The notes under the pieces were generated by a model. The model ran no database searches. It worked only from the letters and a program-made list of their open reading frames with translations, and was not told where the DNA came from. The position numbers and the translations under genes are program-made. DNA of 64,000 bases from a virus, in the IMG/VR virus record IMGVR_UViG_3300025133_005699, positions 41,811 through 105,810 of that record; one strand, 5' to 3'. Below are positions 1-64,000 of this stretch, one piece after another; the stretch's first letter is position 1; the number at the start of each line of letters is the position of its first letter.

Positions 1-2
1 TG

Positions 3-3000
3 TTCCAGCCGCGAGGCACAGATACTGTTCCCGCCATGCTTACTCCGGGTGAGTTTGTTATGCAGAAGAGCGCCGTGGATAGTATTGGGTTATCAACCCT
101 AAGTTCTATGAATAGTGGCAAGAAGCCTATCTATAGGCAGGCGGGTGGTCCTGTTACGAGTTGGACGAATTTTAACCAAGAACAACTCAATAAAGGTGTT
201 CAGATATCGCCAGAATTACAGAAGATCCAAGACACTATTTTAAACGGTATAACTAATAGTATTAACAGTATCGATAAGTTAAATTTTGCAGAGCTTAATC
301 CTGCGATTGATGGTAAAAAAATAATAGAGGCCGATACGGGCTGGCCGATGGGCGGAGCGAATTGGAAAAATTTTGAAATGGATACTGGGGCTGGCGGTGC
401 TGTTTTTCTACAAAACGGTGCCTTAGCTAGGGCTGCGCTAAACGATAAGGCGAAGCAGGGGATTAAGGCGTGGAGTCTGCTGGCAACCCCTCTTGGTGCA
501 ATCAATGACCCCCTTCTGATGGCAAACCTTATGTTACAAAAATATGAGGGAAAAGATGCTGCTAGAGCTATCCAAGCCCATAGATTCTTTTACAATAAAA
601 CATATCCGAATGGTGGCCGCATAGGAAACAATAAAAACACGCTCGCTTATGACTGGTGGGATATTGACGAAAATACTGGGACTCGTAATACGCTAACGGC
701 TCTTGTGACCTCTTCAAGTACAGACGACGATACGATTCAGGGGGATATTTCAGGTGGCCTTATTCAAAGCGTAATGGGTTCTGGGCAGATTAGGGACTGG
801 TATAAGGATGGTGGAACAGGCGACTTGGGCTATAAAGATCTCGATAATGTTAAAAATGTGGAACGCACGGGCCCAGCGATGGCAAATATATTTAAGCAAT
901 ATACCGAAAATTCTACATGGCCATGGAAATCACATTCTTCAGATCTATATGGAGGGACTAGTGTAGCCGGTATAAATTATGGACTACCCTATCCTCCTAG
1001 CGAAGAACGTGGATTAATAATTCCAAACCGAGCAACCGCCGGAACCCTTATGGGTAATCCGGGCAAGCAACAGTTTCAATGGTTGAGTGGTTCTCGTTTT
1101 AGGGGGACCAAGTCTGTAGAACAAAACGAAGAGTACTACCGCGCTTTGCTTAAGAGTGGGGAATTTAATGATGTGAAAATGCCGCTCTTCGTTATAGATC
1201 AGCTTGCTGGGGGAGCTATGAAGTCCGCATCTTCTGCTTATGGTAGCTTTTTGCACGACAATTTATTTAACGAAGCAATGCAGGGTCAGCTTAAAGAGTT
1301 TTATACAGACCCAAACGCGGCGACCGCAGAATTTCAAATGGGCAACATAGCCAACGCACTTACAAATGCCGCATATGGTAACTGGTCGGGTACACCCAAC
1401 GCACAGGCTATGCTCAAAGTTGATGGTGCGATATCCGCAATGCCAAACTTTGAGCTAGATACGGCTGCAAAATCTGGGTTTACTGGCGGGCCTTTTGGAG
1501 ACACTGAGGTAGCAAAGGCCTTTAAGGGAAAAGTTGGATACATTCCTTGGAGTCTTCAGCATGAGCCAGTGTTAAATCGCGGACTACTACAGAATCTTAT
1601 GGACATGCAGGCGAATGCCACGGGGAGACTCGCCGCAGCTAACAACATAACTAACGGTTGGGGCGCAGAGTTCACAAACCTTTGGAAGAATAGCGACGCT
1701 GAAAATAAAGGTCAGTCGGCGGAATTTCTCGCAACAAAGATTTCAGAGCTTTTTAATAAGATAGAGGGAGGAAATGATGTTTGGGGAGCACCTCTTTTGG
1801 GTGTCATCAAACAACAACAAGAAGCCGCTGCCGCCGACGCAGCAGCACAAGAAGCCGCCGCTGTGGAAGAGGTTGAAGGTAGGGTCGTGCCAAATCTAGA
1901 TGTTTTCTATGGCGGTGATGCTCAAAAAGCACAGGCTTTACTGACGGCTCTTGGAGAATATCCGGGTCGCGACAAAGCACCAAAAGGTATATATCGAATG
2001 CCAGCATACTCAGGATTACGCGGAGAGGAGGGTGTCATTGATGAAAAAACGGGCAACCCAAGGCGAATCTTCGCCATAACAGATATCAAGCGTAATAAAG
2101 ATCATTTTGATGCAATGTTCCCGTTCTTTAAGGAACTCAGTAACGAGATTTTGGGTATGGCAGGACAGGGCTATATTACGTCAGCTTCTACGGATGGAGG
2201 TGTTGGGTTTAATCCACAGAAAATGGCAGACCTTGGCGGAGGAATAGGTGGGGCGAGTAGGGATGCTCTAGCGCGTTGGTCAACGCTGGAGGATGTATCC
2301 AGTTGGTATGGTAAAGACGGACTCCCAGATAGAGAAGCAGAGAAGATGATTGGCCTGTTTTGGAATTTTAAAAAGGTAAACACAGCTCTTAAAAAGATGC
2401 AGGGAAATGCACGAACAGCAATGCGAATGGCTGAGGAGCAAAATAACGGAATGTGGGCTAGATCTGGCCTGTTTGGTGGCGATGTCAAAAATTATCCAGA
2501 CTGGCTGAAACCCGCACAAAGAAATCAACCAAATCAACGACCAAACCAACAGCCAAACCAACCCCAGCAGATTCCCCAACAAAACGCACAAGGCCAAGCA
2601 TTCGCAACAGGTGGCCCAGTAGGAATAGACTGGTCTCCAAGAGGAACTGACACCGTTCCCGCGATGCTAACACCCGGCGAGTTTGTTATGAAAAAATCCG
2701 CCGTAGACAAGTACGGCATAGGCTTTATGGCTGCTATTAATGAAGGCAGAGGAGGTTCTGGAGGATATATGCACGAAGGTGGTGTTGCTAGTGGTAGTGT
2801 TTCACAGTTTGGCCCACAAGAAGACTTGCGTATCGATAGAGTGTTAAGCAACACGAAAACAACCTCCAACACCGTTAAGAAGATAGCGGGCATGATAACC
2901 AATGTGGACAATAAAACCACTAATCAGGAAGACCTATTAAATAGTTTTAACACAATGAGTGAAGCTGATTCGGCACTTTCCGCCCAAATCCAGTCGGGAC

Positions 3001-3749
3001 TCTCCGCCATACTCAATCAGCGAATAGACCTCCCCGAAGATCTTGGTGAGGGTATTGTTGGTCGTCTAACAGGTGAATTTTTGGCTCAGCTTGGCACCCT
3101 CAGACAGGAGATGGACACAGAGCATACAGACCTAAAGAAACAAAATCGACGAATGCTGAAGCGGACGCGGGGGAATTTCGGTATATTGGCAGGCGCCATA
3201 CCAGCAATGATGAGACCTTTTAATCCGGCGGGACCCCCTCAGTTTATGGCCACGGGAGGTATGGCTAGAGGAACCGACACTGTTCCCGCAATGTTAACTC
3301 CCGGCGAATTTGTAATGAAGAAAAGCGCTGTTGATAAGTATGGCGTAGGCTTTATGAGAAGCCTTAATAATGGTGCCTCTCCTACATCAAGGTCAAGAGG
3401 TGTACAATACCTTAAAAATGGAGACTTGGCAACATCGGGTGGCGGAAACCTCTTTGCGGGGGTCGGAGATATTGTTTCTTCAATTAGTGACTCTTTATCT
3501 GCCTTTACTCAAGCTTTTAGCTTATTTAGTGGGCTTTCTAACCTGCTAAGCAATACAATTAATAGTATGGCAGACATGAACATAACCCATAATATTAACA
3601 TTAATGGAAGCGTAAACATTCCGGGCTTCTCAAAGAGGGCAGTCAAAAAGATAATTAACGCCGTAGTTGAAGAGGTTGTTGATGACGTAGACGCGAAGAT
3701 AGACCAAGCTTTTGCAGAGCGAGACAGGAACAACGAGAACAGAACATAA
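3..3749 (+). CDS. Tail tape measure-like protein, C-terminal part (5'-truncated by window edge)
   Basis: Frame is open from nt 3 (FQPRGTDTVPAM...). Three copies of RGTDTVPAMLTPGEFVMxKSAVD, a motif type common near tape-measure C-termini. Ends with a NININGSV...IINAVVEEV segment and precedes large tail-like genes. Confidence 0.75.
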   Translation, partial: FQPRGTDTVPAMLTPGEFVMQKSAVDSIGLSTLSSMNSGKKPIYRQAGGPVTSWTNFNQEQLNKGVQISPELQKIQDTILNGITNSINSIDKLNFAELNPAIDGKKIIEADTGWPMGGANWKNFEMDTGAGGAVFLQNGALARAALNDKAKQGIKAWSLLATPLGAINDPLLMANLMLQKYEGKDAARAIQAHRFFYNKTYPNGGRIGNNKNTLAYDWWDIDENTGTRNTLTALVTSSSTDDDTIQGDISGGLIQSVMGSGQIRDWYKDGGTGDLGYKDLDNVKNVERTGPAMANIFKQYTENSTWPWKSHSSDLYGGTSVAGINYGLPYPPSEERGLIIPNRATAGTLMGNPGKQQFQWLSGSRFRGTKSVEQNEEYYRALLKSGEFNDVKMPLFVIDQLAGGAMKSASSAYGSFLHDNLFNEAMQGQLKEFYTDPNAATAEFQMGNIANALTNAAYGNWSGTPNAQAMLKVDGAISAMPNFELDTAAKSGFTGGPFGDTEVAKAFKGKVGYIPWSLQHEPVLNRGLLQNLMDMQANATGRLAAANNITNGWGAEFTNLWKNSDAENKGQSAEFLATKISELFNKIEGGNDVWGAPLLGVIKQQQEAAAADAAAQEAAAVEEVEGRVVPNLDVFYGGDAQKAQALLTALGEYPGRDKAPKGIYRMPAYSGLRGEEGVIDEKTGNPRRIFAITDIKRNKDHFDAMFPFFKELSNEILGMAGQGYITSASTDGGVGFNPQKMADLGGGIGGASRDALARWSTLEDVSSWYGKDGLPDREAEKMIGLFWNFKKVNTALKKMQGNARTAMRMAEEQNNGMWARSGLFGGDVKNYPDWLKPAQRNQPNQRPNQQPNQPQQIPQQNAQGQAFATGGPVGIDWSPRGTDTVPAMLTPGEFVMKKSAVDKYGIGFMAAINEGRGGSGGYMHEGGVASGSVSQFGPQEDLRIDRVLSNTKTTSNTVKKIAGMITNVDNKTTNQEDLLNSFNTMSEADSALSAQIQSGLSAILNQRIDLPEDLGEGIVGRLTGEFLAQLGTLRQEMDTEHTDLKKQNRRMLKRTRGNFGILAGAIPAMMRPFNPAGPPQFMATGGMARGTDTVPAMLTPGEFVMKKSAVDKYGVGFMRSLNNGASPTSRSRGVQYLKNGDLATSGGGNLFAGVGDIVSSISDSLSAFTQAFSLFSGLSNLLSNTINSMADMNITHNININGSVNIPGFSKRAVKKIINAVVEEVVDDVDAKIDQAFAERDRNNENRT

Positions 3750-6700
3750 TGGCAACAAAATCACTACATATACAGAATGATCAGACCGACGATGCTGGTG
3801 TATACCAGCGTAACAGGGGTGCGGATCTTTTTATGGAAGCTCCCGGCGGAATTCAGCAGTTTACAAACTTTGACGCCAAAGTTACGTCTTATAACAATAG
3901 TGGTAACGAGGTCAAAGCGGGATTCTTTGATAGCCCATATAGATATAGGGAAGTGTTCAGAACATACGGCAACGCCACCAATATGCCTTTCGAGTATGAG
4001 AATGGCCAGTACTCCCCAAGCGACATAAAGATTCTTGATGATATAGCTATCGTTGCCTATAAAGAGCATAGCCAATCAGTTTATACTGTTAATCAGGAAC
4101 TAGAAGGCGGGCATGTCATTATAAAAGTTACATATGAAAAGACTGGCGAAAAGGTTGAAGCTTTTAGAAGTGTTGATCTTAATAGCGGGTTGGTCATTCC
4201 GGACCTTGGAACCGCAGCTAGAAACTTAACGGAGTTTACTGGTAGCAACGAGATACCGGGCACTAATGCTGGCATAAATGCTGGATATAGTATTCAACCT
4301 ATTGGAGATGTTGCTGATGCTTTGGGGATAGGTCCGACTACTGAGAGTGGAAGTACTGGGCCATGCGCTGATGGTTTAGTAGGGGATACTTGGACTTGGA
4401 ATATGTCCGAAGAGGAGCCGGGATGGACAATAACCTCTCCGGGGGAATGTGCAGCGGCAGGGTGCGGCAGCCTGCCTCCTGCTTATGAGGGGGGGTCTGA
4501 TCTTGAAACAGGAGTAGGGCGTTGTGGTGTGGATGATACGATTGTATATGATCCGTTTGTATCCGATGATGATATCCCGAAGAAGGTTAACGAGGGGGTT
4601 CAAGGTTGCGCAGGTCCGACAATGCCCGCAGACGCACTAGAGAATAAAGACAGCGCAATATTCTTCAGTCAGGTAAAGAACAAAAAGGGCGAAATTATTG
4701 ACGTTCTTCAGGGGCTTGTGGTTGATTTTACACACGGTTCAACACCTGATGACGCAACACTGTTAAGCCTCAAGAGCATGTCTAATGCTAACTTGATATG
4801 GGTAGATGAGTGCTCCGCCGATTACGTGACTTACTATTATAAGGTTCCGGTCCCGCTGTCAGGTTACTACTACCAATACGGACAGAAGACCCAGTGCGGA
4901 AGAGTGGATATTTTTGAGCGGCGTAGCGGGACTATAACAGCTGTTGACGGGAATAAGATTACGGTAACAGGACCAACTGGAGATGGTGAGTTTGATATTC
5001 ATCTGCTGAATGACTACGATAGAATTAAAATTGTTTCTGGGGTAAACGAAACTAAAAAAGATCACCCCCATCCTATTAACGGAATTAAGTACGTTAAACG
5101 ACTTCCTGATTTGTATAATTCTGAAACAGAGAAATATGATATCCCTGTGGATAATCAGTATTATATATATGATGATGAAAACTTAACAATGGAAACAGAG
5201 ACCTCGTCTCTTAGGGGTACCGATGGGCTACTATGGGCTTTTCAGCCGGACGACCCTAACTCTCGCACCGCAATGCCGTGGAGCACCGCTGGTTCGAACA
5301 AAGGCGCAGTTGGGGTTTGGAGATATAAGCAAACATTGTTTTCCCCTCACGGCCTCAACGGAGATGGTGTGATATCTCGCGGGACTACACCCTATATAAA
5401 CGCGATGGGCATAGCGCCAATATCTGATTATGGGGGTGGATATGATGGCGCAATGGAGGACGATATAGAAAGAGTCAGCGATATTCGCAATGCTATGCAT
5501 TTAATGGCGTGGGGATATAGGTTTGGTCAGGCAATAGATATTATAAAACAGCCCGGCACAGATTATTACTGGCTTGCTATTAGCGAGCTGGGGAATATAG
5601 CCAATGCAGATAGTGGAATGACTTATTTTGGGGAGATTCAGACTGTTACTGGCATGAGCCCTGTAGTTAACGTTCCGACTTACGATGAGGAGGGCAAAAT
5701 TAACGGATATATAAAACGAGGTATAGGTCTACAAGCAGCTATTGACTTCGGTCTAGATCCCACAACGAAGGGGCTAGCCACGATATTTATAAATCATGAG
5801 ACTGGTAAATATGATCAATCTATCGACTGGAACAACATAGGAAACTATTCTTACGGCGGGTTCGAGGATGATATAAAAAGCGCGAAGAAGGGTATAACCA
5901 CAACTATTGTTTCTCCCTTTGGGTATCAATCCGTTCCGCCACTTAGCAAAGGATATGGGAAGGTTTGGCTTTACAAGGTAAGCATGAATAGTGCTGACTC
6001 TGCTATTCAGGCAATAGAAACCCCTGAGGAGATTAATGCGGGAACAAGAAATGGTCACGTTTCCTCAACTTCCGTTTTTACAAGGCGCCTGATGGATGTG
6101 TTCGCAACGGTCGGAGGTTTGTACTGGTTTAGAGCATGGATTTCTAACCTTAAGGCTGGACTGACTGGGTCGCCAAAACATTTCAAGACCCATAGAAGTA
6201 ATGTCAACACCGGCAGTTTTGGCACCACGGCTTCTGATCAAATCCATTATAATTTTGGATACCCCGAAAGATGGGCACCTTCATGGATAGATGGAGACGA
6301 AGACGAATATGGAAATCCGGGCGGATTTGATTCGGGTACGGGTGCTGATCTGCCCGACGGCGGTATGATGGGCGGCATGGGTATGGGCGGTGACGGTATG
6401 GGCGGTGACGGTATGGGCGGTGACGGTATGGGCGGTGACGGTGGCGACGGAGTCGAACCTGTCAGTCGTTCCGCTGGTACAAACCTATTGTTTGTTAAGT
6501 CGCAGAAGTTCGTAGCTGAGCTAATTACATATCAAGAAGAGTTCTCAAAAACGTGGGGCGATTCCGACGGGGGTGTTGATTTGTTTCGAGAATGGGTGAT
6601 TCCTTATTATAGGACTAACGAGTCTCCGTTTCACCCCTATCAAACATCCATGAATGCCATGACTAATGGCTTTAAATTCGCTGACGGGTTTGGCTTTAAT

Positions 6701-9700
6701 ATATGTATGAAGGTTGACGATATTACAGATGGAAATAAGCCAATAATAGCTATTGCAAATACGGTATTCCCATATTTACCCAGTATTAGTAGAACGGCGG
6801 ACGCTGCCCTGCAATCAATGCAGCAAGAATTAGATAGGCTTAAAAGGAGGGGGTATGAAGACGCAAACACTCAGAGCTTTATAGACAGACATACCAAAAC
6901 GAATGAGTTTATTACAGACTTTCTTAGTGATGGAAGCGGAGAAGCTATAGATCTTGCCAGTATGGCTAGAAATGGATCAATTTTCATACATAATTGTAAC
7001 CAGCCGGTAAATACTCAGGAGTTAGACTACACGTTAAGAGTCTCCCGGATGGACGCTATCCCCGAAGACCCTCGACTTGGTTGGCTAAATAAGAAATATC
7101 AAGGAAATTATTTTTATGAGTACAACTATTGGTATAGCGATCCCCCATCGATGATGTTTAGAGATGGGTCACTTCTTGTCGGCACAGATGAGGGTCGAAT
7201 TAAAGTGTTTAAAGAGGAGTCTCTATCAACGCATAGATATAAAGCTAAACGGATGCAGAACTATCCGACTCAACACAGTAGGTTTATCACCATTGGCGGC
7301 GTTGATTACCTTCTTCCAGAAAATAAAGCGGCTGGGGGCTTTGCGGGGGGTATGGATACGGGCCAGAGCATAATGGACGGCGATATGGGCGGTGATATGG
7401 GCGGCGGCATGGGCGGCGGCATGGGCGACAACAGCTATATACCAGACACACCCGTAGAGGGTTCGGGCTATAAGTATTTTACCGACGAAGAGAAAAAACA
7501 CATGAAGAAAGGCTTCTGGGCGAATAACGGGATGCTCGGCGATAGCGGCACCTCCGAGGGGGATGTGGATTATCTCGATACGTGGGTATGGAACGCGGGC
7601 CCGGGTGGCTACGACTACATGATAGACAGCGGTGTAACTGGATGGGCCAGCCTCCAGAGCCTCCTCGACGCTGGGCATGGCAGAGAAAGTTATGCTCCCG
7701 CTGGTTTTGTACCAATGATAACGGAAGATGATAAACCGGCAGATTATGTTTCCGTTTATCGCAATTACTCTCACTACTATATCAATCCTACTAGCGATGT
7801 TCTCACGACCCCTATTATGCCAGTGGGTGAACGTTTCATGCACACAGCAACCATATCCAAAGACAGGCACCCTGCTTATACTCTTGAGAACCAGAAAGAC
7901 CCAAGGGTTCTACCCAAAGACGAAAGGAATATATTACTTGGTCAGCCTTTTGGGTATCTATTTAGATGTGATAATGGACTTCTCGTTACTCACGGAGCTT
8001 CTTATACTAACGAGTTTGATATTGAGGGCAAGAGTCTAGCCCATAGGTTATATCTATACGAGGTAAATAAGGATGGGTTTTTTGACTTCTTCCAGAAGAT
8101 AACTCCGGCTACTAGCAATATGGCCAATGGGCTTATTCCCACAAACGGCATTCAGAATAAATACAATAGAGATGGCAATACTACTAGATATCGCACATTA
8201 GATATTCCAAAAGAATCTGTACCAAATTATGTCAATATCTTTCCCGAAGGATCTATAACTTTTGAAGAGAAGATAGAAGAAAGCAGAACAATAGCATACC
8301 TAATGAAAAATATGTATGACGTTCTGTCTGGGATGGTGGTATTGATGACTCCTTACGGGAATGCCGTATTTAGCGATAGCGGAGCCTCTAAGAGCTATGA
8401 TTTTATTAGCGACCACAGAAGCTCTCAGGTGTCTCCGTATTTCTCATTCACAGAAGAGTTTAATGCAAAAAATCCATATAACCTTAACAATATGTACTCA
8501 TATCGTGAGGGTCTTGGCATTGATTACCCCGCAAATATCTATGATGTAAATGATGAGCATAGCGGCCTATGTGCCTTCTATAACATAGAAACCAGCTCAT
8601 CACAATATAACTCAATTAGAATATTAAAAAGTGTAATATTTACAATTGATGTAGAAGAAAATACCACCCTTAAGGGTGCGGATGACTCTGACATTGCACA
8701 AGTTTTGCCGATTTTAACATTCTATAAAGACGACCCTAGAAAGACAATAACACAAACGGCAGTTGCTGATGCGATGGGGGGCGGAACCAAGCTGCCTTAT
8801 GGGCCTAATTCGGTTTACAATCCTAACTCGCCACACAGCCCTCTCTACGCCGATGGACTTCAAGATAGCGCAGCCCTAATAAAATATCCTACTTATCGCA
8901 GAACCAGTGTTGCTGGAGATCAGGGTTGGCGCGCAACAGTAGTCATAGATGGGCCTACTCTGTCCGCTCTTTCCGCGCATGGGTCGTTAATTAAGAATTC
9001 TAACGACAACAAGACTATTCTTTATAATGATGGAAATGGATATACAGATGGGTCTTACAGTCAAACGTTTGATGATGTAAACAAAGCTAGCTTTGATTCT
9101 AGGGCTCAGGTTGAAAGCACTTTAGTTGTAGGTCTGATGTCTCATAACACTCAAACTTCAGACTTTGACGGAATCTATAGAACGAAGTGGGTAGCTGGGG
9201 ACGAGAATAAAGGAACGTGGGGTCAAGAACTTAACTATATCCCATACAGTAAGCCATTTGATATTTCCTCCAACGTGCACTCATTTATAAATAAAGCTAA
9301 AATATCATCCGTTAAGCTTGCTTACAATGACTATGATCTTGGAGATATAAGGAGGTTTCGGTGTGCATCTTTCCGTGAGAATCAACACTCACCATCTGTT
9401 TTTTTTACGCGCCTTGAGGGAAATGATGCTCCGACAAAATTTGCACAGCCGGGCACTGAAGGGTTTTTAAGAATGGGAAGATCTAAAACCCCTGCGCTTT
9501 TTGATATAGAAGGTACAGTTCTTGGTGGCACAAATAGTGAATCTATACAGATAGTACAATCTGCTAGTTATGATTTTTGGGGTGAATGGGCCGTTAATTA
9601 CGTTGCGGATTACGTTAGTCACTCTTCAGATATTCAAAAACCAGAGTTCTTAAGTCTCTCAATATACTCTGCACCCCAAAGCTCTAAAAGCTTTAATATG

Positions 9701-12700
9701 TCAACATCTGGTCATGTTGTTTCTAGTGGATTGGCTCCTACTTACATAGGCGGTGTCGCGAGTCATTCTGATAGTATGCCACTCAAAATTGGATCTACTC
9801 CAGCTGTGAATTATCTGGGGTTATCTCTTCCTGTTCCGCTTGGATTTAGATGTGGCGGAACATCTCTGTTTACCCCAACAGCATTTGGTAACACCATAGT
9901 TAGCGGTATGTCGGCTCAATTTCCGGGCGGAACTGGCGTAAATAAAGGTGTGGCGCTATCTGTAGGTATGCCTTATAGTAGTGGAGGAATGAGGCTTGCA
10001 ATGGGTCAGCCACATTTAGGTAGTGGCAATATGAATGTTGCAATGTCTGGAGTGTATGGCTCCTATAATAGCATACCATGCATAGAGGGGAATTTATATC
10101 TTAACGCTACTCATGTCGATAACGCCAATATACCTTTAAACTTAGGTAGGCTTTCAGATAGTGGAAATATGCCACTATACATGAGAACACCAGACCCTGC
10201 GTCCGGAGTCATGAACCTAACCATTAATACAGAACCATTTAATAGCAATAACGCTTCATATCCATCTGGGCTTCATCTTCACCAAAAGGGGTTTGCAGAA
10301 AAGACAGCAAATACAAGCCTGTATATTGGTGAGCAGGCTAGTGCGGGCTCTGCACCTCTGTTCTTAATGCAGCCACACAGGCTTCCGTTTATAGACCCAC
10401 AGTCACCGCCAACATTTGAGGGTGATGACACAATGCAGATACCCAATCTTTATGTGTCTGGAGCCGCTGTTCCTACTGCTAATAGTTTAGATGATAATTT
10501 TCATCATCAAAAACAGATCGTTCGGGAAAATTCACAGCTTGACTATAGCTCTAACGCAGAGTCTATTATTTCTTACAATAGCTCGAACTCTCTATCTAGG
10601 AATGCATTTATTCCAAACGGGTCACATGACTATGGCGTAAAAAGGATTTCTAAAGTCGGAAGCAGTCTAGAAAGCTATAACGGGTTGGGCACAACCTCTT
10701 TCTATAACAATGAAATGTCTAGGCAGGCAATAGATTCAAATGGAACATATTTAGCGGTTGGCACGAATTCTAGCCTCGTGTCCAATATGCCACCTTTGCA
10801 GATTTTTAATATTTTAGATGAAAGCTCTGTCAAGTTAGCATATACATACACTGAGTTTAAGGAAGACCTTGTAGATTTGAGCATTTCTAATGCTAGTGAG
10901 GTTATGTTTTATTATAAAGACGTTAAGATCTCACCAGAAAATAAAATAGCAGTTTCCGTAAGGGCTCAGTTTAATGAGTATATTTCTGATATGATATTCA
11001 TATTAGAGGAAAAAGCGTTCGATAGATTATCAACAACAAAAAATGCTTTTGATGAGTGCGCAATAAAGCCTCAAAAAAGACTTAACGTTACCATCGAATC
11101 TTTCAAGAGGTGGAAAATCACATCAGCATTTACTTCTAGCTCTTGGAAAAAAACGACCAGCGTAGATAAGATTCTGAATAGGGTTATGGGCGAATCTATA
11201 TCTTGGAAGGGTGAAGACCTATACTACGGAAAACAAAGTACGCGGTTTGCCAATATTTACGCTAGGTATGAATCGGATGATTATGCAACAGAAAACAAAG
11301 CGTTTGGATTCAACCAGACGCGCGACGCTGCGGGATACAACAGCAATATAAACAATATACCAGCAGGAACAAAAACTGGATTTGGATCAAAAATTCAGCT
11401 TGCGGGAGACTTCGCTTTTGTTGGTGCTCCACTGCTCGACCCATACATTGCAAACAATAATCTTTCTGCTGTTAATGCCGCATCGCCAGATGGAGCCGTT
11501 TACATATTCAAATATGATAGTGGGTGGTCGTATGTTGATGCAATTTATAGTGGCGGATTAATCTCTTCTGCTATTGCAGGAGTGGATAGTTGTGCTTATG
11601 ATGCAAAACTGTTTGGTTATGATTTAGATTATGATTCTAAGTCTGGATACCTATCTGTGGGTGAACCAATGTCTAATACAGTATATCAGTTTAATATCAA
11701 CGCTGCGGGAACGCCTTCGCTATTGAATTCTTACTCTAGTACAGACAGCAAGTTTGGAACTTTTGTTAATTCTGTATCGGCAGGACTGATAACAAATACA
11801 AAGTCTAAAATACAAGATGTAGTATATTCTCAAGATTTTGAGTTCTCAACAGAAGAAATAGAATCCGAAATTCAGCAATATGTACCCGGCATCAATGTTA
11901 TAAACAGCGTTTCTCACGAGATAGTGTCAGTCCAGAAGGCTACCCTTATCGGTGAAGAAAAGCTATTGGTGACGCGAGATTTTGAGGTCAATTACGGTGC
12001 TGGAAGAATCAAGAAAATACAAAAGATATCACTCTTGGACCTGCGAGATATAAACGGCACGCTGTATATCTCTGGCCCATCACCCGTTTCTGATTCACTA
12101 AACCTAAGTGTTCTCATTCCTTCGGGAGGGGCTACTGGAGATTTAGGTATAACATTCGGGTCAATCGGGACTGGCGTCGCGATGCCATTACATCTAACTA
12201 ATTATATTGGTAGTGGAGAAGCTCCTCTATATATGAGGGCACCATTACAGCATCCTCAAACCCTCTATATGAGCGCTGACTTTACACCGGCTACATCAGA
12301 GTCTTCATTAGTTACGGCAGGGCCACTTTATGCTAGCAACGCTTCTGATCTTAGTATTGAGGGCAAAACTGCTCGGGACTTGTCTTCCTCAGTATTTGTT
12401 CTTGGGGGAAGAGAAGGGGGCGGAGGAATGGCTCAAATGGGCGTGAATATGAGGATTGCTCAGGTTGATCTTTATCCTACATCTGGCCAGCAAGATGTTT
12501 TAATTACTGGTATCGGACATGGAACCGGAAATATCACGGGCAGTCCTTCTCTTTGGCTTGGTGCTGGGGATTATGGGCCTGCTAGCGGAACAACCTTCAT
12601 GAGAATGGAAGCACCTCCATCGGCAGAGGTTAGTGCTTCTAAAGGCTTGGCAATCATTACAGATCCCGCGTCGGGAGTAGCTGAGAACACAGCCACCCTA

Positions 12701-13012
12701 ATGATGCCTAACACACAAACTATTGAGGTAAACCCCACCATACTAAGAGAGGCTCAACCTCTACATATAATTTCTTATGTTCAAAGCTCTGGAAATAAGA
12801 ATCTGGTTGTATGGAGAGAAGGTGTTGGTGGAGGAACAGAGGCAGAGGCAGATACTAGCCTAACGCTAACCAGTATTACATCAGCATCGGGCGTAAATGT
12901 GTATATGTCAGGGGGATATATATCTACAAACACAGCAAGTCTTACACTTCCAGAGGTTTACACGACACCTAGTGGAGATCCAGATTTGTTCATAAGAGGT
13001 TATAGCGAGTAA
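3749..13012 (+). CDS. Giant (3087 aa) virion/tail protein with FG-GAP-like beta-propeller repeats and Ser-Gly-rich repeats
   Basis: FG-GAP-like blades: GFGSKIQLAGDFAFVGAP...GAVYIFK, FGYDLDYD..LSVGEP, YRFGQAIDI. Repeated xSG...PLY(I/M) units in the last third. TAATG-coupled to the tape measure gene. Confidence 0.6.
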   Translation: MATKSLHIQNDQTDDAGVYQRNRGADLFMEAPGGIQQFTNFDAKVTSYNNSGNEVKAGFFDSPYRYREVFRTYGNATNMPFEYENGQYSPSDIKILDDIAIVAYKEHSQSVYTVNQELEGGHVIIKVTYEKTGEKVEAFRSVDLNSGLVIPDLGTAARNLTEFTGSNEIPGTNAGINAGYSIQPIGDVADALGIGPTTESGSTGPCADGLVGDTWTWNMSEEEPGWTITSPGECAAAGCGSLPPAYEGGSDLETGVGRCGVDDTIVYDPFVSDDDIPKKVNEGVQGCAGPTMPADALENKDSAIFFSQVKNKKGEIIDVLQGLVVDFTHGSTPDDATLLSLKSMSNANLIWVDECSADYVTYYYKVPVPLSGYYYQYGQKTQCGRVDIFERRSGTITAVDGNKITVTGPTGDGEFDIHLLNDYDRIKIVSGVNETKKDHPHPINGIKYVKRLPDLYNSETEKYDIPVDNQYYIYDDENLTMETETSSLRGTDGLLWAFQPDDPNSRTAMPWSTAGSNKGAVGVWRYKQTLFSPHGLNGDGVISRGTTPYINAMGIAPISDYGGGYDGAMEDDIERVSDIRNAMHLMAWGYRFGQAIDIIKQPGTDYYWLAISELGNIANADSGMTYFGEIQTVTGMSPVVNVPTYDEEGKINGYIKRGIGLQAAIDFGLDPTTKGLATIFINHETGKYDQSIDWNNIGNYSYGGFEDDIKSAKKGITTTIVSPFGYQSVPPLSKGYGKVWLYKVSMNSADSAIQAIETPEEINAGTRNGHVSSTSVFTRRLMDVFATVGGLYWFRAWISNLKAGLTGSPKHFKTHRSNVNTGSFGTTASDQIHYNFGYPERWAPSWIDGDEDEYGNPGGFDSGTGADLPDGGMMGGMGMGGDGMGGDGMGGDGMGGDGGDGVEPVSRSAGTNLLFVKSQKFVAELITYQEEFSKTWGDSDGGVDLFREWVIPYYRTNESPFHPYQTSMNAMTNGFKFADGFGFNICMKVDDITDGNKPIIAIANTVFPYLPSISRTADAALQSMQQELDRLKRRGYEDANTQSFIDRHTKTNEFITDFLSDGSGEAIDLASMARNGSIFIHNCNQPVNTQELDYTLRVSRMDAIPEDPRLGWLNKKYQGNYFYEYNYWYSDPPSMMFRDGSLLVGTDEGRIKVFKEESLSTHRYKAKRMQNYPTQHSRFITIGGVDYLLPENKAAGGFAGGMDTGQSIMDGDMGGDMGGGMGGGMGDNSYIPDTPVEGSGYKYFTDEEKKHMKKGFWANNGMLGDSGTSEGDVDYLDTWVWNAGPGGYDYMIDSGVTGWASLQSLLDAGHGRESYAPAGFVPMITEDDKPADYVSVYRNYSHYYINPTSDVLTTPIMPVGERFMHTATISKDRHPAYTLENQKDPRVLPKDERNILLGQPFGYLFRCDNGLLVTHGASYTNEFDIEGKSLAHRLYLYEVNKDGFFDFFQKITPATSNMANGLIPTNGIQNKYNRDGNTTRYRTLDIPKESVPNYVNIFPEGSITFEEKIEESRTIAYLMKNMYDVLSGMVVLMTPYGNAVFSDSGASKSYDFISDHRSSQVSPYFSFTEEFNAKNPYNLNNMYSYREGLGIDYPANIYDVNDEHSGLCAFYNIETSSSQYNSIRILKSVIFTIDVEENTTLKGADDSDIAQVLPILTFYKDDPRKTITQTAVADAMGGGTKLPYGPNSVYNPNSPHSPLYADGLQDSAALIKYPTYRRTSVAGDQGWRATVVIDGPTLSALSAHGSLIKNSNDNKTILYNDGNGYTDGSYSQTFDDVNKASFDSRAQVESTLVVGLMSHNTQTSDFDGIYRTKWVAGDENKGTWGQELNYIPYSKPFDISSNVHSFINKAKISSVKLAYNDYDLGDIRRFRCASFRENQHSPSVFFTRLEGNDAPTKFAQPGTEGFLRMGRSKTPALFDIEGTVLGGTNSESIQIVQSASYDFWGEWAVNYVADYVSHSSDIQKPEFLSLSIYSAPQSSKSFNMSTSGHVVSSGLAPTYIGGVASHSDSMPLKIGSTPAVNYLGLSLPVPLGFRCGGTSLFTPTAFGNTIVSGMSAQFPGGTGVNKGVALSVGMPYSSGGMRLAMGQPHLGSGNMNVAMSGVYGSYNSIPCIEGNLYLNATHVDNANIPLNLGRLSDSGNMPLYMRTPDPASGVMNLTINTEPFNSNNASYPSGLHLHQKGFAEKTANTSLYIGEQASAGSAPLFLMQPHRLPFIDPQSPPTFEGDDTMQIPNLYVSGAAVPTANSLDDNFHHQKQIVRENSQLDYSSNAESIISYNSSNSLSRNAFIPNGSHDYGVKRISKVGSSLESYNGLGTTSFYNNEMSRQAIDSNGTYLAVGTNSSLVSNMPPLQIFNILDESSVKLAYTYTEFKEDLVDLSISNASEVMFYYKDVKISPENKIAVSVRAQFNEYISDMIFILEEKAFDRLSTTKNAFDECAIKPQKRLNVTIESFKRWKITSAFTSSSWKKTTSVDKILNRVMGESISWKGEDLYYGKQSTRFANIYARYESDDYATENKAFGFNQTRDAAGYNSNINNIPAGTKTGFGSKIQLAGDFAFVGAPLLDPYIANNNLSAVNAASPDGAVYIFKYDSGWSYVDAIYSGGLISSAIAGVDSCAYDAKLFGYDLDYDSKSGYLSVGEPMSNTVYQFNINAAGTPSLLNSYSSTDSKFGTFVNSVSAGLITNTKSKIQDVVYSQDFEFSTEEIESEIQQYVPGINVINSVSHEIVSVQKATLIGEEKLLVTRDFEVNYGAGRIKKIQKISLLDLRDINGTLYISGPSPVSDSLNLSVLIPSGGATGDLGITFGSIGTGVAMPLHLTNYIGSGEAPLYMRAPLQHPQTLYMSADFTPATSESSLVTAGPLYASNASDLSIEGKTARDLSSSVFVLGGREGGGGMAQMGVNMRIAQVDLYPTSGQQDVLITGIGHGTGNITGSPSLWLGAGDYGPASGTTFMRMEAPPSAEVSASKGLAIITDPASGVAENTATLMMPNTQTIEVNPTILREAQPLHIISYVQSSGNKNLVVWREGVGGGTEAEADTSLTLTSITSASGVNVYMSGGYISTNTASLTLPEVYTTPSGDPDLFIRGYSE
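6380..6439 (+). repeat. Perfect tandem repeat 4 x GGTATGGGCGGTGAC encoding (GMGGD)4
   Basis: Four exact 15-bp units read directly from the sequence. Confidence 0.95.
7373..7429 (+). repeat. Imperfect 12-bp tandem repeat encoding MDGD-MGGD-MGGG-MGGG-MGD
   Basis: atggacggcgat atgggcggtgat atgggcggcggc atgggcggcggc atgggcgac. Confidence 0.85.
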
Positions 13013-13023
13013 GGAGTTAATTT

Positions 13024-14499
13024 ATGGCAGTTACATTTAATCCAGTTGGGGGAGACTCAATCACAATCGGCGGTACAGCCGCTACGGGGCCTTTCCCTAA
13101 ATATTCAGTTTCTACCGAAAGGGTAGAGGCGTCGGACGGCACCCTTATAGATATGACATACAGCATATCTGTAACTGGTCAGATTATAGCTAGTGGAGAC
13201 ATGGTAGATGCTGGTGCCAGACAGGATAGTTTACATGAAGCAATGATAGCTAAACTAGTAGCTATGGAAAATGATATTCCTGTTGGAACTCTGGAAATAG
13301 TTGCCTATGGTGGGCGCGCAAATGTTTTGAATTTTAATGACGCAACACTCACAAGTATAAGCTTTGGTGAACAAGATGACGACACCGCCGGAACTCAAGT
13401 TGGGGATTATACTTTTGAGTTTACCGCCCATAAAAGAAGTTCTACTAAAACTGGTAGTTCGTACAGTCTAGCCAGTGCAGAAGAGAGTTGGGATATATCT
13501 GAGAACGCTGAGCGATATTACGCAAGTAATGATTTCACCAACCTTCCTAGCAAGACTTATACTATAACCCACACAGTAAGTGCTGCCGGATATAACAAAG
13601 TTACAGATACTACGTTTAATGATTCTGGATGGGCTCAAGCTAAAGACTGGGTTCTCAGTAGGTTGGTTACTACTCCCGCAACAACTATCACACAAAGTGT
13701 TGCAGGACAAGACAGGTTCACGGATTTTCAGGGAATCTACATGGGCGAAAGCTCTAGCGACTTTATTGACCTAAGCACCGATAGCGCATACAACCATAGT
13801 CGAGTGGCGCAGTCAGACCTTCCCGGCGGCTCATATTCTGTTACAGAAACATGGTACATATCTAAACTCGCGGTCACGCATGATTTTGATATGTCGTTAG
13901 ATACGGGAGAAGATGGAGTAACCAATATTACAGTTAATGGTAGCATACAGGGGCTTAACACATCTTCTTTTGCTACAAGATCTGAAGATAAAATTACACA
14001 GGCGGAGGGCGTTCTTGATAATTGTTTAACTCAGGCTTATGGGTTAGCAAATACCTTTTATCAAGCAACTATTACGTCTGCTACACCTCTTAGTACCTCA
14101 GAAATGTCTAAAAGTGTATCTAAAAATAGAACAACTGGTGTTATAACCTATAGTTTAAGCTATAATGATAATGAGTTAGAGTCAGATGATACAATAACTG
14201 AAAGTCTTCAAATTTCAGACGATAACGAAGATCGGTCAAACAATGTTGTTGCCATAATACAAATTATAGGTAAAACTGATGGCCCTATTTTTCAGAATAT
14301 GGGAACAACCACTGAAAGGAAAAGGAGTGCAAGCTTGGAATGGACAATGAAAAGAGCTAATAGGAGCAGTAAGCCCTCTGCGGATGCTCTCGCTGCTGTT
14401 AATGCGTATAAACCTACAGGAGCGTATCAGCTGAGTAAGTCAGAAAGTTGGACACCCTCAACTGGCGGATATTCTTTATCAATAGAATGGACATATTAG
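13024..14499 (+). CDS. Putative tail structural protein (491 aa)
   Basis: Strong SD (AAGGAG) upstream. Thr/Ser-rich, beta-strand-like sequence within the tail module. Confidence 0.55.
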   Translation: MAVTFNPVGGDSITIGGTAATGPFPKYSVSTERVEASDGTLIDMTYSISVTGQIIASGDMVDAGARQDSLHEAMIAKLVAMENDIPVGTLEIVAYGGRANVLNFNDATLTSISFGEQDDDTAGTQVGDYTFEFTAHKRSSTKTGSSYSLASAEESWDISENAERYYASNDFTNLPSKTYTITHTVSAAGYNKVTDTTFNDSGWAQAKDWVLSRLVTTPATTITQSVAGQDRFTDFQGIYMGESSSDFIDLSTDSAYNHSRVAQSDLPGGSYSVTETWYISKLAVTHDFDMSLDTGEDGVTNITVNGSIQGLNTSSFATRSEDKITQAEGVLDNCLTQAYGLANTFYQATITSATPLSTSEMSKSVSKNRTTGVITYSLSYNDNELESDDTITESLQISDDNEDRSNNVVAIIQIIGKTDGPIFQNMGTTTERKRSASLEWTMKRANRSSKPSADALAAVNAYKPTGAYQLSKSESWTPSTGGYSLSIEWTY

Positions 14500-14500
14500 C

Positions 14501-17500
14501 ATGGTACAATTAACAGAGCCTTTAAAAATGTTCGGCGTATACGTCGAATCTTTTACGTCGTCGGTTGGATATGGCGCGGAATCCAGCACTATGCAGATGA
14601 CCCTCGTAGAAGATCCAGACGATAACATTACAATAAAGCACTCTCTTGATGGTGGAGCTACATTTGTAGATGGGTTTCCAGAGGTTGGCACAGTGTGCCA
14701 GTTTGCTTTTGAGGGGTTTGAGTTTGTAGGTATATTCCAGAGGTATAACTATTCTGAGTCTACTGGTGGTAGAAAGTATGACGTAACTTTTGAGTCTCCA
14801 TCTAAAATTCTTGATGGCGTACAGGTTATATTGAGTGGGTTTGAGGGTACTGGATTTTGGGATAAACCATTTTACCCTTCTACTGATTGGAATTTCACTA
14901 GCCAACTTAACAATGTTTATAACCCCTTTGGTATTAAAGAAAACTACACTTGGGGAGGAACGTTTGGCTATTCTGATTATAACTCAGCTGGCTTTCCTGT
15001 CGTAGACGACCCAAACCAAACAGGGTTGGCGGCTAAGGGTCTCCTCACCATGATAGAGGAGATATCTCAGTCTAAGTATACTTACGACAATCCAAACGGA
15101 GCCGCGATACATACTTCAGTTAACTCTAGCGGTGAAGAGCTGATAGGTGGGCCCATATGTTATGGCGACAGTAAATTTGTCATAGACTTTGGAAATCTAA
15201 AAACTATTGTGCCGGATTTCTTCAGGCTAAAGGGGCCCACCAAAAGTATAAATGCTATACTTCAAGAGTGCTGTGAATTGATTGTTCATGATTATGTTAC
15301 GATCATAGACCCTGTATATACTCAGGTACAAACAGGGTATAGCGTTGCCCGCCCCACTAGCTTTGCTCCCGGTGTTCCGCAGGGTCAATACAAAAAGGTT
15401 ATTAGAAATGGAGTAGTTCCAATTCAATATGATGTAAATGGTAACGTCACAGGGCCGGTAATATCATTTAAGTACTTAGATAAGTCTGAGCAGCCCAGAC
15501 CGGGCGTTGTCGCAGACCTTGTTGCGGCGGCAAAACAAAACGATACTCTTATTTCTGCTAATAATGGTCAGGAATATGCTGATGTCGTTACACAAAAAAT
15601 GATTATTGGAGATCAAGCTACTCGCGTATGGGAAGCGGGTATGGAATATCTTATTCCCGTATATGGAAAAGATCTTAACGGTAACTGGCTAGTAGGAACG
15701 GGGTTTGGCGATCAAGATTTCGCTCCAGTGGCGCTCGGTAATGGTGGAGTGTATCAGGCTCGTATTCAGGAGTTTAGGTCTGCAATGTCGGGATTTGAGC
15801 AGTGGCAATTATATCATGAGCTAGGGGGATTTTATGGGTATAGCAATGTGGGCAACCCTCTTTACGGTTCAATAGCTATGGGTACTTCGGCAGCTATGAG
15901 CGCCTTTCTCCAAAACACGATGCCGGGTGGCGCTGTCTTACCCGGCTTTAATGGAGATTGGCATAGAAGGATGTTAATGGATGGGAGGGGGGCAGCTTCA
16001 GAAGGCGCGGGTCGCGGTCAGCAAAAAGAGATATTTGACGCGGTTTTAAATGCGGCTACAAACTATTGGGGTAAGACATACTTTGTATTGCTCCCCGTAG
16101 AGCCGGGCGGCTATGATAACAATATTAGATATAAGAATGCATTTGAAACAGAAGCAGCTTGGGAAATAACTGATGCTGGCTGGGACCCTGATTTTCGTGT
16201 TAAAGACATAAGTATGTATAATGATGAGGGCGCACTAAAAGCTTGCGCCGGATATTATCCCTCTATTTCATCAGGCAGAACAAGTGCAGCCAAGATGAAA
16301 GATTTTGGGAATATAGAAAAAACTGTACCTTATACACTTCCCGGATCTACCACACTAGTAGGGTCAGAGATAAAGGTTGATAAGCAGATCTACTGGATGA
16401 ATAATCCATACCATCAGAATAATAATAATCCATATGATGATGTAAGTGCTATGGTACATATAGAGTGCCCACAAGTATGGGAATTTGACCCTAATGCAAG
16501 CGAAAAGGCTGCTTTAGATTCCACGATGGGGCTCGGGGCATTCTCGGCTGCATTCCTGCACACTCCCGGGTGGGGGGGAAGTATCGATGTAGAGGGTGAG
16601 CAATACTGGCTGGAGGTGGAAAATCCGGATACTGGCAATAAGACAACGGAATACTACAACACATCTAGCTATTCATCATTTGAAAACGAGATGATGGCAA
16701 TGAGATATTCGCCAAGGGTTGTTAGGCCTTTTAAGGTTTCAATTCCTCAAAAGAGCAATCGCTATAGCTGGGGTCCTTGGTATAGGTTTAGCACTAAAAT
16801 AGGTAAGGCTGAGGTAGAACAAAACAGTCAGTTAAAACCTGAAACATTTGGAAGTAGAGCGCTTTTAGATAAAGCCGGTGCGGCTTTAACTTATGCTGGA
16901 ACTGCTGATTTATATGCTTCTGAGTCTGGGTCTGTTGATTTAGCTGAATTCCCACAATACAACATTGCAGATAGGTTTGACACAAACGGCCCATATATTA
17001 CAAAGATGGATGTCTCCGTTGGTACGGGTGGGATTACTACAAAATATCAGTTCTCTACATGGACTAGGAATTTTGGTAAGATAGCTAAGTATAATATTGA
17101 CCGAATAGCGAAGATAAACAAAGATAAAATTAAGGCCCAGAAAGAGGGAACTGTCGCTCGGTTTAGCACTAATCAAAAGAGCTCTGTAAATGCATTACAG
17201 CAGCATGCCAATGTCCTTAATCCCATAGATACAAACTTCATGAGTGGACTTCAGGTTCCTGCTCTTCCCGCTGGCGGCGCTAACTCCAATTCGCTTGGGT
17301 CAACTGTTATGTCTATGTCTACAAAAAATGCGGCGTCTTTACATTTTTCTTCTGGTCGAGGTGTTAGCTTTCACGGCAAGAATGCGCCCAGTTATAATTT
17401 TAGCTTTGGATGTACTCCCGAGCAGCTATGGTCTCCGGTCGGTATAAGAAAAGCACCCACCGAGGGAAAAGATCCGCAAGGCAATCCAGACATTCTACCT

Positions 17501-18286
17501 TACATTTGGGAGCCGACTAAGGGGGAAAATATAGATGAAGATGCCGATACGTCTGGTGGAGCAGATCATTTTTATAACCAGCACGTATCTCCTACTTCCA
17601 GAGATTTAGACCCATATGCTTTGAGTAGGGATGATCCAAATATGCCTGCGAGAATGAAAGAATTCGTTAAGCTTGATTTTGGGGCAGTTCTGATGGATGA
17701 CTTTAATTGGCTAATTGGTAAGAGTCCCCTTACGGGCGAAACAAACAACATGCATCTATCTTTCAATGGTAATACTGTTCCTAGCGATGTTGACGAGGTA
17801 AGAACATTTGGCTTGCGTGGCCCACTACTGCTGTCTGGTTGGGGTTATGACGTTATGGGGCATCCTGTTCCCGGAAAGGCAGATGGTAATTTTGAACCAC
17901 TTAATCCCGCAGAAAATAGAGCGAGCTGGAAAACCGGCCCTGTTGATTTAAAATGGGACGATGAGCGTCAGGTTTGGGCTGGCGGACTTCAGTTTGTAGA
18001 GGGGATTCTCGAAACCAAGATTGAACCAGCTGAAGATGCTATTGATACGCCAGACACTACGGGCACAATGAAAGTATATAGGCGTACCAATAAGGTCGCA
18101 GGGATGGAATGGAGCGAGGAAGACGAACATGGAGAATATGGAATTATAACCCTTACAAACCGTGACCCCTCTTTGTCTGTTGATCCCGGCGCCGCTGACT
18201 ATGATATATATGTAATGGCGGTGAGGATTAATCAAGAGTGGCGAGTAGTTTATGTAAGTTGTGACAACAAAAGCACAGGAGCATAA
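14501..18286 (+). CDS. Putative tail tip/baseplate hub protein (1261 aa)
   Basis: Position in tail module. Hub-like segment ITKMDVSVGTGGITTKYQFSTW and C-terminal GPVDLKWD motif. Confidence 0.5.
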   Translation: MVQLTEPLKMFGVYVESFTSSVGYGAESSTMQMTLVEDPDDNITIKHSLDGGATFVDGFPEVGTVCQFAFEGFEFVGIFQRYNYSESTGGRKYDVTFESPSKILDGVQVILSGFEGTGFWDKPFYPSTDWNFTSQLNNVYNPFGIKENYTWGGTFGYSDYNSAGFPVVDDPNQTGLAAKGLLTMIEEISQSKYTYDNPNGAAIHTSVNSSGEELIGGPICYGDSKFVIDFGNLKTIVPDFFRLKGPTKSINAILQECCELIVHDYVTIIDPVYTQVQTGYSVARPTSFAPGVPQGQYKKVIRNGVVPIQYDVNGNVTGPVISFKYLDKSEQPRPGVVADLVAAAKQNDTLISANNGQEYADVVTQKMIIGDQATRVWEAGMEYLIPVYGKDLNGNWLVGTGFGDQDFAPVALGNGGVYQARIQEFRSAMSGFEQWQLYHELGGFYGYSNVGNPLYGSIAMGTSAAMSAFLQNTMPGGAVLPGFNGDWHRRMLMDGRGAASEGAGRGQQKEIFDAVLNAATNYWGKTYFVLLPVEPGGYDNNIRYKNAFETEAAWEITDAGWDPDFRVKDISMYNDEGALKACAGYYPSISSGRTSAAKMKDFGNIEKTVPYTLPGSTTLVGSEIKVDKQIYWMNNPYHQNNNNPYDDVSAMVHIECPQVWEFDPNASEKAALDSTMGLGAFSAAFLHTPGWGGSIDVEGEQYWLEVENPDTGNKTTEYYNTSSYSSFENEMMAMRYSPRVVRPFKVSIPQKSNRYSWGPWYRFSTKIGKAEVEQNSQLKPETFGSRALLDKAGAALTYAGTADLYASESGSVDLAEFPQYNIADRFDTNGPYITKMDVSVGTGGITTKYQFSTWTRNFGKIAKYNIDRIAKINKDKIKAQKEGTVARFSTNQKSSVNALQQHANVLNPIDTNFMSGLQVPALPAGGANSNSLGSTVMSMSTKNAASLHFSSGRGVSFHGKNAPSYNFSFGCTPEQLWSPVGIRKAPTEGKDPQGNPDILPYIWEPTKGENIDEDADTSGGADHFYNQHVSPTSRDLDPYALSRDDPNMPARMKEFVKLDFGAVLMDDFNWLIGKSPLTGETNNMHLSFNGNTVPSDVDEVRTFGLRGPLLLSGWGYDVMGHPVPGKADGNFEPLNPAENRASWKTGPVDLKWDDERQVWAGGLQFVEGILETKIEPAEDAIDTPDTTGTMKVYRRTNKVAGMEWSEEDEHGEYGIITLTNRDPSLSVDPGAADYDIYVMAVRINQEWRVVYVSCDNKSTGA

Positions 18287-18288
18287 CT

Positions 18289-21200
18289 ATGGGTAGGCCA
18301 GCGTGCAGCTCTTGTTGTAAAGTAATAGAAATCCTCCCTACGAGGAGCGGGTGTCGTGACCAATACTATAAAGTATATTATAAGTTAGGGGGTGGCGGAT
18401 GGAAGACGTCCGATGAATATGATGACCACTTGCAAAATAATGAGCTTAAGTTAGGCGACAAAATAGGTGCTGCTTGGCGTTCCACCCGCAATAAATCCCC
18501 AGCGACAGCCACAGTCACCATAACTGATGTTGCTGAGCTTGCTATCGGAGACAAAGTGACTCTGCGGGCAACAGATGCCCCAGCTACGGATATTGATTTT
18601 AGCGTAGCCTTGGCCGGACCTAATACTTGGGCTGTTGCCTTAACAAACGCCGCCACGGCAACTAGCTTGGCAGCAGCGATTGACGACCACCCCGATTTTA
18701 GCGCTTCGGCAGTCGGTGAGGTTGTAACGATCACGCAGGAAACCAAGGGGCTGGCAGGAAACACCCCCGTGACGTTAACAGATGCCGGAATTGCTGGCAT
18801 GACCTCGACAGATTTCGTTGATGGCAGCGATAGTAAAGCCCACAGATTCCCCTTCGATTGGAGTGGTCGCCGTTGGGACGGATCGATGGGCTACAACGCC
18901 GTTTTTCCATATACCATTACCAACATAGTGGCGACGGGACCAAATGGTGAACCTACTAAGATTGAACTTACACCTCTACCTTGGGGTGGCTATCCGGCAG
19001 TCGGTAGCCCCTTCGTGATCGACGTAACAGAAACAAGCACCTATGAACTAAGAAAAGAGGACGGCATTGTCGTGTGGAATAAGAAGGGTTTTAAAGGTCT
19101 AACAGCAATAAAGTATGTCCTTACCAAGTCTGATTATGGTGAATACCTTTTGGGCAAAACAGAAGATTGGCCCGCAGTCAGCTGTTGGACTTTCGGTCAG
19201 GACTTTTATAATCCAAACGATACAGATGCTGAGATAATGGATAATTTCAAATCTGGGGATCAAGACGTTGGCTGGCATCTACCAGCCCGTTGGACCGCTA
19301 CGATTGGCGATGCTAATGGGCAAAATATAGTAGTTACTAAACAGATTTCTGGGAACATCTCGCGCGCAAGTTTCGAAAGAAAGCCAAGCCCAGATCATAT
19401 ACCACCAACCGTGTTGATGAATGTTGACTGTAGGGATAATCTAGGGGTCGATCAATCTGGTCGCATAGACTGTCTGCCCTCAGAGAAAGATGCTTTTGGT
19501 CAATGCCCGACTGTTAAGCCGGTTCTTGCTTGGAAAGATTGGTTAATCAACAACGGCTATCTAAAGCCCGGCACTTACGGGGGAGTTGTAGATTCAGGTA
19601 AACCTAGTAATTTCTCAGTTCAGGTTACAGATTATTTTGTAGAACATACTACAAAAATAACCCACAATGGAAAAATAATATCTGACACCGTTACAGAGAC
19701 GCTCTATAAGACCGAGCGGAGGCTATTTAATTTTGGAGTTGATACCTACGCGGGAACTTGCACCAGCTTCCGAATGGGTATGAAGATATCAGGCCAAGGG
19801 GGGGCCGTTTCAAGTACATTGTGGGGCACCAACATGGACGAGTATACTTCGCTAAGTTACTGTCTTACGTATCCATTTTTTAGCCATGAACACGGTACAT
19901 ATTATTTCCGCAACGGTGTGGATGTCGATTTCACCCCACCTCCAGACGGAACAATAGAGGATACGGATGGAATAGAATTTTATCATGCAGATAAAAAATT
20001 GTTTAACAAAATAAGTGTAGAGTCTACAGAGTTTAGGGTGTTCAACCCATACTCGAATGCAGGCCCTGAGGGGGTGGGGAGAGTGGTAACAGGTAGCGAG
20101 CTTGAGGACTATACTACCATTGATCCACGTTTTAAACCCCAAAACCCATATCCGTACTATGGAGGTATACAGGCCGCAGAACATGGGGACAGTCTTAACA
20201 CTTGGCAAACGTGGTATGTAACTCCGCCGAGCGCTATATATACTGACAACAAGCTGAGCCTTTCGAGAGAAGAGCCTCAAAGTATAGTGGCGGAGGATCA
20301 ATCTCTAGATAAGATAGTGGAACTCCCAGTGGGTTGGCCTAGAGTTGATGGAAAGCTCGGTCAGTCAGTTGAAACATTTGAAAAATATATGCTCTCGAAC
20401 CCCAGAAAACACGAAGAAGGCGGCCCATATATTGATATTATTTTTGTGTCATTCAGAACGAAGAGGGGTGCTGATGAATCTGGGATAGATATTGAAGAAG
20501 GTATGGAAGTATATCATCCTGTGGGAGATGATGATAAATATACCATTAAACAAATATTAGAACAGGGGCCAAATCTTAAGCCTACCAAAGTCAGGATTAG
20601 TAGTGGTAGGATCATGAATGATAAGGTTGTTGATGTATCAGAGATTGAGCTATTAGAAGACGTACTTCAATACACTATGTGTGAACGTACATATAAATTA
20701 CAGTTGGTATACCTCAAAGCTTTGAGCACAAAAGAGGGTAAAGATTATTATAATCCATTTAAATATAGGGTTACGCGGATTGATCTTATTAATCCGGACA
20801 TTGATATAGATCGTGTAGGGAGTGAGATTTCCGGGAGCCCACAGATGGTAGATATTGAGGTGGGCGTTAAGGTTTTATATCCTATTGGGCAGTTTGACGC
20901 GAATGGTGATGCGATAGTTCCCGATGAATACACTATTGACGAAATAGTGGAGCCTGCGCCAGACTCTGAAAACGCTGGAGACGAACCCACTAAGGTTAGG
21001 CTTAGCAACCCATTAGCCGGTGCTGATGGAGATGTGGTTGACGTGTCAGAGATTGAGCTGATAAACCCAAATGAAAACCCGACCTATATAAAGATGACGA
21101 ATAACTGGACGCTTGATGTGTGGGATAGTCGAGCCGATTGGCTTGAAAGGGCCTACGGTTTTGATGTTTTTGGAGAAAGTTATTATTTGAGCCTAACCGA

Positions 21201-21708
21201 AGGAAACCCTGCAAATTTAGAGCCCGTTAAGTCATTACCAAAAGGTGTACGTAACACCCTTGTTACTAGTGAATTCGCCTTTGAAGAGTATACTAGTACA
21301 ACGGAGGAACTGGTAGACAAAAGAAAACAGGGTGCGACATATGGACAACATTCAAGGGAGAAAGGTGTCGAAAATGATAATATCTTTGCCAGCAGAGACA
21401 AGATGTTTCCGAAACAAACTCATTGGGTTATTGGAACGTATAATATGGGACGAGAGGCCCTAGCGTTCCAACACAAAGAAGATGGCACAGCGATGAGGCA
21501 TAGCGGCGGCGCGAGGGTGACAAACCCGAAGGCTGGCTTGGGGGGTGGGTTTCCCAACGGGCAAGGTGGGAATCCTTGGAATTCCTATTATCTTGGTCCA
21601 CGCTGGGAGAATAGACAGCTACCTCAATCCGGGTATTTCTTTGGTGGAGGTTTCAAATTAAAATTTTATTTACAGGATATAGATGAATGGAAAAAAAAGC
21701 AGCTATAG
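18289..21708 (+). CDS. Putative tail fibre/receptor-binding protein (1139 aa) with Cys-rich N-terminus and internal repeats
   Basis: Starts MGRPACSSCCK. Contains a repeated YTI...PTK(V/I)...VVDVSEIEL module. Tail module context. Confidence 0.45.
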   Translation: MGRPACSSCCKVIEILPTRSGCRDQYYKVYYKLGGGGWKTSDEYDDHLQNNELKLGDKIGAAWRSTRNKSPATATVTITDVAELAIGDKVTLRATDAPATDIDFSVALAGPNTWAVALTNAATATSLAAAIDDHPDFSASAVGEVVTITQETKGLAGNTPVTLTDAGIAGMTSTDFVDGSDSKAHRFPFDWSGRRWDGSMGYNAVFPYTITNIVATGPNGEPTKIELTPLPWGGYPAVGSPFVIDVTETSTYELRKEDGIVVWNKKGFKGLTAIKYVLTKSDYGEYLLGKTEDWPAVSCWTFGQDFYNPNDTDAEIMDNFKSGDQDVGWHLPARWTATIGDANGQNIVVTKQISGNISRASFERKPSPDHIPPTVLMNVDCRDNLGVDQSGRIDCLPSEKDAFGQCPTVKPVLAWKDWLINNGYLKPGTYGGVVDSGKPSNFSVQVTDYFVEHTTKITHNGKIISDTVTETLYKTERRLFNFGVDTYAGTCTSFRMGMKISGQGGAVSSTLWGTNMDEYTSLSYCLTYPFFSHEHGTYYFRNGVDVDFTPPPDGTIEDTDGIEFYHADKKLFNKISVESTEFRVFNPYSNAGPEGVGRVVTGSELEDYTTIDPRFKPQNPYPYYGGIQAAEHGDSLNTWQTWYVTPPSAIYTDNKLSLSREEPQSIVAEDQSLDKIVELPVGWPRVDGKLGQSVETFEKYMLSNPRKHEEGGPYIDIIFVSFRTKRGADESGIDIEEGMEVYHPVGDDDKYTIKQILEQGPNLKPTKVRISSGRIMNDKVVDVSEIELLEDVLQYTMCERTYKLQLVYLKALSTKEGKDYYNPFKYRVTRIDLINPDIDIDRVGSEISGSPQMVDIEVGVKVLYPIGQFDANGDAIVPDEYTIDEIVEPAPDSENAGDEPTKVRLSNPLAGADGDVVDVSEIELINPNENPTYIKMTNNWTLDVWDSRADWLERAYGFDVFGESYYLSLTEGNPANLEPVKSLPKGVRNTLVTSEFAFEEYTSTTEELVDKRKQGATYGQHSREKGVENDNIFASRDKMFPKQTHWVIGTYNMGREALAFQHKEDGTAMRHSGGARVTNPKAGLGGGFPNGQGGNPWNSYYLGPRWENRQLPQSGYFFGGGFKLKFYLQDIDEWKKKQL

Positions 21709-23501
21709 GCATTAACGGACAAAGCTTTGCGGGACAATGCTATCGATGTTGGACATCATGTGGTAGCGAAATAGCTAAGTTTGCAAGTAAATTTCCTCAG
21801 GGTATTTCTGTTGACGCTCAAAATGGCGCCAGTAATCCTAACCTTTTATATACAATAATCGGCGATCTTAGCGAATCGCGGCTTTATGACCAGTCATCCT
21901 ATTGGGATGAGAATCCCGGGTATAGTCTTTTTCCTGTAAATCTTACGGATGGGGTTTTTACTGTTCGGAACAAAGAAGCAACTATAGATGGCTGTGAACC
22001 TGAGGAAGAGAGAATAATCCCCAACTTTTGGGACCCCAGCGAGCCGCCACGGATTGTTCCTGCGGTTGATTGTATAGGCCCTCCTAATTGTGGCTATTGG
22101 ACAAATCCAAATAATCCCCAAACCGGTGGTCCATCCCCCGATCTGAGTACCAAGAAGTGGGTGAAAGGCGACTGTACGACCACACAAGACACTGTATATG
22201 GTATACTTGAGGAGGTAAGACTATTTCCAGTCTGTGGAAAGCTAGAGGTGCAGGACAGCGGCAGTAATTACTATCAGTTTACACGCAGCAATTATGGTAT
22301 CGACGAACATCATGAGATACTCTTTCTGCTTGTAAAGTCGGTTTCTCCAGATGCGTCCATTTCTACCCGGTCTGAGCACCCTCATATGGTTGGAACCTCA
22401 AACTTAGATAATGTTTCTTATTATTATCGCAGGTCCGGCCCGGCTGCACTAACGGGCGGAATTAATAGAGGCAGGCGATTTGACAACAATGAAGAGTTTA
22501 GGAATGTTGGGATGCAAAGGACTCTCAGGGCTGTAGAGCTTGGCAAAATAACAATAAAAGCATGTTGTGAAGAGGGCGCCTGTAAAAATTCCGCAACAGA
22601 TCCGATTTATAACCCAAAATTTAGATGGTGGGATGATGGCCAACGGGGCACGACGTGTAACAACAATACAAAATACTTTCCGGAGGCCCACGCGACAAGC
22701 GGGATGCAAGGCGACCCAGATTACAATGCGATGGGAGAACCGGTATTGTCGCCGGGCGGGCGCGATGGTTACTTCAATCGGGAGCCGAAGAGCACGATGC
22801 GGGAGTGGCAGAGGTGGGATTTTCAAGGTTATGACACCTACGCCGAGGCCCATAACGCTCTTTTAGAGCTGTCATATATAAGCGGTATAGACAGATTTCC
22901 ACAGACCGATCAATCTTTCGCAACAAGCACCCAAAAGGAATTTGCGGTTTTTCAGTATGGGAAAGGGCCCGGGGCGGGGACGAATACCAGCGGGTGGGGG
23001 CCGCCAAAGTCACCCGGACCAGCAAACTGGGCAAAGTATAGCGGAGTGGGCGGAAAGTCCCAATTAGATAGAGATGTAATAGTTAAAAGGCATATCGGCG
23101 GCAGGGCCACTATTATAGAGTCATTGAGTGGGGTGGGCCATGATGTCAACTTATATAACTTCAAACTGTCTGTAGATAACGACTCTTTTGATCTTGATTC
23201 TTCGACAGAGTATTATCCATTAGCTGAAACAACTGGAGCCGGGCTCTCTGGAGGGACTGCACCGATGGAGTCGGCGGCTATAATAGGGGTAGAATTTTAC
23301 GAAGCGAATCTTTCTTACGATGGTGATGGCGCAGCTATAAATAAAGAGTGGAACCTTGATTTTGGAAGTCCGATATACCAAAAACAATTTCCCTTTGAAT
23401 ATCATATTCTGGAACGGCTCCCTCTTGGTTTTCAGCAATCAAAGAATGTGACAAAAACTATACCGATTCCACTACTGACTACAGTTTTAACTTATAAATA
23501 A
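21687..23501 (+). CDS. Putative tail-associated protein (604 aa), possibly fused to the upstream ORF by -1 frameshift
   Basis: Overlaps the upstream ORF in the -1 frame across an A8 run. Cys/Pro/Gly-rich. Confidence 0.5.
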   Translation: MEKKAAIGINGQSFAGQCYRCWTSCGSEIAKFASKFPQGISVDAQNGASNPNLLYTIIGDLSESRLYDQSSYWDENPGYSLFPVNLTDGVFTVRNKEATIDGCEPEEERIIPNFWDPSEPPRIVPAVDCIGPPNCGYWTNPNNPQTGGPSPDLSTKKWVKGDCTTTQDTVYGILEEVRLFPVCGKLEVQDSGSNYYQFTRSNYGIDEHHEILFLLVKSVSPDASISTRSEHPHMVGTSNLDNVSYYYRRSGPAALTGGINRGRRFDNNEEFRNVGMQRTLRAVELGKITIKACCEEGACKNSATDPIYNPKFRWWDDGQRGTTCNNNTKYFPEAHATSGMQGDPDYNAMGEPVLSPGGRDGYFNREPKSTMREWQRWDFQGYDTYAEAHNALLELSYISGIDRFPQTDQSFATSTQKEFAVFQYGKGPGAGTNTSGWGPPKSPGPANWAKYSGVGGKSQLDRDVIVKRHIGGRATIIESLSGVGHDVNLYNFKLSVDNDSFDLDSSTEYYPLAETTGAGLSGGTAPMESAAIIGVEFYEANLSYDGDGAAINKEWNLDFGSPIYQKQFPFEYHILERLPLGFQQSKNVTKTIPIPLLTTVLTYK

Positions 23502-23511
23502 GGAATTAAAT

Positions 23512-23913
23512 ATGCGTGAATGCAAAGGATGCTCGATAGAATTAATCTGTCATACTACCTGTATATGTGGAGTATGCGGGACCCTAAGCGAGCCTGAACC
23601 ACCAACAGGAACGGAACCACCGACAGAACCCGCAAAGAAGCAAAAAATGCCCTCTGTATTTAAGCAGGCGAAAAACTTTGCTACGTCGGCAGCAAGACAT
23701 ATAGCTGACGGTGGACAAAACGTACCGGAGAACCTAAAAAGGGCTCGATTAGAGATATGTAGTGGTTGCGATAAGCTCTCTGGAGATAGATGCTCTGAGT
23801 GTGGATGTATGGTATCAATGAAGGCTGCGTGGGCCTCAGAAGAGTGCCCGATAGGAAAATGGGAGAGATACAAACAAACTAGAGGAAAATGCGGAGGGTG
23901 TGGAGGAAAATAA
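23512..23913 (+). CDS. Small Cys-rich protein (DUF6171-like C-terminal domain)
   Basis: RLEICSGC...RCSECGC...KAAWASEECPIGKW motif. SD AAGGA upstream. Confidence 0.55.
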   Translation: MRECKGCSIELICHTTCICGVCGTLSEPEPPTGTEPPTEPAKKQKMPSVFKQAKNFATSAARHIADGGQNVPENLKRARLEICSGCDKLSGDRCSECGCMVSMKAAWASEECPIGKWERYKQTRGKCGGCGGK

Positions 23914-23994
23914 CTTAAAATTTAACTTAAAACTAGGCATTTTGTGTATTACATTATATAGGTGCCCTTAGATTGCAAAAAAGGAGATATTATA

Positions 23995-24933
23995 ATGGCA
24001 GAAATCACATTTGGTATAGGAACACAGCAAAATATTGTTGGTTCTGGTTTAGGATTTTACGGTGCCACGTTTGGCTCATCGGTCCAAATCGGATCGTTCC
24101 AAGATTCAACATACGTAACTAACGCAGCTGGAACCGCACAAGGCCCAGCAGCCACGAACATAAAATTTAGTACACCGGGCTCTGGTACGCCCAGTACAGT
24201 GGGGTCAGGTATCCCCCTGACTAAAATGAATTCTGGAAACAGAACTTTCCACGTTAACTTTGACCATACTTCTGATGTCAATGTGCAAAACTGTCAGCTA
24301 AGAATATACGATAGAACAGACACTAACTTCCCAGCATCTGGTGTTGTAACCAAAGTAGCAGAAATTGTTAACTTTGATGGCAAAACAACGGCAGCTTGGA
24401 CGTCAAGCAACGGCTCTGATAATGTTGCTTATAATAGTAATTGCTATGGTTCTGGAGACATGTTTTGGTGGGGAGCTCCTTGGCCAGACGCAGGTACATG
24501 GCGAGCAGCACAAAATTACTACGATAACTCTTCTGGCGTTAGATTCCGGAACTTTACCCAGACTGAAGCAACGGCTGGTAATGGTAATGGCGACTCTAGA
24601 CTTGGTGTGGTAACTGGTGACACTGAAACTGTCGGAGGTACTGGAGTAGTGGTTCCACTCTTCAATTCTCCCGGTAGTGGTGGGCACTTTGTTAACTCTG
24701 TTAATACAGATGTTGCCGCCGTACAGCCTAAATGGTTGCAATACTACGACAGCACGAACAGAGATACCGCAGCTGGCGGAACACCGAATCTCGGAACAAA
24801 AACCACGACCAATACTTTTGGCGGAACTGGATTAGCAAAAAGACATACTTGGTATGCTGCTCTTTCTGCATCTCCTCTTAGTATCGGTTCTAAGACGCAA
24901 TATGGACTGTATGTATCTCTAGAGTACCTATAA
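23995..24933 (+). CDS. Putative virion structural protein (312 aa, Gly/Ser/Thr-rich)
   Basis: ATG at 23995 with SD AAGGAG is preferred over the GTG at 23962. Ends YGLYVSLEYL. Last gene before the terminator. Confidence 0.55.
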   Translation: MAEITFGIGTQQNIVGSGLGFYGATFGSSVQIGSFQDSTYVTNAAGTAQGPAATNIKFSTPGSGTPSTVGSGIPLTKMNSGNRTFHVNFDHTSDVNVQNCQLRIYDRTDTNFPASGVVTKVAEIVNFDGKTTAAWTSSNGSDNVAYNSNCYGSGDMFWWGAPWPDAGTWRAAQNYYDNSSGVRFRNFTQTEATAGNGNGDSRLGVVTGDTETVGGTGVVVPLFNSPGSGGHFVNSVNTDVAAVQPKWLQYYDSTNRDTAAGGTPNLGTKTTTNTFGGTGLAKRHTWYAALSASPLSIGSKTQYGLYVSLEYL

Positions 24934-24957
24934 AGCTTGAGCCTTTTGGTCCATTAT

Positions 24958-24990
24958 AAAGCCCTTCACTCGCGTGTGGGGCTTTTTTTT
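24958..24990 (+). terminator. Rho-independent terminator of the structural arm
   Basis: Hairpin AAAGCCCTTCAC-TCGC-GTGTGGGGCTTT running into a T8 tract. Confidence 0.85.
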
Positions 24991-24996
24991 ATGCAC

Positions 24997-25032
24997 AAAA
25001 AAACCCCGCCCAAGAATTAACTTGAGCGAGGT
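24997..25032 (-). terminator. Rho-independent terminator of the replication/glycosylation arm
   Basis: Minus strand ACCTCGCTCAAG-TTAATT-CTTGGGCGGGGT (12-bp stem with two G-U pairs) followed by a T tract. Confidence 0.85.
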
Positions 25033-25053
25033 AGCCCTAACCGGAGCTTCCCT

Positions 25054-25383
25054 TTATTCAAGGGATTTGGTCTTAGGATTCCACTTCTGCCAACCGCCAT
25101 TATCGATCCAGTTGCCATCAGCATCTTTTCTTCGGGGGAATAAACCACCGCCCTGCTTGTTTGCACCAAACTGAAGTTTAGCATTACAGTCCATACATCG
25201 CAGCTCGTAGTACTCGTTACCTTCATTTTCTCTTACGACAAAACGTAGGTTTTCAGAACCACACTTCCCACAGGCAGATTCGCCGAATACTTCCTGAAAG
25301 ACAGCAATCTGTTTCCAGACGTCTCGTACTGTCTCACCATCAAATTCTACGCTCAGCTTGCTTAAATTATAGTTTACCTTCAT
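25054..25383 (-). CDS. Zn-ribbon hypothetical protein
   Basis: CGKC...CMDC pairs. Likely start is ATG 25383 (MKVNY). Confidence 0.6.
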   Translation of the reverse strand: MKVNYNLSKLSVEFDGETVRDVWKQIAVFQEVFGESACGKCGSENLRFVVRENEGNEYYELRCMDCNAKLQFGANKQGGGLFPRRKDADGNWIDNGGWQKWNPKTKSLE

Positions 25384-25385
25384 CT

Positions 25386-26159
25386 TTATGATCTCCAATT
25401 CTTGTTATAGCCCAGTATGTTTTCAGGTATAACTTGCTGTTTAGTTTGATACTTGTTAAGGACTCCGAGCATTGCGGCAGCTTTGGTTTTCTCCACTATC
25501 TCAATTGACTCATAATCGCCCTCTCCAGAATTTACAAACTTCATGACATTGATATCTAGTTGTCTACACTTGTTATCAATAAAATTAATTTGTGAAGAGC
25601 TTACAATAGCGCCTTCATCCCATTCCCCATCGGTGGGGTTATCCTTTTGTACACTTTGTTGAACAATAGATACAATATCTTTTCTTGCCAATTCCTCAGC
25701 AGCTAAACATCGCACCTTTAATGCTTTTCTAAGTGCCCTTCCTTCTGCTCGCGTACTCGCTGTGGCAACAGGGTGTGCACAGAATAAATCATCTGTGTTC
25801 CCATGCCATACGTCTGCAACTTCCTTAAAAACCCTTAGCTCTCCAGAGTTCATCCAGTTGAAAACAACCTTATAAACTACCGTAGCTCTTCCGGGCCCAT
25901 TTCCGTCCATAGCTGGAAAAACCTGATCGGGGCCAGACTCAATTACGTCACCAAGCAATAGCTCAGATACACGTCTTAGTCCAGCACAAATAGGGTTTTT
26001 GTCTATCAGCTCATTCCTTTGAAAATGTGACATCACATAATCGCTCCAACCTTCACTACCGTAAGCTACTGCGTCTGAATCCGTTTCCTCTTCTGGAATC
26101 AAAACATCTTCGGTAATACTATCAACATCAAATAATTCTGTTTCAACTTGCTCTGGCAT
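25386..26159 (-). CDS. Putative single-strand annealing protein (Rad52/Sak-like)
   Basis: ATASTRAEGRALRKAL helix resembles the Rad52-superfamily signature. Small helical C-terminal domain. Likely start MPEQVE. Confidence 0.4.
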   Translation of the reverse strand: MPEQVETELFDVDSITEDVLIPEEETDSDAVAYGSEGWSDYVMSHFQRNELIDKNPICAGLRRVSELLLGDVIESGPDQVFPAMDGNGPGRATVVYKVVFNWMNSGELRVFKEVADVWHGNTDDLFCAHPVATASTRAEGRALRKALKVRCLAAEELARKDIVSIVQQSVQKDNPTDGEWDEGAIVSSSQINFIDNKCRQLDINVMKFVNSGEGDYESIEIVEKTKAAAMLGVLNKYQTKQQVIPENILGYNKNWRS

Positions 26160-26160
26160 A

Positions 26161-26931
26161 TCAACAAATCTCCAATTCAATAAGTCTTTTGTTCTTAGAT
26201 GGGAATTTTTTCTCTACTTGCTGAAGAACAGGTTCAACAAGTTCCCACAACCTTCTACCAACCGAACGGGTGAACGTAGGGCATAGGTACTTTACTCTAA
26301 TTACACAATAGCCTCTTTTGACAAGAACGCCATTCTTAATTATATCGTGTTTTACATAACCCCGTAACATCTTTTCTCCAAAAACTGGCTCAAAGTGTTG
26401 GGGCCCATCTACCTCTATTATAGTCGAAAGCTCGGGCAAAAACAAGTCCATTTCATATTTTGTACCTTCTATTAGGTCTTTTTTATGAAGGATAACTTCC
26501 CTGCCTGATGCGTGAATTTTTTCATAAAGGAGTCTTTCGGGCTTTGAACCTTCCTTGATTGTTAGCAATAAAGCTTTAGCCGCCTTACTGCGTAACTCCT
26601 CCTTGTCGTGGTCAGACATGTTTTCCCATTGCTCTTTAGCAAGGGCAGATCTGCGTTTACGTTCTTTTTTTGGCAAGTCCGCCCACGCCTTTTCCAGACT
26701 GATACTAATTTTATCTTTAACCTTTTCGGTTCTAGTCTTTCCCTTTGTTGGGTGGGAATGTCTACCAGACTTTAAAGCCTCTTTTTGAGCCTCGCTTTTG
26801 CTGCGTAACTCAACACCATTAGATATTAACACTCTGCGTATTTTATTGGGATACGTGTCAAAGTTATCTGCAATGGCTTTCGTGCTTAGGTTATTTTTTG
26901 TATACATTTCTATTACTGTTTTTACGTCCAT
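26161..26931 (-). CDS. Putative free-standing homing endonuclease (HTH + NUMOD3-like + Vsr/DUF559 nuclease)
   Basis: N-terminal HTH (LSTKAIADNFDTYPNKIRRVL), NUMOD3-like HPTKGKTRTEKVKDKIS, and C-terminal EMDLFLP..IIEVDGPQH. Confidence 0.6.
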   Translation of the reverse strand: MDVKTVIEMYTKNNLSTKAIADNFDTYPNKIRRVLISNGVELRSKSEAQKEALKSGRHSHPTKGKTRTEKVKDKISISLEKAWADLPKKERKRRSALAKEQWENMSDHDKEELRSKAAKALLLTIKEGSKPERLLYEKIHASGREVILHKKDLIEGTKYEMDLFLPELSTIIEVDGPQHFEPVFGEKMLRGYVKHDIIKNGVLVKRGYCVIRVKYLCPTFTRSVGRRLWELVEPVLQQVEKKFPSKNKRLIELEIC

Positions 26932-27383
26932 AGTATTTTCTCCATTTTCTCCATATCCCAGTCATCAACGATGCCTGCGACTTTTTTGTTAGAGTAGTTT
27001 TCAAACAGCTCCTTGTGGGAGTAGCTTCTAGTTATTATATTAAGTTCCGGGTTTCTTACAACAGATGAAACATAGTTAAAGTCCATCGGCTTCCTTAACC
27101 ATTCTAAGTCCCATAGGTATAGGAATTTCTTGGCATTATTCTTTGTCTTTATCATCATGTTCGCACAATCAACACTTGTCGCAATCGCGACCCCATCAAA
27201 TTTAGCATAATAAGAAATATTCATACATGCGAAAAATGGTGTTATTGGAGCCGCACTTAATGTGCTATAAAAACACATAGGTGAACAGTCCGTATCCTCC
27301 TTCATTTTATTAAAAGCCTTTATAAGGTAATAAGACTCTTGTGAGGTTGACAGTGTTTCAATTATCGCCGCTATCTTTTTCAT
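26922..27383 (-). CDS. Hypothetical protein, glycosyltransferase-like Rossmann half-domain
   Basis: DGVAIATS...KKFLYLWDLEW resembles a GT-B N-terminal domain. Lies at the end of the glycan island. Confidence 0.4.
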   Translation of the reverse strand: MKKIAAIIETLSTSQESYYLIKAFNKMKEDTDCSPMCFYSTLSAAPITPFFACMNISYYAKFDGVAIATSVDCANMMIKTKNNAKKFLYLWDLEWLRKPMDFNYVSSVVRNPELNIITRSYSHKELFENYSNKKVAGIVDDWDMEKMEKILWT

Positions 27384-28141
27384 GCTAGTATTTTGTTCTT
27401 CCAGTAAGAGAATGACAATTTATTAAGTTTATATTCTTTGGTTTGCATGTCCTTGTATTCTTTTTTAAGTCTATCCTCTGTGACTTCATTCCAGTCCTCG
27501 ATAAACAACACAGGCAAACCTTCTAGGCACTCATGAGTTATGTATTTTTTAACGATAGGAATACACCCAAGATACAGGGCCTCCCATATTCTATGTGTAT
27601 CTATTCCGTTTCCTCTTGGGCACAGGCAAAAAGCATACTCTCTCAAGTGATTGACATATCTTTCAAAATTTTGTCCGTTTATAGATAGCCCATAGTCTGC
27701 AAAAACTGTTCCTAAGTGCAATTTGTGCAATAAATCGTGCCTCTCTTCATGTGTCGATGGGTTAAACTGGGTAAAAGCCCGCACCTTTCTATTGCCTAAA
27801 AGTGGGGCGTTTTTCATTATATTTCTTTTTTGAGGGTGCCAGTGGTTATTCTCTAATCCAATGGGCAGAGGGCGGACTCTAGGGTGCTTAAAACCGAGGT
27901 TTTGAGCATACCAAACAACTAAATTATCGGGCACTTTACACTCTTTTATCTCTACATCACTATTATGTGTTAACAGCTTAAACTGACTGTCTGGATGCCT
28001 GACAATAAAATCCAATACCTCTTCATGATTATCAGAGGCTGTGTACATTAAAGACACGCTTTTTTTTGGAATTTTTTCACCAAATTTAAAATCACATGTA
28101 TTTTTAAACTTTTCTCCGTCTACCTCATCTATAGGGTACAT
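27380..28141 (-). CDS. Exostosin-family (GT47-like) glycosyltransferase
   Basis: FCLCPRGNGIDTHRIWEALYLGCIPIV signature. Confidence 0.8.
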   Translation of the reverse strand: MYPIDEVDGEKFKNTCDFKFGEKIPKKSVSLMYTASDNHEEVLDFIVRHPDSQFKLLTHNSDVEIKECKVPDNLVVWYAQNLGFKHPRVRPLPIGLENNHWHPQKRNIMKNAPLLGNRKVRAFTQFNPSTHEERHDLLHKLHLGTVFADYGLSINGQNFERYVNHLREYAFCLCPRGNGIDTHRIWEALYLGCIPIVKKYITHECLEGLPVLFIEDWNEVTEDRLKKEYKDMQTKEYKLNKLSFSYWKNKILA

Positions 28142-28812
28142 CCGTACACTCCTGCTGTGCTTAACTGGCTACATAGATATGGATTGGTGTGCCAAACCTT
28201 TAGTTTGTTTTCTTTAAAATGATAGTTAAGTTCCCAATCAATAGAAGTACATATCGTGGTGAATGTACCGAGAACCTTCTCCGCCGCACTTCTTGTTAGG
28301 GCATAGGAAGATGTACAGTTAGTGGCGGGATGGTCAACGAGTAATAGGTTTCTATAAGATCCGCAAACCCTATCGGCAACAAGGTTGTGGTCAAAACCCC
28401 CACCAAAGAAGAGAGCATCATGAGGAACCCCTTCTGCCGTATGTAGAGAATCAATAATATCTTTTTTGGTTCCGTGAAAAACAACATCATCTTCCAAAAA
28501 GACTGCGTTGTCATAACCAGAAGATACCAAGTCTTCCATACATTTTATATGTTTTATACATAAAGATATATGTCCCATTGTCGGTCCTTTATATCCGTCG
28601 TAATCGACCTCCTCATACATACCTAAAGTTCTCTCTTTAAAGAGATCTAAATTAATATTGCAGTATGTGTCGATGACGGCTTCTGATAATTCATTTTTAT
28701 CATAGTCAGTATACCATGTGGCGTCAATTTCCATCTCCTCTAGAATAGGCTCTAGCCTAGCTCGCCGCTCAACGTTCTTTTTGTAGTGCATAACATAAAA
28801 TTTTGTCTTCAT
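28129..28812 (-). CDS. Glycosyltransferase family 25-like
   Basis: N-terminal ERR, SLCIKH..., AVFLEDD, TSSYALT...AEK, IDW motifs. Confidence 0.75.
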   Translation of the reverse strand: MKTKFYVMHYKKNVERRARLEPILEEMEIDATWYTDYDKNELSEAVIDTYCNINLDLFKERTLGMYEEVDYDGYKGPTMGHISLCIKHIKCMEDLVSSGYDNAVFLEDDVVFHGTKKDIIDSLHTAEGVPHDALFFGGGFDHNLVADRVCGSYRNLLLVDHPATNCTSSYALTRSAAEKVLGTFTTICTSIDWELNYHFKENKLKVWHTNPYLCSQLSTAGVYGCTL

Positions 28813-29970
28813 TTATACCATCCTGTTGATTATAGAACAAATTCTCTTAATGTCTTTATGTCTAAGGTCTTGGTGATTGGGAATATACATTCCGTATTTT
28901 TCCACAATGTTCGCATTGACCATCGGCTCTTCCCCATAGAGGTTGACCCATGCTGGCTGAAGACCCATGCTACCAGCTACAAGAGGGCGACACTCAATTT
29001 TTTTATTGTTTAACTCCCTGTAAACTTCTTGCTTGTTTTCCAAGATAAGAGGAAAACCCATGTTAGATATAACCTCTTGAGTTGTCTTCGGCTTTGGAAA
29101 CCAGATTTTTTGATTTAAGTTATTACAATAAGCGTAATAGTTTTCCTCGCGTGTTTTTGATATGTGATTTATTTTAGGTATCTGATTAAGACCTATGAAG
29201 GCCTGTAGATCGGTTGCCCTCAGGTTGAATCCTGCATAGTAGAATTTATACAGCGAATCAAAATCGTCCACCCCATATTTCTGTCTGTATTTTTCTTTAG
29301 AATCTTGACTTAAGTCTCTATCCCAGCCGTGACTTCTAATCATCTTTACAACGTCCGCAAAATCGCTATTATCGGTACAAACCATTCCCCCTTCAATAGT
29401 TGAAATGTGGTGGCCAAAGTAAAACGAAAACGAGCTAGCAAAGCCAAACGTGCCAAGCATCTTGCCGGACGTTCTAGATCCTAAGCTCTCGCAGGTATCC
29501 TCAATTACCAGTATATCGTTCTGGTCGCATATTTTGATAATCTCTTCTATAGAGGAGTCAAGACCCAATACATGTACGAGCATAACCGCTGCGGGCTGTT
29601 CTTTAATTATAATCTCTTTTAGATGATTAACATCTAGCCCCAAGTTTTTCATATTGCAGTCACAGAGGATCGGCTCTAAACCAAACTGTATAGCAGGAAA
29701 GATAGTTGTTGACCAAGAAACCTGTGGGACTACTATCTTGGAGTTTCTAAGAAGTCCCATCTGCTTGAGGGCGGACACTATTAAAAGATTTGCCGAAGAG
29801 CCAGAATTACAATATACGGAGTGTTCACATCCTAGATATTCGGAGAACTTTTCCTCGAACTCTAGCGTCTTAGCTCCTTTTGTTAATTGAGGCATTTTTC
29901 TTAGCCAGCCGATAAGAGAGTTTATATCCCTTTCGTCTATAATGTCTGAACATAGTTTAATTGGTTTCAT
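28813..29970 (-). CDS. DegT/DnrJ-family PLP enzyme, ColD-like GDP-4-keto-6-deoxymannose 3-dehydratase
   Basis: NSGSSANLL and IEDTCES motifs. SFYFGHHISTIEGG has His where aminotransferases have the Schiff-base Lys. RSHGW present, and no RfbH-type Fe-S Cys cluster. Confidence 0.75.
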   Translation of the reverse strand: MKPIKLCSDIIDERDINSLIGWLRKMPQLTKGAKTLEFEEKFSEYLGCEHSVYCNSGSSANLLIVSALKQMGLLRNSKIVVPQVSWSTTIFPAIQFGLEPILCDCNMKNLGLDVNHLKEIIIKEQPAAVMLVHVLGLDSSIEEIIKICDQNDILVIEDTCESLGSRTSGKMLGTFGFASSFSFYFGHHISTIEGGMVCTDNSDFADVVKMIRSHGWDRDLSQDSKEKYRQKYGVDDFDSLYKFYYAGFNLRATDLQAFIGLNQIPKINHISKTREENYYAYCNNLNQKIWFPKPKTTQEVISNMGFPLILENKQEVYRELNNKKIECRPLVAGSMGLQPAWVNLYGEEPMVNANIVEKYGMYIPNHQDLRHKDIKRICSIINRMV

Positions 29971-30893
29971 AGCTCTAGCACCGTTTTGAATTTCTCCAAT
30001 AGGAACTCTGGGTTAGCACAGTCGGGAATTTTGTTGTCTGGAAAACATGGCTGACTCTGAATCTCTTGGAACAGGTCAGGTTTATTATATATACCAAGAA
30101 CGGCCTCGTTTAGTTCATCTATATTGTTAAATCTTCTAGCATGAATGAAGGCGTCCTCATTAAATTCTTCACCCACATCTGGACAGCCCCAATATATTGG
30201 TATTACCCCTTTAGATAGTGGATGTATTAGTTTTTCAGTTATCCACCCGTCAGCCTCACCATTATCAAAACATAGGTTAAACTTAAAGTCATTAATATAC
30301 TCTAGCTTGTCTTTTTCATCTCCTCCTATAGAGGGCATATTTGTAAAGGCTCGACCTCTACTTTCTACCAAAAGGCCGTTCTCTACGCCGAACCCTATGA
30401 ACTCAGGGTACACTTCGGCTCTCAGCGCCATATCGTTATTTGTTAATACACAGCAGAACTTTTTCTTTTCCGTGTAGTCGGGAGGATTTAGCAACAACTC
30501 TGGTGAAACAAGAAAGGCTTGGTTCCTTCCTTGAACATATTGGTTTCCAAACCAGTCTACATACATAGCCCATAGTGGTATTCGCACGTTTCTATTATCG
30601 TCAAACTTGCAGGACGAAAAAGAGAAATCGCAGCTACTGTAGTCTGGGTCTCCCGTTCTATCAATTGACTCTACGAGCCAGTGGATAATCTTAGCTCGCC
30701 CCTTCATTCCATCCGTTAGGCTTGCTGCCGACGGAGACTGATGATCTGGCGGAGAGCTCTGGCAAACGATAATGTCTGGATTGTTTTCATCAACAATAAC
30801 ATTATATTCTAATGACAGAGTGTTGGTGATTATGTTGTCATGCTTAAAGAAGCCGCCCCACATGTTTTTAAAATCTATTTTTATCTGCTTCAT
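29967..30893 (-). CDS. GT10 alpha-1,3/4-fucosyltransferase-like
   Basis: FKFNLCFDN...GWITEKL...IPIYWG, the alpha-1,3-FucT motif. Confidence 0.8.
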   Translation of the reverse strand: MKQIKIDFKNMWGGFFKHDNIITNTLSLEYNVIVDENNPDIIVCQSSPPDHQSPSAASLTDGMKGRAKIIHWLVESIDRTGDPDYSSCDFSFSSCKFDDNRNVRIPLWAMYVDWFGNQYVQGRNQAFLVSPELLLNPPDYTEKKKFCCVLTNNDMALRAEVYPEFIGFGVENGLLVESRGRAFTNMPSIGGDEKDKLEYINDFKFNLCFDNGEADGWITEKLIHPLSKGVIPIYWGCPDVGEEFNEDAFIHARRFNNIDELNEAVLGIYNKPDLFQEIQSQPCFPDNKIPDCANPEFLLEKFKTVLEL

Positions 30894-31714
30894 TTTTCAA
30901 TCCTTTTAAACATATATTCCGCAAGCCTTTCTGGAGAACAAAAGTGTTCGTACCACAGCTTGGCGGCATTAGAATGGTATTCCAACACCTCTTCTTCTCT
31001 TCCTAAGATGAAGTCTACTGTTCTAGTCAGCTCTGCCCATCCAGCGTCCATTGGGAACGCCGGAGCTGCGTTATACATTGGGGTTTGTGGCATCCCCACA
31101 TTTATTACTATACACCCCGCGCACATAGCTTCAAAAAATCTAAAGCTTTCTTTGCTACCCGAGCCAATGGGTACCAACGCTATCTTGGTATCATTCATCA
31201 CATCGCAGTAGCTGTCTATAGCATCTCCGTTATTCCAGCCCTCATACCACAGGACATGACTATTGTAATTTGGTCGCTCGCCCTGTAATCTGTCTACAGC
31301 CTGTCTAAAGTTCACCCTAGTATAGGGATCAAACTGGCCCATCCAAGACCAGTCTTTTGTCCTTTTCGTTATTGGGATGTCTTGGTTGACAAACCCTTCG
31401 AGGCAACCTAAGGGCAATGGGCTAACTCTATTTATGTTCTTTACCGATGTCTGGTCTGTAGGTGTTCCCATAGGTGCGTACTGCTTGAATATGTGCACAT
31501 ACGAGTCATCCTGTGTTTGGTCAGGAACATTGTGTGCCTCATCTGATGTAGATATTAATATTTTTGGATACTTTGTTTCTTTCGGCATCTCATGATTCCA
31601 TACCTGCAAGATAAAAGAATAATCATTTTTCAGCTTCTTGGATAGTATCTCGACAGCCTCTTGATACACATAGCTGTCCGGATTTTGTTCAATAAGGTTA
31701 ATTATTTCAGACAT
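30890..31714 (-). CDS. Exostosin/GT47-like glycosyltransferase
   Basis: YCDVMNDTKIALVPIG...ESFRFFEAMCAGC motif. Confidence 0.65.
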   Translation of the reverse strand: MSEIINLIEQNPDSYVYQEAVEILSKKLKNDYSFILQVWNHEMPKETKYPKILISTSDEAHNVPDQTQDDSYVHIFKQYAPMGTPTDQTSVKNINRVSPLPLGCLEGFVNQDIPITKRTKDWSWMGQFDPYTRVNFRQAVDRLQGERPNYNSHVLWYEGWNNGDAIDSYCDVMNDTKIALVPIGSGSKESFRFFEAMCAGCIVINVGMPQTPMYNAAPAFPMDAGWAELTRTVDFILGREEEVLEYHSNAAKLWYEHFCSPERLAEYMFKRIEK

Positions 31715-32570
31715 CTATAAAACCCTCCAAGTTTTTACTATGTACATGTAGATTAAAAATTGGGTGTTTCATTCCATCTGACCCAATGGCATATGGCTTA
31801 TCTGTAAACTCTGCCCCTATTTTATTATTTCTAAGTAGCGCGCCTATCATATGTTTAGGGTCTGTAAACCCAGATTCATGCCCGTTATTTGTACCTCCTA
31901 AGTATTGGCCATAGGAGCCGGGATCAAACACGAAGTCCTTTTCTCCAATTTCAGGTACCGTCTTGAAGGCTTCAAACATCTCACACTTGTGAGCCACATG
32001 CAGGAGCGACATTTCGCTTACGTGATCAAATCCAAACTTGTTTATCAGTACCTGCTCCCCAAGAGCCAGCACCTCGTTTAAAAACTTGCATAGATAAACA
32101 ATGAGTACAGGCATTGGAACGTGGACAAAAGCAAACGTAACTTGATCGACTGACATTGGTGTAAGGCTTATCCTGTTAGACTGTGGAACGCCCTCAAGGT
32201 CGTGATATAAAAGAACATCATTTTCAAAGTGAAAGACATCGTACAGTCTATTCTTGTCTATATACTCACTGAGATAGTATATTCTTTCACAGGTTCTATG
32301 CCAGAACAGCTCAGGGCTAGGGTGGGTCGTGTTAGGCGTTCCGTGTCTTTTAAACCAGCACAGGTTGTTAAATTCTTTAAGGGTGGTGCCATCCTTTAGT
32401 GAGTCCTGAGGAACCCAGTTTACATCAATATCTTTAAAAAATGGCTGGTCATCTTTACATATAAAATCTATAGTAACGTCAGGATTTGTCTTGCGAGCTT
32501 GCGCTAGTGAAATTTGTGTATATGCCGGTAACTCTCCGCCATCTGAAATAAATGTATTAACTATTCTCAT
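31707..32570 (-). CDS. Putative GT-A fold glycosyltransferase
   Basis: FHFENDVLLY acidic motif, FDPGSYGQYLGG, NLHVHSK. Lies in the glycan island. Likely start MRIVN (32570). Confidence 0.5.
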   Translation of the reverse strand: MRIVNTFISDGGELPAYTQISLAQARKTNPDVTIDFICKDDQPFFKDIDVNWVPQDSLKDGTTLKEFNNLCWFKRHGTPNTTHPSPELFWHRTCERIYYLSEYIDKNRLYDVFHFENDVLLYHDLEGVPQSNRISLTPMSVDQVTFAFVHVPMPVLIVYLCKFLNEVLALGEQVLINKFGFDHVSEMSLLHVAHKCEMFEAFKTVPEIGEKDFVFDPGSYGQYLGGTNNGHESGFTDPKHMIGALLRNNKIGAEFTDKPYAIGSDGMKHPIFNLHVHSKNLEGFIDV

Positions 32571-33342
32571 TCTGAAATATACCCCTCTCTTTATCCCCTG
32601 AGTGTTCAAGCTTCCCGCCAATAGCCTCCACATACCAGCTGTGTTTTAATATCCATCGCATATCGTTCTCTTTTTCTGTTTTGTCGGTAGCTTTCAAATG
32701 CTGTATAGCTTTAGAAAATATTTTATACTCATTATTAGCATATTTAAACTGTAGACTGTTCTTTTCGATCTCTTCGTTGGCTATAAAAATCGCATCTACT
32801 CCCGACGCCGCCACTAAAGTGTACCCCATCCAGTTCAATAGATCTTTTGCTGCCGTTATGCTGCAACCATAGCGGCTGTCGCCAGACCAGACCCAATCTT
32901 TTCGGTGGATTTGTATTATAGTGCGAGGAGGAGGGATTTCCGGATTAAACTCTATGGATACCACTCTAGGTTTAAATTTTTCCAAATCCACGCTTCCAGC
33001 TACCCAGAAATCCTCTCCATCAATATCTATGGATAAAAAATCAAATACTCTCGGAACCTTGTACTTTTCTAGCAGCTCATTTATGTTTTCTGCGGAAACA
33101 AACTCATTTTTTAGATCATAAATAGCCTCTGGGTTTTCTGTGCCGTCCATTAGTAAGCCGTCAAACCCTAGAGTTTTTCTTAGGTAGATAGAGTTACCCC
33201 GTCCTGTATCTGTGCCATTTGATCCAAACTCAACAAAATACTTGTTGGTAACACCTATTAGTTCAAAAATTTTCTCCAAAATACCATCTTGGTAAAATTG
33301 TGAAAAAACACGCTTCTCAAAATTAAATAAATTTATTTCCAT
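32557..33342 (-). CDS. FkbM-like SAM-dependent methyltransferase
   Basis: FSQ..QDG, FVEFG, FDFLSIDIDGED, PRVVSIEFN motifs. Confidence 0.7.
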   Translation of the reverse strand: MEINLFNFEKRVFSQFYQDGILEKIFELIGVTNKYFVEFGSNGTDTGRGNSIYLRKTLGFDGLLMDGTENPEAIYDLKNEFVSAENINELLEKYKVPRVFDFLSIDIDGEDFWVAGSVDLEKFKPRVVSIEFNPEIPPPRTIIQIHRKDWVWSGDSRYGCSITAAKDLLNWMGYTLVAASGVDAIFIANEEIEKNSLQFKYANNEYKIFSKAIQHLKATDKTEKENDMRWILKHSWYVEAIGGKLEHSGDKERGIFQNENS

Positions 33343-33343
33343 G

Positions 33344-34066
33344 CTATGTCCAACTATGAATTGTAAAAAGGTCTACGTCTTCAGTTCTATTTTCGTCAAC
33401 TATTTGTTTTATCTCTTCTCCAGACCAAGGTTCGTTACTGTACCTTCCGTACATTTTGGTTTTAGTGAGCTGTGAGCCATAAAGATTCGGGTGGTTTTTT
33501 GTGATATAATTACCATAGGTCTCAAATTCTGACAGGAGGCAGTCATCAGACATAAGTGCATTAATAGCAAGAACCAAATGATCTTTGTTTGGTATCATTT
33601 CTGCGCATATATTTTTATCAAAAACCATGAAGTCGTTAATAAATGTATGGTCAACCTGCCTGCTTAACCCAAAATAAAGCTCCATAAATTTAAAGTATGG
33701 CTCATGGTGTTGATCTCTATCGCTAACAAAAAAGTTTGGTTTGCCGTCTTTAAATATATCAATAGGCCTGTTGAATATGAGGTCAGAATCTACACATAGA
33801 TAAAGGTCGTTTTCCGTAAAGTCTTGAAATAGTTTGACAAGCTGTTGGTATATCCAGTTAGACCGCCTGTATTTTATAGTGGCTTTATTTATTTGGACTG
33901 CATCTTCGTCCTTGATGCCCGTAGCAATACTTCCCCCCAGACCATCTGGAGTTATTACATATATGTTTTCTGGTGATGGGTTAAGATGCTCTAAGCATGA
34001 ATTCAAACAGAACTGTAGCTTTACATAATCTTTAGGGTGTGATGGTATTATAAGATCGTATTTCAT
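33344..34066 (-). CDS. GT-A-like protein (DUF6492-like)
   Basis: HPKD, WIYQQLVKL, YLCVDSD (DxD), SEFETYGNY motifs. Confidence 0.6.
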   Translation of the reverse strand: MKYDLIIPSHPKDYVKLQFCLNSCLEHLNPSPENIYVITPDGLGGSIATGIKDEDAVQINKATIKYRRSNWIYQQLVKLFQDFTENDLYLCVDSDLIFNRPIDIFKDGKPNFFVSDRDQHHEPYFKFMELYFGLSRQVDHTFINDFMVFDKNICAEMIPNKDHLVLAINALMSDDCLLSEFETYGNYITKNHPNLYGSQLTKTKMYGRYSNEPWSGEEIKQIVDENRTEDVDLFTIHSWT

Positions 34067-34947
34067 TCTAGCCCCTTCATTATATCTATTTCTGTGTGCG
34101 GACAGTCAATATCTCCGAAGTTTATCTTGTCAAGATTTAACCTTCTTCCTTTTTGGAATTGCTCATTGAGCTCATAGGGTACTAATGGATAGACAGACCC
34201 GCTAAGGTTCTCTATGTGGGAACTCTGCACCCTGTTGTTAGGCGAGTTCACAACACAGCTATATGTTGGTGCCGCCATGAACGCTGGAACCTCAAAGTGA
34301 AACCGTTGCAGTTTAGACTCAAATTCGTTGGGGGTGTCCCGCCATCTTGCGCTGTTATGTTCGTGGTATTCGCTTTGATGTAGAAGCTCATTACAGATTG
34401 GCGCGATGGCTTCTTTTTTAAATATATGACCGTCTACAGATAGCGCATAAGACCAGTACCCGCAGGGTGTAACCGTCATTCTATTCCATGCTATAAATCG
34501 GTGGCCGTCTTTCGCCCTTTCTACTACTTCAAAAGCTTCTTTAGGTAGGGCATCTACACCTGTTACTCCATCAAGTTCTCGCTGTGTAGTATTGACCCCC
34601 ATTCTAAGAGAGAGGCAACAAATATCTTCGCCAAACAATAAATTCATCTCATCGTAAGTAAAAGATATTTTTTTGTAAAAAATATTATCGTCTGTAAAAA
34701 AGACTATATAGTTATCTTCGCTTTCCGATACTAGGAGGCTGATATCTTGGAAAATAGAATTGCCCTGCTTATGAAACACAACGTCAGGATATTCGTTTTG
34801 AAGAGTTTTATAAGAACCGGCACACCCTGTAGTTTCCTTGTATAAAACCAAAATGTTGTTTTGGGCAAAGAAATTTTTACATATACTTTTAAGCGCAAGG
34901 TCTAATTGAAGTGGACGATCTTTACTAAATACTATCGAGGTAAGCAT
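34063..34947 (-). CDS. Putative GT-A glycosyltransferase
   Basis: IVFSKDRPLQL, FFTDD, LSLRMG, YALSVDGHIF, PNEFE motifs. Confidence 0.6.
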   Translation of the reverse strand: MLTSIVFSKDRPLQLDLALKSICKNFFAQNNILVLYKETTGCAGSYKTLQNEYPDVVFHKQGNSIFQDISLLVSESEDNYIVFFTDDNIFYKKISFTYDEMNLLFGEDICCLSLRMGVNTTQRELDGVTGVDALPKEAFEVVERAKDGHRFIAWNRMTVTPCGYWSYALSVDGHIFKKEAIAPICNELLHQSEYHEHNSARWRDTPNEFESKLQRFHFEVPAFMAAPTYSCVVNSPNNRVQSSHIENLSGSVYPLVPYELNEQFQKGRRLNLDKINFGDIDCPHTEIDIMKGLE

Positions 34948-35911
34948 CAAACTCCTCTACATTGGCGTTAAACCATTCTATAGTTTTCTCTAGCCCCTCA
35001 TATAGGCCCACGGTGGGTTTGTATCCAAGCCATTCTTTTGCGCGACTAATATCTAAGCACCTTCTAGGCTGACCATCAGGGTATTCAGAGTTAAATCTTA
35101 TTTTACCGTCATAACCCATAATTTCAGCAATAGAAAGGGCTAGATGTTTTATCATCACCTCTCCCCCTGTCCCAATGTTAATAGGTTCTGCGGATACGTC
35201 TTTCTCTAAAGATAGCCTAATAGCTTCTGCACAGTCATCTATATAGAGAAACTCTCGGCTTGCCTTGCCCGTTCCCCAAATCTCCACAGCGTCTTCTTTT
35301 TTGTAAAAGCTTTTATTGTCTTTAACGTCACGCATTGCCTTATGAAACTTAAGTATTAGGGCGGGTATAACGTGACTACTAGCAGGATTAAAGTTATCTT
35401 CCGGCCCGTACATGTTTACCGGAATCAGATTAACACCATTGAAATCATACTGCTCTTTGTATGACATTATTAACTGCATCAGGCTTTTCTTTGCCACGCC
35501 ATAAGGCGCGTTTGTTTCTTCTGGGTATCCGCTCCATATATCTTCCTCTTTAAATGGGACGGGAGTAAACTTTGGGTATGAACATACCGTTCCAACCATG
35601 ATAAACTTCTTAACAGAGCGTAGCTTTCTGCACGCTTCAATTAGGTTGGCCCCCATGATGAGGTTATTGTACATATATAGTCCCGGATTTGCTTTATTGG
35701 CTCCAATTCCCCCAACGGTAGCTGCTAGATGAACAACAGCAACGGGCTCAGCATACCTTAATAAGTCATCGACCTCTGATGTTATTGTTAAATCATAGCT
35801 ACTACCTACAGCAATAACGTTTTTATATCCGTTTTCTCTAAGGTTTCGATACACGGCTTTACCTAAAAACCCAGTACCTCCAGTAACTAAAACTGATTTT
35901 TTCTTAAACAT
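34925..35911 (-). CDS. fcl: GDP-L-fucose synthase / GDP-colitose synthase (Fcl/ColC family)
   Basis: GGTGFLG, HLAATVGGIGAN, YGVAK (YxxxK), NMYGPEDNF...SHVIPALI, WGTGKASREFLY, PDGQPRR. Confidence 0.9.
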   Translation of the reverse strand: MFKKKSVLVTGGTGFLGKAVYRNLRENGYKNVIAVGSSYDLTITSEVDDLLRYAEPVAVVHLAATVGGIGANKANPGLYMYNNLIMGANLIEACRKLRSVKKFIMVGTVCSYPKFTPVPFKEEDIWSGYPEETNAPYGVAKKSLMQLIMSYKEQYDFNGVNLIPVNMYGPEDNFNPASSHVIPALILKFHKAMRDVKDNKSFYKKEDAVEIWGTGKASREFLYIDDCAEAIRLSLEKDVSAEPINIGTGGEVMIKHLALSIAEIMGYDGKIRFNSEYPDGQPRRCLDISRAKEWLGYKPTVGLYEGLEKTIEWFNANVEEFDAYLDSI

Positions 35912-36950
35912 CTATATGCTCCTTTGCTTGATTCCAACCTTTTATAATGTCTTGGGCTTCTTGCTCGCAGCCAAAATAGCTTAATATTTGAGCAATTCGA
36001 TGAAAGTTCGTATGGTTATCCAAGATGAATTGCCTTCCTGTGGTTGCAATTTCTTTTCTCTCGTCATCATGAGATAGATAATAATCAATCTTCTCTTTAA
36101 AGTCGTCTGGCGAATCAGCAAAAACAACCCCGTTACCGTTGAAGATTTTACTTATCCCCTCTATATTATCAGAGATACAGAACCCTCCGGCACATAATAT
36201 CTTGAAGCACCTCTCATTAATATCAAACCCAAACTCGTGAGCGTGGGGCTCGCTTAGGTTTGGGCAAATTTTTGCAGAGACAAATAAGTCTTTGGCCTTT
36301 TCGTCTGCTAAATATCCGCAATATTGGTTGGCATTGGGCCAAGGTTGATTTCCAAATATTTTGACGTTATATTTATCAATGGGGTGTAGCAGGGGGGTAA
36401 GATACCTATCTATAATGATACCTTTATATGGCCAGTAACCACCAAGAAAGCCTATATCGCAAGAAAGACCTTCGTCAAACGTTGGAGTAACATACTCATG
36501 TACATTTGCACACATTATGAGTGATTTAGCATCAACACCTATCGATTTGAACTTTGAGTGTGTTTGGTCTACAGCGCACTGGTCGTAATGGATATGTACA
36601 AAGTCTGGCTTGCCCGTCTCATCTTTAAGTTTCTTTAGTATATCTTTTTCTTTCTCTGAGGAATACAGGACATTAAATCTAGGGTCTGCCTCAAAGTCTC
36701 CCCAATCTCCGGCTCTTAGCCCGACTTTTAAGTGAGGTCTTTCGTATATACATTTAATTAGTGGTGAGTCTAAGTTATAAGACTGCCCTAAGAAGATATC
36801 TGGCTCGAAAGTATCAAACGCATCAAAAGCTGAAACTTCTTTGCAATGCCAAAAAGAGGCCTCAATGCCACACTCATTGAAAGCCCTTAACCAAGACTGT
36901 CTCTGGAAGTAGTGGGCGTGGAGTCCGTCACTAGCAATTAAAATTTTCAT
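35904..36950 (-). CDS. CgeB-like GT-B glycosyltransferase
   Basis: DIGFLGG, INERCFKI..AGGFCISD, ERKEIA..GRQFILDNHT motifs. Confidence 0.7.
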   Translation of the reverse strand: MKILIASDGLHAHYFQRQSWLRAFNECGIEASFWHCKEVSAFDAFDTFEPDIFLGQSYNLDSPLIKCIYERPHLKVGLRAGDWGDFEADPRFNVLYSSEKEKDILKKLKDETGKPDFVHIHYDQCAVDQTHSKFKSIGVDAKSLIMCANVHEYVTPTFDEGLSCDIGFLGGYWPYKGIIIDRYLTPLLHPIDKYNVKIFGNQPWPNANQYCGYLADEKAKDLFVSAKICPNLSEPHAHEFGFDINERCFKILCAGGFCISDNIEGISKIFNGNGVVFADSPDDFKEKIDYYLSHDDERKEIATTGRQFILDNHTNFHRIAQILSYFGCEQEAQDIIKGWNQAKEHIDV

Positions 36951-37641
36951 TCTTTATATCCTTCATACAGTCTATTTCAACGATAGACATACTGTCTGGT
37001 TCGTAAACTTTTATAGTTCCACCTCTACTTATTATAGAGTTAATAACCTCAAAAGCCAACAGTGTTTTTGTTTCGTTGGCTGCTTTTGAGCAAATTTGCC
37101 GCAGTATAGCAAACTCTTTTCCTGTCAAGAAAGCGATCTGGCACCACTTGGTGTCTAGCCCGTAAGATAATATGCTCGCTTTGTTATTAACAACGGTAAC
37201 TCCAACCTCTTTCTCTCTCATCTTATTCTTATTGTCTACGACAATGAATGACTTAGAAAAGTCTGCTGAGTTGATGGTTTTAATATCAAAATATAAATCC
37301 CCATGAAAGAACAAAACACTATTACTGGTTATATTGTTTACTATTAGCCTTAGAGTTTCAAAAGGCCCAGTCGTATCATGTAATTGGTTTTCTACAAACC
37401 TGACTTCGCCGGGGAATTTTTTAAGTATTCTATTTGCTTCTACCCCTATACCAACCACAATCTCGGGCTCGTGAAAAATCGAATTCACTGTGTCTAGCTG
37501 GTGTTGCAATAAAAACTTTGGCCCAACCTTAAGTAAGGCTCTAGGCTCATGGGACTTTATCCTGCTACCTGTTCCGGCAGATAAAATGCCGACGCTGGTA
37601 TCAAGAGGTTCCTTCTTTATTTTTTGTGTAAATCTACTCAT
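36931..37641 (-). CDS. Nucleotidyltransferase (LicC/sugar-phosphate NTP transferase family)
   Basis: LSAGTGSRI...PRALL, FHGDLYF, EIDC motifs. Confidence 0.7.
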   Translation of the reverse strand: MSRFTQKIKKEPLDTSVGILSAGTGSRIKSHEPRALLKVGPKFLLQHQLDTVNSIFHEPEIVVGIGVEANRILKKFPGEVRFVENQLHDTTGPFETLRLIVNNITSNSVLFFHGDLYFDIKTINSADFSKSFIVVDNKNKMREKEVGVTVVNNKASILSYGLDTKWCQIAFLTGKEFAILRQICSKAANETKTLLAFEVINSIISRGGTIKVYEPDSMSIVEIDCMKDIKNENFNC

Positions 37642-38437
37642 CTCTAGAGTTTATTTTCTCCATATTGTCTGCAAATATACTTTGCGTCATTCTCATAGAT
37701 TGATTCTGTCCTGTTTCTCTAACAAAAGATAAGGGTTGTGGGACATGAACCATCATGCAAACTCTTGAGAGCCTAAGCCACAAGTCGTAATCTTCTGTGC
37801 ATCCAATAAAGCCCTGAGATGCTGGGCCATGTAAATTACTATCATAAAATTCCTTTTTTTCTGGTAGCAGTATTGCCTGTAAAAATCTTTTCTTTATAAC
37901 CCCAGCACTATGAACTATACACTGTTCGTGTAGTCCCCTTAGAGAGTATGGGTGTTTATACTCATATTTTTTATAATCATTACCATTATAAGTTTTATGT
38001 ATAATATAGTCAGAATATGTAACCCCAAAATCCTCGTGCTCCATCAGCTTTTCAACCTGTATAGATATTTTATTGTGAGCATACATATCATCGGCATCTA
38101 ATATAGCAAAAACATCAGCCCATTCCCAAGCCTCCCAGATGGCCACGTTTCTTGCCGTGCTGGCTCCAGAATTATTAATCCTAAAAGCTGTCAGTCCATC
38201 CATCTCTCTATACTCAATTGGGCCATCGTAGTAAGGGGTATGCAAGACCTTTTTTGACATTGAGCTTGCGGTAAATGGAGATATCTTTTCCCAAGAATCG
38301 TCAGAAGAGCCGTCGTCTACAACAAAAACTCTTAGCTCTCCTTTGTAGTCTTGATCTAAAGCGCTATGTATAGCCTCCAAAACAAATTCTCCATAATTGT
38401 AGTTGCTTATTATGACAGCGACCTTAGGCAGTACCAT
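37634..38437 (-). CDS. Glycosyltransferase family 2
   Basis: VIISNYNYG, VVDDGSSD, ARN, LDADD, EDYDLWLR. Likely start MVLPK (38437). Confidence 0.9.
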   Translation of the reverse strand: MVLPKVAVIISNYNYGEFVLEAIHSALDQDYKGELRVFVVDDGSSDDSWEKISPFTASSMSKKVLHTPYYDGPIEYREMDGLTAFRINNSGASTARNVAIWEAWEWADVFAILDADDMYAHNKISIQVEKLMEHEDFGVTYSDYIIHKTYNGNDYKKYEYKHPYSLRGLHEQCIVHSAGVIKKRFLQAILLPEKKEFYDSNLHGPASQGFIGCTEDYDLWLRLSRVCMMVHVPQPLSFVRETGQNQSMRMTQSIFADNMEKINSRDE

Positions 38438-39233
38438 TAATGAACTCCTCCCACTCACAAATACAGTCTGGGTTCTCAGAAACCATAAGCTCAACCTTTT
38501 CAATAAAGTTGATTCTAACCTTTTCTTTAGTCTTCGGGTCTACCACATCTTTATCCCCGTGGAGGAATTTATATATAGCAGTCTGAAAAATCATACCGTT
38601 CATTTTTTTGTATGGTTTAATCAGAGCGAGCCGCTTCATGTCGATATTCATTCTATTGTCTATTTTTTCAAACAGGTTTTCTGGAACATCTTCACCAGAA
38701 GTTGTCACAAAAATCCAACCATTCTTAGCGTGTCTAAACGCTTCACCTATCATAAACAAATCCATCTGACCGACGAGACTCAATACAATATGGTATTCTG
38801 TTTCTTCAAAGTCAAACTCGCTGGCAAGCAGTGCTTGTATCTCCTCATTATATTCAACATTAGCGTTGATAACCACTATGTAGCGAGGAGTACCTCTTGT
38901 TTGGCTCTTTATCTGCGCAACCGTATGACGAAGATCTATCATGGCGTTTTTAGATCTAGTGTCTAAAAATACAAAAATTCCAATACGAGGAAAAACCTCT
39001 CTAAGGACCGTTTGTTTTAAATTCTTCTTCTCTTCTTTAGACAAAACCTTCTTCCATTCTTTGGGTCTATAGGTATTACAAAATCTACTAAAAAGAAAAT
39101 CAAACTTACCGTCTTCAGTTTTTCCAGTTTTTTCTGGGTTCAGCAGTTCTATCCTATTTAACTTGCACCCGGTTTGCTTTTTATTTCTATATTCAGCAAA
39201 TACGCAACCCTTGCAGTGTGTTTCAATTTGCAT
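38424..39233 (-). CDS. Hypothetical protein (N-terminal Cys cluster, possible degenerate GT-A domain)
   Basis: CKGC..C..C N-terminus. Overlap-coupled within the glycan island. Confidence 0.5.
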   Translation of the reverse strand: MQIETHCKGCVFAEYRNKKQTGCKLNRIELLNPEKTGKTEDGKFDFLFSRFCNTYRPKEWKKVLSKEEKKNLKQTVLREVFPRIGIFVFLDTRSKNAMIDLRHTVAQIKSQTRGTPRYIVVINANVEYNEEIQALLASEFDFEETEYHIVLSLVGQMDLFMIGEAFRHAKNGWIFVTTSGEDVPENLFEKIDNRMNIDMKRLALIKPYKKMNGMIFQTAIYKFLHGDKDVVDPKTKEKVRINFIEKVELMVSENPDCICEWEEFINGTA

Positions 39234-39660
39234 TATTGTTTCTCCTTGCTGTTATAACTACTTGCATTGTTTCATTATTGATGAACTGTTCTTCTATCGT
39301 TAGCCCCATTTGCTTCAGGCTTTCTCCTAATGTTTCTGCATTCAGGACGGAGGCTATCGAGCTAGATGTATCAAACAATAAGTCATTTATATCCTGAACA
39401 TCCATTCCCATCTTGTTGTAATGGTGACATATGATATCTATATCTTTTTCATAGATAATTATTCTGCCGTTAATCCTAAGCTTTGACACAATCTTACTCA
39501 ATACAGATCCAAGCTCAGAACGTGGAAAAGAGGTGAGCATTGAGTCTATGATGATTTCTGTGGACTCTGAATCATCAACAAAAAGATCAATTGATGATAT
39601 ATCGCTCACCCATATATGATTTGACTCAGAGGGTTTTCTATTAGACAATATAATTTTCAT
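39223..39660 (-). CDS. Hypothetical protein, methyltransferase-like fragment
   Basis: LSKIVSKLRINGRIII resembles a class I MTase strand. No clear SAM-binding motif I. Confidence 0.4.
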   Translation of the reverse strand: MKIILSNRKPSESNHIWVSDISSIDLFVDDSESTEIIIDSMLTSFPRSELGSVLSKIVSKLRINGRIIIYEKDIDIICHHYNKMGMDVQDINDLLFDTSSSIASVLNAETLGESLKQMGLTIEEQFINNETMQVVITARRNNNAN

Positions 39661-39662
39661 GT

Positions 39663-40685
39663 TTATTTCCTGTAGTTTTGTATAACGTTAAAAAACTGTT
39701 TGTTCCAACCCTCAACGAATCGGTCTAGACTGAACTCATTTACAATTGTAGTCTTTGCATTGTCTCCCAACCTTCTGGCTTCGTCAGGATTGTTAAGGAG
39801 ATACTCGCAATGCTCTCTAAGCTCTTCTGGAGTGTTAGCGAGCAGTCCGTTCTCTTCGTGTTGTACAATTTCTGGTATCATACAGTTGTTGGTACTAACG
39901 ATAGCGCACCCGCAAGCCATAGCCTCCATCAATACTGTTGGTACGGGAGAGTGGATAGACGTGTTCAAAAATATAGAAGATTTCTTGTACCCTTCTCTTA
40001 GGGCCTCAAGACTAGGAGCAGGCTCAGATAATCCGGGACTGCTGCCAAACACCCTTATAGGTAGCTGGTCAGGAGAGTTGAACCTAACTGTTTGCTGCCA
40101 TAGGTTCCAGCCACAACACCAATCTCTATTTGGCCAATCGTTGACTACGGATATACAAACATTTTCGCGGTCATATAAATCGCCACCGCCCCAAAAATCA
40201 GTATCTATCCCGTGTTCAATAAAAGAGGTAGTTTTGGATAAATTTTTCCCCCACTCTTCCATATTGTATCGAGATATAAAGCTGTCATGATCGACTTCAA
40301 TAGCATTAAAACCAGCCACCTGAGAATGAACATCAAATCGAATATCCGGTAAAACATGCGTATGTCGCAAGATAGGTATATTGAAAAGCTGTTGAATTTG
40401 TTTGGCAGTCATGATTCTCTCACAGCTCGTATGACAAAGAATTAAATCAAAGTTAATATGCCAAGGCACGATATCAATCTCTTGATAGTTTGCGGGAATT
40501 AAGCCATAGTCTGTATTCCATGTTTTTCCATGATTCATAGAATAGAAATTATGTCCTGTCTTACATAGACCCTGCTCGTATCTTTCATGTGTGCAAAACG
40601 TCAATATATTAAGAGTGTCTCCTTCGCTCAGGGCAGACCTTCTCATTATAGACCTTATAGACTGCTGGCTAGCGGTACTACTCAT
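39663..40685 (-). CDS. Glycosyltransferase family 4
   Basis: HGID, FLNTS..SPVPTVLMEAMACGCAIVST, ENGLL motifs. Confidence 0.85.
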   Translation of the reverse strand: MSSTASQQSIRSIMRRSALSEGDTLNILTFCTHERYEQGLCKTGHNFYSMNHGKTWNTDYGLIPANYQEIDIVPWHINFDLILCHTSCERIMTAKQIQQLFNIPILRHTHVLPDIRFDVHSQVAGFNAIEVDHDSFISRYNMEEWGKNLSKTTSFIEHGIDTDFWGGGDLYDRENVCISVVNDWPNRDWCCGWNLWQQTVRFNSPDQLPIRVFGSSPGLSEPAPSLEALREGYKKSSIFLNTSIHSPVPTVLMEAMACGCAIVSTNNCMIPEIVQHEENGLLANTPEELREHCEYLLNNPDEARRLGDNAKTTIVNEFSLDRFVEGWNKQFFNVIQNYRK

Positions 40686-41784
40686 ATAGCAACTCCTTTA
40701 ACTTTTTACCAATACATTTTATATCGTATTCTCCAGCCTTAGCTATGGAATCATCTTTTTTGGTATTGTATTCTTTTGGGTTGTTCTTATAGGTCTCATA
40801 AGCCACCCTCATTGTAGAGCACAGCGACTCCAAGTCTGGCTCCATCCATCTGGTAAGCGATGTATACACACTATCCATCGAATCTGTTGCCATGTAACAT
40901 GGGGCCGGAGACGATTGGACTTTCCACCCCACACAGAAATCATCCATACCAGTATTAGCCGTATGTATAACAGGTATGCCCATAGCCATAGACTCTAGTG
41001 CCGGTATACACCAAGCCTCTCCAAAACTAGGCATAACAAAACAATCGCACTTACCCATCAGTGAGTGTAAGTGTCTACTTTCCAGATGCCCCGTTATGGT
41101 GATTTCTTTTCTGTAGTTCTTTCTTATTTTAAGGGATCGCCTTACATTGTCTGAAAGGGTCTCGAAATATTTGAGCGTTTCATCGTGACTGTATCCCGGC
41201 TTACTTAGCTTTAAGAATAGGTTGACAGGCTCTGAGGGGTGAAACTCTGTGTGAAAAGCTCGTAACAAAGTTTCGATATTTTTTCTCTTAATCATCTCTC
41301 CGACAAAGCAGAAGTTAAAACATCCTTTAAACTCCCCTACGCTTGCACAGTCTTCTATATTTTGGTAATCTTCTATAGGTAAGCACAGAGGTGCTAACTT
41401 AACAGGAGTCGTTACTCCGCTTTTCTGAGAGGCCGTTATCATCTGGTTGTTAGGAACCCACGCTTCGTCAAGCAGGTTTATGTACTTGTGCCACATGGTT
41501 TCTGAAAAGGTCGCCGTTTCGGTATAGAAGATGCCTATGTTTTTAAAGCTCGAATTATAAGAGTACAACGGCGGAAGTGTGTGCTGAATGCAAACATCTA
41601 CACCTTGTTCGCTCTGGCTTTCTAGCTCCGCAATTCTTTGGTTGCCAGTATTGTGTGAATCGTTAAAGGTAATAGCTCTAGGCACAACATTTACTCCAGC
41701 AGAATCTAAAGCTAATATATTGTTGGCGCAAGCATTTCCCCAACCCGTCCTATCGTTATAGTTTCCTATATAGAGAACTTTCAT
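40678..41784 (-). CDS. Glycosyltransferase family 4
   Basis: RKNIETLLRAF, DCFVMPSFGEAWCIPALESMAMGIPVI motifs. Confidence 0.85.
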   Translation of the reverse strand: MKVLYIGNYNDRTGWGNACANNILALDSAGVNVVPRAITFNDSHNTGNQRIAELESQSEQGVDVCIQHTLPPLYSYNSSFKNIGIFYTETATFSETMWHKYINLLDEAWVPNNQMITASQKSGVTTPVKLAPLCLPIEDYQNIEDCASVGEFKGCFNFCFVGEMIKRKNIETLLRAFHTEFHPSEPVNLFLKLSKPGYSHDETLKYFETLSDNVRRSLKIRKNYRKEITITGHLESRHLHSLMGKCDCFVMPSFGEAWCIPALESMAMGIPVIHTANTGMDDFCVGWKVQSSPAPCYMATDSMDSVYTSLTRWMEPDLESLCSTMRVAYETYKNNPKEYNTKKDDSIAKAGEYDIKCIGKKLKELLYE

Positions 41785-43433
41785 CGCTGCCCTCCCTGAA
41801 TTTTATTAGCCCTAATTTTTTCCCACTCATTATGCATCTCTCTCATTTTAGCCATGTGGGTATATGCCAAATTGACATCAAACTTACCCCAATTTCTTAT
41901 ATTGTTGTTAAGGTGTGATTCATTGAAATAGAAATCAACATTTGTACTACTAGCGGTACACTTATACGTAATGTCCCTTAGTGTTCTTTTCCACATATGG
42001 TTTCCAACCCAGTCTGGTCTTCGTAGAACATGATTAAAGAGGAAATCTACCTGCTCTTTGACGCTAAGGTTTGGCGGGATTTCAGTAGCAGATGGTAGTA
42101 TTCTTGGGGCAGAAAACCATGTCTCGGCGTGATTTCTAACTGGCGTCTTATCAAAATAATCCGCCCATTTGCTCGCAGTATCATCCCAGTTATATCGAGA
42201 AAGCGTGCGCTGTCTCATGTTGTAGCCCGCCTGTTTACGTTTCTCATCGCTGGTATTGTAGAGGTCAGTAATATGCTGTAGCGCTACGCTGTTGTCTGGG
42301 ATAGCTCTATTGCAGCCAGTCTCACATTCCATTTGAAGGTAGCTTACCGGAACCTTGAGAGCCCCAATATTGTCTGCGACAGACTGCATAGCGGAATAGT
42401 CAACGGTAATGACGGGAACTCCCGACTGAGACGCTTCTAATTGGGGCATCCCGAACCCCTCACTATTTGCATATTGTATATATACATCAAACAGGCTATA
42501 TATTTGCGCAAGCTCATCTCTTTCTATTTTATTGTTTATACCAACGAGCTCTCTTGTGAAATTTGCACATTGATAGCAATGGTTGATAACGTCATTAAAA
42601 AATGAGGTATTAATATGGCCGCACTTCTTACATCTATACGTAAATAAAACCCTATTGGTCAGCCCATACTCTTGAAGAAGCTGAGGTATTTCCCACCCAA
42701 TATCAGGATAAGATGTGTGGCAGTAAAGATATGCGTTTGGGGCATCGTTAGAGTCTAGAAACTCCCTGAATGTTTTGAATAAGTCTGGAAATAATTTTCT
42801 TCGCTGGTTCCTCATTACCGTACCAAGAATAAACGAGTCTTCAGCTAGCCCAAAATTTAATTTATGCGAGATCTTGTCATGAACAATATCAAACTCCTGA
42901 CTGGCACAGGGAGATGCTATATCTATAAAGTTCAAATCTTGACATTGCCCCAAGAGAACATCTTTGCCGAACTCGGAGTACGCAAACACGGCGTCTGCAC
43001 TAGCGAAGGTATCCATCCACTGGTTATTCTGAGGGGCGGCGTCTACTGTCGGCATTATACACCAATGAAAGAAGTCTCGAAATGGCGTTCTTTGTTGGAA
43101 TTCAAACATCCACCAGTCCCGTATGTCCACAACAAAGTCCGGCATAAAGTCTAACAAGACATGATTGAAGGTATACTCACCAAATTCATATGATGGCTGT
43201 GATTTATACTCATGCCATTCTGGGCTATCTTTTACGGGCTGGTTTGGAAATATAGTCCAGTTGCAGTTCTTGGCCTCTTTATTTGCTCTTGCTTGGTCTA
43301 CATAACAGGCAAGCTCGGCAACCTCAAATCTAGGGTCTACACTCAGGCGAGAAAGAACCTCTTTTGTGTATACAGAATATCCTGTAGGCAAGAAGTGTCC
43401 CTCTGAGCAAAAAAGTATTTTTTTACGTCTCAT
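41781..43433 (-). CDS. Glycosyltransferase family 4 (550 aa, with CxxC insert)
   Basis: TGY N-terminal motif, RNQRRK, EGFGMPQLEASQSGVPVI, and CKKC/CYQC insert. Confidence 0.85.
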   Translation of the reverse strand: MRRKKILFCSEGHFLPTGYSVYTKEVLSRLSVDPRFEVAELACYVDQARANKEAKNCNWTIFPNQPVKDSPEWHEYKSQPSYEFGEYTFNHVLLDFMPDFVVDIRDWWMFEFQQRTPFRDFFHWCIMPTVDAAPQNNQWMDTFASADAVFAYSEFGKDVLLGQCQDLNFIDIASPCASQEFDIVHDKISHKLNFGLAEDSFILGTVMRNQRRKLFPDLFKTFREFLDSNDAPNAYLYCHTSYPDIGWEIPQLLQEYGLTNRVLFTYRCKKCGHINTSFFNDVINHCYQCANFTRELVGINNKIERDELAQIYSLFDVYIQYANSEGFGMPQLEASQSGVPVITVDYSAMQSVADNIGALKVPVSYLQMECETGCNRAIPDNSVALQHITDLYNTSDEKRKQAGYNMRQRTLSRYNWDDTASKWADYFDKTPVRNHAETWFSAPRILPSATEIPPNLSVKEQVDFLFNHVLRRPDWVGNHMWKRTLRDITYKCTASSTNVDFYFNESHLNNNIRNWGKFDVNLAYTHMAKMREMHNEWEKIRANKIQGGQR

Positions 43434-43902
43434 ATCTTCTTATTTTTCCTATTGCCGAGTATAATAAACTATAGTATTCATTCTTTGAAAGGAAAAGCTC
43501 TCCGCAGATGTCTTTTCTGGTATATCCTCTCGATTTAAAATCCAGTATTTTTCTTTCCATCGGTAATAGCTTATCCTTATACGCCGCCAACAAACTCTGG
43601 AACTCCAGCATGTGATGATCTTCTGTGTATTCAGACGGTGTGGCTATTTCTAGTTTTGATAGGCTCTGCCAATCGCTCTCTTTCTTTAGGAATTTTATTA
43701 GGTGGTTTCTGACAGAAGAAAACATATAATTCCTGAGTGGGCCAATTTCGGCATCATAATTTTTAATAGCCTGTAGGGAACCTAAAAAGGCGACCTGAAG
43801 CAAATCCTCAAACTCATAAGATTCAGACTGGTCATTAAACTTTGTAACAAGATATATAATTACATCTAGGTTGTCGTCGATGCTCGCTTTAGTTCTAATC
43901 AT
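43423..43902 (-). CDS. RNA polymerase sigma factor (sigma70 family, regions 2 and 4 only)
   Basis: EDLLQVAFLGSLQAIKNYD (region 2). LLPMERKIL...GYTRKDICGEL (region 4 HTH). Confidence 0.75.
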   Translation of the reverse strand: MIRTKASIDDNLDVIIYLVTKFNDQSESYEFEDLLQVAFLGSLQAIKNYDAEIGPLRNYMFSSVRNHLIKFLKKESDWQSLSKLEIATPSEYTEDHHMLEFQSLLAAYKDKLLPMERKILDFKSRGYTRKDICGELFLSKNEYYSLLYSAIGKIRRYET

Positions 43903-44230
43903 TCGGTCTTTCTTTTTCGTTGAAAATCTTAAAGCTCTGCACCCTGAAATTTATTTTTTGCTTGCTTTCACCTTGTGGGTTAGTCCATTTTTGCTGCCTA
44001 GCGGAGGCGTGAATGGCTATAATCTGGCCCTTTTTGCAGATTTTATGTATGGTTGTCCCTCCGCTATCCCAAGCCTCGAACTCAAAAAAATCAACTCGCT
44101 TCTTCTTGTTTCCCTCTTTGTCTCTGCGGTATTCTTCAACGGCAAGGAAAAAGGTTACAAGCTGGGTATTTCCAACATCTCTTATTTCAGGGTCAGCAGT
44201 AAACCTTCCCACAAAGTTACAGTTATTCAT
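43895..44230 (-). CDS. ssb: Single-stranded DNA-binding protein
   Basis: MNNCNFVGRFTADPEIR...FFLAV...DFFEFEAW...KGQ OB-fold pattern. Confidence 0.9.
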   Translation of the reverse strand: MNNCNFVGRFTADPEIRDVGNTQLVTFFLAVEEYRRDKEGNKKKRVDFFEFEAWDSGGTTIHKICKKGQIIAIHASARQQKWTNPQGESKQKINFRVQSFKIFNEKERPND

Positions 44231-44276
44231 TTACAATCTCCAATAATGTATGCATATAGAAGATTATAGCCTATTG

Positions 44277-45839
44277 TTACGCTTGGGACACTTTGTTAAT
44301 GACCAAACTTGTATCTTTTTTGCTGGATACTTGACCAAAAGCAACAATTGTATTGCCTTCATATAAAATTTCCTTGAATTTACCATATGCCTCAGGAAAT
44401 ATAACAGCAGAGTCAAGGGTTGCTGTAGAGTCTTCCACTGACAAGAAAGCCATAATCTGACCCGGATTTTTACCGTTCTTTGTTGCATATTCTCGCAGGG
44501 AGTTTATATGGATTGCTACGTTTACGTTGCCCGTTCTACCGTTAACTATCTCTTTACATGTACAGTTAACCGCCGCACTTTGTATGGCATCAGTTTTGGA
44601 GAAGGTTAGCGCCACGCCCATATATTTATTTTCTGCATCTGCAATCCAGTTTGGGTGGTCGGTAAGATCAAATGGCGGAGACTCGATAATATTCCGAACA
44701 TCAAATACTTTGATTAGCCTGTTAGAGTTTATCTTTAGGTTATTTATCATATTATCTATAGCAGCAATGATAGAGTCATCTGAGTTGTAGTTTTCAGACA
44801 ACCATTCTCTTTCTCTGATAGACAAATCCCTATAGCTCTTGTATTCATAGAGAAGGGAGTTTCTATGTTTAGTGTTATTTTTACCATTAAAGGCACCAAC
44901 AGTTATCAGTGCCTCAGCACATGTCTTGTTTACTTTTAGTCCCAAGTTAAACAGGGTATCAAGCCAAGTGAATTCTGCAAAAGTTTTACCTAACTTTTGT
45001 TCTATCTCTGGAACCAAATCTAGCATCTTCTTTGTTTCAGCGGTGCCGACGCCCTTGATGTTTGTAACACCAAAATATATATTGTCCTCTGCCGCAGTAA
45101 AAGATGGGTAGAAGTGTCCCAGTCTAGGCGGTAGGGTTTCTATATCATATAGTTTTGCGTCAGACACAAGCTCTTTGATTTCCACCTGTTGGTCTGGCTT
45201 TCTTTCTGAGTGATTGAGATAGGACTCAAAGAATCTCATCTTTCTGTGAACCTTACAGTATGCGCTCCTGTAGGCATTAACAGCATAAGAAACAGCGTGA
45301 GATTTGTTAAACGCATAGCGATTAGATTTTTCAATCCAGCCAAAGATTTCTTCTGCCGTTTCTTTATCAAGCCCTTCGGTACTGGTTGCTCCAGACAAGA
45401 AGGATTTTTTAACTTCTGCCATCAGACCGGCTTTCTTCTTTCCAATAGCCTTACGGAGGTTGTCCGCCTCTTTTAAGTCGAATCCAGCAAGCTGCTGAGC
45501 GATCTTCATGGACTGCTCTTGGTATACAAGAACTCCATAGGTCTCACTGAGAATTGGCTCAAGGCTAGAGTGAATATATTTAGCTTCGTCGATGCCTGCT
45601 TTTCTATCTACGTAGTGCTGGGTCATAGACTTACCCTCGGTAAACGCCTTTAAGCATCCGGGCCTAATGATTGAAATTAGAGCCGCAAGCTCTTCTATAT
45701 TTCGAGGCTTAACCCTCTTTGCCCAAGATCTACCAAGCTGAGACTCTAGCTGGAATACCCCTTTGGTTCTTCCGTCGCAAATCAAATCCCACACTTTGTC
45801 GTCTTGGAAGTCGTTAATATCAAACGTAGAATTCGCCAT
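44277..45839 (-). CDS. dnaE: DNA polymerase III alpha, C-terminal half (fingers/HhH/OB)
   Basis: GVFQLES, RPG, ETYGVLVYQEQ, LRKAIGKK, YAFNKSHAVSY, IKGVG, and OB-fold MAFLSVED. ATG at 45839. Confidence 0.9.
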   Translation of the reverse strand: MANSTFDINDFQDDKVWDLICDGRTKGVFQLESQLGRSWAKRVKPRNIEELAALISIIRPGCLKAFTEGKSMTQHYVDRKAGIDEAKYIHSSLEPILSETYGVLVYQEQSMKIAQQLAGFDLKEADNLRKAIGKKKAGLMAEVKKSFLSGATSTEGLDKETAEEIFGWIEKSNRYAFNKSHAVSYAVNAYRSAYCKVHRKMRFFESYLNHSERKPDQQVEIKELVSDAKLYDIETLPPRLGHFYPSFTAAEDNIYFGVTNIKGVGTAETKKMLDLVPEIEQKLGKTFAEFTWLDTLFNLGLKVNKTCAEALITVGAFNGKNNTKHRNSLLYEYKSYRDLSIREREWLSENYNSDDSIIAAIDNMINNLKINSNRLIKVFDVRNIIESPPFDLTDHPNWIADAENKYMGVALTFSKTDAIQSAAVNCTCKEIVNGRTGNVNVAIHINSLREYATKNGKNPGQIMAFLSVEDSTATLDSAVIFPEAYGKFKEILYEGNTIVAFGQVSSKKDTSLVINKVSQA

Positions 45840-46509
45840 TTGCAAATGCTTTCTCGAACTTTGTCTTTTGTGAAATGTTTCTTTGGAACTTCAGGAACTT
45901 AATGAGGATATTTGCCGTATCTTTCACGTCTTGAAGGGCGTCATGAGCGTTCTCTTTGCTCTCTTCTGGGAATCCCATATACTCTCGCAGGAAGTCCATA
46001 CTAATACTCTTGAAGTCTCGATTGTTTTCTGTCCAAGAAAATACCATATCCATCAAGTCGATCTTGAAGATTGGATTAAAGATAGACTGCCGACCCCTAG
46101 TATCGGTAGTGCCGTACATCTCGCACATTCTCTGAGCAATAGGTAAATCAAAACCAATAATATTATATCCAGCGGCTATAGGTGCAGTATAAGACGAGCC
46201 TCTAAAGTTGAACTTATTGCAGAAGTCCTCAAACTTTTTCCATACTGTCTTTGGTAGCGGAGCCTTAGCAAGGGCTTTTCTGTTCTTGCCAGTAATCTCT
46301 AGTGCTTCCTCCTCTAGTGGGTCAACCCCAGCTTCAATAGCTTTCTTGTCGTCAATGATGGGTCTAATCTCGCTATTAAAAATACCGCCCGGCTGAATTG
46401 TTAGTTTACGCCCATGTAGAGCAATAGCCGCAATCTGCGTTGGCTGTGTTGTTAGCGGGTTTCTAGAACCTGTTTCAAAGTCAAATACAATTATATCTCT
46501 AAAATTCAT
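45820..46509 (-). CDS. DEDDh 3'-5' exonuclease (DnaQ/epsilon-like)
   Basis: Exo I VFDFETG, Exo II YNIIGFD, Exo III HDALQD. Confidence 0.85.
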   Translation of the reverse strand: MNFRDIIVFDFETGSRNPLTTQPTQIAAIALHGRKLTIQPGGIFNSEIRPIIDDKKAIEAGVDPLEEEALEITGKNRKALAKAPLPKTVWKKFEDFCNKFNFRGSSYTAPIAAGYNIIGFDLPIAQRMCEMYGTTDTRGRQSIFNPIFKIDLMDMVFSWTENNRDFKSISMDFLREYMGFPEESKENAHDALQDVKDTANILIKFLKFQRNISQKTKFEKAFANGEFYV

Positions 46510-46736
46510 TTAAGTAATCCTTTTAATTCAACAAACTTATTAACAGCTTCATCTATGTCTTTAAAGATTTTGCTATACTTATGACGAGGGTTATCTGAAT
46601 GCACTTGATAGGCACCCATAGTATCCCCTCTATATTGTGGTAGAAAATGTCTCAAATCGCACAAACTTATGCTTTTAGATTCAATAGCACAGCCAGAAAA
46701 AATGACTGACTTATAATCGTTCTTAATACCGCTCAT
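46506..46736 (-). CDS. Hypothetical protein (76 aa)
   Basis: Fills the gap between dnaE-N and the exonuclease, tightly coupled to both. Confidence 0.55.
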   Translation of the reverse strand: MSGIKNDYKSVIFSGCAIESKSISLCDLRHFLPQYRGDTMGAYQVHSDNPRHKYSKIFKDIDEAVNKFVELKGLLK

Positions 46737-46738
46737 TC

Positions 46739-48316
46739 TTACTCCTTAATTTCCATGATTTTACTAAGTAGATCAATACCTAGTATATCAAATTTAACAT
46801 GTCCTTGATCTTCTAAATCGCCCATTTCAAAACCGGCAATGAGATTTTTACTTTTATCTTTAACCATAGGACAAACTTGGTTTAGTTTATTTGCTGATAT
46901 AATAACTCCAGCAGCATGTTTCCCTTGAGATTTTATCGTACCCTCAATGTCGATTGCTTGCTGAAAAATTGCTGCGAATGGGCCAATCAAATCGTTATCA
47001 CTGTTTAGCTTGCACCACCTGTCTAGAACTTCTGGTTGATAAGCAAGTGTCCACCGAATTAGCGAGCCCTCACCGCTCTCCTCTAAAAGGTCTGAAACGT
47101 CAGCCTCGTTAGGTATGTTTTTAGTCACGTCGTTCATCTCTCCAAAAGAAACTGCGCTATTAATACGCATGATTTCCTTAAGGGCTGCTCGACCCTGTAG
47201 CTTATTAAATGTCAACATCTGGGAGACATTATCTTCGCCGTATTTAGATTTAATATATCCAATAACTTCATCTCGCTTTTCGGCAGGAACATCTAGGTCA
47301 ATATCCGGAAGAGATACATGACCCTCGGTATTACGGCCAGCATTGTAAAATCTCTCAAAGATTAAGTCGTACTTAATAGGGTCAATTTCTGTAATACCAA
47401 TAAGATATGAAATCAAACATCCGGCAGCCGACCCTCTTCCCGGGCCCGGCAACCACCCCTCAGACCTAACATAATTAACAATATCTTGAACAATAAGAAA
47501 GTACCCAGAAAGACTAGCATCAAAAATTACACTCATCTCGTTTTTAATTCTTTTTAGGTATTCCTCTTTCTTGTCTTCGCTCTTAACAATGCCAGTATCC
47601 TCTAAGAGCTTCTTCCAGCCCTCTCTACAAAGCTGCTTTAAGTATTCGTCTTCGGTGTACCCTTCTGGGCAATCGAACGCAGGAAGCATTGGGCTGCCAA
47701 GAATGTCATACTCCTCACACTGGTCGGCAATCTCTAGACTGAGCTTTATTTGCTCTGCGCTGTAAATATTTTCAACTTCGCTTGGACTCAGTAGATAATG
47801 ACCGTCGCTCTTAAAAAAGGGCTTTAAGTGTTTAAACGAATCAGAAACGATTTTATCTTTAGCTTTTTTCATGCTGGTTTTCATACCCGAGCATAAAAGT
47901 ATTCTGTGTAGCTCTGCGTCTTTAGTCTCGACGTAATATGCTGGTTTTTGTTTTAGGTCATCAATACATATAAGGTTTTCGTTTAGAGAGACCTTTAGCA
48001 GTTTCTTCATTACATCATCAGAGTATGTGCTCTTCTTAGAAACAATATCAATGAGCGCGTACCAGCCGTCTTTGTTCTTTGCTATATATGTCTTGCTCTT
48101 GTGGTTTTCAAACTCAACAGTGCACCCCATAATAGGTTTAATGTCATGCTTTTTACACTCTTTGTAAAAATTGACAGCTCCAGATATAGTATTAATATCT
48201 GTAATAGCACAGGCCGGATAGCCGTACTCTTTACACTTAGCCACTAACCCATCAGGTTTCGAGAAACCTCTCTGTAGGCTAAAGTGCGTCTTGTTATTTA
48301 GTGGAACCCAAGTCAT
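46739..48316 (-). CDS. dnaE: DNA polymerase III alpha, N-terminal half (PHP + palm/thumb)
   Basis: THFSL..G and AITD (PHP), GPGRGSAAGCLISYLIGITEIDP, FERF, catalytic PDIDLD, HAAG, KFDILG. Confidence 0.9.
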   Translation of the reverse strand: MTWVPLNNKTHFSLQRGFSKPDGLVAKCKEYGYPACAITDINTISGAVNFYKECKKHDIKPIMGCTVEFENHKSKTYIAKNKDGWYALIDIVSKKSTYSDDVMKKLLKVSLNENLICIDDLKQKPAYYVETKDAELHRILLCSGMKTSMKKAKDKIVSDSFKHLKPFFKSDGHYLLSPSEVENIYSAEQIKLSLEIADQCEEYDILGSPMLPAFDCPEGYTEDEYLKQLCREGWKKLLEDTGIVKSEDKKEEYLKRIKNEMSVIFDASLSGYFLIVQDIVNYVRSEGWLPGPGRGSAAGCLISYLIGITEIDPIKYDLIFERFYNAGRNTEGHVSLPDIDLDVPAEKRDEVIGYIKSKYGEDNVSQMLTFNKLQGRAALKEIMRINSAVSFGEMNDVTKNIPNEADVSDLLEESGEGSLIRWTLAYQPEVLDRWCKLNSDNDLIGPFAAIFQQAIDIEGTIKSQGKHAAGVIISANKLNQVCPMVKDKSKNLIAGFEMGDLEDQGHVKFDILGIDLLSKIMEIKE

Positions 48317-48803
48317 AATTCGTAAATTCTTTCAATTCTGATATAGCAACGTTATGGCAATCTGCCCGAACAACGAACCCGTTAGATGGGTCAACCTGTC
48401 CTTTGGTTAGCTTCCGAGCCCTTTTGAAATATTCATCATGCTCAAGCCACCCAAGAACCCACGCTCTTCCCCATCTCTTATTTTTATTTTCTATTCTAAC
48501 AAATACATACCTATCGCACTTTTGCTCGGTATTAAAGTTTGCAACAGAGCAATCATAATATGGTTTTGGCGGAGATGTACATCTTTTGGTTTTGACATCA
48601 TATTTAATTCCACTTTTTGAAACCACGTCGTAGTCGTATGTATTACTTATTGTACCATCAATAACTACATTTGCAACCTCTTCTCCTAAAAAACCTGCAA
48701 TATTTCCGTCACCCTTCATTATAGAGTTACGTATTACGCCCATTTCACGGGATTTAGCCCAAGCCTGCTTCTTCATTTTTTCTGTAATTTTTATCTCAAT
48801 CAT
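48294..48803 (-). CDS. Putative PD-(D/E)XK endonuclease
   Basis: GFLGE...YD...DVKTK motif. Confidence 0.5.
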   Translation of the reverse strand: MIEIKITEKMKKQAWAKSREMGVIRNSIMKGDGNIAGFLGEEVANVVIDGTISNTYDYDVVSKSGIKYDVKTKRCTSPPKPYYDCSVANFNTEQKCDRYVFVRIENKNKRWGRAWVLGWLEHDEYFKRARKLTKGQVDPSNGFVVRADCHNVAISELKEFTNYDLGSTK

Positions 48804-49813
48804 CCCGGCGCCTCATAGTGTCCAATACTGAAACCTTCTTTAGTGCAATTTTGAACGGTGTCCATCATGCCAAACTGCTCTAAATTGTTACTTACATGCC
48901 TGCATATATTATCATTGGTTCCGGGCCAATCGTTTTTACAGAAATCGCAAAGCTTTGTACATTTCCAGTGCGCCTGTCTTCTAGATAGCATTTTTGGGTT
49001 AGTCGTTTTCTTGATTTCCTCAAATCTATCCTTCAGCATACCCAAGAACTTCTCTTTGTCTGAATCTTCAAAGCAAATACTAAATGGCCCACCGTCGCGT
49101 ATATAAAATATCGACATGATGGCATCCTTGTATTCAGGAAACTTTTTAGAAATAGCATAATAATAAAGCATTAACTGAGGGTCTTCGCATAGCTTTTCAT
49201 ATGTCTTCTCTTCTCCTGTGGCCCAGTTTAGCCTTCTTCCTGTTTTCCAGTCAATGACCTCAATGACACCATCATCAAGTTCCGTCACTAGGTCGATAGT
49301 ACCCTTAATAGCTAGCTGACCCTCTAGAGTTTCCCCATCTTCTGTTTCATATGAAAATTTTGCCCAGTCTTCCTCAATCGCGATATCGAAGTGAGGCTCT
49401 GATGCGATAATATTTCTATTTCGAGGATCGAAATTTCCGTCATCATATAGTAGGCCCTCCCAAGTTGTGTCTTCACAGAACTTATAGTCGGCATTTGTGT
49501 AGTGATGACTACAGTTCTCTGTGTAGTATTCATAACTTCTCTTGATAATCTCGTTCACAAACTTTTTTGTATTGAGTTTTCTTTTAGTGAACTCTATCTT
49601 TCCTAGACCATCATCATTTAATACCATCTCACTCTTGTCCTGCAAGATCTTTTTACACCCACCTAGCACCTCCATGACCTTGTGGACGATTGTTCCAAGC
49701 TGGGCTTTTTTACCAGAGACACTTTGATGACCTAAGACATAGGTTATAAAGTATTGCATCTGACAGTATTCAAAATTATTATAACTAGAACTACGTATAT
49801 ACGTTACTAACAT
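48800..49813 (-). CDS. Cas4/AddB-like PD-(D/E)XK exonuclease
   Basis: N-terminal Cys, GTIVH, GTIDLV, VIDWKTG, QLMLY, C-terminal CTKLCDFC..C. Likely start MLVTY. Confidence 0.8.
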   Translation of the reverse strand: MLVTYIRSSSYNNFEYCQMQYFITYVLGHQSVSGKKAQLGTIVHKVMEVLGGCKKILQDKSEMVLNDDGLGKIEFTKRKLNTKKFVNEIIKRSYEYYTENCSHHYTNADYKFCEDTTWEGLLYDDGNFDPRNRNIIASEPHFDIAIEEDWAKFSYETEDGETLEGQLAIKGTIDLVTELDDGVIEVIDWKTGRRLNWATGEEKTYEKLCEDPQLMLYYYAISKKFPEYKDAIMSIFYIRDGGPFSICFEDSDKEKFLGMLKDRFEEIKKTTNPKMLSRRQAHWKCTKLCDFCKNDWPGTNDNICRHVSNNLEQFGMMDTVQNCTKEGFSIGHYEAPG

Positions 49814-49814
49814 A

Positions 49815-50642
49815 TTATTCCTTAATCTTTTGGATGCCACCTAGAAGATTTGGGTCTTCTGTAGGGGGTGCAGGACTGGGTTCCTCGATAACGCTACCGA
49901 GCCATCCCCATTCTTCAAGTAGAGATATTACCTTCACATTCGTTTCCATTAAAGATAACTCCTTGTTGTCAATAATGGCGTCGTATTCAATGTCATCAAC
50001 AGAGGACTCGCTAGAATGACTGTCGCCATCTATACCGCGAGTTAATTTAATAACCTTGCCTCCAGCTTTTTGTATTGCTTTTGATTCGTTTGGGAATCTA
50101 CAGTCAGAGATTACAGCCATTAAAGAACCCTCTTCTCTAATACTTCTCATGGTTCTGTCTGTCCAAATGTCTGTGTAGATATACCGACAAATATCTGTAC
50201 CAAAGACCTGTAAAAATTCTCTGGCTGTCATTCTGCCGGTTTCGCTTCCGGTGTAGCCCGGCATGTCTTCCCACTTAATCCATGTGGGGCTATTTTTATC
50301 TGCATCTGTCCCGTAGCACTGTTTCTTTGTCAGTCCAAATAATCCACATGCAATCTCCTTAAGAGAAGAAGCAAACGAATAATGTTTTACAAATGGCCAC
50401 ATGTTGTGTGCGGCCCAAGGTGCAAATTCTGGGTCAGTTCTAGTTACGTCCAAAACGCCTTTACCTGTTTCTTCTACCCCAGAGCCGTCAGTATCAACGG
50501 TATCGACAACAATCCTTCCCTTAGTGTCTAGATCAAAACCCTTAATAATGTGATAAGACCGCATTTGATATCCGTGTAGAAAGGCACAGCACGAATTTTT
50601 ACCTGATTGCTTTTTTCCCGCAAAAGCCAAGATTCTTGTCAT
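49815..50642 (-). CDS. Deoxynucleoside monophosphate kinase
   Basis: AGKKQSGKN P-loop, SFASSLK, REFLQVFGTD, ISDCRFPNE, HSSE (T4 gp1-like). Confidence 0.8.
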   Translation of the reverse strand: MTRILAFAGKKQSGKNSCCAFLHGYQMRSYHIIKGFDLDTKGRIVVDTVDTDGSGVEETGKGVLDVTRTDPEFAPWAAHNMWPFVKHYSFASSLKEIACGLFGLTKKQCYGTDADKNSPTWIKWEDMPGYTGSETGRMTAREFLQVFGTDICRYIYTDIWTDRTMRSIREEGSLMAVISDCRFPNESKAIQKAGGKVIKLTRGIDGDSHSSESSVDDIEYDAIIDNKELSLMETNVKVISLLEEWGWLGSVIEEPSPAPPTEDPNLLGGIQKIKE

Positions 50643-51688
50643 TATAAAACTCCTTGTAGTTCTTCTAGTATTTCAGTTTTAATTTGTTCTACCGACATAT
50701 CACCAACGTCTTTTTCTGATATATTGGGCCTATAGTAGTTGAAGCGTCTTCCGCATTTTTTCATAATTTGCTCTGCTGCTCTATGTCCAGCATCATCGTA
50801 ATCTGTAAGTATAACTAAGCTAAGGGCACCGCTTTGTTCTAATAAAACCAGTTGATCATCACTGAGGCTAGCCCCAAAAATACCAACTGTATTTTCTACA
50901 CCTGCTTCGTGCATACGCCAAACGTCGCCTTGACCCTCAACCAAAACTGCCGTAGCTGTTTCAAGTATTTTTTCTTTTGCCATGTTTAGGCCATACAGAT
51001 ATGAGCTTTTTCTAAACCCCTTGCTGTGCAGCCATTTAGGCTGCATGTTCTCGTAACATGACCTACCTATGCATCCAATATAATTATAGCCTTCATCATA
51101 GATTGGGACAACAACTCTTCCTGACATTGGCTTATTTTTTTTGTCACAGAGGCCAATATCAAATTTAGTTAATATATCAGTAGTGTACCCTCTGTTAATA
51201 TAGTATTCAGCTGGTATTTGTATTGTGTCTAAAATAACTTCCCTATCTACTTTTGGGGGCTCTCTTTCTGGCTCCCTGTTGAAGATGTCCAAAAGCTTAA
51301 TAGCATTATTGCTCTCTACGTCTTGTAATAGGTCGAGTTCAGAGATGTCAAGATCTAAGAACTCTAAGCAAAAATTAATTGTATCAATAATACTAACCGT
51401 TGAGGCTCGCCTGTTGGACAGCACACCCCTAATGAAACCAAACAGGTTCCTAGAAAAGTCTTCTTCACAGTGGTTAGTCCAGCAGTTCCAGTTACCCTTG
51501 GCGGTATTTCCGTCCGTGAATATAGTACAAGCCTCTGCGTTGTCTCCCCCATGAATAGGGCACGCAAAAGCAAACCTATTAGGATACTCTATGTAGTCTA
51601 TATTGAAATACTTTAGAAGCTGTGACAGCTTAGTGAATAACTGGTTAGACAGTTTCAATATCTGCTGGTTGTTGATCTCCTGATTCAA
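50642..51688 (-). CDS. dnaG: DnaG-type primase
   Basis: CPIH...C..C Zn finger, RVVVPI, LYGL, TOPRIM EGQGD and DYDDAG, KDVGD. Confidence 0.85.
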   Translation of the reverse strand: MNQEINNQQILKLSNQLFTKLSQLLKYFNIDYIEYPNRFAFACPIHGGDNAEACTIFTDGNTAKGNWNCWTNHCEEDFSRNLFGFIRGVLSNRRASTVSIIDTINFCLEFLDLDISELDLLQDVESNNAIKLLDIFNREPEREPPKVDREVILDTIQIPAEYYINRGYTTDILTKFDIGLCDKKNKPMSGRVVVPIYDEGYNYIGCIGRSCYENMQPKWLHSKGFRKSSYLYGLNMAKEKILETATAVLVEGQGDVWRMHEAGVENTVGIFGASLSDDQLVLLEQSGALSLVILTDYDDAGHRAAEQIMKKCGRRFNYYRPNISEKDVGDMSVEQIKTEILEELQGVL

Positions 51689-53120
51689 AACCTGTATCCT
51701 TAATAGTTGACTTAGTTCTCAATTCATTGCGAGTTTGACCCTCTACTAATTTGCCAAACTTCCCAAACATATTCATATTTATATAGTCGCCATCATCTAA
51801 TCCTGCTCCGTGACGAGCAACAATAGGTACCAGCTTCCTGTTTCCATTTTCGTCTGTGTCGTCGGCTATCTCCTCGTCGGACTTTAGCTTGAAGATGCTA
51901 AAGCTCGTACAGAGCCAAATAAGCCTATCGGAACCTGAAACGACATCTGTTGATTCTTTTGTTATGCCGTCTCTGTTTAATTGTACAAAGCTAAGGCATG
52001 GCACGTCGTACTTAACGCAGAAGTTATGCAGCTGTGTGATTTGAAACCCTAGAACTTGAAATTCTTGCATAGAGTTTGATATACTAGATGAGTTCATTAG
52101 CTTAAGATAGTCATAAACAATTAGGCAGTCTTTGGTTCTTCCGTTTTCATCAAACCCAACTTCCTGATAAATCCATTTGCGCATAATACTAAGAATGTTC
52201 TCAAACGGCTGACCCGCAATACTAACATAATGAAAAGGTATTTCTCCCAATTCGGTAGCTGCGTTTTCTACCTTTTCGGTATTTAGTTGGTTACTGTCGA
52301 ACTTGCCGCTAGCAATAGTGTTGATTTCAACTCCACTCAGGTTCGCTAGCATTCGATTGAGATGGTCTTCTTTGGACATTTCGGTATCTAGAACTAATAC
52401 TGGGATTCCTAAGTTTTTAGAAACATGCATAGCAACAGCGTCACCAAACATAGATTTACCAACCTTAGGTCTAGCGGCAACTAAGTCTACACACTTTCTT
52501 CTTAGCCCTCCGCCGATAGCTTCGTCATAAGCAGGGAACCCTGTGCTTATGCCAATCATGTCGTTTTTGTTTTCTTTTAGAAACTCTATATAGTCTGTTA
52601 TTTCCCCGCCGATTACCTCAGGCTTATTGTCGGAACCTTGATATATTTTAGACGTTGCGTCAAGAACAGGAGTTTCTATGAGAGAGATGATATCATTTAT
52701 ATCCTCGTCTCCTGTGACCTCATCAATTTTATTAGAACAAATAGCCAGTGTCTTCTTGACTTCTCTTGCTATTCCTAGCTTCGCCAGCTTACCTGCGTGT
52801 ATTGAAACATTTTCTTCGTGTATTGGAAAGTTAAACAGAGAACGTAAAAAACCAATCTCCTCTTGGTTGTTTATATTTTCATAACACCCAAGCTGATTGG
52901 CAGCAGAAAGCAAGGAAGATAATTCTACCTTGTTGGATTTCTCTAAGACCTTTTTAATGCACCCAAAAATAATTTGGTTGGTGGGGTCTGTGAAGTGTTC
53001 GGACTCCAGATAGTCTGAATCAAGCGAAACGCTTAGTCCATATTGACACAATCCGGAGAGAACCGCCCTCTCTGCTGCTAGGTCTTCTAGCTTCCGCTTG
53101 TTTTTTTGATTTCGTACCAT
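51645..53120 (-). CDS. dnaB: Replicative DnaB-type helicase
   Basis: AERAVL N-domain, GISTGF, ARPKVGKS Walker A, TEM, DYL, QLNR, ARHG. Confidence 0.9.
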   Translation of the reverse strand: MVRNQKNKRKLEDLAAERAVLSGLCQYGLSVSLDSDYLESEHFTDPTNQIIFGCIKKVLEKSNKVELSSLLSAANQLGCYENINNQEEIGFLRSLFNFPIHEENVSIHAGKLAKLGIAREVKKTLAICSNKIDEVTGDEDINDIISLIETPVLDATSKIYQGSDNKPEVIGGEITDYIEFLKENKNDMIGISTGFPAYDEAIGGGLRRKCVDLVAARPKVGKSMFGDAVAMHVSKNLGIPVLVLDTEMSKEDHLNRMLANLSGVEINTIASGKFDSNQLNTEKVENAATELGEIPFHYVSIAGQPFENILSIMRKWIYQEVGFDENGRTKDCLIVYDYLKLMNSSSISNSMQEFQVLGFQITQLHNFCVKYDVPCLSFVQLNRDGITKESTDVVSGSDRLIWLCTSFSIFKLKSDEEIADDTDENGNRKLVPIVARHGAGLDDGDYINMNMFGKFGKLVEGQTRNELRTKSTIKDTGFESGDQQPADIETV

Positions 53121-53248
53121 AAGAGTCCACTATTGGCTAACGCATAAGAAAACCACATTAGGGCATGCGGGTAATCTTTTTGCTTGACGCATGAAGCGCA
53201 AGTTAATAAATAAAGTAATATCGTAATCCCTACGGCGGTAATGGCCAT
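53087..53248 (-). CDS. Small membrane protein (53 aa, not in ORF track)
   Basis: Hand translation: MAITAVGITILLYLLTCASCVKQKDYPHALMWFSYALANSGLLWYEIKKTSGS. Two hydrophobic segments. Confidence 0.6.
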   Translation of the reverse strand: MAITAVGITILLYLLTCASCVKQKDYPHALMWFSYALANSGLLWYEIKKTSGS

Positions 53249-53252
53249 TCTA

Positions 53253-53348
53253 TTATATCCCGTGATAAATGTAGATCCCCATACATATGCTAATTCCTAG
53301 CAATAATCCCAATAAAAAATCCTTAATTTCAACATTTAATTTCTTCAT
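53253..53348 (-). CDS. Small single-TM peptide (31 aa, not in ORF track)
   Basis: Hand translation: MKKLNVEIKDFLLGLLLGISICMGIYIYHGI. ATGA overlap with the upstream stop. Confidence 0.5.
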   Translation of the reverse strand: MKKLNVEIKDFLLGLLLGISICMGIYIYHGI

Positions 53349-53611
53349 TCTTCAGTCTCCTTTTTGTGTTTCTGGTATAAAAAATTATCATTAAAATACT
53401 CATTAGACAAAAGTTCAATAAGTTTATCCCTTAGGTCTTTATCTTCTACAAAAGATAGAACCTTAGATGCTATGTCTAAAGCGCCCTGCCTAAACACAGG
53501 AATCTTGAGTGGTGGTTCAGGTCGGCGCTTAGTATAGTCTCTATGGTAAAAGGTTGGCGGCGGAACATGTCGGCCATTTATATCGGACGTTTTGGGTTTT
53601 GGTTTTGACAA
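53345..53611 (-). CDS. Hypothetical protein (88 aa)
   Basis: TTG start with AGGGG SD. Fills the gap in the operon. Confidence 0.5.
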   Translation of the reverse strand: MSKPKPKTSDINGRHVPPPTFYHRDYTKRRPEPPLKIPVFRQGALDIASKVLSFVEDKDLRDKLIELLSNEYFNDNFLYQKHKKETEE

Positions 53612-53620
53612 TATATACCC

Positions 53621-53896
53621 CTAAAAGAATCCCTTGATTATTTCTAGAACTCCGCCACCTCCGCCAAAACCACCCTTTGAAATCACAAAATAGGCCACAA
53701 GACCCAAGCCAATCATAAACACTAACCACTTACGCTTTTTTGCGACGGCAGTAGCTTTGGCTGTGAGCGCTTTGATTTTGTCCAGCTTATACCCCCTTCT
53801 GGAATCAACCTTTTCTTCACGTTCATCTTTTCTATCTTCTTTTTTATCTTCGCGAGTATTGCTATTATCCTCGCCTCGATTTCTACCAATCGGCAT
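53621..53896 (-). CDS. Small membrane protein (91 aa)
   Basis: SD AGGAGG. Charged N-terminus, TM helix WLVFMIGLGLVAYFVI, Gly run. Confidence 0.65.
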   Translation of the reverse strand: MPIGRNRGEDNSNTREDKKEDRKDEREEKVDSRRGYKLDKIKALTAKATAVAKKRKWLVFMIGLGLVAYFVISKGGFGGGGGVLEIIKGFF

Positions 53897-53917
53897 AATA
53901 CTGCCTCCTATTTAAAA

Positions 53918-54358
53918 TTATCTTCTTTTGTTTGATAAGCACTCATCACAGACAAAGAAATCTCTCCTGTGAACATCTGCTACTTCTATAGTTTTTTTAC
54001 ACTCAACGCATTTCTGTTTGATTTTTTGGGTTTTGTCTCTTCTTGGCGAAGGGGTAAAGGCGGGAGTCTCAATGTCCATATGTTCTGACTTGTCGTCAGT
54101 AAAAAGGTTATCTCCACGATCAACCTTATTAATTGGCATTGGGCCTTCCTTTGCTTGTCGGCCAATCATTGAGAAGTCATCAGCACCAACCCTCTCAGGC
54201 GGAGCGGGTTGCTCAACAACCTGTGTAATGTCAGATTGAACAGCTGTTTCAGCCGCCGTGTCCGCCTCTATGAGAGAGTTAGCCATTTCTATTAGCTCTG
54301 AATCATTAAGAGCTATACCTTTTCTAAGTAATTCTTTTGCTGTATTAAGAATAGACAT
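53918..54358 (-). CDS. Hypothetical protein with C-terminal Zn ribbon
   Basis: CVEC...CDEC. SD AGGAG upstream. Confidence 0.6.
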   Translation of the reverse strand: MSILNTAKELLRKGIALNDSELIEMANSLIEADTAAETAVQSDITQVVEQPAPPERVGADDFSMIGRQAKEGPMPINKVDRGDNLFTDDKSEHMDIETPAFTPSPRRDKTQKIKQKCVECKKTIEVADVHRRDFFVCDECLSNKRR

Positions 54359-54825
54359 TAATAATTTCTCCTTCTTCCTAAGTCTTGCAGGACTGAAGCC
54401 ATCTTTTTGACTATATCAATCTTTCCTGAAATTCTTGTTATTCTAGATTCTGCTGAGGTCTTTAGTCTGTTTAGCTCTGAAGCTAGTGGGTTTTCTTTTA
54501 TTGCGGAAAAATATCGGACTTCCCATTTTGCGTACTGTCCGCCATAGTTCTCCATTTTATCTGCGACTATGTACCAAATGCTGTTATTGCAAAAGTCTAA
54601 TACTGACTTCTCTTTATTATATAGTGACTGGAGGTATTCTGCATGCGCAAAAAGTATAAAACTGTTGGATAAAGCCAAAGTAATATCCATATTATTGATA
54701 TCATCGGAATTTAAGTTTAATATACTTTCTACATCCTCGTTCTTCTTAACAAGGTCTGCATTTCTATCTTCTACCCAGTCGTCTACCTTCTGTAGAAATT
54801 CAATAGCTTTTTGTTCGTTAGTCAA
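54358..54825 (-). CDS. Helical coiled-coil protein, possibly a UvsY-like recombination mediator
   Basis: 155-aa all-helical-looking protein two genes downstream of recA. Function inferred from context only. Confidence 0.35.
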   Translation of the reverse strand: MTNEQKAIEFLQKVDDWVEDRNADLVKKNEDVESILNLNSDDINNMDITLALSNSFILFAHAEYLQSLYNKEKSVLDFCNNSIWYIVADKMENYGGQYAKWEVRYFSAIKENPLASELNRLKTSAESRITRISGKIDIVKKMASVLQDLGRRRNY

Positions 54826-55231
54826 ACTTCACTCTCCACTCAGGCTCTTTCTCATTATAATTTAGTTCAATCAAATTCATGTTATTCAATTCACACCAAG
54901 CCGCTTTGTCTGTATCTCTAGCTTTTGCCTTAAAAAATGCCATCTTGTCTTTATAAAAAAAGGAGTTAAACTTAAAGTGCTGCTCTCCATGAACCTCAAC
55001 AATTAAACTTCTGTTTGGTATGTAAAAATCAGCATGTAGTAGTGTTCTTCTGGAGCCCGTCTTGGTTCCGGGAAGTGTTAGCTCTTCTAGCACCCTATCA
55101 AACGGAAACAAGTCCTTTAGGAGTGCTCTTGCCTTAATGTGTAATTTTGATCTATTTTTATCTGCAACAGAGGACTGTCTTCTAGATGGGTTCCATTTGT
55201 GTTCTTTCCCGTCTAGACCTAGAATAATCAT
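54818..55231 (-). CDS. Vsr/DUF559-like endonuclease
   Basis: ADFYIP...IVEVHGEQH...RD..K...C motif. Confidence 0.65.
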   Translation of the reverse strand: MIILGLDGKEHKWNPSRRQSSVADKNRSKLHIKARALLKDLFPFDRVLEELTLPGTKTGSRRTLLHADFYIPNRSLIVEVHGEQHFKFNSFFYKDKMAFFKAKARDTDKAAWCELNNMNLIELNYNEKEPEWRVKFD

Positions 55232-56292
55232 AGCATTGCCTTAATCTCTTCTTCTAGTATACCAAACACTTTCTCATTTGCAAGTAAAAAATTGTATAAT
55301 CTTTCCTGTCCCTGAAACTTAACAGCCTTTAAAACCTCTTCGATATTTTCAGTGTCTATTTCGGGTTTTATTTCTTTAACTACTTCTGCGTGTTCTGCCA
55401 TAAACTCACACGTTAGCCAAGCTCCGGCCTTGCCAATGAGTCCAATGTCTAGCCCGAGCATAACAAGCTCTTGAACCTTATCTATCCCGTGACCATACTT
55501 AATCCAGCTTTGACATTCGGTTCCCGGCGACCCAATAGACGAACAGATAACCTTCCAGTTGACAGCCTGACCAACCTGCTTATCGCTTTGAGTCCATGGG
55601 GTTATTGATTTTACTTCCATTCTAGTGTCTGCTTGGTACTGAATTTTTTTACCGCAGTCAGGCATACGAGAAGCCCCATATCCAGACGTGTTTGCGATGA
55701 AGTGCGTTATGATAATCATGGTCGCTCGCTGATTGGGAACAATCTGTCCCATTTTTTTGCAGAACATGGATAGTATTCTGGGCAGCCCTGCTCTTCCCGG
55801 AGACATATCTCCATCTAATTCTTTTTCCGGTATTAGGGCAGATGTGGAATCTATAATACAGACACAGCCCTCGTTTTCTTTTGCGCTCACGAGCTTGACT
55901 GCAATATCTAGAAAGGCTTCTGCGCTTAATGGTTCATCTTCCGAGTGGATGATTTTCATTTTATCTCTATCGAGACCATCGACACCAAGAAGGTTCATTT
56001 CTTTTAGTCGCCCCTCTGCGTCTAAATATATAATTGGACGACCTTCCTTTTGGCAGTTTGCCGCTATCTGTAATGCTGTGGTTGTCTTTCCGCACTTAGG
56101 GTCTCCCGTAAGTATAACCCACGAACCCTCTTTGATTCCTCCACCCAGAGAGAGGTCAACTGAGGGACTAACCTTAATTATCTTATAGTCTTTTCTTCTT
56201 TCGAGAACTTGCGCTCCAGTAGAGATAACATTCCCATACTTTTTGACTATCTCTTTAATAAAGGCTGGGTCGTTATTCTTGGTTCTTGCCAT
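55228..56292 (-). CDS. recA: RecA/UvsX recombinase
   Basis: DLSLGGGI, GDPKCGKTT, YLDAEG, IIDS, HGIDK, KAGAW motifs. Confidence 0.85.
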   Translation of the reverse strand: MARTKNNDPAFIKEIVKKYGNVISTGAQVLERRKDYKIIKVSPSVDLSLGGGIKEGSWVILTGDPKCGKTTTALQIAANCQKEGRPIIYLDAEGRLKEMNLLGVDGLDRDKMKIIHSEDEPLSAEAFLDIAVKLVSAKENEGCVCIIDSTSALIPEKELDGDMSPGRAGLPRILSMFCKKMGQIVPNQRATMIIITHFIANTSGYGASRMPDCGKKIQYQADTRMEVKSITPWTQSDKQVGQAVNWKVICSSIGSPGTECQSWIKYGHGIDKVQELVMLGLDIGLIGKAGAWLTCEFMAEHAEVVKEIKPEIDTENIEEVLKAVKFQGQERLYNFLLANEKVFGILEEEIKAML

Positions 56293-56722
56293 CGGTGTTC
56301 CTCAATTTTGAAAAAAGTGTTTTCTTGCCAAATGTTTTTCTTGGCTGAGACTCTATATTATCTCTAGATACTTCTGTTACTTCAATTTTTTGTTTGGGTT
56401 GTCGGTCTAGAACTGACTTATGTTTTTCTACCGCTTCTCTTACCCATTTAGGAGATGCCGAGTACACTCGCTTATTTGTATTGATAATATAATCAAATAC
56501 TGCTGACTCCCCAAACTTTCCTATTAGGGTGCTAACGGCCTGTACTTGTCTGGTATAGTTTTTCTTTTGGGTCTTATTCCAGAACTTGTAAGCCAAAGAG
56601 CCCTTATTGTCGGCCTCTGCTTTTCTCTGGATGAGTATCTCTGCTATGTATTGAGCGACCGTGCAATACTCACCCGTTGAGGGTGACTTGAACCTGCTCG
56701 CTTTGCTTCTTTGTCTCGCCAT
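56273..56722 (-). CDS. Hypothetical protein (149 aa, basic)
   Basis: ORF coupled by overlaps within the operon. Confidence 0.6.
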   Translation of the reverse strand: MARQRSKASRFKSPSTGEYCTVAQYIAEILIQRKAEADNKGSLAYKFWNKTQKKNYTRQVQAVSTLIGKFGESAVFDYIINTNKRVYSASPKWVREAVEKHKSVLDRQPKQKIEVTEVSRDNIESQPRKTFGKKTLFSKLRNTDGKNQE

Positions 56723-57179
56723 CTCGCCATATCATAAAAGAAAGGTTTTCTTGGGTAGCTTTTCTTTTTTGTGAAAAGTTTTCAAACTCACATTCAGGCC
56801 AGCTATATTTTTTAACGTCAACTCGTTCTAGGCTGTCTTCTAATAATCCGAATGTCATATGTTGATATGATGGGCCATCCCCAGTAACCATGTCTATATC
56901 CTTAGAAAACCCTCTAGCAATAAAGAATCCATCTAAACCATTCTCATCTTCAAACACAACCTCTTCAGGCGCACCCATAACAATTACCTGAGCTTTTGCT
57001 ACGCACCGCCCATTCTCTTTGCAGAACTCTTGAAGTCTAACCCATGGACTTTCGGGAACTCCGGGACGCTCATAGTCGCCCCATACAATAGTTCCGTCAT
57101 CTAGGGTGCACTTCCAAGTCATGGAAATATCTTCCATTATGAGTTTACGTATATGTTCGTCTCTAATCGTGCAAATCAT
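56670..57179 (-). CDS. Hypothetical protein
   Basis: Likely start MICTIRD (57179), SD AAGGA upstream. Confidence 0.6.
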   Translation of the reverse strand: MICTIRDEHIRKLIMEDISMTWKCTLDDGTIVWGDYERPGVPESPWVRLQEFCKENGRCVAKAQVIVMGAPEEVVFEDENGLDGFFIARGFSKDIDMVTGDGPSYQHMTFGLLEDSLERVDVKKYSWPECEFENFSQKRKATQENLSFMIWRDGETKKQSEQVQVTLNG

Positions 57180-57180
57180 A

Positions 57181-57507
57181 TTATTTATCCTTAATTCTAT
57201 GAATTGCCCCTCTATGTCGTCGGGCAACATTTACTTCTTCTGATTTATCTTCTTCTAGCTTGGTAGCTTTGGACTCATCTCCAAGCATGGAAGCTTGCTC
57301 TGTCATTGTAACGGCGCCATACTTCTCATTTCTACCCATTAGCTCGCCCGCCTTTGGCAACTCAGGAACATCTTCCTGTTTAGACAGCTCTTTGCTGACA
57401 ACGTTTTCTGACCTACCTAGCGCCTCCGCAATTGCTGCAACGCTATCATCGCTGTGTTCGGCAATATAAGTCTGCTCTTTTTTTGAAAGTCTGCCTTTTT
57501 TAGTCAT
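57181..57507 (-). CDS. HTH-containing protein
   Basis: SVAAIAEALGRSENVVSKEL HTH. Confidence 0.6.
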   Translation of the reverse strand: MTKKGRLSKKEQTYIAEHSDDSVAAIAEALGRSENVVSKELSKQEDVPELPKAGELMGRNEKYGAVTMTEQASMLGDESKATKLEEDKSEEVNVARRHRGAIHRIKDK

Positions 57508-57843
57508 TTAATTAATCTCCATTAATGCTCTTCTTGCTCTTGTCAAAAAGATTCTTTCAGAATTTGTAATATATTGCATATAATAATTATATACATCCTC
57601 ATTTACTTTTTTAAAGTCGAAGTACGGTCTGCTGTGTTTACCTCTATCTGTACCCAGTGGGTCTAGAAGATCTCCTCGACCATACTTAATATAGTAAGTC
57701 ATGAAGCCTCCATTATCAACAACCTTAACGAAAGCGTCGTTTTCTTTGGATTCTTCACCACCCACACCAAAAAATGTATAAACTTTTTTCTCTGGGTCTG
57801 GTAAATTTAGACTCTCTAGGTTCTCGTTTTCCCATCTAGCCAT
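57508..57843 (-). CDS. Hypothetical protein (111 aa)
   Basis: Coupled ORF with an LLDPLG...FKKVN..Y..Y..Y motif. Confidence 0.6.
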   Translation of the reverse strand: MARWENENLESLNLPDPEKKVYTFFGVGGEESKENDAFVKVVDNGGFMTYYIKYGRGDLLDPLGTDRGKHSRPYFDFKKVNEDVYNYYMQYITNSERIFLTRARRALMEIN

Positions 57844-58060
57844 TGAATTTCTCCAATCTCTTTTTAATGTTATCTATGCATGATGCCCTATCAACCCCAT
57901 CAACTTTAATGGCGGCCTTTGGGGCGATTCCATATTTGTTTAGCTCTTCTGTGGAAACAGGAATGGGGTCTAAGCTACCGTCTTTCAGTACTTTGTGAAC
58001 GACAATAGTAAAATCAATAATTGCCGCATGTGGAATATCAGCTCGGTTAGTTTCACTCAT
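57836..58060 (-). CDS. Hypothetical protein (74 aa)
   Basis: TAATG-coupled ORF. Confidence 0.55.
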   Translation of the reverse strand: MSETNRADIPHAAIIDFTIVVHKVLKDGSLDPIPVSTEELNKYGIAPKAAIKVDGVDRASCIDNIKKRLEKFNG

Positions 58061-58401
58061 TAGTCACCATTCTCTATATAGTTACGTTTTTGTTGGGGTG
58101 TCATTTTATTTATTTTGTTTCTAATCGCATTAGCCTCTTTGTTCTTTTTATGTACGTCCATATTGTCGGCTTTGCGACGATCTTGGAGTTCGTAGTGCCC
58201 CATTTTTTGGGTATTTCTGTCGGCGAGATGCCTAACTGTTGTGGGTTCACCTTTAATAAAACTAAGGGGAGCCTGTAGAATAACCCTACGATATGTGTTA
58301 GATCCACATTCTGGGCATGTATTAATCTCTTTTTCAGAGAACTTTTGAAAGATTTCTTCTAGATGTCCACACTCGGAACACTCATAATCATAGGTAGGCA
58401 T
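58060..58401 (-). CDS. FmdB-family Zn-ribbon regulatory protein
   Basis: MPTYDYECSECGH..E..Q......CPECG signature. Confidence 0.85.
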   Translation of the reverse strand: MPTYDYECSECGHLEEIFQKFSEKEINTCPECGSNTYRRVILQAPLSFIKGEPTTVRHLADRNTQKMGHYELQDRRKADNMDVHKKNKEANAIRNKINKMTPQQKRNYIENGD

Positions 58402-58433
58402 ATTCACTCCGCAACAAAAGGTATGTCTATGAT

Positions 58434-58462
58434 ATTATAGACTTGGCCCTCCGTTTCGGCAA
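58434..58462 (-). promoter_or_regulatory. Sigma70-type promoter TTGCCG-N17-TATAAT
   Basis: Minus-strand -35 at 58462-58457 and -10 at 58439-58434, exact 17-nt spacer, in the intergenic gap upstream of the FmdB-like gene. Confidence 0.65.
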
Positions 58463-58464
58463 GA

Positions 58465-58752
58465 TCATTCTGAAGATTTTTCGAGAATTTTTTCATTGTC
58501 TTCGTGGTTATTTAGCTTTTCGTACCGTTCTCTAGTTTCTCGAAGCCATTCTTGTTCTTTCTCTCTGCTTTCTCTAAGCTTGAGGTTCAAGAGCACGTCT
58601 ATCTGCTTTGCTTGGTTTATATGTAGCATGTATACATTATTTATTTCTTTTCTTATATCATGTATACTATAGGCTAAAACCCACATTCCAATGGCAATAG
58701 TAACCAGAAGGGCTGCTCGTACATAGGGGGCTATCGATTTTAACAGCTTCAT
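58465..58752 (-). CDS. Membrane-anchored coiled-coil protein (95 aa)
   Basis: N-terminal TM helix followed by a charged coiled coil. SD GAGG. Confidence 0.6.
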   Translation of the reverse strand: MKLLKSIAPYVRAALLVTIAIGMWVLAYSIHDIRKEINNVYMLHINQAKQIDVLLNLKLRESREKEQEWLRETRERYEKLNNHEDNEKILEKSSE

Positions 58753-58777
58753 TTGCTAGGCCCTCATTTTAAAAGTA

Positions 58778-59488
58778 TTAAAAATATTTGACAGGGTTTT
58801 CGTTTTCATCTGTATCTTCCTTTTTGTTTAGCCTCATCAGTATTTTGGAAACGATATCACTCCGAACGATATCCTCATAATCCAATTTGCAAACACCAAC
58901 ACTTGGGATTTCCGAAAGCTTTTTCATGCATGTGTATAGGCCGCCTTGCTGGCTACCTAAGTCTGATTGTCTTAAATCTCCATTGATGACAGCCTTTGAT
59001 TGCTGCCCTATTCTTGTAATAAACATTTTAATCTGCTCAAAAGTGGCATTTTGTGCTTCATCTAAAATCATAAAACATCCATGAAAGTTCCTGCCTCTCA
59101 TGTATTCTAAAGGGCAAAGCTCAATAATGTTCTTTTTTCTATATGCTTCTACTGTCGCTTTGGTCAGATATTTATTCATCTCCTCAAGTATAGGTACTAA
59201 ATAAGGGTTTATTTTTTCCACTAAAGTTCCGGGAAGATGGCCCAAACCCCTACCGCTTTCCACTACCGGGCGAGTAATAATAATCTTATCTATCTTCTTT
59301 TCTATAAGGTATTCACAGGCCATTCCGACAGAAACGCTAGTTTTACCTGAGCCAGCAGGGCCAGAGCAAAAAGTCACGTCGGACTTGTTGATAAACCCCA
59401 TATAGTTTTCTTGGTTCCGTGTCTTAGGTCTTAATATTTTTCTTCTTTGTCTTGTTGTTCGCGGCTTCTTCTGGTTGCGTTTTACCAT
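58778..59488 (-). CDS. phoH: PhoH-family ATPase
   Basis: GPAGSGKT, RPVVE, LGHLPG, YMRGRNF, ILDEAQN, GDLRQSDL, DIVRS. Confidence 0.95.
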   Translation of the reverse strand: MVKRNQKKPRTTRQRRKILRPKTRNQENYMGFINKSDVTFCSGPAGSGKTSVSVGMACEYLIEKKIDKIIITRPVVESGRGLGHLPGTLVEKINPYLVPILEEMNKYLTKATVEAYRKKNIIELCPLEYMRGRNFHGCFMILDEAQNATFEQIKMFITRIGQQSKAVINGDLRQSDLGSQQGGLYTCMKKLSEIPSVGVCKLDYEDIVRSDIVSKILMRLNKKEDTDENENPVKYF

Positions 59489-59509
59489 TAATTATACTCT
59501 AGTAAAGGT

Positions 59510-59782
59510 TTATATTTCAGTAATTCTTAGTTCTTCTTGGCACACAGGACACAGTCCTACAGTATCCCCTTCGTGAAGCCCTTCTTTATGTTGGCCTATT
59601 AAAAGCGCCTGTAGGATTATACTCTGTCTTAGTTTAGTGTCCTCCACTAGACCGTCTAGCGCAGGAATGCTAAGAGAGGGTAATGGTTTTTCCTTGTTCA
59701 GCTCCATAAAGGAGCAAACCGTGAGGGCTATATTAGCTACTGATAGAAATATAATTAAATAGACTGCTTTTTTTGGTGTCAT
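59510..59782 (-). CDS. Membrane-anchored hypothetical protein
   Basis: Likely start MTPKK. TM helix and C-terminal CPVC. Confidence 0.55.
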   Translation of the reverse strand: MTPKKAVYLIIFLSVANIALTVCSFMELNKEKPLPSLSIPALDGLVEDTKLRQSIILQALLIGQHKEGLHEGDTVGLCPVCQEELRITEI

Positions 59783-59783
59783 C

Positions 59784-60164
59784 TTATTTCCTTTCGTTAA
59801 AAGATTGTGATGCTCCTGTTGAAAAATTGAAGGTGTGGACTGCCCCAATGCTCATGTTTGAGTAAGAGATTCCTATCCTAGCATACCTACGGTCTGGAGA
59901 GAGGATAACTGGGCCTGCTGTCATGGAATGACCCTGTGGAAGCACTGATATCATAGGGTAATATCCAACAACTCTATTCTTTTGCCCCAAAAACACACCT
60001 GCTAAAGATGCTCTTCTCCTGTCTCTTGCTAATTCTTTAACCGCAGGGGTGTAAGTAAGACTGTTTAGCTTTTCTCTGAGGGATAATTCTCTTTCCTGTG
60101 CGACCATAAGGGTTGGTAGTAGAACCATAACAATAACAATTAAAGACTTATTAAATATATTCAT
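59784..60164 (-). CDS. Secreted protein with a planctomycete secretin-like SxDRRY motif
   Basis: Signal peptide ending LMVA-Q, followed by VVGYYPMISVLPQG..MTAGPVILSPDRRYARIGIS....I..VHTFNF. Confidence 0.55.
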   Translation of the reverse strand: MNIFNKSLIVIVMVLLPTLMVAQERELSLREKLNSLTYTPAVKELARDRRRASLAGVFLGQKNRVVGYYPMISVLPQGHSMTAGPVILSPDRRYARIGISYSNMSIGAVHTFNFSTGASQSFNERK

Positions 60165-61378
60165 TATGCAAATAGCTCCTTGATAACTTTACCACTGTTA
60201 GCTATCTTCATAGGTCTTCCGCTATTGCTGGTAAAGGTTGTGCTTAAAGAAATACCTAGTGCTTTGCAGACAGATGCCATGACATCCTGAGATGTATAGG
60301 GGTCTGTTATAACCTTGGTGCCATCATCACTTGTTGCTCCTACTGCAATACCACCATTCATGCCTGCACCACCAACCACGACGCTCCAACTACGAGCCCA
60401 GTGATCGCGACCAGCGTTTCCGTTGATACGAGGAGTACGGCTGAATTCACCCATCCAGATGATAGCCGTATCTTTTAATAATTCTCTTTGCTCAAGGTCT
60501 TCAACCAAAGCACTCATTCCTTGGTCAAGCACGGGCAACTTATTATCTTTTAGTGTCGGGTGGATATTTTGGTGATTATCCCACCCTCCTAAATTAACCT
60601 CAATAAAAGGAACTCCGACCTCGACAAGCCTTCTTGCCATTAGGCAACCTTTACCAAACCCATTATCTCCGTACCTTTCTTTAACTGGTTCAGGTTCGCC
60701 TGCAATCTTAAAGGCTTCCATCTGTTCACTTGTAAGAAGATTGAACGTCTGCTTTAATACCGATTGGTGATCCTTAGCAAGAGAGCCTCTTTTCTGATTA
60801 ATGAAATTAGTCTCTAAGAAATCAAGGGCATAAGCTCTTTGAATGAGTCTTGCGTCCACCTTCATGTCTAAATTTCTTATTCTACCATCGCTATTGACAG
60901 AGAAGGGATTATACTGAGCCCCAAGAAAACCTGCTCCCATACTACCTCCTCCGACAGTAACGAATTGAGGTATTTCAATGTCGTCTCGTCGCAACTGGTG
61001 AGACAGCAAAGACCCATAGCTAGGATGTTCCATTGATGGATTAGGGACATATCCTGTGTGCATATAGTAACGCCCACGCATATGGTCTGCTTCGCGAGTA
61101 CTCATCGACCGAATAATAGCCATGTTGTGCATCTGCTTGGCCATCAATGGCATATGTTCACAAATCTGAACATCTCCCGAGGTGCCTATTGGTCTAAATG
61201 GCCCTCCGGTTGCGGCATTTGGTTTTAGATCCCAAATGTCCATAGTAGACGGCCCTCCACCCATCCACAGCAGGATGGCGGATTTCCCATTTTTCTTTAT
61301 CTCTTCCTGATTGGCTTTTAGTGTTTGAAGAAGCCCAAGAACACCAGCGGTGCTCGTTAAAAATTCTCTTCTTTTCAT
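60164..61378 (-). CDS. DUF1501-family protein with Tat-like leader
   Basis: MKRREFL, ILLWMGGGPSTMDIWD, CLMARRLVEVGVPF, GGWDNH, GEFSRTPRIN, GRDHW. Confidence 0.9.
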   Translation of the reverse strand: MKRREFLTSTAGVLGLLQTLKANQEEIKKNGKSAILLWMGGGPSTMDIWDLKPNAATGGPFRPIGTSGDVQICEHMPLMAKQMHNMAIIRSMSTREADHMRGRYYMHTGYVPNPSMEHPSYGSLLSHQLRRDDIEIPQFVTVGGGSMGAGFLGAQYNPFSVNSDGRIRNLDMKVDARLIQRAYALDFLETNFINQKRGSLAKDHQSVLKQTFNLLTSEQMEAFKIAGEPEPVKERYGDNGFGKGCLMARRLVEVGVPFIEVNLGGWDNHQNIHPTLKDNKLPVLDQGMSALVEDLEQRELLKDTAIIWMGEFSRTPRINGNAGRDHWARSWSVVVGGAGMNGGIAVGATSDDGTKVITDPYTSQDVMASVCKALGISLSTTFTSNSGRPMKIANSGKVIKELFA

Positions 61379-61396
61379 TCTAATTCTTCCTTTAAA

Positions 61397-62665
61397 CTAA
61401 ATAATTAATTCTTGTCTTACTTTTCCGCCGTCTATGATTTCAATAGGTCTATCTCCGGGAGCCATTAGCTCTTTATCTGCGACAATACCTAACTGGTTAT
61501 ATATTGTTGTAGCCCAGTCTTTAACGGTTAGAGCATCTTCTTCTGGTTCACTAGCCGTAGCATTAGACTTACCGTAGACTATACCTCTTTTGACTCCCCC
61601 TCCAGCCATAACAACACTAAACACTTTAGGCCAGTGGTCGCGACCAGCGGTAGCATTAATCTTAGGGGTGCGACCAAACTCAGAAGCCATACATATAAGC
61701 GTTGAGTCAAGCATACCTCTATCATCTAGATCTGAAATAAGGGCAGCGAAACCTTGGTCAAGAGCCGGAACCTGTCTTTTAATTCCCTCTTCTATACCAT
61801 TATGCATATCCCACCCACCGTAGGTTAGTGTAACAAACCGAGTACCAGCCTCAACTAAACGTCTCGCAAGCAACATTCTTGCTCCCGCAGTATTACGCCC
61901 ATACTTATCACGAGTAGCAGCATCTTCTTTATTGATATCAAATGCTTCTCTAGCCTTCTGGCTATTAATTAAGCTGTATGCTCTATCATAGAACGTATCG
62001 ACTGCATCGAGCGAGTCTGAATTTTCTTTATTAGCAAAGCGATCATTAACAGTGGCTAGAACCTTCTGTCTCTTGATAAACCGATCATCATTTACTCCGT
62101 CAGGCAGGTTTAAGTCACGTACCCTGAACCCATCACTGGCTGGATCTGCCCCAAGACCAAACCCAGAATATGAACTACTTAAATAACCAGTTCCAGCGTA
62201 TTCATTAGGGGGACTAGGAATACAAACATAAGGAGGAAGGTTTTTTCGTGGGCCAAATTCATGTGACACTACAGAACCTATGCTTGGATACTGGAGGGCT
62301 GGACTAGGGCGATAACCAGTAAACATATTGTGCGTCCCTCTTTCATGAGCTGCTTCACCATGAGTCATTGATCGGCAAATCGCAATCTTATCAGCTATCT
62401 TTGATGTGTTAACCATCATCTCATTAAGCCTTACTCCGGCGACATTGGTTTGAATACTGTCCATCGGCCCACGGTATTCAATTGGAGCGAAGGGTTTTGG
62501 ATCCCAAGTCTCTTGGTGGGCAGAGCCGCCGGGAAGGTAGATAAAGATGACACTTTTTGCTGGCCCTTCCCTGCTCTCATAAAACTTCTGGTCGCCCCGA
62601 ACCTCTAGGGCTTGTAGAAAGCCTAAAACGCCAGCGGTACTCGTTAAAAACTCTCTTCTTTTCAT
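61397..62665 (-). CDS. DUF1501-family protein with Tat-like leader
   Basis: MKRREFL, AKSVIFIYLPGG.AHQETWDPKP, LLARRLVEAGTRFV, GGWDMH, EFGRTPKIN, GRDHWP. Confidence 0.9.
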   Translation of the reverse strand: MKRREFLTSTAGVLGFLQALEVRGDQKFYESREGPAKSVIFIYLPGGSAHQETWDPKPFAPIEYRGPMDSIQTNVAGVRLNEMMVNTSKIADKIAICRSMTHGEAAHERGTHNMFTGYRPSPALQYPSIGSVVSHEFGPRKNLPPYVCIPSPPNEYAGTGYLSSSYSGFGLGADPASDGFRVRDLNLPDGVNDDRFIKRQKVLATVNDRFANKENSDSLDAVDTFYDRAYSLINSQKAREAFDINKEDAATRDKYGRNTAGARMLLARRLVEAGTRFVTLTYGGWDMHNGIEEGIKRQVPALDQGFAALISDLDDRGMLDSTLICMASEFGRTPKINATAGRDHWPKVFSVVMAGGGVKRGIVYGKSNATASEPEEDALTVKDWATTIYNQLGIVADKELMAPGDRPIEIIDGGKVRQELII

Positions 62666-63147
62666 CGCGAACTCCTGTTCATTCTTTGTCTCATATACTC
62701 TCTGATTGCTTCTCTTTCTTTCTCATCTAGTTTTCCATCGTTGTTTTTGTCAAACTTGCTGATAATCTCTTTATATCGAGACTCTCTGTCTGGAGAAGGC
62801 TTACCATGAGAAGGTCTGCCTTGAGGCGATCTAGTGTGCGATGGAGGTCCGAAGCTAGGGGTTCTTCCATCAAAGCCGCGAGTGGGCTTCCTATGTGGGG
62901 GCTGAAAGTTAGGAGTTTTTCCATCAAAGCCACTGGGGCGCTTACCGTGAGGCGATGGACGATCTGTTTTACAACATCCGGGCTTACACTTACAGCCTTT
63001 TTTACAATCACACTTACATGCACGACCGCATTTTTTACAATCTTTACAGGATGCCACCGGAGGCTTGCCCTTTTTGGGGGCAGCAACAAGGCTCATTGGA
63101 ATCATGAGCATTACAGCGACGATAGATATTACATTTCTTCTTTTCAT
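62662..63147 (-). CDS. Secreted protein with a metallothionein-like Cys cluster and an EF-hand
   Basis: MKRRNV leader and signal peptide, CKDCKKCGRACKCDCKKGCKCKPGCC, and EF-hand FDKNNDGKLDEKE. Confidence 0.65.
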   Translation of the reverse strand: MKRRNVISIVAVMLMIPMSLVAAPKKGKPPVASCKDCKKCGRACKCDCKKGCKCKPGCCKTDRPSPHGKRPSGFDGKTPNFQPPHRKPTRGFDGRTPSFGPPSHTRSPQGRPSHGKPSPDRESRYKEIISKFDKNNDGKLDEKEREAIREYMRQRMNRSSR

Positions 63148-63217
63148 CTTCTTCTCCATTCATATTAAAGAATTAATTGATGTTTTTAACTTTAGTATTT
63201 AACACCTGAAAACCACT

Positions 63218-63307
63218 TTAGTTTCGCCAAGATGCTATTACTTTACCCGCTAACCACGATATACGTGAGATAATAGCAAACATCACAATAACTAGAAATG
63301 TTTTCAT
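63218..63307 (-). CDS. Small hydrophobic peptide (29 aa, not in ORF track)
   Basis: Hand translation: MKTFLVIVMFAIISRISWLAGKVIASWRN. SD AAGGTG upstream. Confidence 0.35.
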   Translation of the reverse strand: MKTFLVIVMFAIISRISWLAGKVIASWRN

Positions 63308-63340
63308 TTTCTCACCTTGCTGACCCTCTGGGTCTGATAA

Positions 63341-63604
63341 TTATTCGGGAACGCACTTCCCATCTTTTTCCACATACCCCTCATTGCAGTTAGGTGGATA
63401 GCCCGCCTTTTCATCAGACTCAGATTTATGTTTTATTTGAAAGTCTACCGCAGCAATAAAACTAAGATCCTCTGTAGCCTTACTCATGCAAACAGCATAT
63501 CTTTGTTTATTATCTGGATATTCTTTATTCATGGTGCTGTTACCCATACAGCGTGACATAAAATCGCTTTTATCTTCATTTTCTTTGGTGTTTGGTATTG
63601 GCAT
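63341..63604 (-). CDS. Small phage-type protein (MPIP..E...FMSRCM...EYPD..QR.AVC)
   Basis: Motif type I recall from phage hypothetical/head-associated proteins. TAATG-coupled. Confidence 0.6.
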   Translation of the reverse strand: MPIPNTKENEDKSDFMSRCMGNSTMNKEYPDNKQRYAVCMSKATEDLSFIAAVDFQIKHKSESDEKAGYPPNCNEGYVEKDGKCVPE

Positions 63605-64000
63605 TATAAAATTACCTTTGCTTCCCCTTCTAGTAAATATCTAGGTCGCCCACTGTTGTCTACCCTCATGGTTCCTTTGTCTATTCCAAAATGATCGAAC
63701 AGGGTCGCTTGAAGGTCGATTGGTCCAACAGGGTTCTCTATTGGGCTATATGACCTATCTGCTGCGCCAATCGTTCTACCGGATTGATATTCTCCACCAG
63801 CCATAAGCATTGGGGTAATTGAAGGCCAGTGATCTCTACCCGAGTTTGCGTTGAATTTGGTTCTTCCAAACTCACCAGTAACAACAAGAATAATTTTCTC
63901 ATTTAATCCACGATCCCAAACATCTTGTAGGAATCCAGCTATAGCCTTATCGATTGGGGGAGCTTTAGTTTTCATAGCTGTAGAGATATTGCTATGCATG
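63604..64000 (-). CDS. DUF1501-family protein, C-terminal part (5'-truncated by window edge)
   Basis: (WD)MHSNI...IDKAIAGFLQD...GEFGRT...GRDHWP...GRP. Confidence 0.85.
   Translation of the reverse strand, partial: MHSNISTAMKTKAPPIDKAIAGFLQDVWDRGLNEKIILVVTGEFGRTKFNANSGRDHWPSITPMLMAGGEYQSGRTIGAADRSYSPIENPVGPIDLQATLFDHFGIDKGTMRVDNSGRPRYLLEGEAKVIL

Follow-up and report, generated by a model that had tools for sequence, protein, structure and literature searches.

What does a marine phage build with soluble glycan-building enzymes that take up about one sixth of its known genome, and which molecule would carry the product? The question is posed by the 105.8-kb contig of an uncultured marine phage analysed here; positions refer to the window, a stretch of 64,000 nt of that contig. 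The original prediction described a phage glycosylation island with an all-cytoplasmic pathway that would decorate phage proteins or DNA. We confirm the glycosylation island itself, and the best explanation of its gene content is that it would form the bulk of a glycan assembly line confined to the cytoplasm. Large sugar-gene clusters are already known in lytic marine phages (P-SSM2; PMC1079782), and what is new here is the layout, in which a fixed core of ten genes is joined to a swappable cassette in all nine relatives.

Gene content of the island

Tiling packs positions 26922-43433 with 19 minus-strand ORFs (Table 1), which overlap their neighbours by 1-26 nt or are separated from them by 0-2 nt; two overlaps that seem to reach about 80 nt are artefacts of upstream TTG/ATG start calls. 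The predicted density is borne out, with 19 genes by tiling in place of 18. Eleven glycosyltransferases are supported and two more proteins are candidates, the eleven being three GT4, GT2, CgeB-like, GT10, GT25, GT47 and weak GT47-like proteins and two GT-A proteins recognised by fold alone. The three GT4 and the GT2, CgeB-like, GT10 and GT25 proteins named in the prediction were all recovered by Pfam. Two GT47 proteins had also been named; that at 27380-28141 exceeds the Pfam cut-offs, whereas that at 30890-31714 is sub-threshold, yet aligns with the first at 24% identity over 116 aa covering the catalytic part. About three further GT-A-like proteins had been expected, and the predicted fold supports two, the 295-aa protein (AF2 model pLDDT 83, pTM 0.86; Foldseek matches to SpsA, TarP and GnT-I, E 4e-8) and the 269-aa protein (pLDDT 72; PcManGT, RmlT, SpsA and TarP, E 4e-6 to 1e-4), while the DUF6492 protein, which has a conserved DSD motif, stays a candidate, its hhalign comparison with the 295-aa protein giving E 0.031. 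The 269-aa protein has viral GT2 clusters as Atlas neighbours (0.90-0.91) and invariant C7, C10, C23 and C52 in its alignment.

Table 1. Genes of the island and its flanks, in order of transcription
Position	Strand	Product	Part	Basis or occurrence
43423..43902	-	Sigma-70 region-2 protein, 159 aa	upstream	Pfam Sigma70_r2 3.1e-10
41781..43433	-	GT4 glycosyltransferase, 550 aa	core, opens it	Pfam Glycos_transf_1
40678..41784	-	GT4 glycosyltransferase, 368 aa	core	Pfam Glycos_transf_1 + Glyco_trans_1_4; 9/9 relatives
39663..40685	-	GT4 glycosyltransferase, 340 aa	core	Pfam Glycos_transf_1 1.7e-18; 9/9 relatives
39223..39660	-	Conserved 145-aa protein, no assigned function	core	8/9 relatives
38424..39233	-	269-aa protein, Cys-rich N-terminal domain then GT-A-fold glycosyltransferase domain	core	AF2 model, Foldseek
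37634..38503	-	GT2 glycosyltransferase, 289 aa	core	Pfam Glycos_transf_2 2.7e-17
36931..37641	-	Sugar-phosphate nucleotidylyltransferase-like, 236 aa	core	Pfam NTP_transf_3 1.9e-10; weak GlmU N-terminal domain matches
35904..36950	-	CgeB-like GT-B glycosyltransferase, 348 aa	core	Pfam Glyco_trans_1_2 1.1e-27
34925..35911	-	Fcl/ColC-like GDP-4-keto-6-deoxymannose epimerase/reductase, 328 aa	core	Pfam Epimerase/GDP_Man_Dehyd-like
34063..34950	-	GT-A-fold glycosyltransferase, 295 aa, invariant TDD motif	core, edge at cassette	AF2, Foldseek
33344..34066	-	DUF6492 protein, 240 aa, candidate GT-A	cassette	Pfam DUF6492 4.4e-6; conserved DSD motif
32557..33342	-	FkbM-type methyltransferase, 261 aa	cassette	Pfam Methyltransf_21 1.1e-5
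31707..32633	-	308-aa protein, no assigned function	cassette	5/9 relatives
30890..31714	-	Weak GT47/RXYLT1-like protein, 274 aa	cassette	sub-threshold Pfam, E 0.002-0.003
29967..30893	-	GT10 fucosyltransferase-like, 308 aa	cassette	Pfam Glyco_transf_10 2.7e-13 + FucT_N
28813..29970	-	ColD-type PMP-dependent sugar 3-dehydratase, 385 aa	cassette	Pfam DegT; PDB 2gms
28129..28812	-	GT25 glycosyltransferase, 227 aa	cassette	Pfam Glyco_transf_25 5e-6, above cut-off
27380..28141	-	GT47/RXYLT1-like glycosyltransferase, 253 aa	cassette	Pfam Exostosin_GT47 3e-9 + RXYLT1_C 1.1e-9, both above cut-offs
26922..27383	-	Conserved 153-aa protein, no assigned function	opens distal flank	9/9 relatives at 44-51%
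25054..26931	-	256-aa HNH/homing-endonuclease-like, 264-aa and 114-aa proteins	distal flank	

The 550-aa GT4, kept at 48-98% across 28 loci, has an insertion of the form CxxC...CxxC and is extended by about 120 aa at its C-terminus; Cys268, Cys271, Cys286 and Cys289 are invariant in the alignment. The top PDB matches of its profile are GtfA/Gtf1 (2.6e-5) and chlorovirus B736L (1.3e-4), both spanning only the generic nucleotide-sugar-binding region. Its closest Atlas clusters are at least 88% viral, and some of these carry the Pfam label 'GT4-conflict', which also weakly matches the 368-aa GT4. The CgeB-like protein has 641 metagenome homologues, the best 120 of which are at least 59% identical and lie on contigs of at most 159 kb. 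Pfam and PHROG searches with the 145-aa protein returned no match; on a reading of its alignment consensus it may be a methyltransferase-like remnant.

Genes other than glycosyltransferases include the ColD-type dehydratase, the Fcl-like reductase, the nucleotidyltransferase and the FkbM methyltransferase. The top PDB match of the ColD-type enzyme is E. coli ColD/WbdK (2gms, 1.9e-59) and its top NCBIfam match is RfbH, and it retains the HH motif at the position of the aminotransferase Lys. The Fcl-like reductase matches NCBIfam GDP-L-fucose synthase at 2.8e-83, under the curated cut-off. The phage brings its own supply of activated sugars, with gmd in the late operon, the reductase and nucleotidyltransferase in the island and, in this phage, the 3-dehydratase as well; the gmd, Fcl-like and ColD-type set leads us to predict GDP-fucose and a GDP-3,6-dideoxyhexose such as colitose. 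Relatives add PMM and mannose-6-P isomerase/GMP, with PMM and Man-6-P isomerase seen in G001.

Conservation and genomic setting

The same layout of core, cassette and conserved flank is common to all nine related contigs analysed, which are long. The ten-gene core, with its seven glycosyltransferases, is syntenic in every one of them and partly syntenic in a distant relative that is 40-44% identical; given this synteny, and partial coverage in 28 loci, the island is not a chance grouping. The hypervariable cassette, of 3-13 genes, is enclosed by conserved flanks and across the relatives contains tailoring enzymes and glycosyltransferases only, with formyl-, sulfo- and methyltransferases, aminotransferases and other glycosyltransferases represented. 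The FkbM gene is present only in G000 and G005, and the 308-aa protein at 31707-32633 found no match in Pfam, PHROG or PDB searches. At the edge of the core, the 295-aa GT-A gene is 50% identical in one relative where the adjoining genes are 94% and 99% identical, and we read it as an allele-swap hot spot.

The phages that carry the island form a family of uncultured marine siphophages with large genomes of about 150 kb. DUF1501 genes are 65-76% identical to Pirellulaceae proteins, which points to planctomycetes, and the host is probably a member of the Pirellulaceae (Planctomycetota).

At its upstream end the island is overlapped by 11 nt by the Sigma-70 region-2 gene, which is found in the 66-98% clade and is missing from the clade at about 50%. 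In the distal flank, the 153-aa protein was without match in Pfam and PHROG, the 256-aa protein matches phrog_559 HNH endonuclease (1.7e-10), the 256- and 264-aa genes occur in all nine relatives and the 114-aa gene has tblastn matches in G001-G003 and G010:C7. The genes at 25054..26931 close the leftward operon, with a strong terminator at 25003-25032, and are probably not glycan genes. This is the replication operon, not the structural operon, and the island lies directly downstream of the replication genes and co-directional with them, which suggests early or middle expression. A putative late-promoter octamer is not enriched in the window.

Further sugar genes elsewhere on the contig are gmd, GT11 and pyruvyl transferase. 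In all relatives gmd is conserved; it belongs to the late operon, flanked by that operon's sigma gene and the terminase gene, and is read in the same direction as the head genes. Pyruvyl transferase, PRTase-like and radical SAM genes adjoin the gene for a Gp80-type head fibre and that for a 1399-aa protein (25% Ser+Thr); most relatives lack this fibre/tailoring insertion, situated between the capsid and connector genes, though all have the core island.

Membrane and export genes

A Kyte-Doolittle scan of every ORF of the whole contig and four long relatives found no credible multi-TM protein (at least 250 aa with at least four hydrophobic segments), the exceptions being the tape measure protein and out-of-frame ORFs inside tape measure genes. 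No member of the Bac_transf, Glycos_transf_4, GtrA, Wzx or Wzy_C families turned up in direct searches in which the positive controls were detected. The contig and its relatives, among them one at 94% completeness, yielded no flippase, polymerase, priming transferase or GtrA. The claim that the island encodes no multi-TM protein is therefore upheld, no flippase or polymerase elsewhere in these sequences completes the pathway, and the pathway that the phage encodes is all soluble.

The further step, from missing membrane parts to a glycan on phage proteins or DNA, is not supported. Extension of a lipid A-core (LOS-type) relies only on glycosyltransferases that are soluble or peripheral, together with the general MsbA/Lpt route of the host. 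Since LOS-type assembly needs no exporters of its own, and each of the 31 genomes sampled from the putative host family has Wzy_C/O-antigen-ligase-type genes (1-12), the missing exporters are compatible with a host-surface product. For an Und-P-linked glycan, priming, flipping and ligation could come from the host.

Acceptor of the glycan

We hypothesise, with less than even confidence, that the glycan is placed on virion surface proteins by a self-contained cytoplasmic assembly line; a protein target was among those originally predicted. A core oligosaccharide would be built by the seven conserved soluble glycosyltransferases and finished in a lineage-specific way by the swappable cassette (here GT10, GT25, GT47-type and FkbM methyltransferase). 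The acceptor would be one or more of capsid, decoration protein, head fibre or tail tube, to which sugars would be added one by one in the cytoplasm, ahead of assembly or while it proceeds, as happens in chloroviruses, mimiviruses and mycobacteriophages, and the variable outer part could act as a 'serotype' that alters contact of the particle with host, particle surfaces or grazers. Several features point weakly to a protein or virion target: the co-orientation of gmd with head genes, the sugar genes beside the head-fibre gene and the 1399-aa protein, the likeness of the 550-aa GT4 to B736L and to GtfA, a cytoplasmic protein O-glycosyltransferase, its largely viral Atlas neighbours, and the completeness of the conserved core of seven glycosyltransferases, which implies that the glycan is made de novo on an acceptor that is itself conserved, not that a host glycan is trimmed. 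No Ser/Thr-rich tail or repeat, as an acceptor feature, was found in the conserved virion proteins, and the capsid protein has one Ser/Thr in its last 35 residues. Counting against a virion acceptor are the location of the island in the replication operon with no late-promoter octamer ahead of it, and its GT25, GT10/GT11 and RfaG-like GT4 enzymes, classic LOS/LPS families; the phage, uncultured, is known from sequence, and no particle glycan is on record.

Those families, together with GT2, ColD/colitose and the perosamine-type formyltransferases of relatives, are those of O-antigen and LOS, and it is possible, if somewhat doubtful, that the phage remodels the host envelope. Its glycosyltransferases would then extend the host lipid A-core or a host-primed Und-PP-sugar, with export via host MsbA/Lpt, Wzx or an ABC transporter plus ligase, and the altered surface would exclude other phages or stop progeny re-adsorbing to debris, the cassette varying with host strains and competing phages. 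LOS-type loci without their own flippase or polymerase, the ligase-type genes of the putative host family, the position behind the replication genes and the conserved flanks around a variable centre all agree with this, and an earlier study put forward such a role for the 24 'LPS genes' that the lytic cyanophage P-SSM2 carries (PMC1079782). However, known surface-converting phages use one to three genes including membrane parts (GtrA/B/C), none of which is present here; a seven-glycosyltransferase core with a full sugar supply far exceeds what modifying an existing glycan needs; the closest relatives of the lead 550-aa GT4 are viral, not bacterial; general family scans noticed no Kdo, heptosyl or lipid A enzymes; and gmd, in the late operon, would come late for exclusion. 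Some other cytoplasmic acceptor is unlikely, be it a non-virion phage protein, a host protein or a glycoconjugate that stays inside the cell, free or bound to lipid; such a product might serve as a decoy for glycan-sensing defence, or for storage or osmotic purposes. The 'GT4-conflict' matches would fit such a role, but a pathway of more than ten glycosyltransferases with lineage-specific outer decoration on an intracellular target is without precedent, and cassette hypervariability suits a product exposed to outside recognition. Least probable by far is DNA, on which the enzymes would decorate modified bases against restriction, as in the glucosylation of T-even 5-hydroxymethylcytosine. The island does adjoin replisome genes, with a dNMP kinase gene near by (49815-50642), and phage glycosyltransferases that make di- or trisaccharides on DNA are known (Pyle et al., 2024, cited in PMC12619734). 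Yet the contig and relatives of up to 94% completeness contain no ThyA-family base hydroxymethylase or C5 DNA methylase, with controls detected, and no match to TET/JBP dioxygenase, a weak negative with a silent positive control, which makes DNA an unlikely target. Moreover, with 11-13 glycosyltransferases, GDP-deoxyhexose pathways and tailoring by O-methyl, sulfo and formyl groups, the enzyme set goes far beyond any DNA glycan known.

The predicted resemblance to giant viruses is real in gene content. Chlorovirus PBCV-1, with its capsid N-glycans, and Mimivirus share with the phage a GDP-mannose dehydratase and fucose pathway, soluble glycosyltransferases, sugar methyltransferases, bacterial-type rare sugars and clade-specific glycogene clusters of similar size (up to 21 genes), and no ER/Golgi-like or lipid-carrier route is encoded (PMC9614988). 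Their glycans, however, are chemically shown on capsid or fibril proteins, whereas the phage is known from genes alone; their hosts are eukaryotic, and sequence kinship consists of shared glycosyltransferase folds and the weak B736L match. In mycobacteriophages, according to the summary in PMC12619734 (citing Freeman et al., 2023, Cell Host Microbe), the tailed phages' own glycosyltransferases act in the cytoplasm on capsid and tail-tube subunits. Those phages have one to four such genes and C-terminal acceptor tails, in contrast to the 11-13 glycosyltransferases, sugar pathways and lack of a recognisable acceptor tail here. Bacterial LOS and O-antigen loci (Campylobacter and Neisseria LOS; E. 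coli O55 colitose) have the same conserved flanks and hypervariable centre, the same GT25, GT2 and GT4 families, GDP-colitose genes and methyl, formyl and sulfo tailoring, whereas the present locus is viral, without Wzx, Wzy, ABC transporter, WaaL or priming enzyme, and no lipid A-core enzymes were noticed in general family scans. The gtrABC modules of Shigella and Salmonella phages likewise encode a glycan change, but with three genes, two or three of them for integral membrane proteins, in temperate phages; no integrase was noticed among the proteins scanned here. P-SSM2, a lytic Prochlorococcus myovirus with 24 'LPS' genes in two clusters (Sullivan et al., 2005; PMC1079782), is similar as a lytic marine phage with many epimerase, transferase and synthase genes and no export genes, a host-surface role stated as a hypothesis and phosphate-related auxiliary genes in the same genomes. 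It differs in being T4-like, where the present phage is a siphophage whose tape measure protein is giant and whose DnaE is split, and in the phylum of the putative host, and its cluster is missing from the sister phage P-SSM4 (PMC1079782), whereas the island is universal in its family.

The island: a conserved core and a variable cassette

Nineteen open reading frames (ORFs), abutting or overlapping one another, occupy the island of sugar genes on the minus strand (see the table of features). Pfam searches identified among their products three GT4, one GT2, one CgeB-like GT-B, one GT10, one GT25 and one GT47/RXYLT1 glycosyltransferase, as well as a sub-threshold GT47-like paralogue; the other genes recognised encode an NTP_transf_3 protein, an SDR epimerase/reductase, a DegT-fold enzyme, an FkbM methyltransferase and a DUF6492 protein. 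Profiles of the 269-aa, 295-aa and 308-aa proteins and of DUF6492 found no match among PDB sequences, and two of these four families, the 295-aa and 269-aa proteins, which lack any family match, were resolved by fold prediction only. Models built from alignments of phage orthologues (pLDDT 83 and 72, respectively) both have a GT-A fold, with SpsA, TarP, GnT-I, PcManGT and RmlT as best matches. The 295-aa protein has an invariant TDD motif, and the 269-aa protein carries an additional N-terminal Cys-rich domain. In total, 11 glycosyltransferases of the island are supported and two more proteins, DUF6492 and the 308-aa ORF, are candidates, giving 11-13 in the island and 12-14 on the contig, a scale that is new for a phage, and the two GT-A lineages without a Pfam family are also new.

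The 550-aa GT4 has an invariant CxxC-N14-CxxC insertion, zinc-ribbon-like and placed inside the GT-B fold (residues 268-289), and a conserved C-terminal extension of ~120 aa; both are candidate acceptor-recognition parts.

Features of the contig and of one related contig (window positions unless marked as genome, i.e., the whole 105,810-bp record)
Feature	Position	Remark
Sugar-gene island	26922-43433	minus strand
550-aa GT4	41781-43433	first gene of the core
269-aa GT-A protein	38424-39233	
295-aa GT-A protein	34063-34950	last gene of the core
Counterpart of the 295-aa gene in relative G005	L140:9336-10220	
DUF6492 protein	33344-34066	
308-aa ORF	31707-32633	
256-aa protein	26161-26931	HNH/homing-endonuclease-like C-terminal part (phrog_559, 1.7e-10); weak RAP domain match
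Terminator pair	24964-25032	strong
Split DnaE	44277-48316	
DnaE, PHP/polymerase half	46739-48316	
DnaE, fingers/HhH/OB half	44277-45845	
DEDDh exonuclease	45820-46509	
PhoH	58778-59488	
Three tandem DUF1501 genes	60164-63999	last gene cut by the contig end
DUF1501 gene compared with bacterial genomes	60164-61378	
Left-end sugar locus (L001)	genome 612-4148	GT11 fucosyltransferase-like, class I methyltransferase, weak PhyH-like 2OG dioxygenase, 218-aa DegT-fold fragment
11-kb insertion (L001/L002)	genome 16720-27896	between capsid gene and connector/tail genes
Putative tail tube	genome 31244-32272	
Capsid protein	genome 15598-16602	
Decoration protein	genome 15104-15568	

The island was compared with eight long related contigs. 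In every one of them the same order of ten core genes is kept, namely GT4 (550 aa), GT4, GT4, a 145-aa gene, GT-A (269 aa), GT2, NTP transferase, CgeB-like, Fcl-like and GT-A (295 aa), and this is followed by a variable block of 3-13 genes and then by conserved genes of 153, 256 and 264 aa. The distant relative G010:C7 (40-44% identity) retains the three GT4 genes, those for the NTP transferase and the Fcl-like protein, and the flank. Within this phage family the island is universal, which, like its core-plus-cassette architecture with recent allele swaps, is new. The variable blocks of the relatives encode methyltransferases (including FkbM), GMD-like dehydratases, DegT enzymes, formyltransferases, sulfotransferases, a PIG-L deacetylase, a cupin and transferases of the GT2, GT47, GT32 and GT7 types, and no membrane family is among the matches listed, which for these pooled searches are the 25 commonest families. 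Cassette content varies from clade to clade, and phages as close as 97% identity can also differ in it. Moreover, the 295-aa GT-A allele is 50% identical to its counterpart in the related contig G005, most neighbours being 94-100% identical, and the gene has undergone a recent single-gene allele swap at the boundary of core and cassette. The 256-aa HNH-like protein belongs to the distal flank, is kept in all relatives and might function in cassette exchange.

Bacterial O-antigen and lipooligosaccharide (LOS) loci, and likewise the clade-specific glycogene clusters of Mimivirus (PMC9614988), also combine a fixed core with an outer cassette that recombines and with flanks that are conserved. This pattern argues that the glycan product is exposed to recognition from outside.

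Nucleotide-sugar supply and the absence of membrane steps

The DegT-fold enzyme of the island has E. coli ColD as its best solved relative (2gms, 1.9e-59), and its His-His motif aligns with that of ColD, at what we take to be the position of the Schiff-base lysine in aminotransferases; it is a ColD-type 3-dehydratase. The SDR enzyme is Fcl/ColC-like (280 bits, below the cut-off for GDP-L-fucose synthase), and the gmd product scores slightly below its own cut-off (394 against 415 bits). The full GDP-L-colitose gene set, Gmd, a ColD-type enzyme with histidine for the Schiff-base lysine and a ColC/Fcl-type enzyme, is nevertheless present, and we infer that the product sugar would be of the colitose type. 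Together with a Methyltransf_24 gene, gmd is placed between the sigma factor gene of the late operon and the terminase gene, and in every relative it sits in the late head operon.

Further supply genes are found in G001, a relative that is 94% complete, whose other 62 kb encode ribonucleotide reductase, four DUF1501 proteins, phosphomannomutase, mannose-6-P isomerase/GMP, an extra GT4 and a PAP2 protein. The phosphomannomutase and mannose-6-P isomerase/GMP indicate that the family can produce GDP-mannose and GDP-fucose, with their derivatives, starting from central metabolites, and more such genes are likely in the region absent from the present contig. At 100-145 kb and 1-17 kb of G001 (L087, L092-L094) we observed that the reductase is of class I and the phosphomannomutase of eukaryotic type, alongside the mannose-6-P isomerase/GMP gene, and that Hsp20, an M19 dipeptidase and a cytidylyltransferase are also encoded there.

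About one fifth of the contig concerns sugars. The left-end locus, on the minus strand, is not conserved in the relatives G001-G003. The 11-kb insertion, missing in G001 and G003, carries genes for a Gp80-type head fibre, a 1399-aa protein, a PRTase-like protein, a polysaccharide pyruvyl transferase and a radical SAM/SPASM protein, part of which have homologues in the accessory region of G001.

The original prediction that the island encodes no multi-TM protein holds, and holds over the whole contig in a simple hydropathy scan, which served as our transmembrane prediction. Apart from the tape measure protein, no credible ORF of at least 250 aa with at least four hydrophobic segments is found in this contig, in G001-G003 or in G010:C7, the other multi-segment ORFs of these contigs being out-of-frame ORFs inside the tape measure gene. 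None of the 11-13 glycosyltransferases has a transmembrane segment, and the island GT2 protein lacks C-terminal ones. A flippase or polymerase elsewhere in the genome would have completed a surface-polysaccharide pathway and spoken against the original prediction. We found no such gene, nor ligase, priming or GtrA genes, in the contig or in relatives up to 94% complete, and there are no export genes in the whole contig, the three long relatives or the 152.7-kb distant relative. Specifically, the priming transferases PF02397 and PF00953 (WbaP/Bac_transf and WecA/Glycos_transf_4) are absent from this contig and G001-G003, PF00953 from the relative G006 as well, and the flippase PF01943, the polymerase/ligase PF04932 and GtrA PF04138 are likewise absent; the same searches were positive in control genomes. 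Small ORFs with 4-5 transmembrane segments in the relatives match no GtrA or Wzx family. The PAP2 protein of the relatives was considered as an undecaprenyl-diphosphate or lipid A phosphatase and rejected, having fewer than two hydrophobic segments in the scan. Its gene lies ~1 kb from the DUF1501 genes in G002 and ~17 kb from them in G001, and our reading is that it forms part of a phosphate-scavenging set rather than of the glycan pathway.

O-antigen and capsule loci of the Wzx/Wzy or ABC type have a priming transferase as well as a multi-TM flippase or permease and a polymerase/ligase, whereas the island has neither; the gtrABC module combines the GtrA flippase with membrane-anchored GtrB and GtrC, none of which is in the island; and T-even DNA glycosylation needs an enzyme for hydroxymethylated bases, which was not found here. 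As these defining parts were searched for and are absent, the island is not an O-antigen, capsule, gtr or T-even DNA-glucosylation system. Its gene content does match LOS-type extension of the lipid A-core, which proceeds with soluble or peripheral glycosyltransferases alone and general host export; GT9 heptosyltransferases and GT30 Kdo-transferases gave no match in general Pfam scans.

Virion proteins and host envelope as candidate acceptors

A complete soluble glycan assembly line is encoded, and the phage's own GDP-sugars together with the lack of a membrane step narrow the question of its acceptor to a few options. The original prediction described the island correctly, but its step to a glycan built directly on phage proteins or DNA goes further than the evidence. 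For DNA, a search of the genome for base-hydroxymethylase genes found none: the ThyA-type hydroxymethylase PF00303 and the C5-methylase PF00145 are absent, as is TET/JBP PF12851, for which the control was silent and the negative is weak. DNA was rejected as the target on these absences, and its glycosylation is unlikely.

The reading we favour, tentatively and a little short of an even chance, is that virion proteins would be the acceptor. With seven glycosyltransferases, the conserved core implies that the glycan is synthesised de novo on an acceptor that is itself conserved; gmd lies in the late head operon of every relative, and additional tailoring genes lie among the head-fibre genes. Among solved structures the 550-aa GT4 is closest to GtfA, a cytoplasmic protein O-glycosyltransferase, and to a chlorovirus enzyme; the sequence clusters nearest to it are viral to at least 88%, and there are chemical precedents in giant viruses and in mycobacteriophages. 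Each of these arguments, taken singly, is weak. Virus-autonomous glycosylation of the virion in chloroviruses, mimivirus and mycobacteriophage uses soluble virus glycosyltransferases and the virus's own nucleotide-sugar supply, both found here, and lineage-specific glycogene sets, again as here. The main rival, that the phage glycosyltransferases remodel a glycolipid of the host envelope, is a little less probable. The GT25, GT10/11 and RfaG-like GT4 families and colitose are hallmarks of LPS, LOS-type extension needs no dedicated exporter, each of the 31 genomes sampled from the putative host family has Wzy_C/ligase-type genes, and the island is grouped with early or middle genes. Nor was an acceptor motif found on conserved virion proteins: a search for Ser/Thr-rich tails or repeats in virion proteins gave nothing convincing, and the capsid protein has no such tail. 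The putative tail tube does have a C-terminal stretch rich in S/T/G/N, and the 1399-aa fibre-region protein has 25% Ser+Thr but is not conserved in the family. The slow growth of planctomycetes could, through a long latent period, leave time for a change of the surface, and a host-surface role was suggested earlier for 24 'LPS genes' in the lytic cyanophage P-SSM2 (PMC1079782).

Concerning timing, the putative late-promoter octamer TGTGTATW has eight matches against 4.6 expected and none in front of the island, and a sigma-70 consensus scan was at background level. No strong internal terminator of the leftward array was found within 24800-44700, and the island is therefore probably co-transcribed with the replication genes.

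It is possible, if distinctly short of probable, that the members of this widespread marine family of tailed phages coat their own particles with a complex glycan of more than ten sugars, which contains fucose or dideoxyhexose, is made wholly in the cytoplasm by 11-13 phage glycosyltransferases, and has a conserved core and a recombining, O-antigen-like 'serotype' cassette. Such self-coating phages would bring giant-virus-style autonomous glycosylation to bacteriophages, with viral serotypes under diversifying selection. Planctomycetes live on marine particles or algal surfaces, and glycosylated virions would make phage 'serotypes', and adhesion to such surfaces through sugars, part of ocean virus ecology. 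Should the host envelope be the target, a lytic phage would be shown to rewrite the surface glycolipid of a slow-growing host. Whichever target is right, the island supplies new soluble glycosyltransferases, the two GT-A lineages among them. Lytic marine phages are already known to carry large sugar-gene clusters, so far unexplained (P-SSM2, PMC1079782), and autonomous glycosylation is known in giant viruses (PMC9614988) and, on a small scale, in mycobacteriophages. The purpose of the clusters has been a question since 2005, for which this family is an unusually clean case.

The phage family and its probable hosts

The phage is uncultured and known from metagenomic contigs alone. The contig (105,810 bp, GC 0.42), of which the window forms the right-hand 64 kb, has no terminal repeat and a completeness of 65% (CheckV). 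The genes of its left arm and of the window's first 25 kb point rightward; among them are gmd and those for a sigma factor, ClpP, the large terminase, a major head protein (334 aa), a tape measure protein (3,555 aa) and giant tail proteins. All genes from 63999 to 25054 run leftward, in the order three DUF1501, PhoH, RecA, DnaB, primase, dNMP kinase, PD-(D/E)XK nuclease, split DnaE with an exonuclease gene between its halves, SSB, a second sigma factor and then the island, and the arms converge at the terminator pair. There are no close cultured relatives, the top terminase identity in the phage collection being 26%. More than 590 related terminases (71-98% identity) are found in IMG/VR, on contigs of up to 145 kb, and the contig represents an abundant uncultured marine phage family with genomes of ~150 kb.

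The DUF1501 genes, of the alkaline-phosphatase/sulfatase superfamily, lie near PhoH, are 72-85% conserved among the phages, with four copies in G001, and are candidate auxiliary metabolic genes. One was compared with species-representative genomes: among its 80 best loci, 77 encode proteins of Pirellulaceae or other Planctomycetota at 65-76% identity, two are in metagenome-assembled genomes (MAGs) without a phylum label and one, a better match (78%), is a mis-binned phage contig. These auxiliary genes, which give the best clue to the host, point to marine planctomycetes, and a planctomycete host, which is probable, would be new for such an island. A search of the literature on DUF1501-bearing phages and on planctomycete phages that carry such islands returned nothing relevant, and the contigs may offer the first genomic view of phages abundant on marine Pirellulaceae.

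G010:C7 (L229-L236) is VFHP01000007.1, a contig of 152,655 bp that was assigned to a 'SAR202 cluster bacterium' MAG. It carries the replisome, island, tape measure protein and DUF1501 genes and is a distant member of the phage family mis-binned as SAR202; as it lacks the terminase/capsid region at this length, its genome exceeds 152 kb. In the replication region, the DEDDh exonuclease gene and a 76-aa ORF lie between the two halves of DnaE, an arrangement kept in all relatives.
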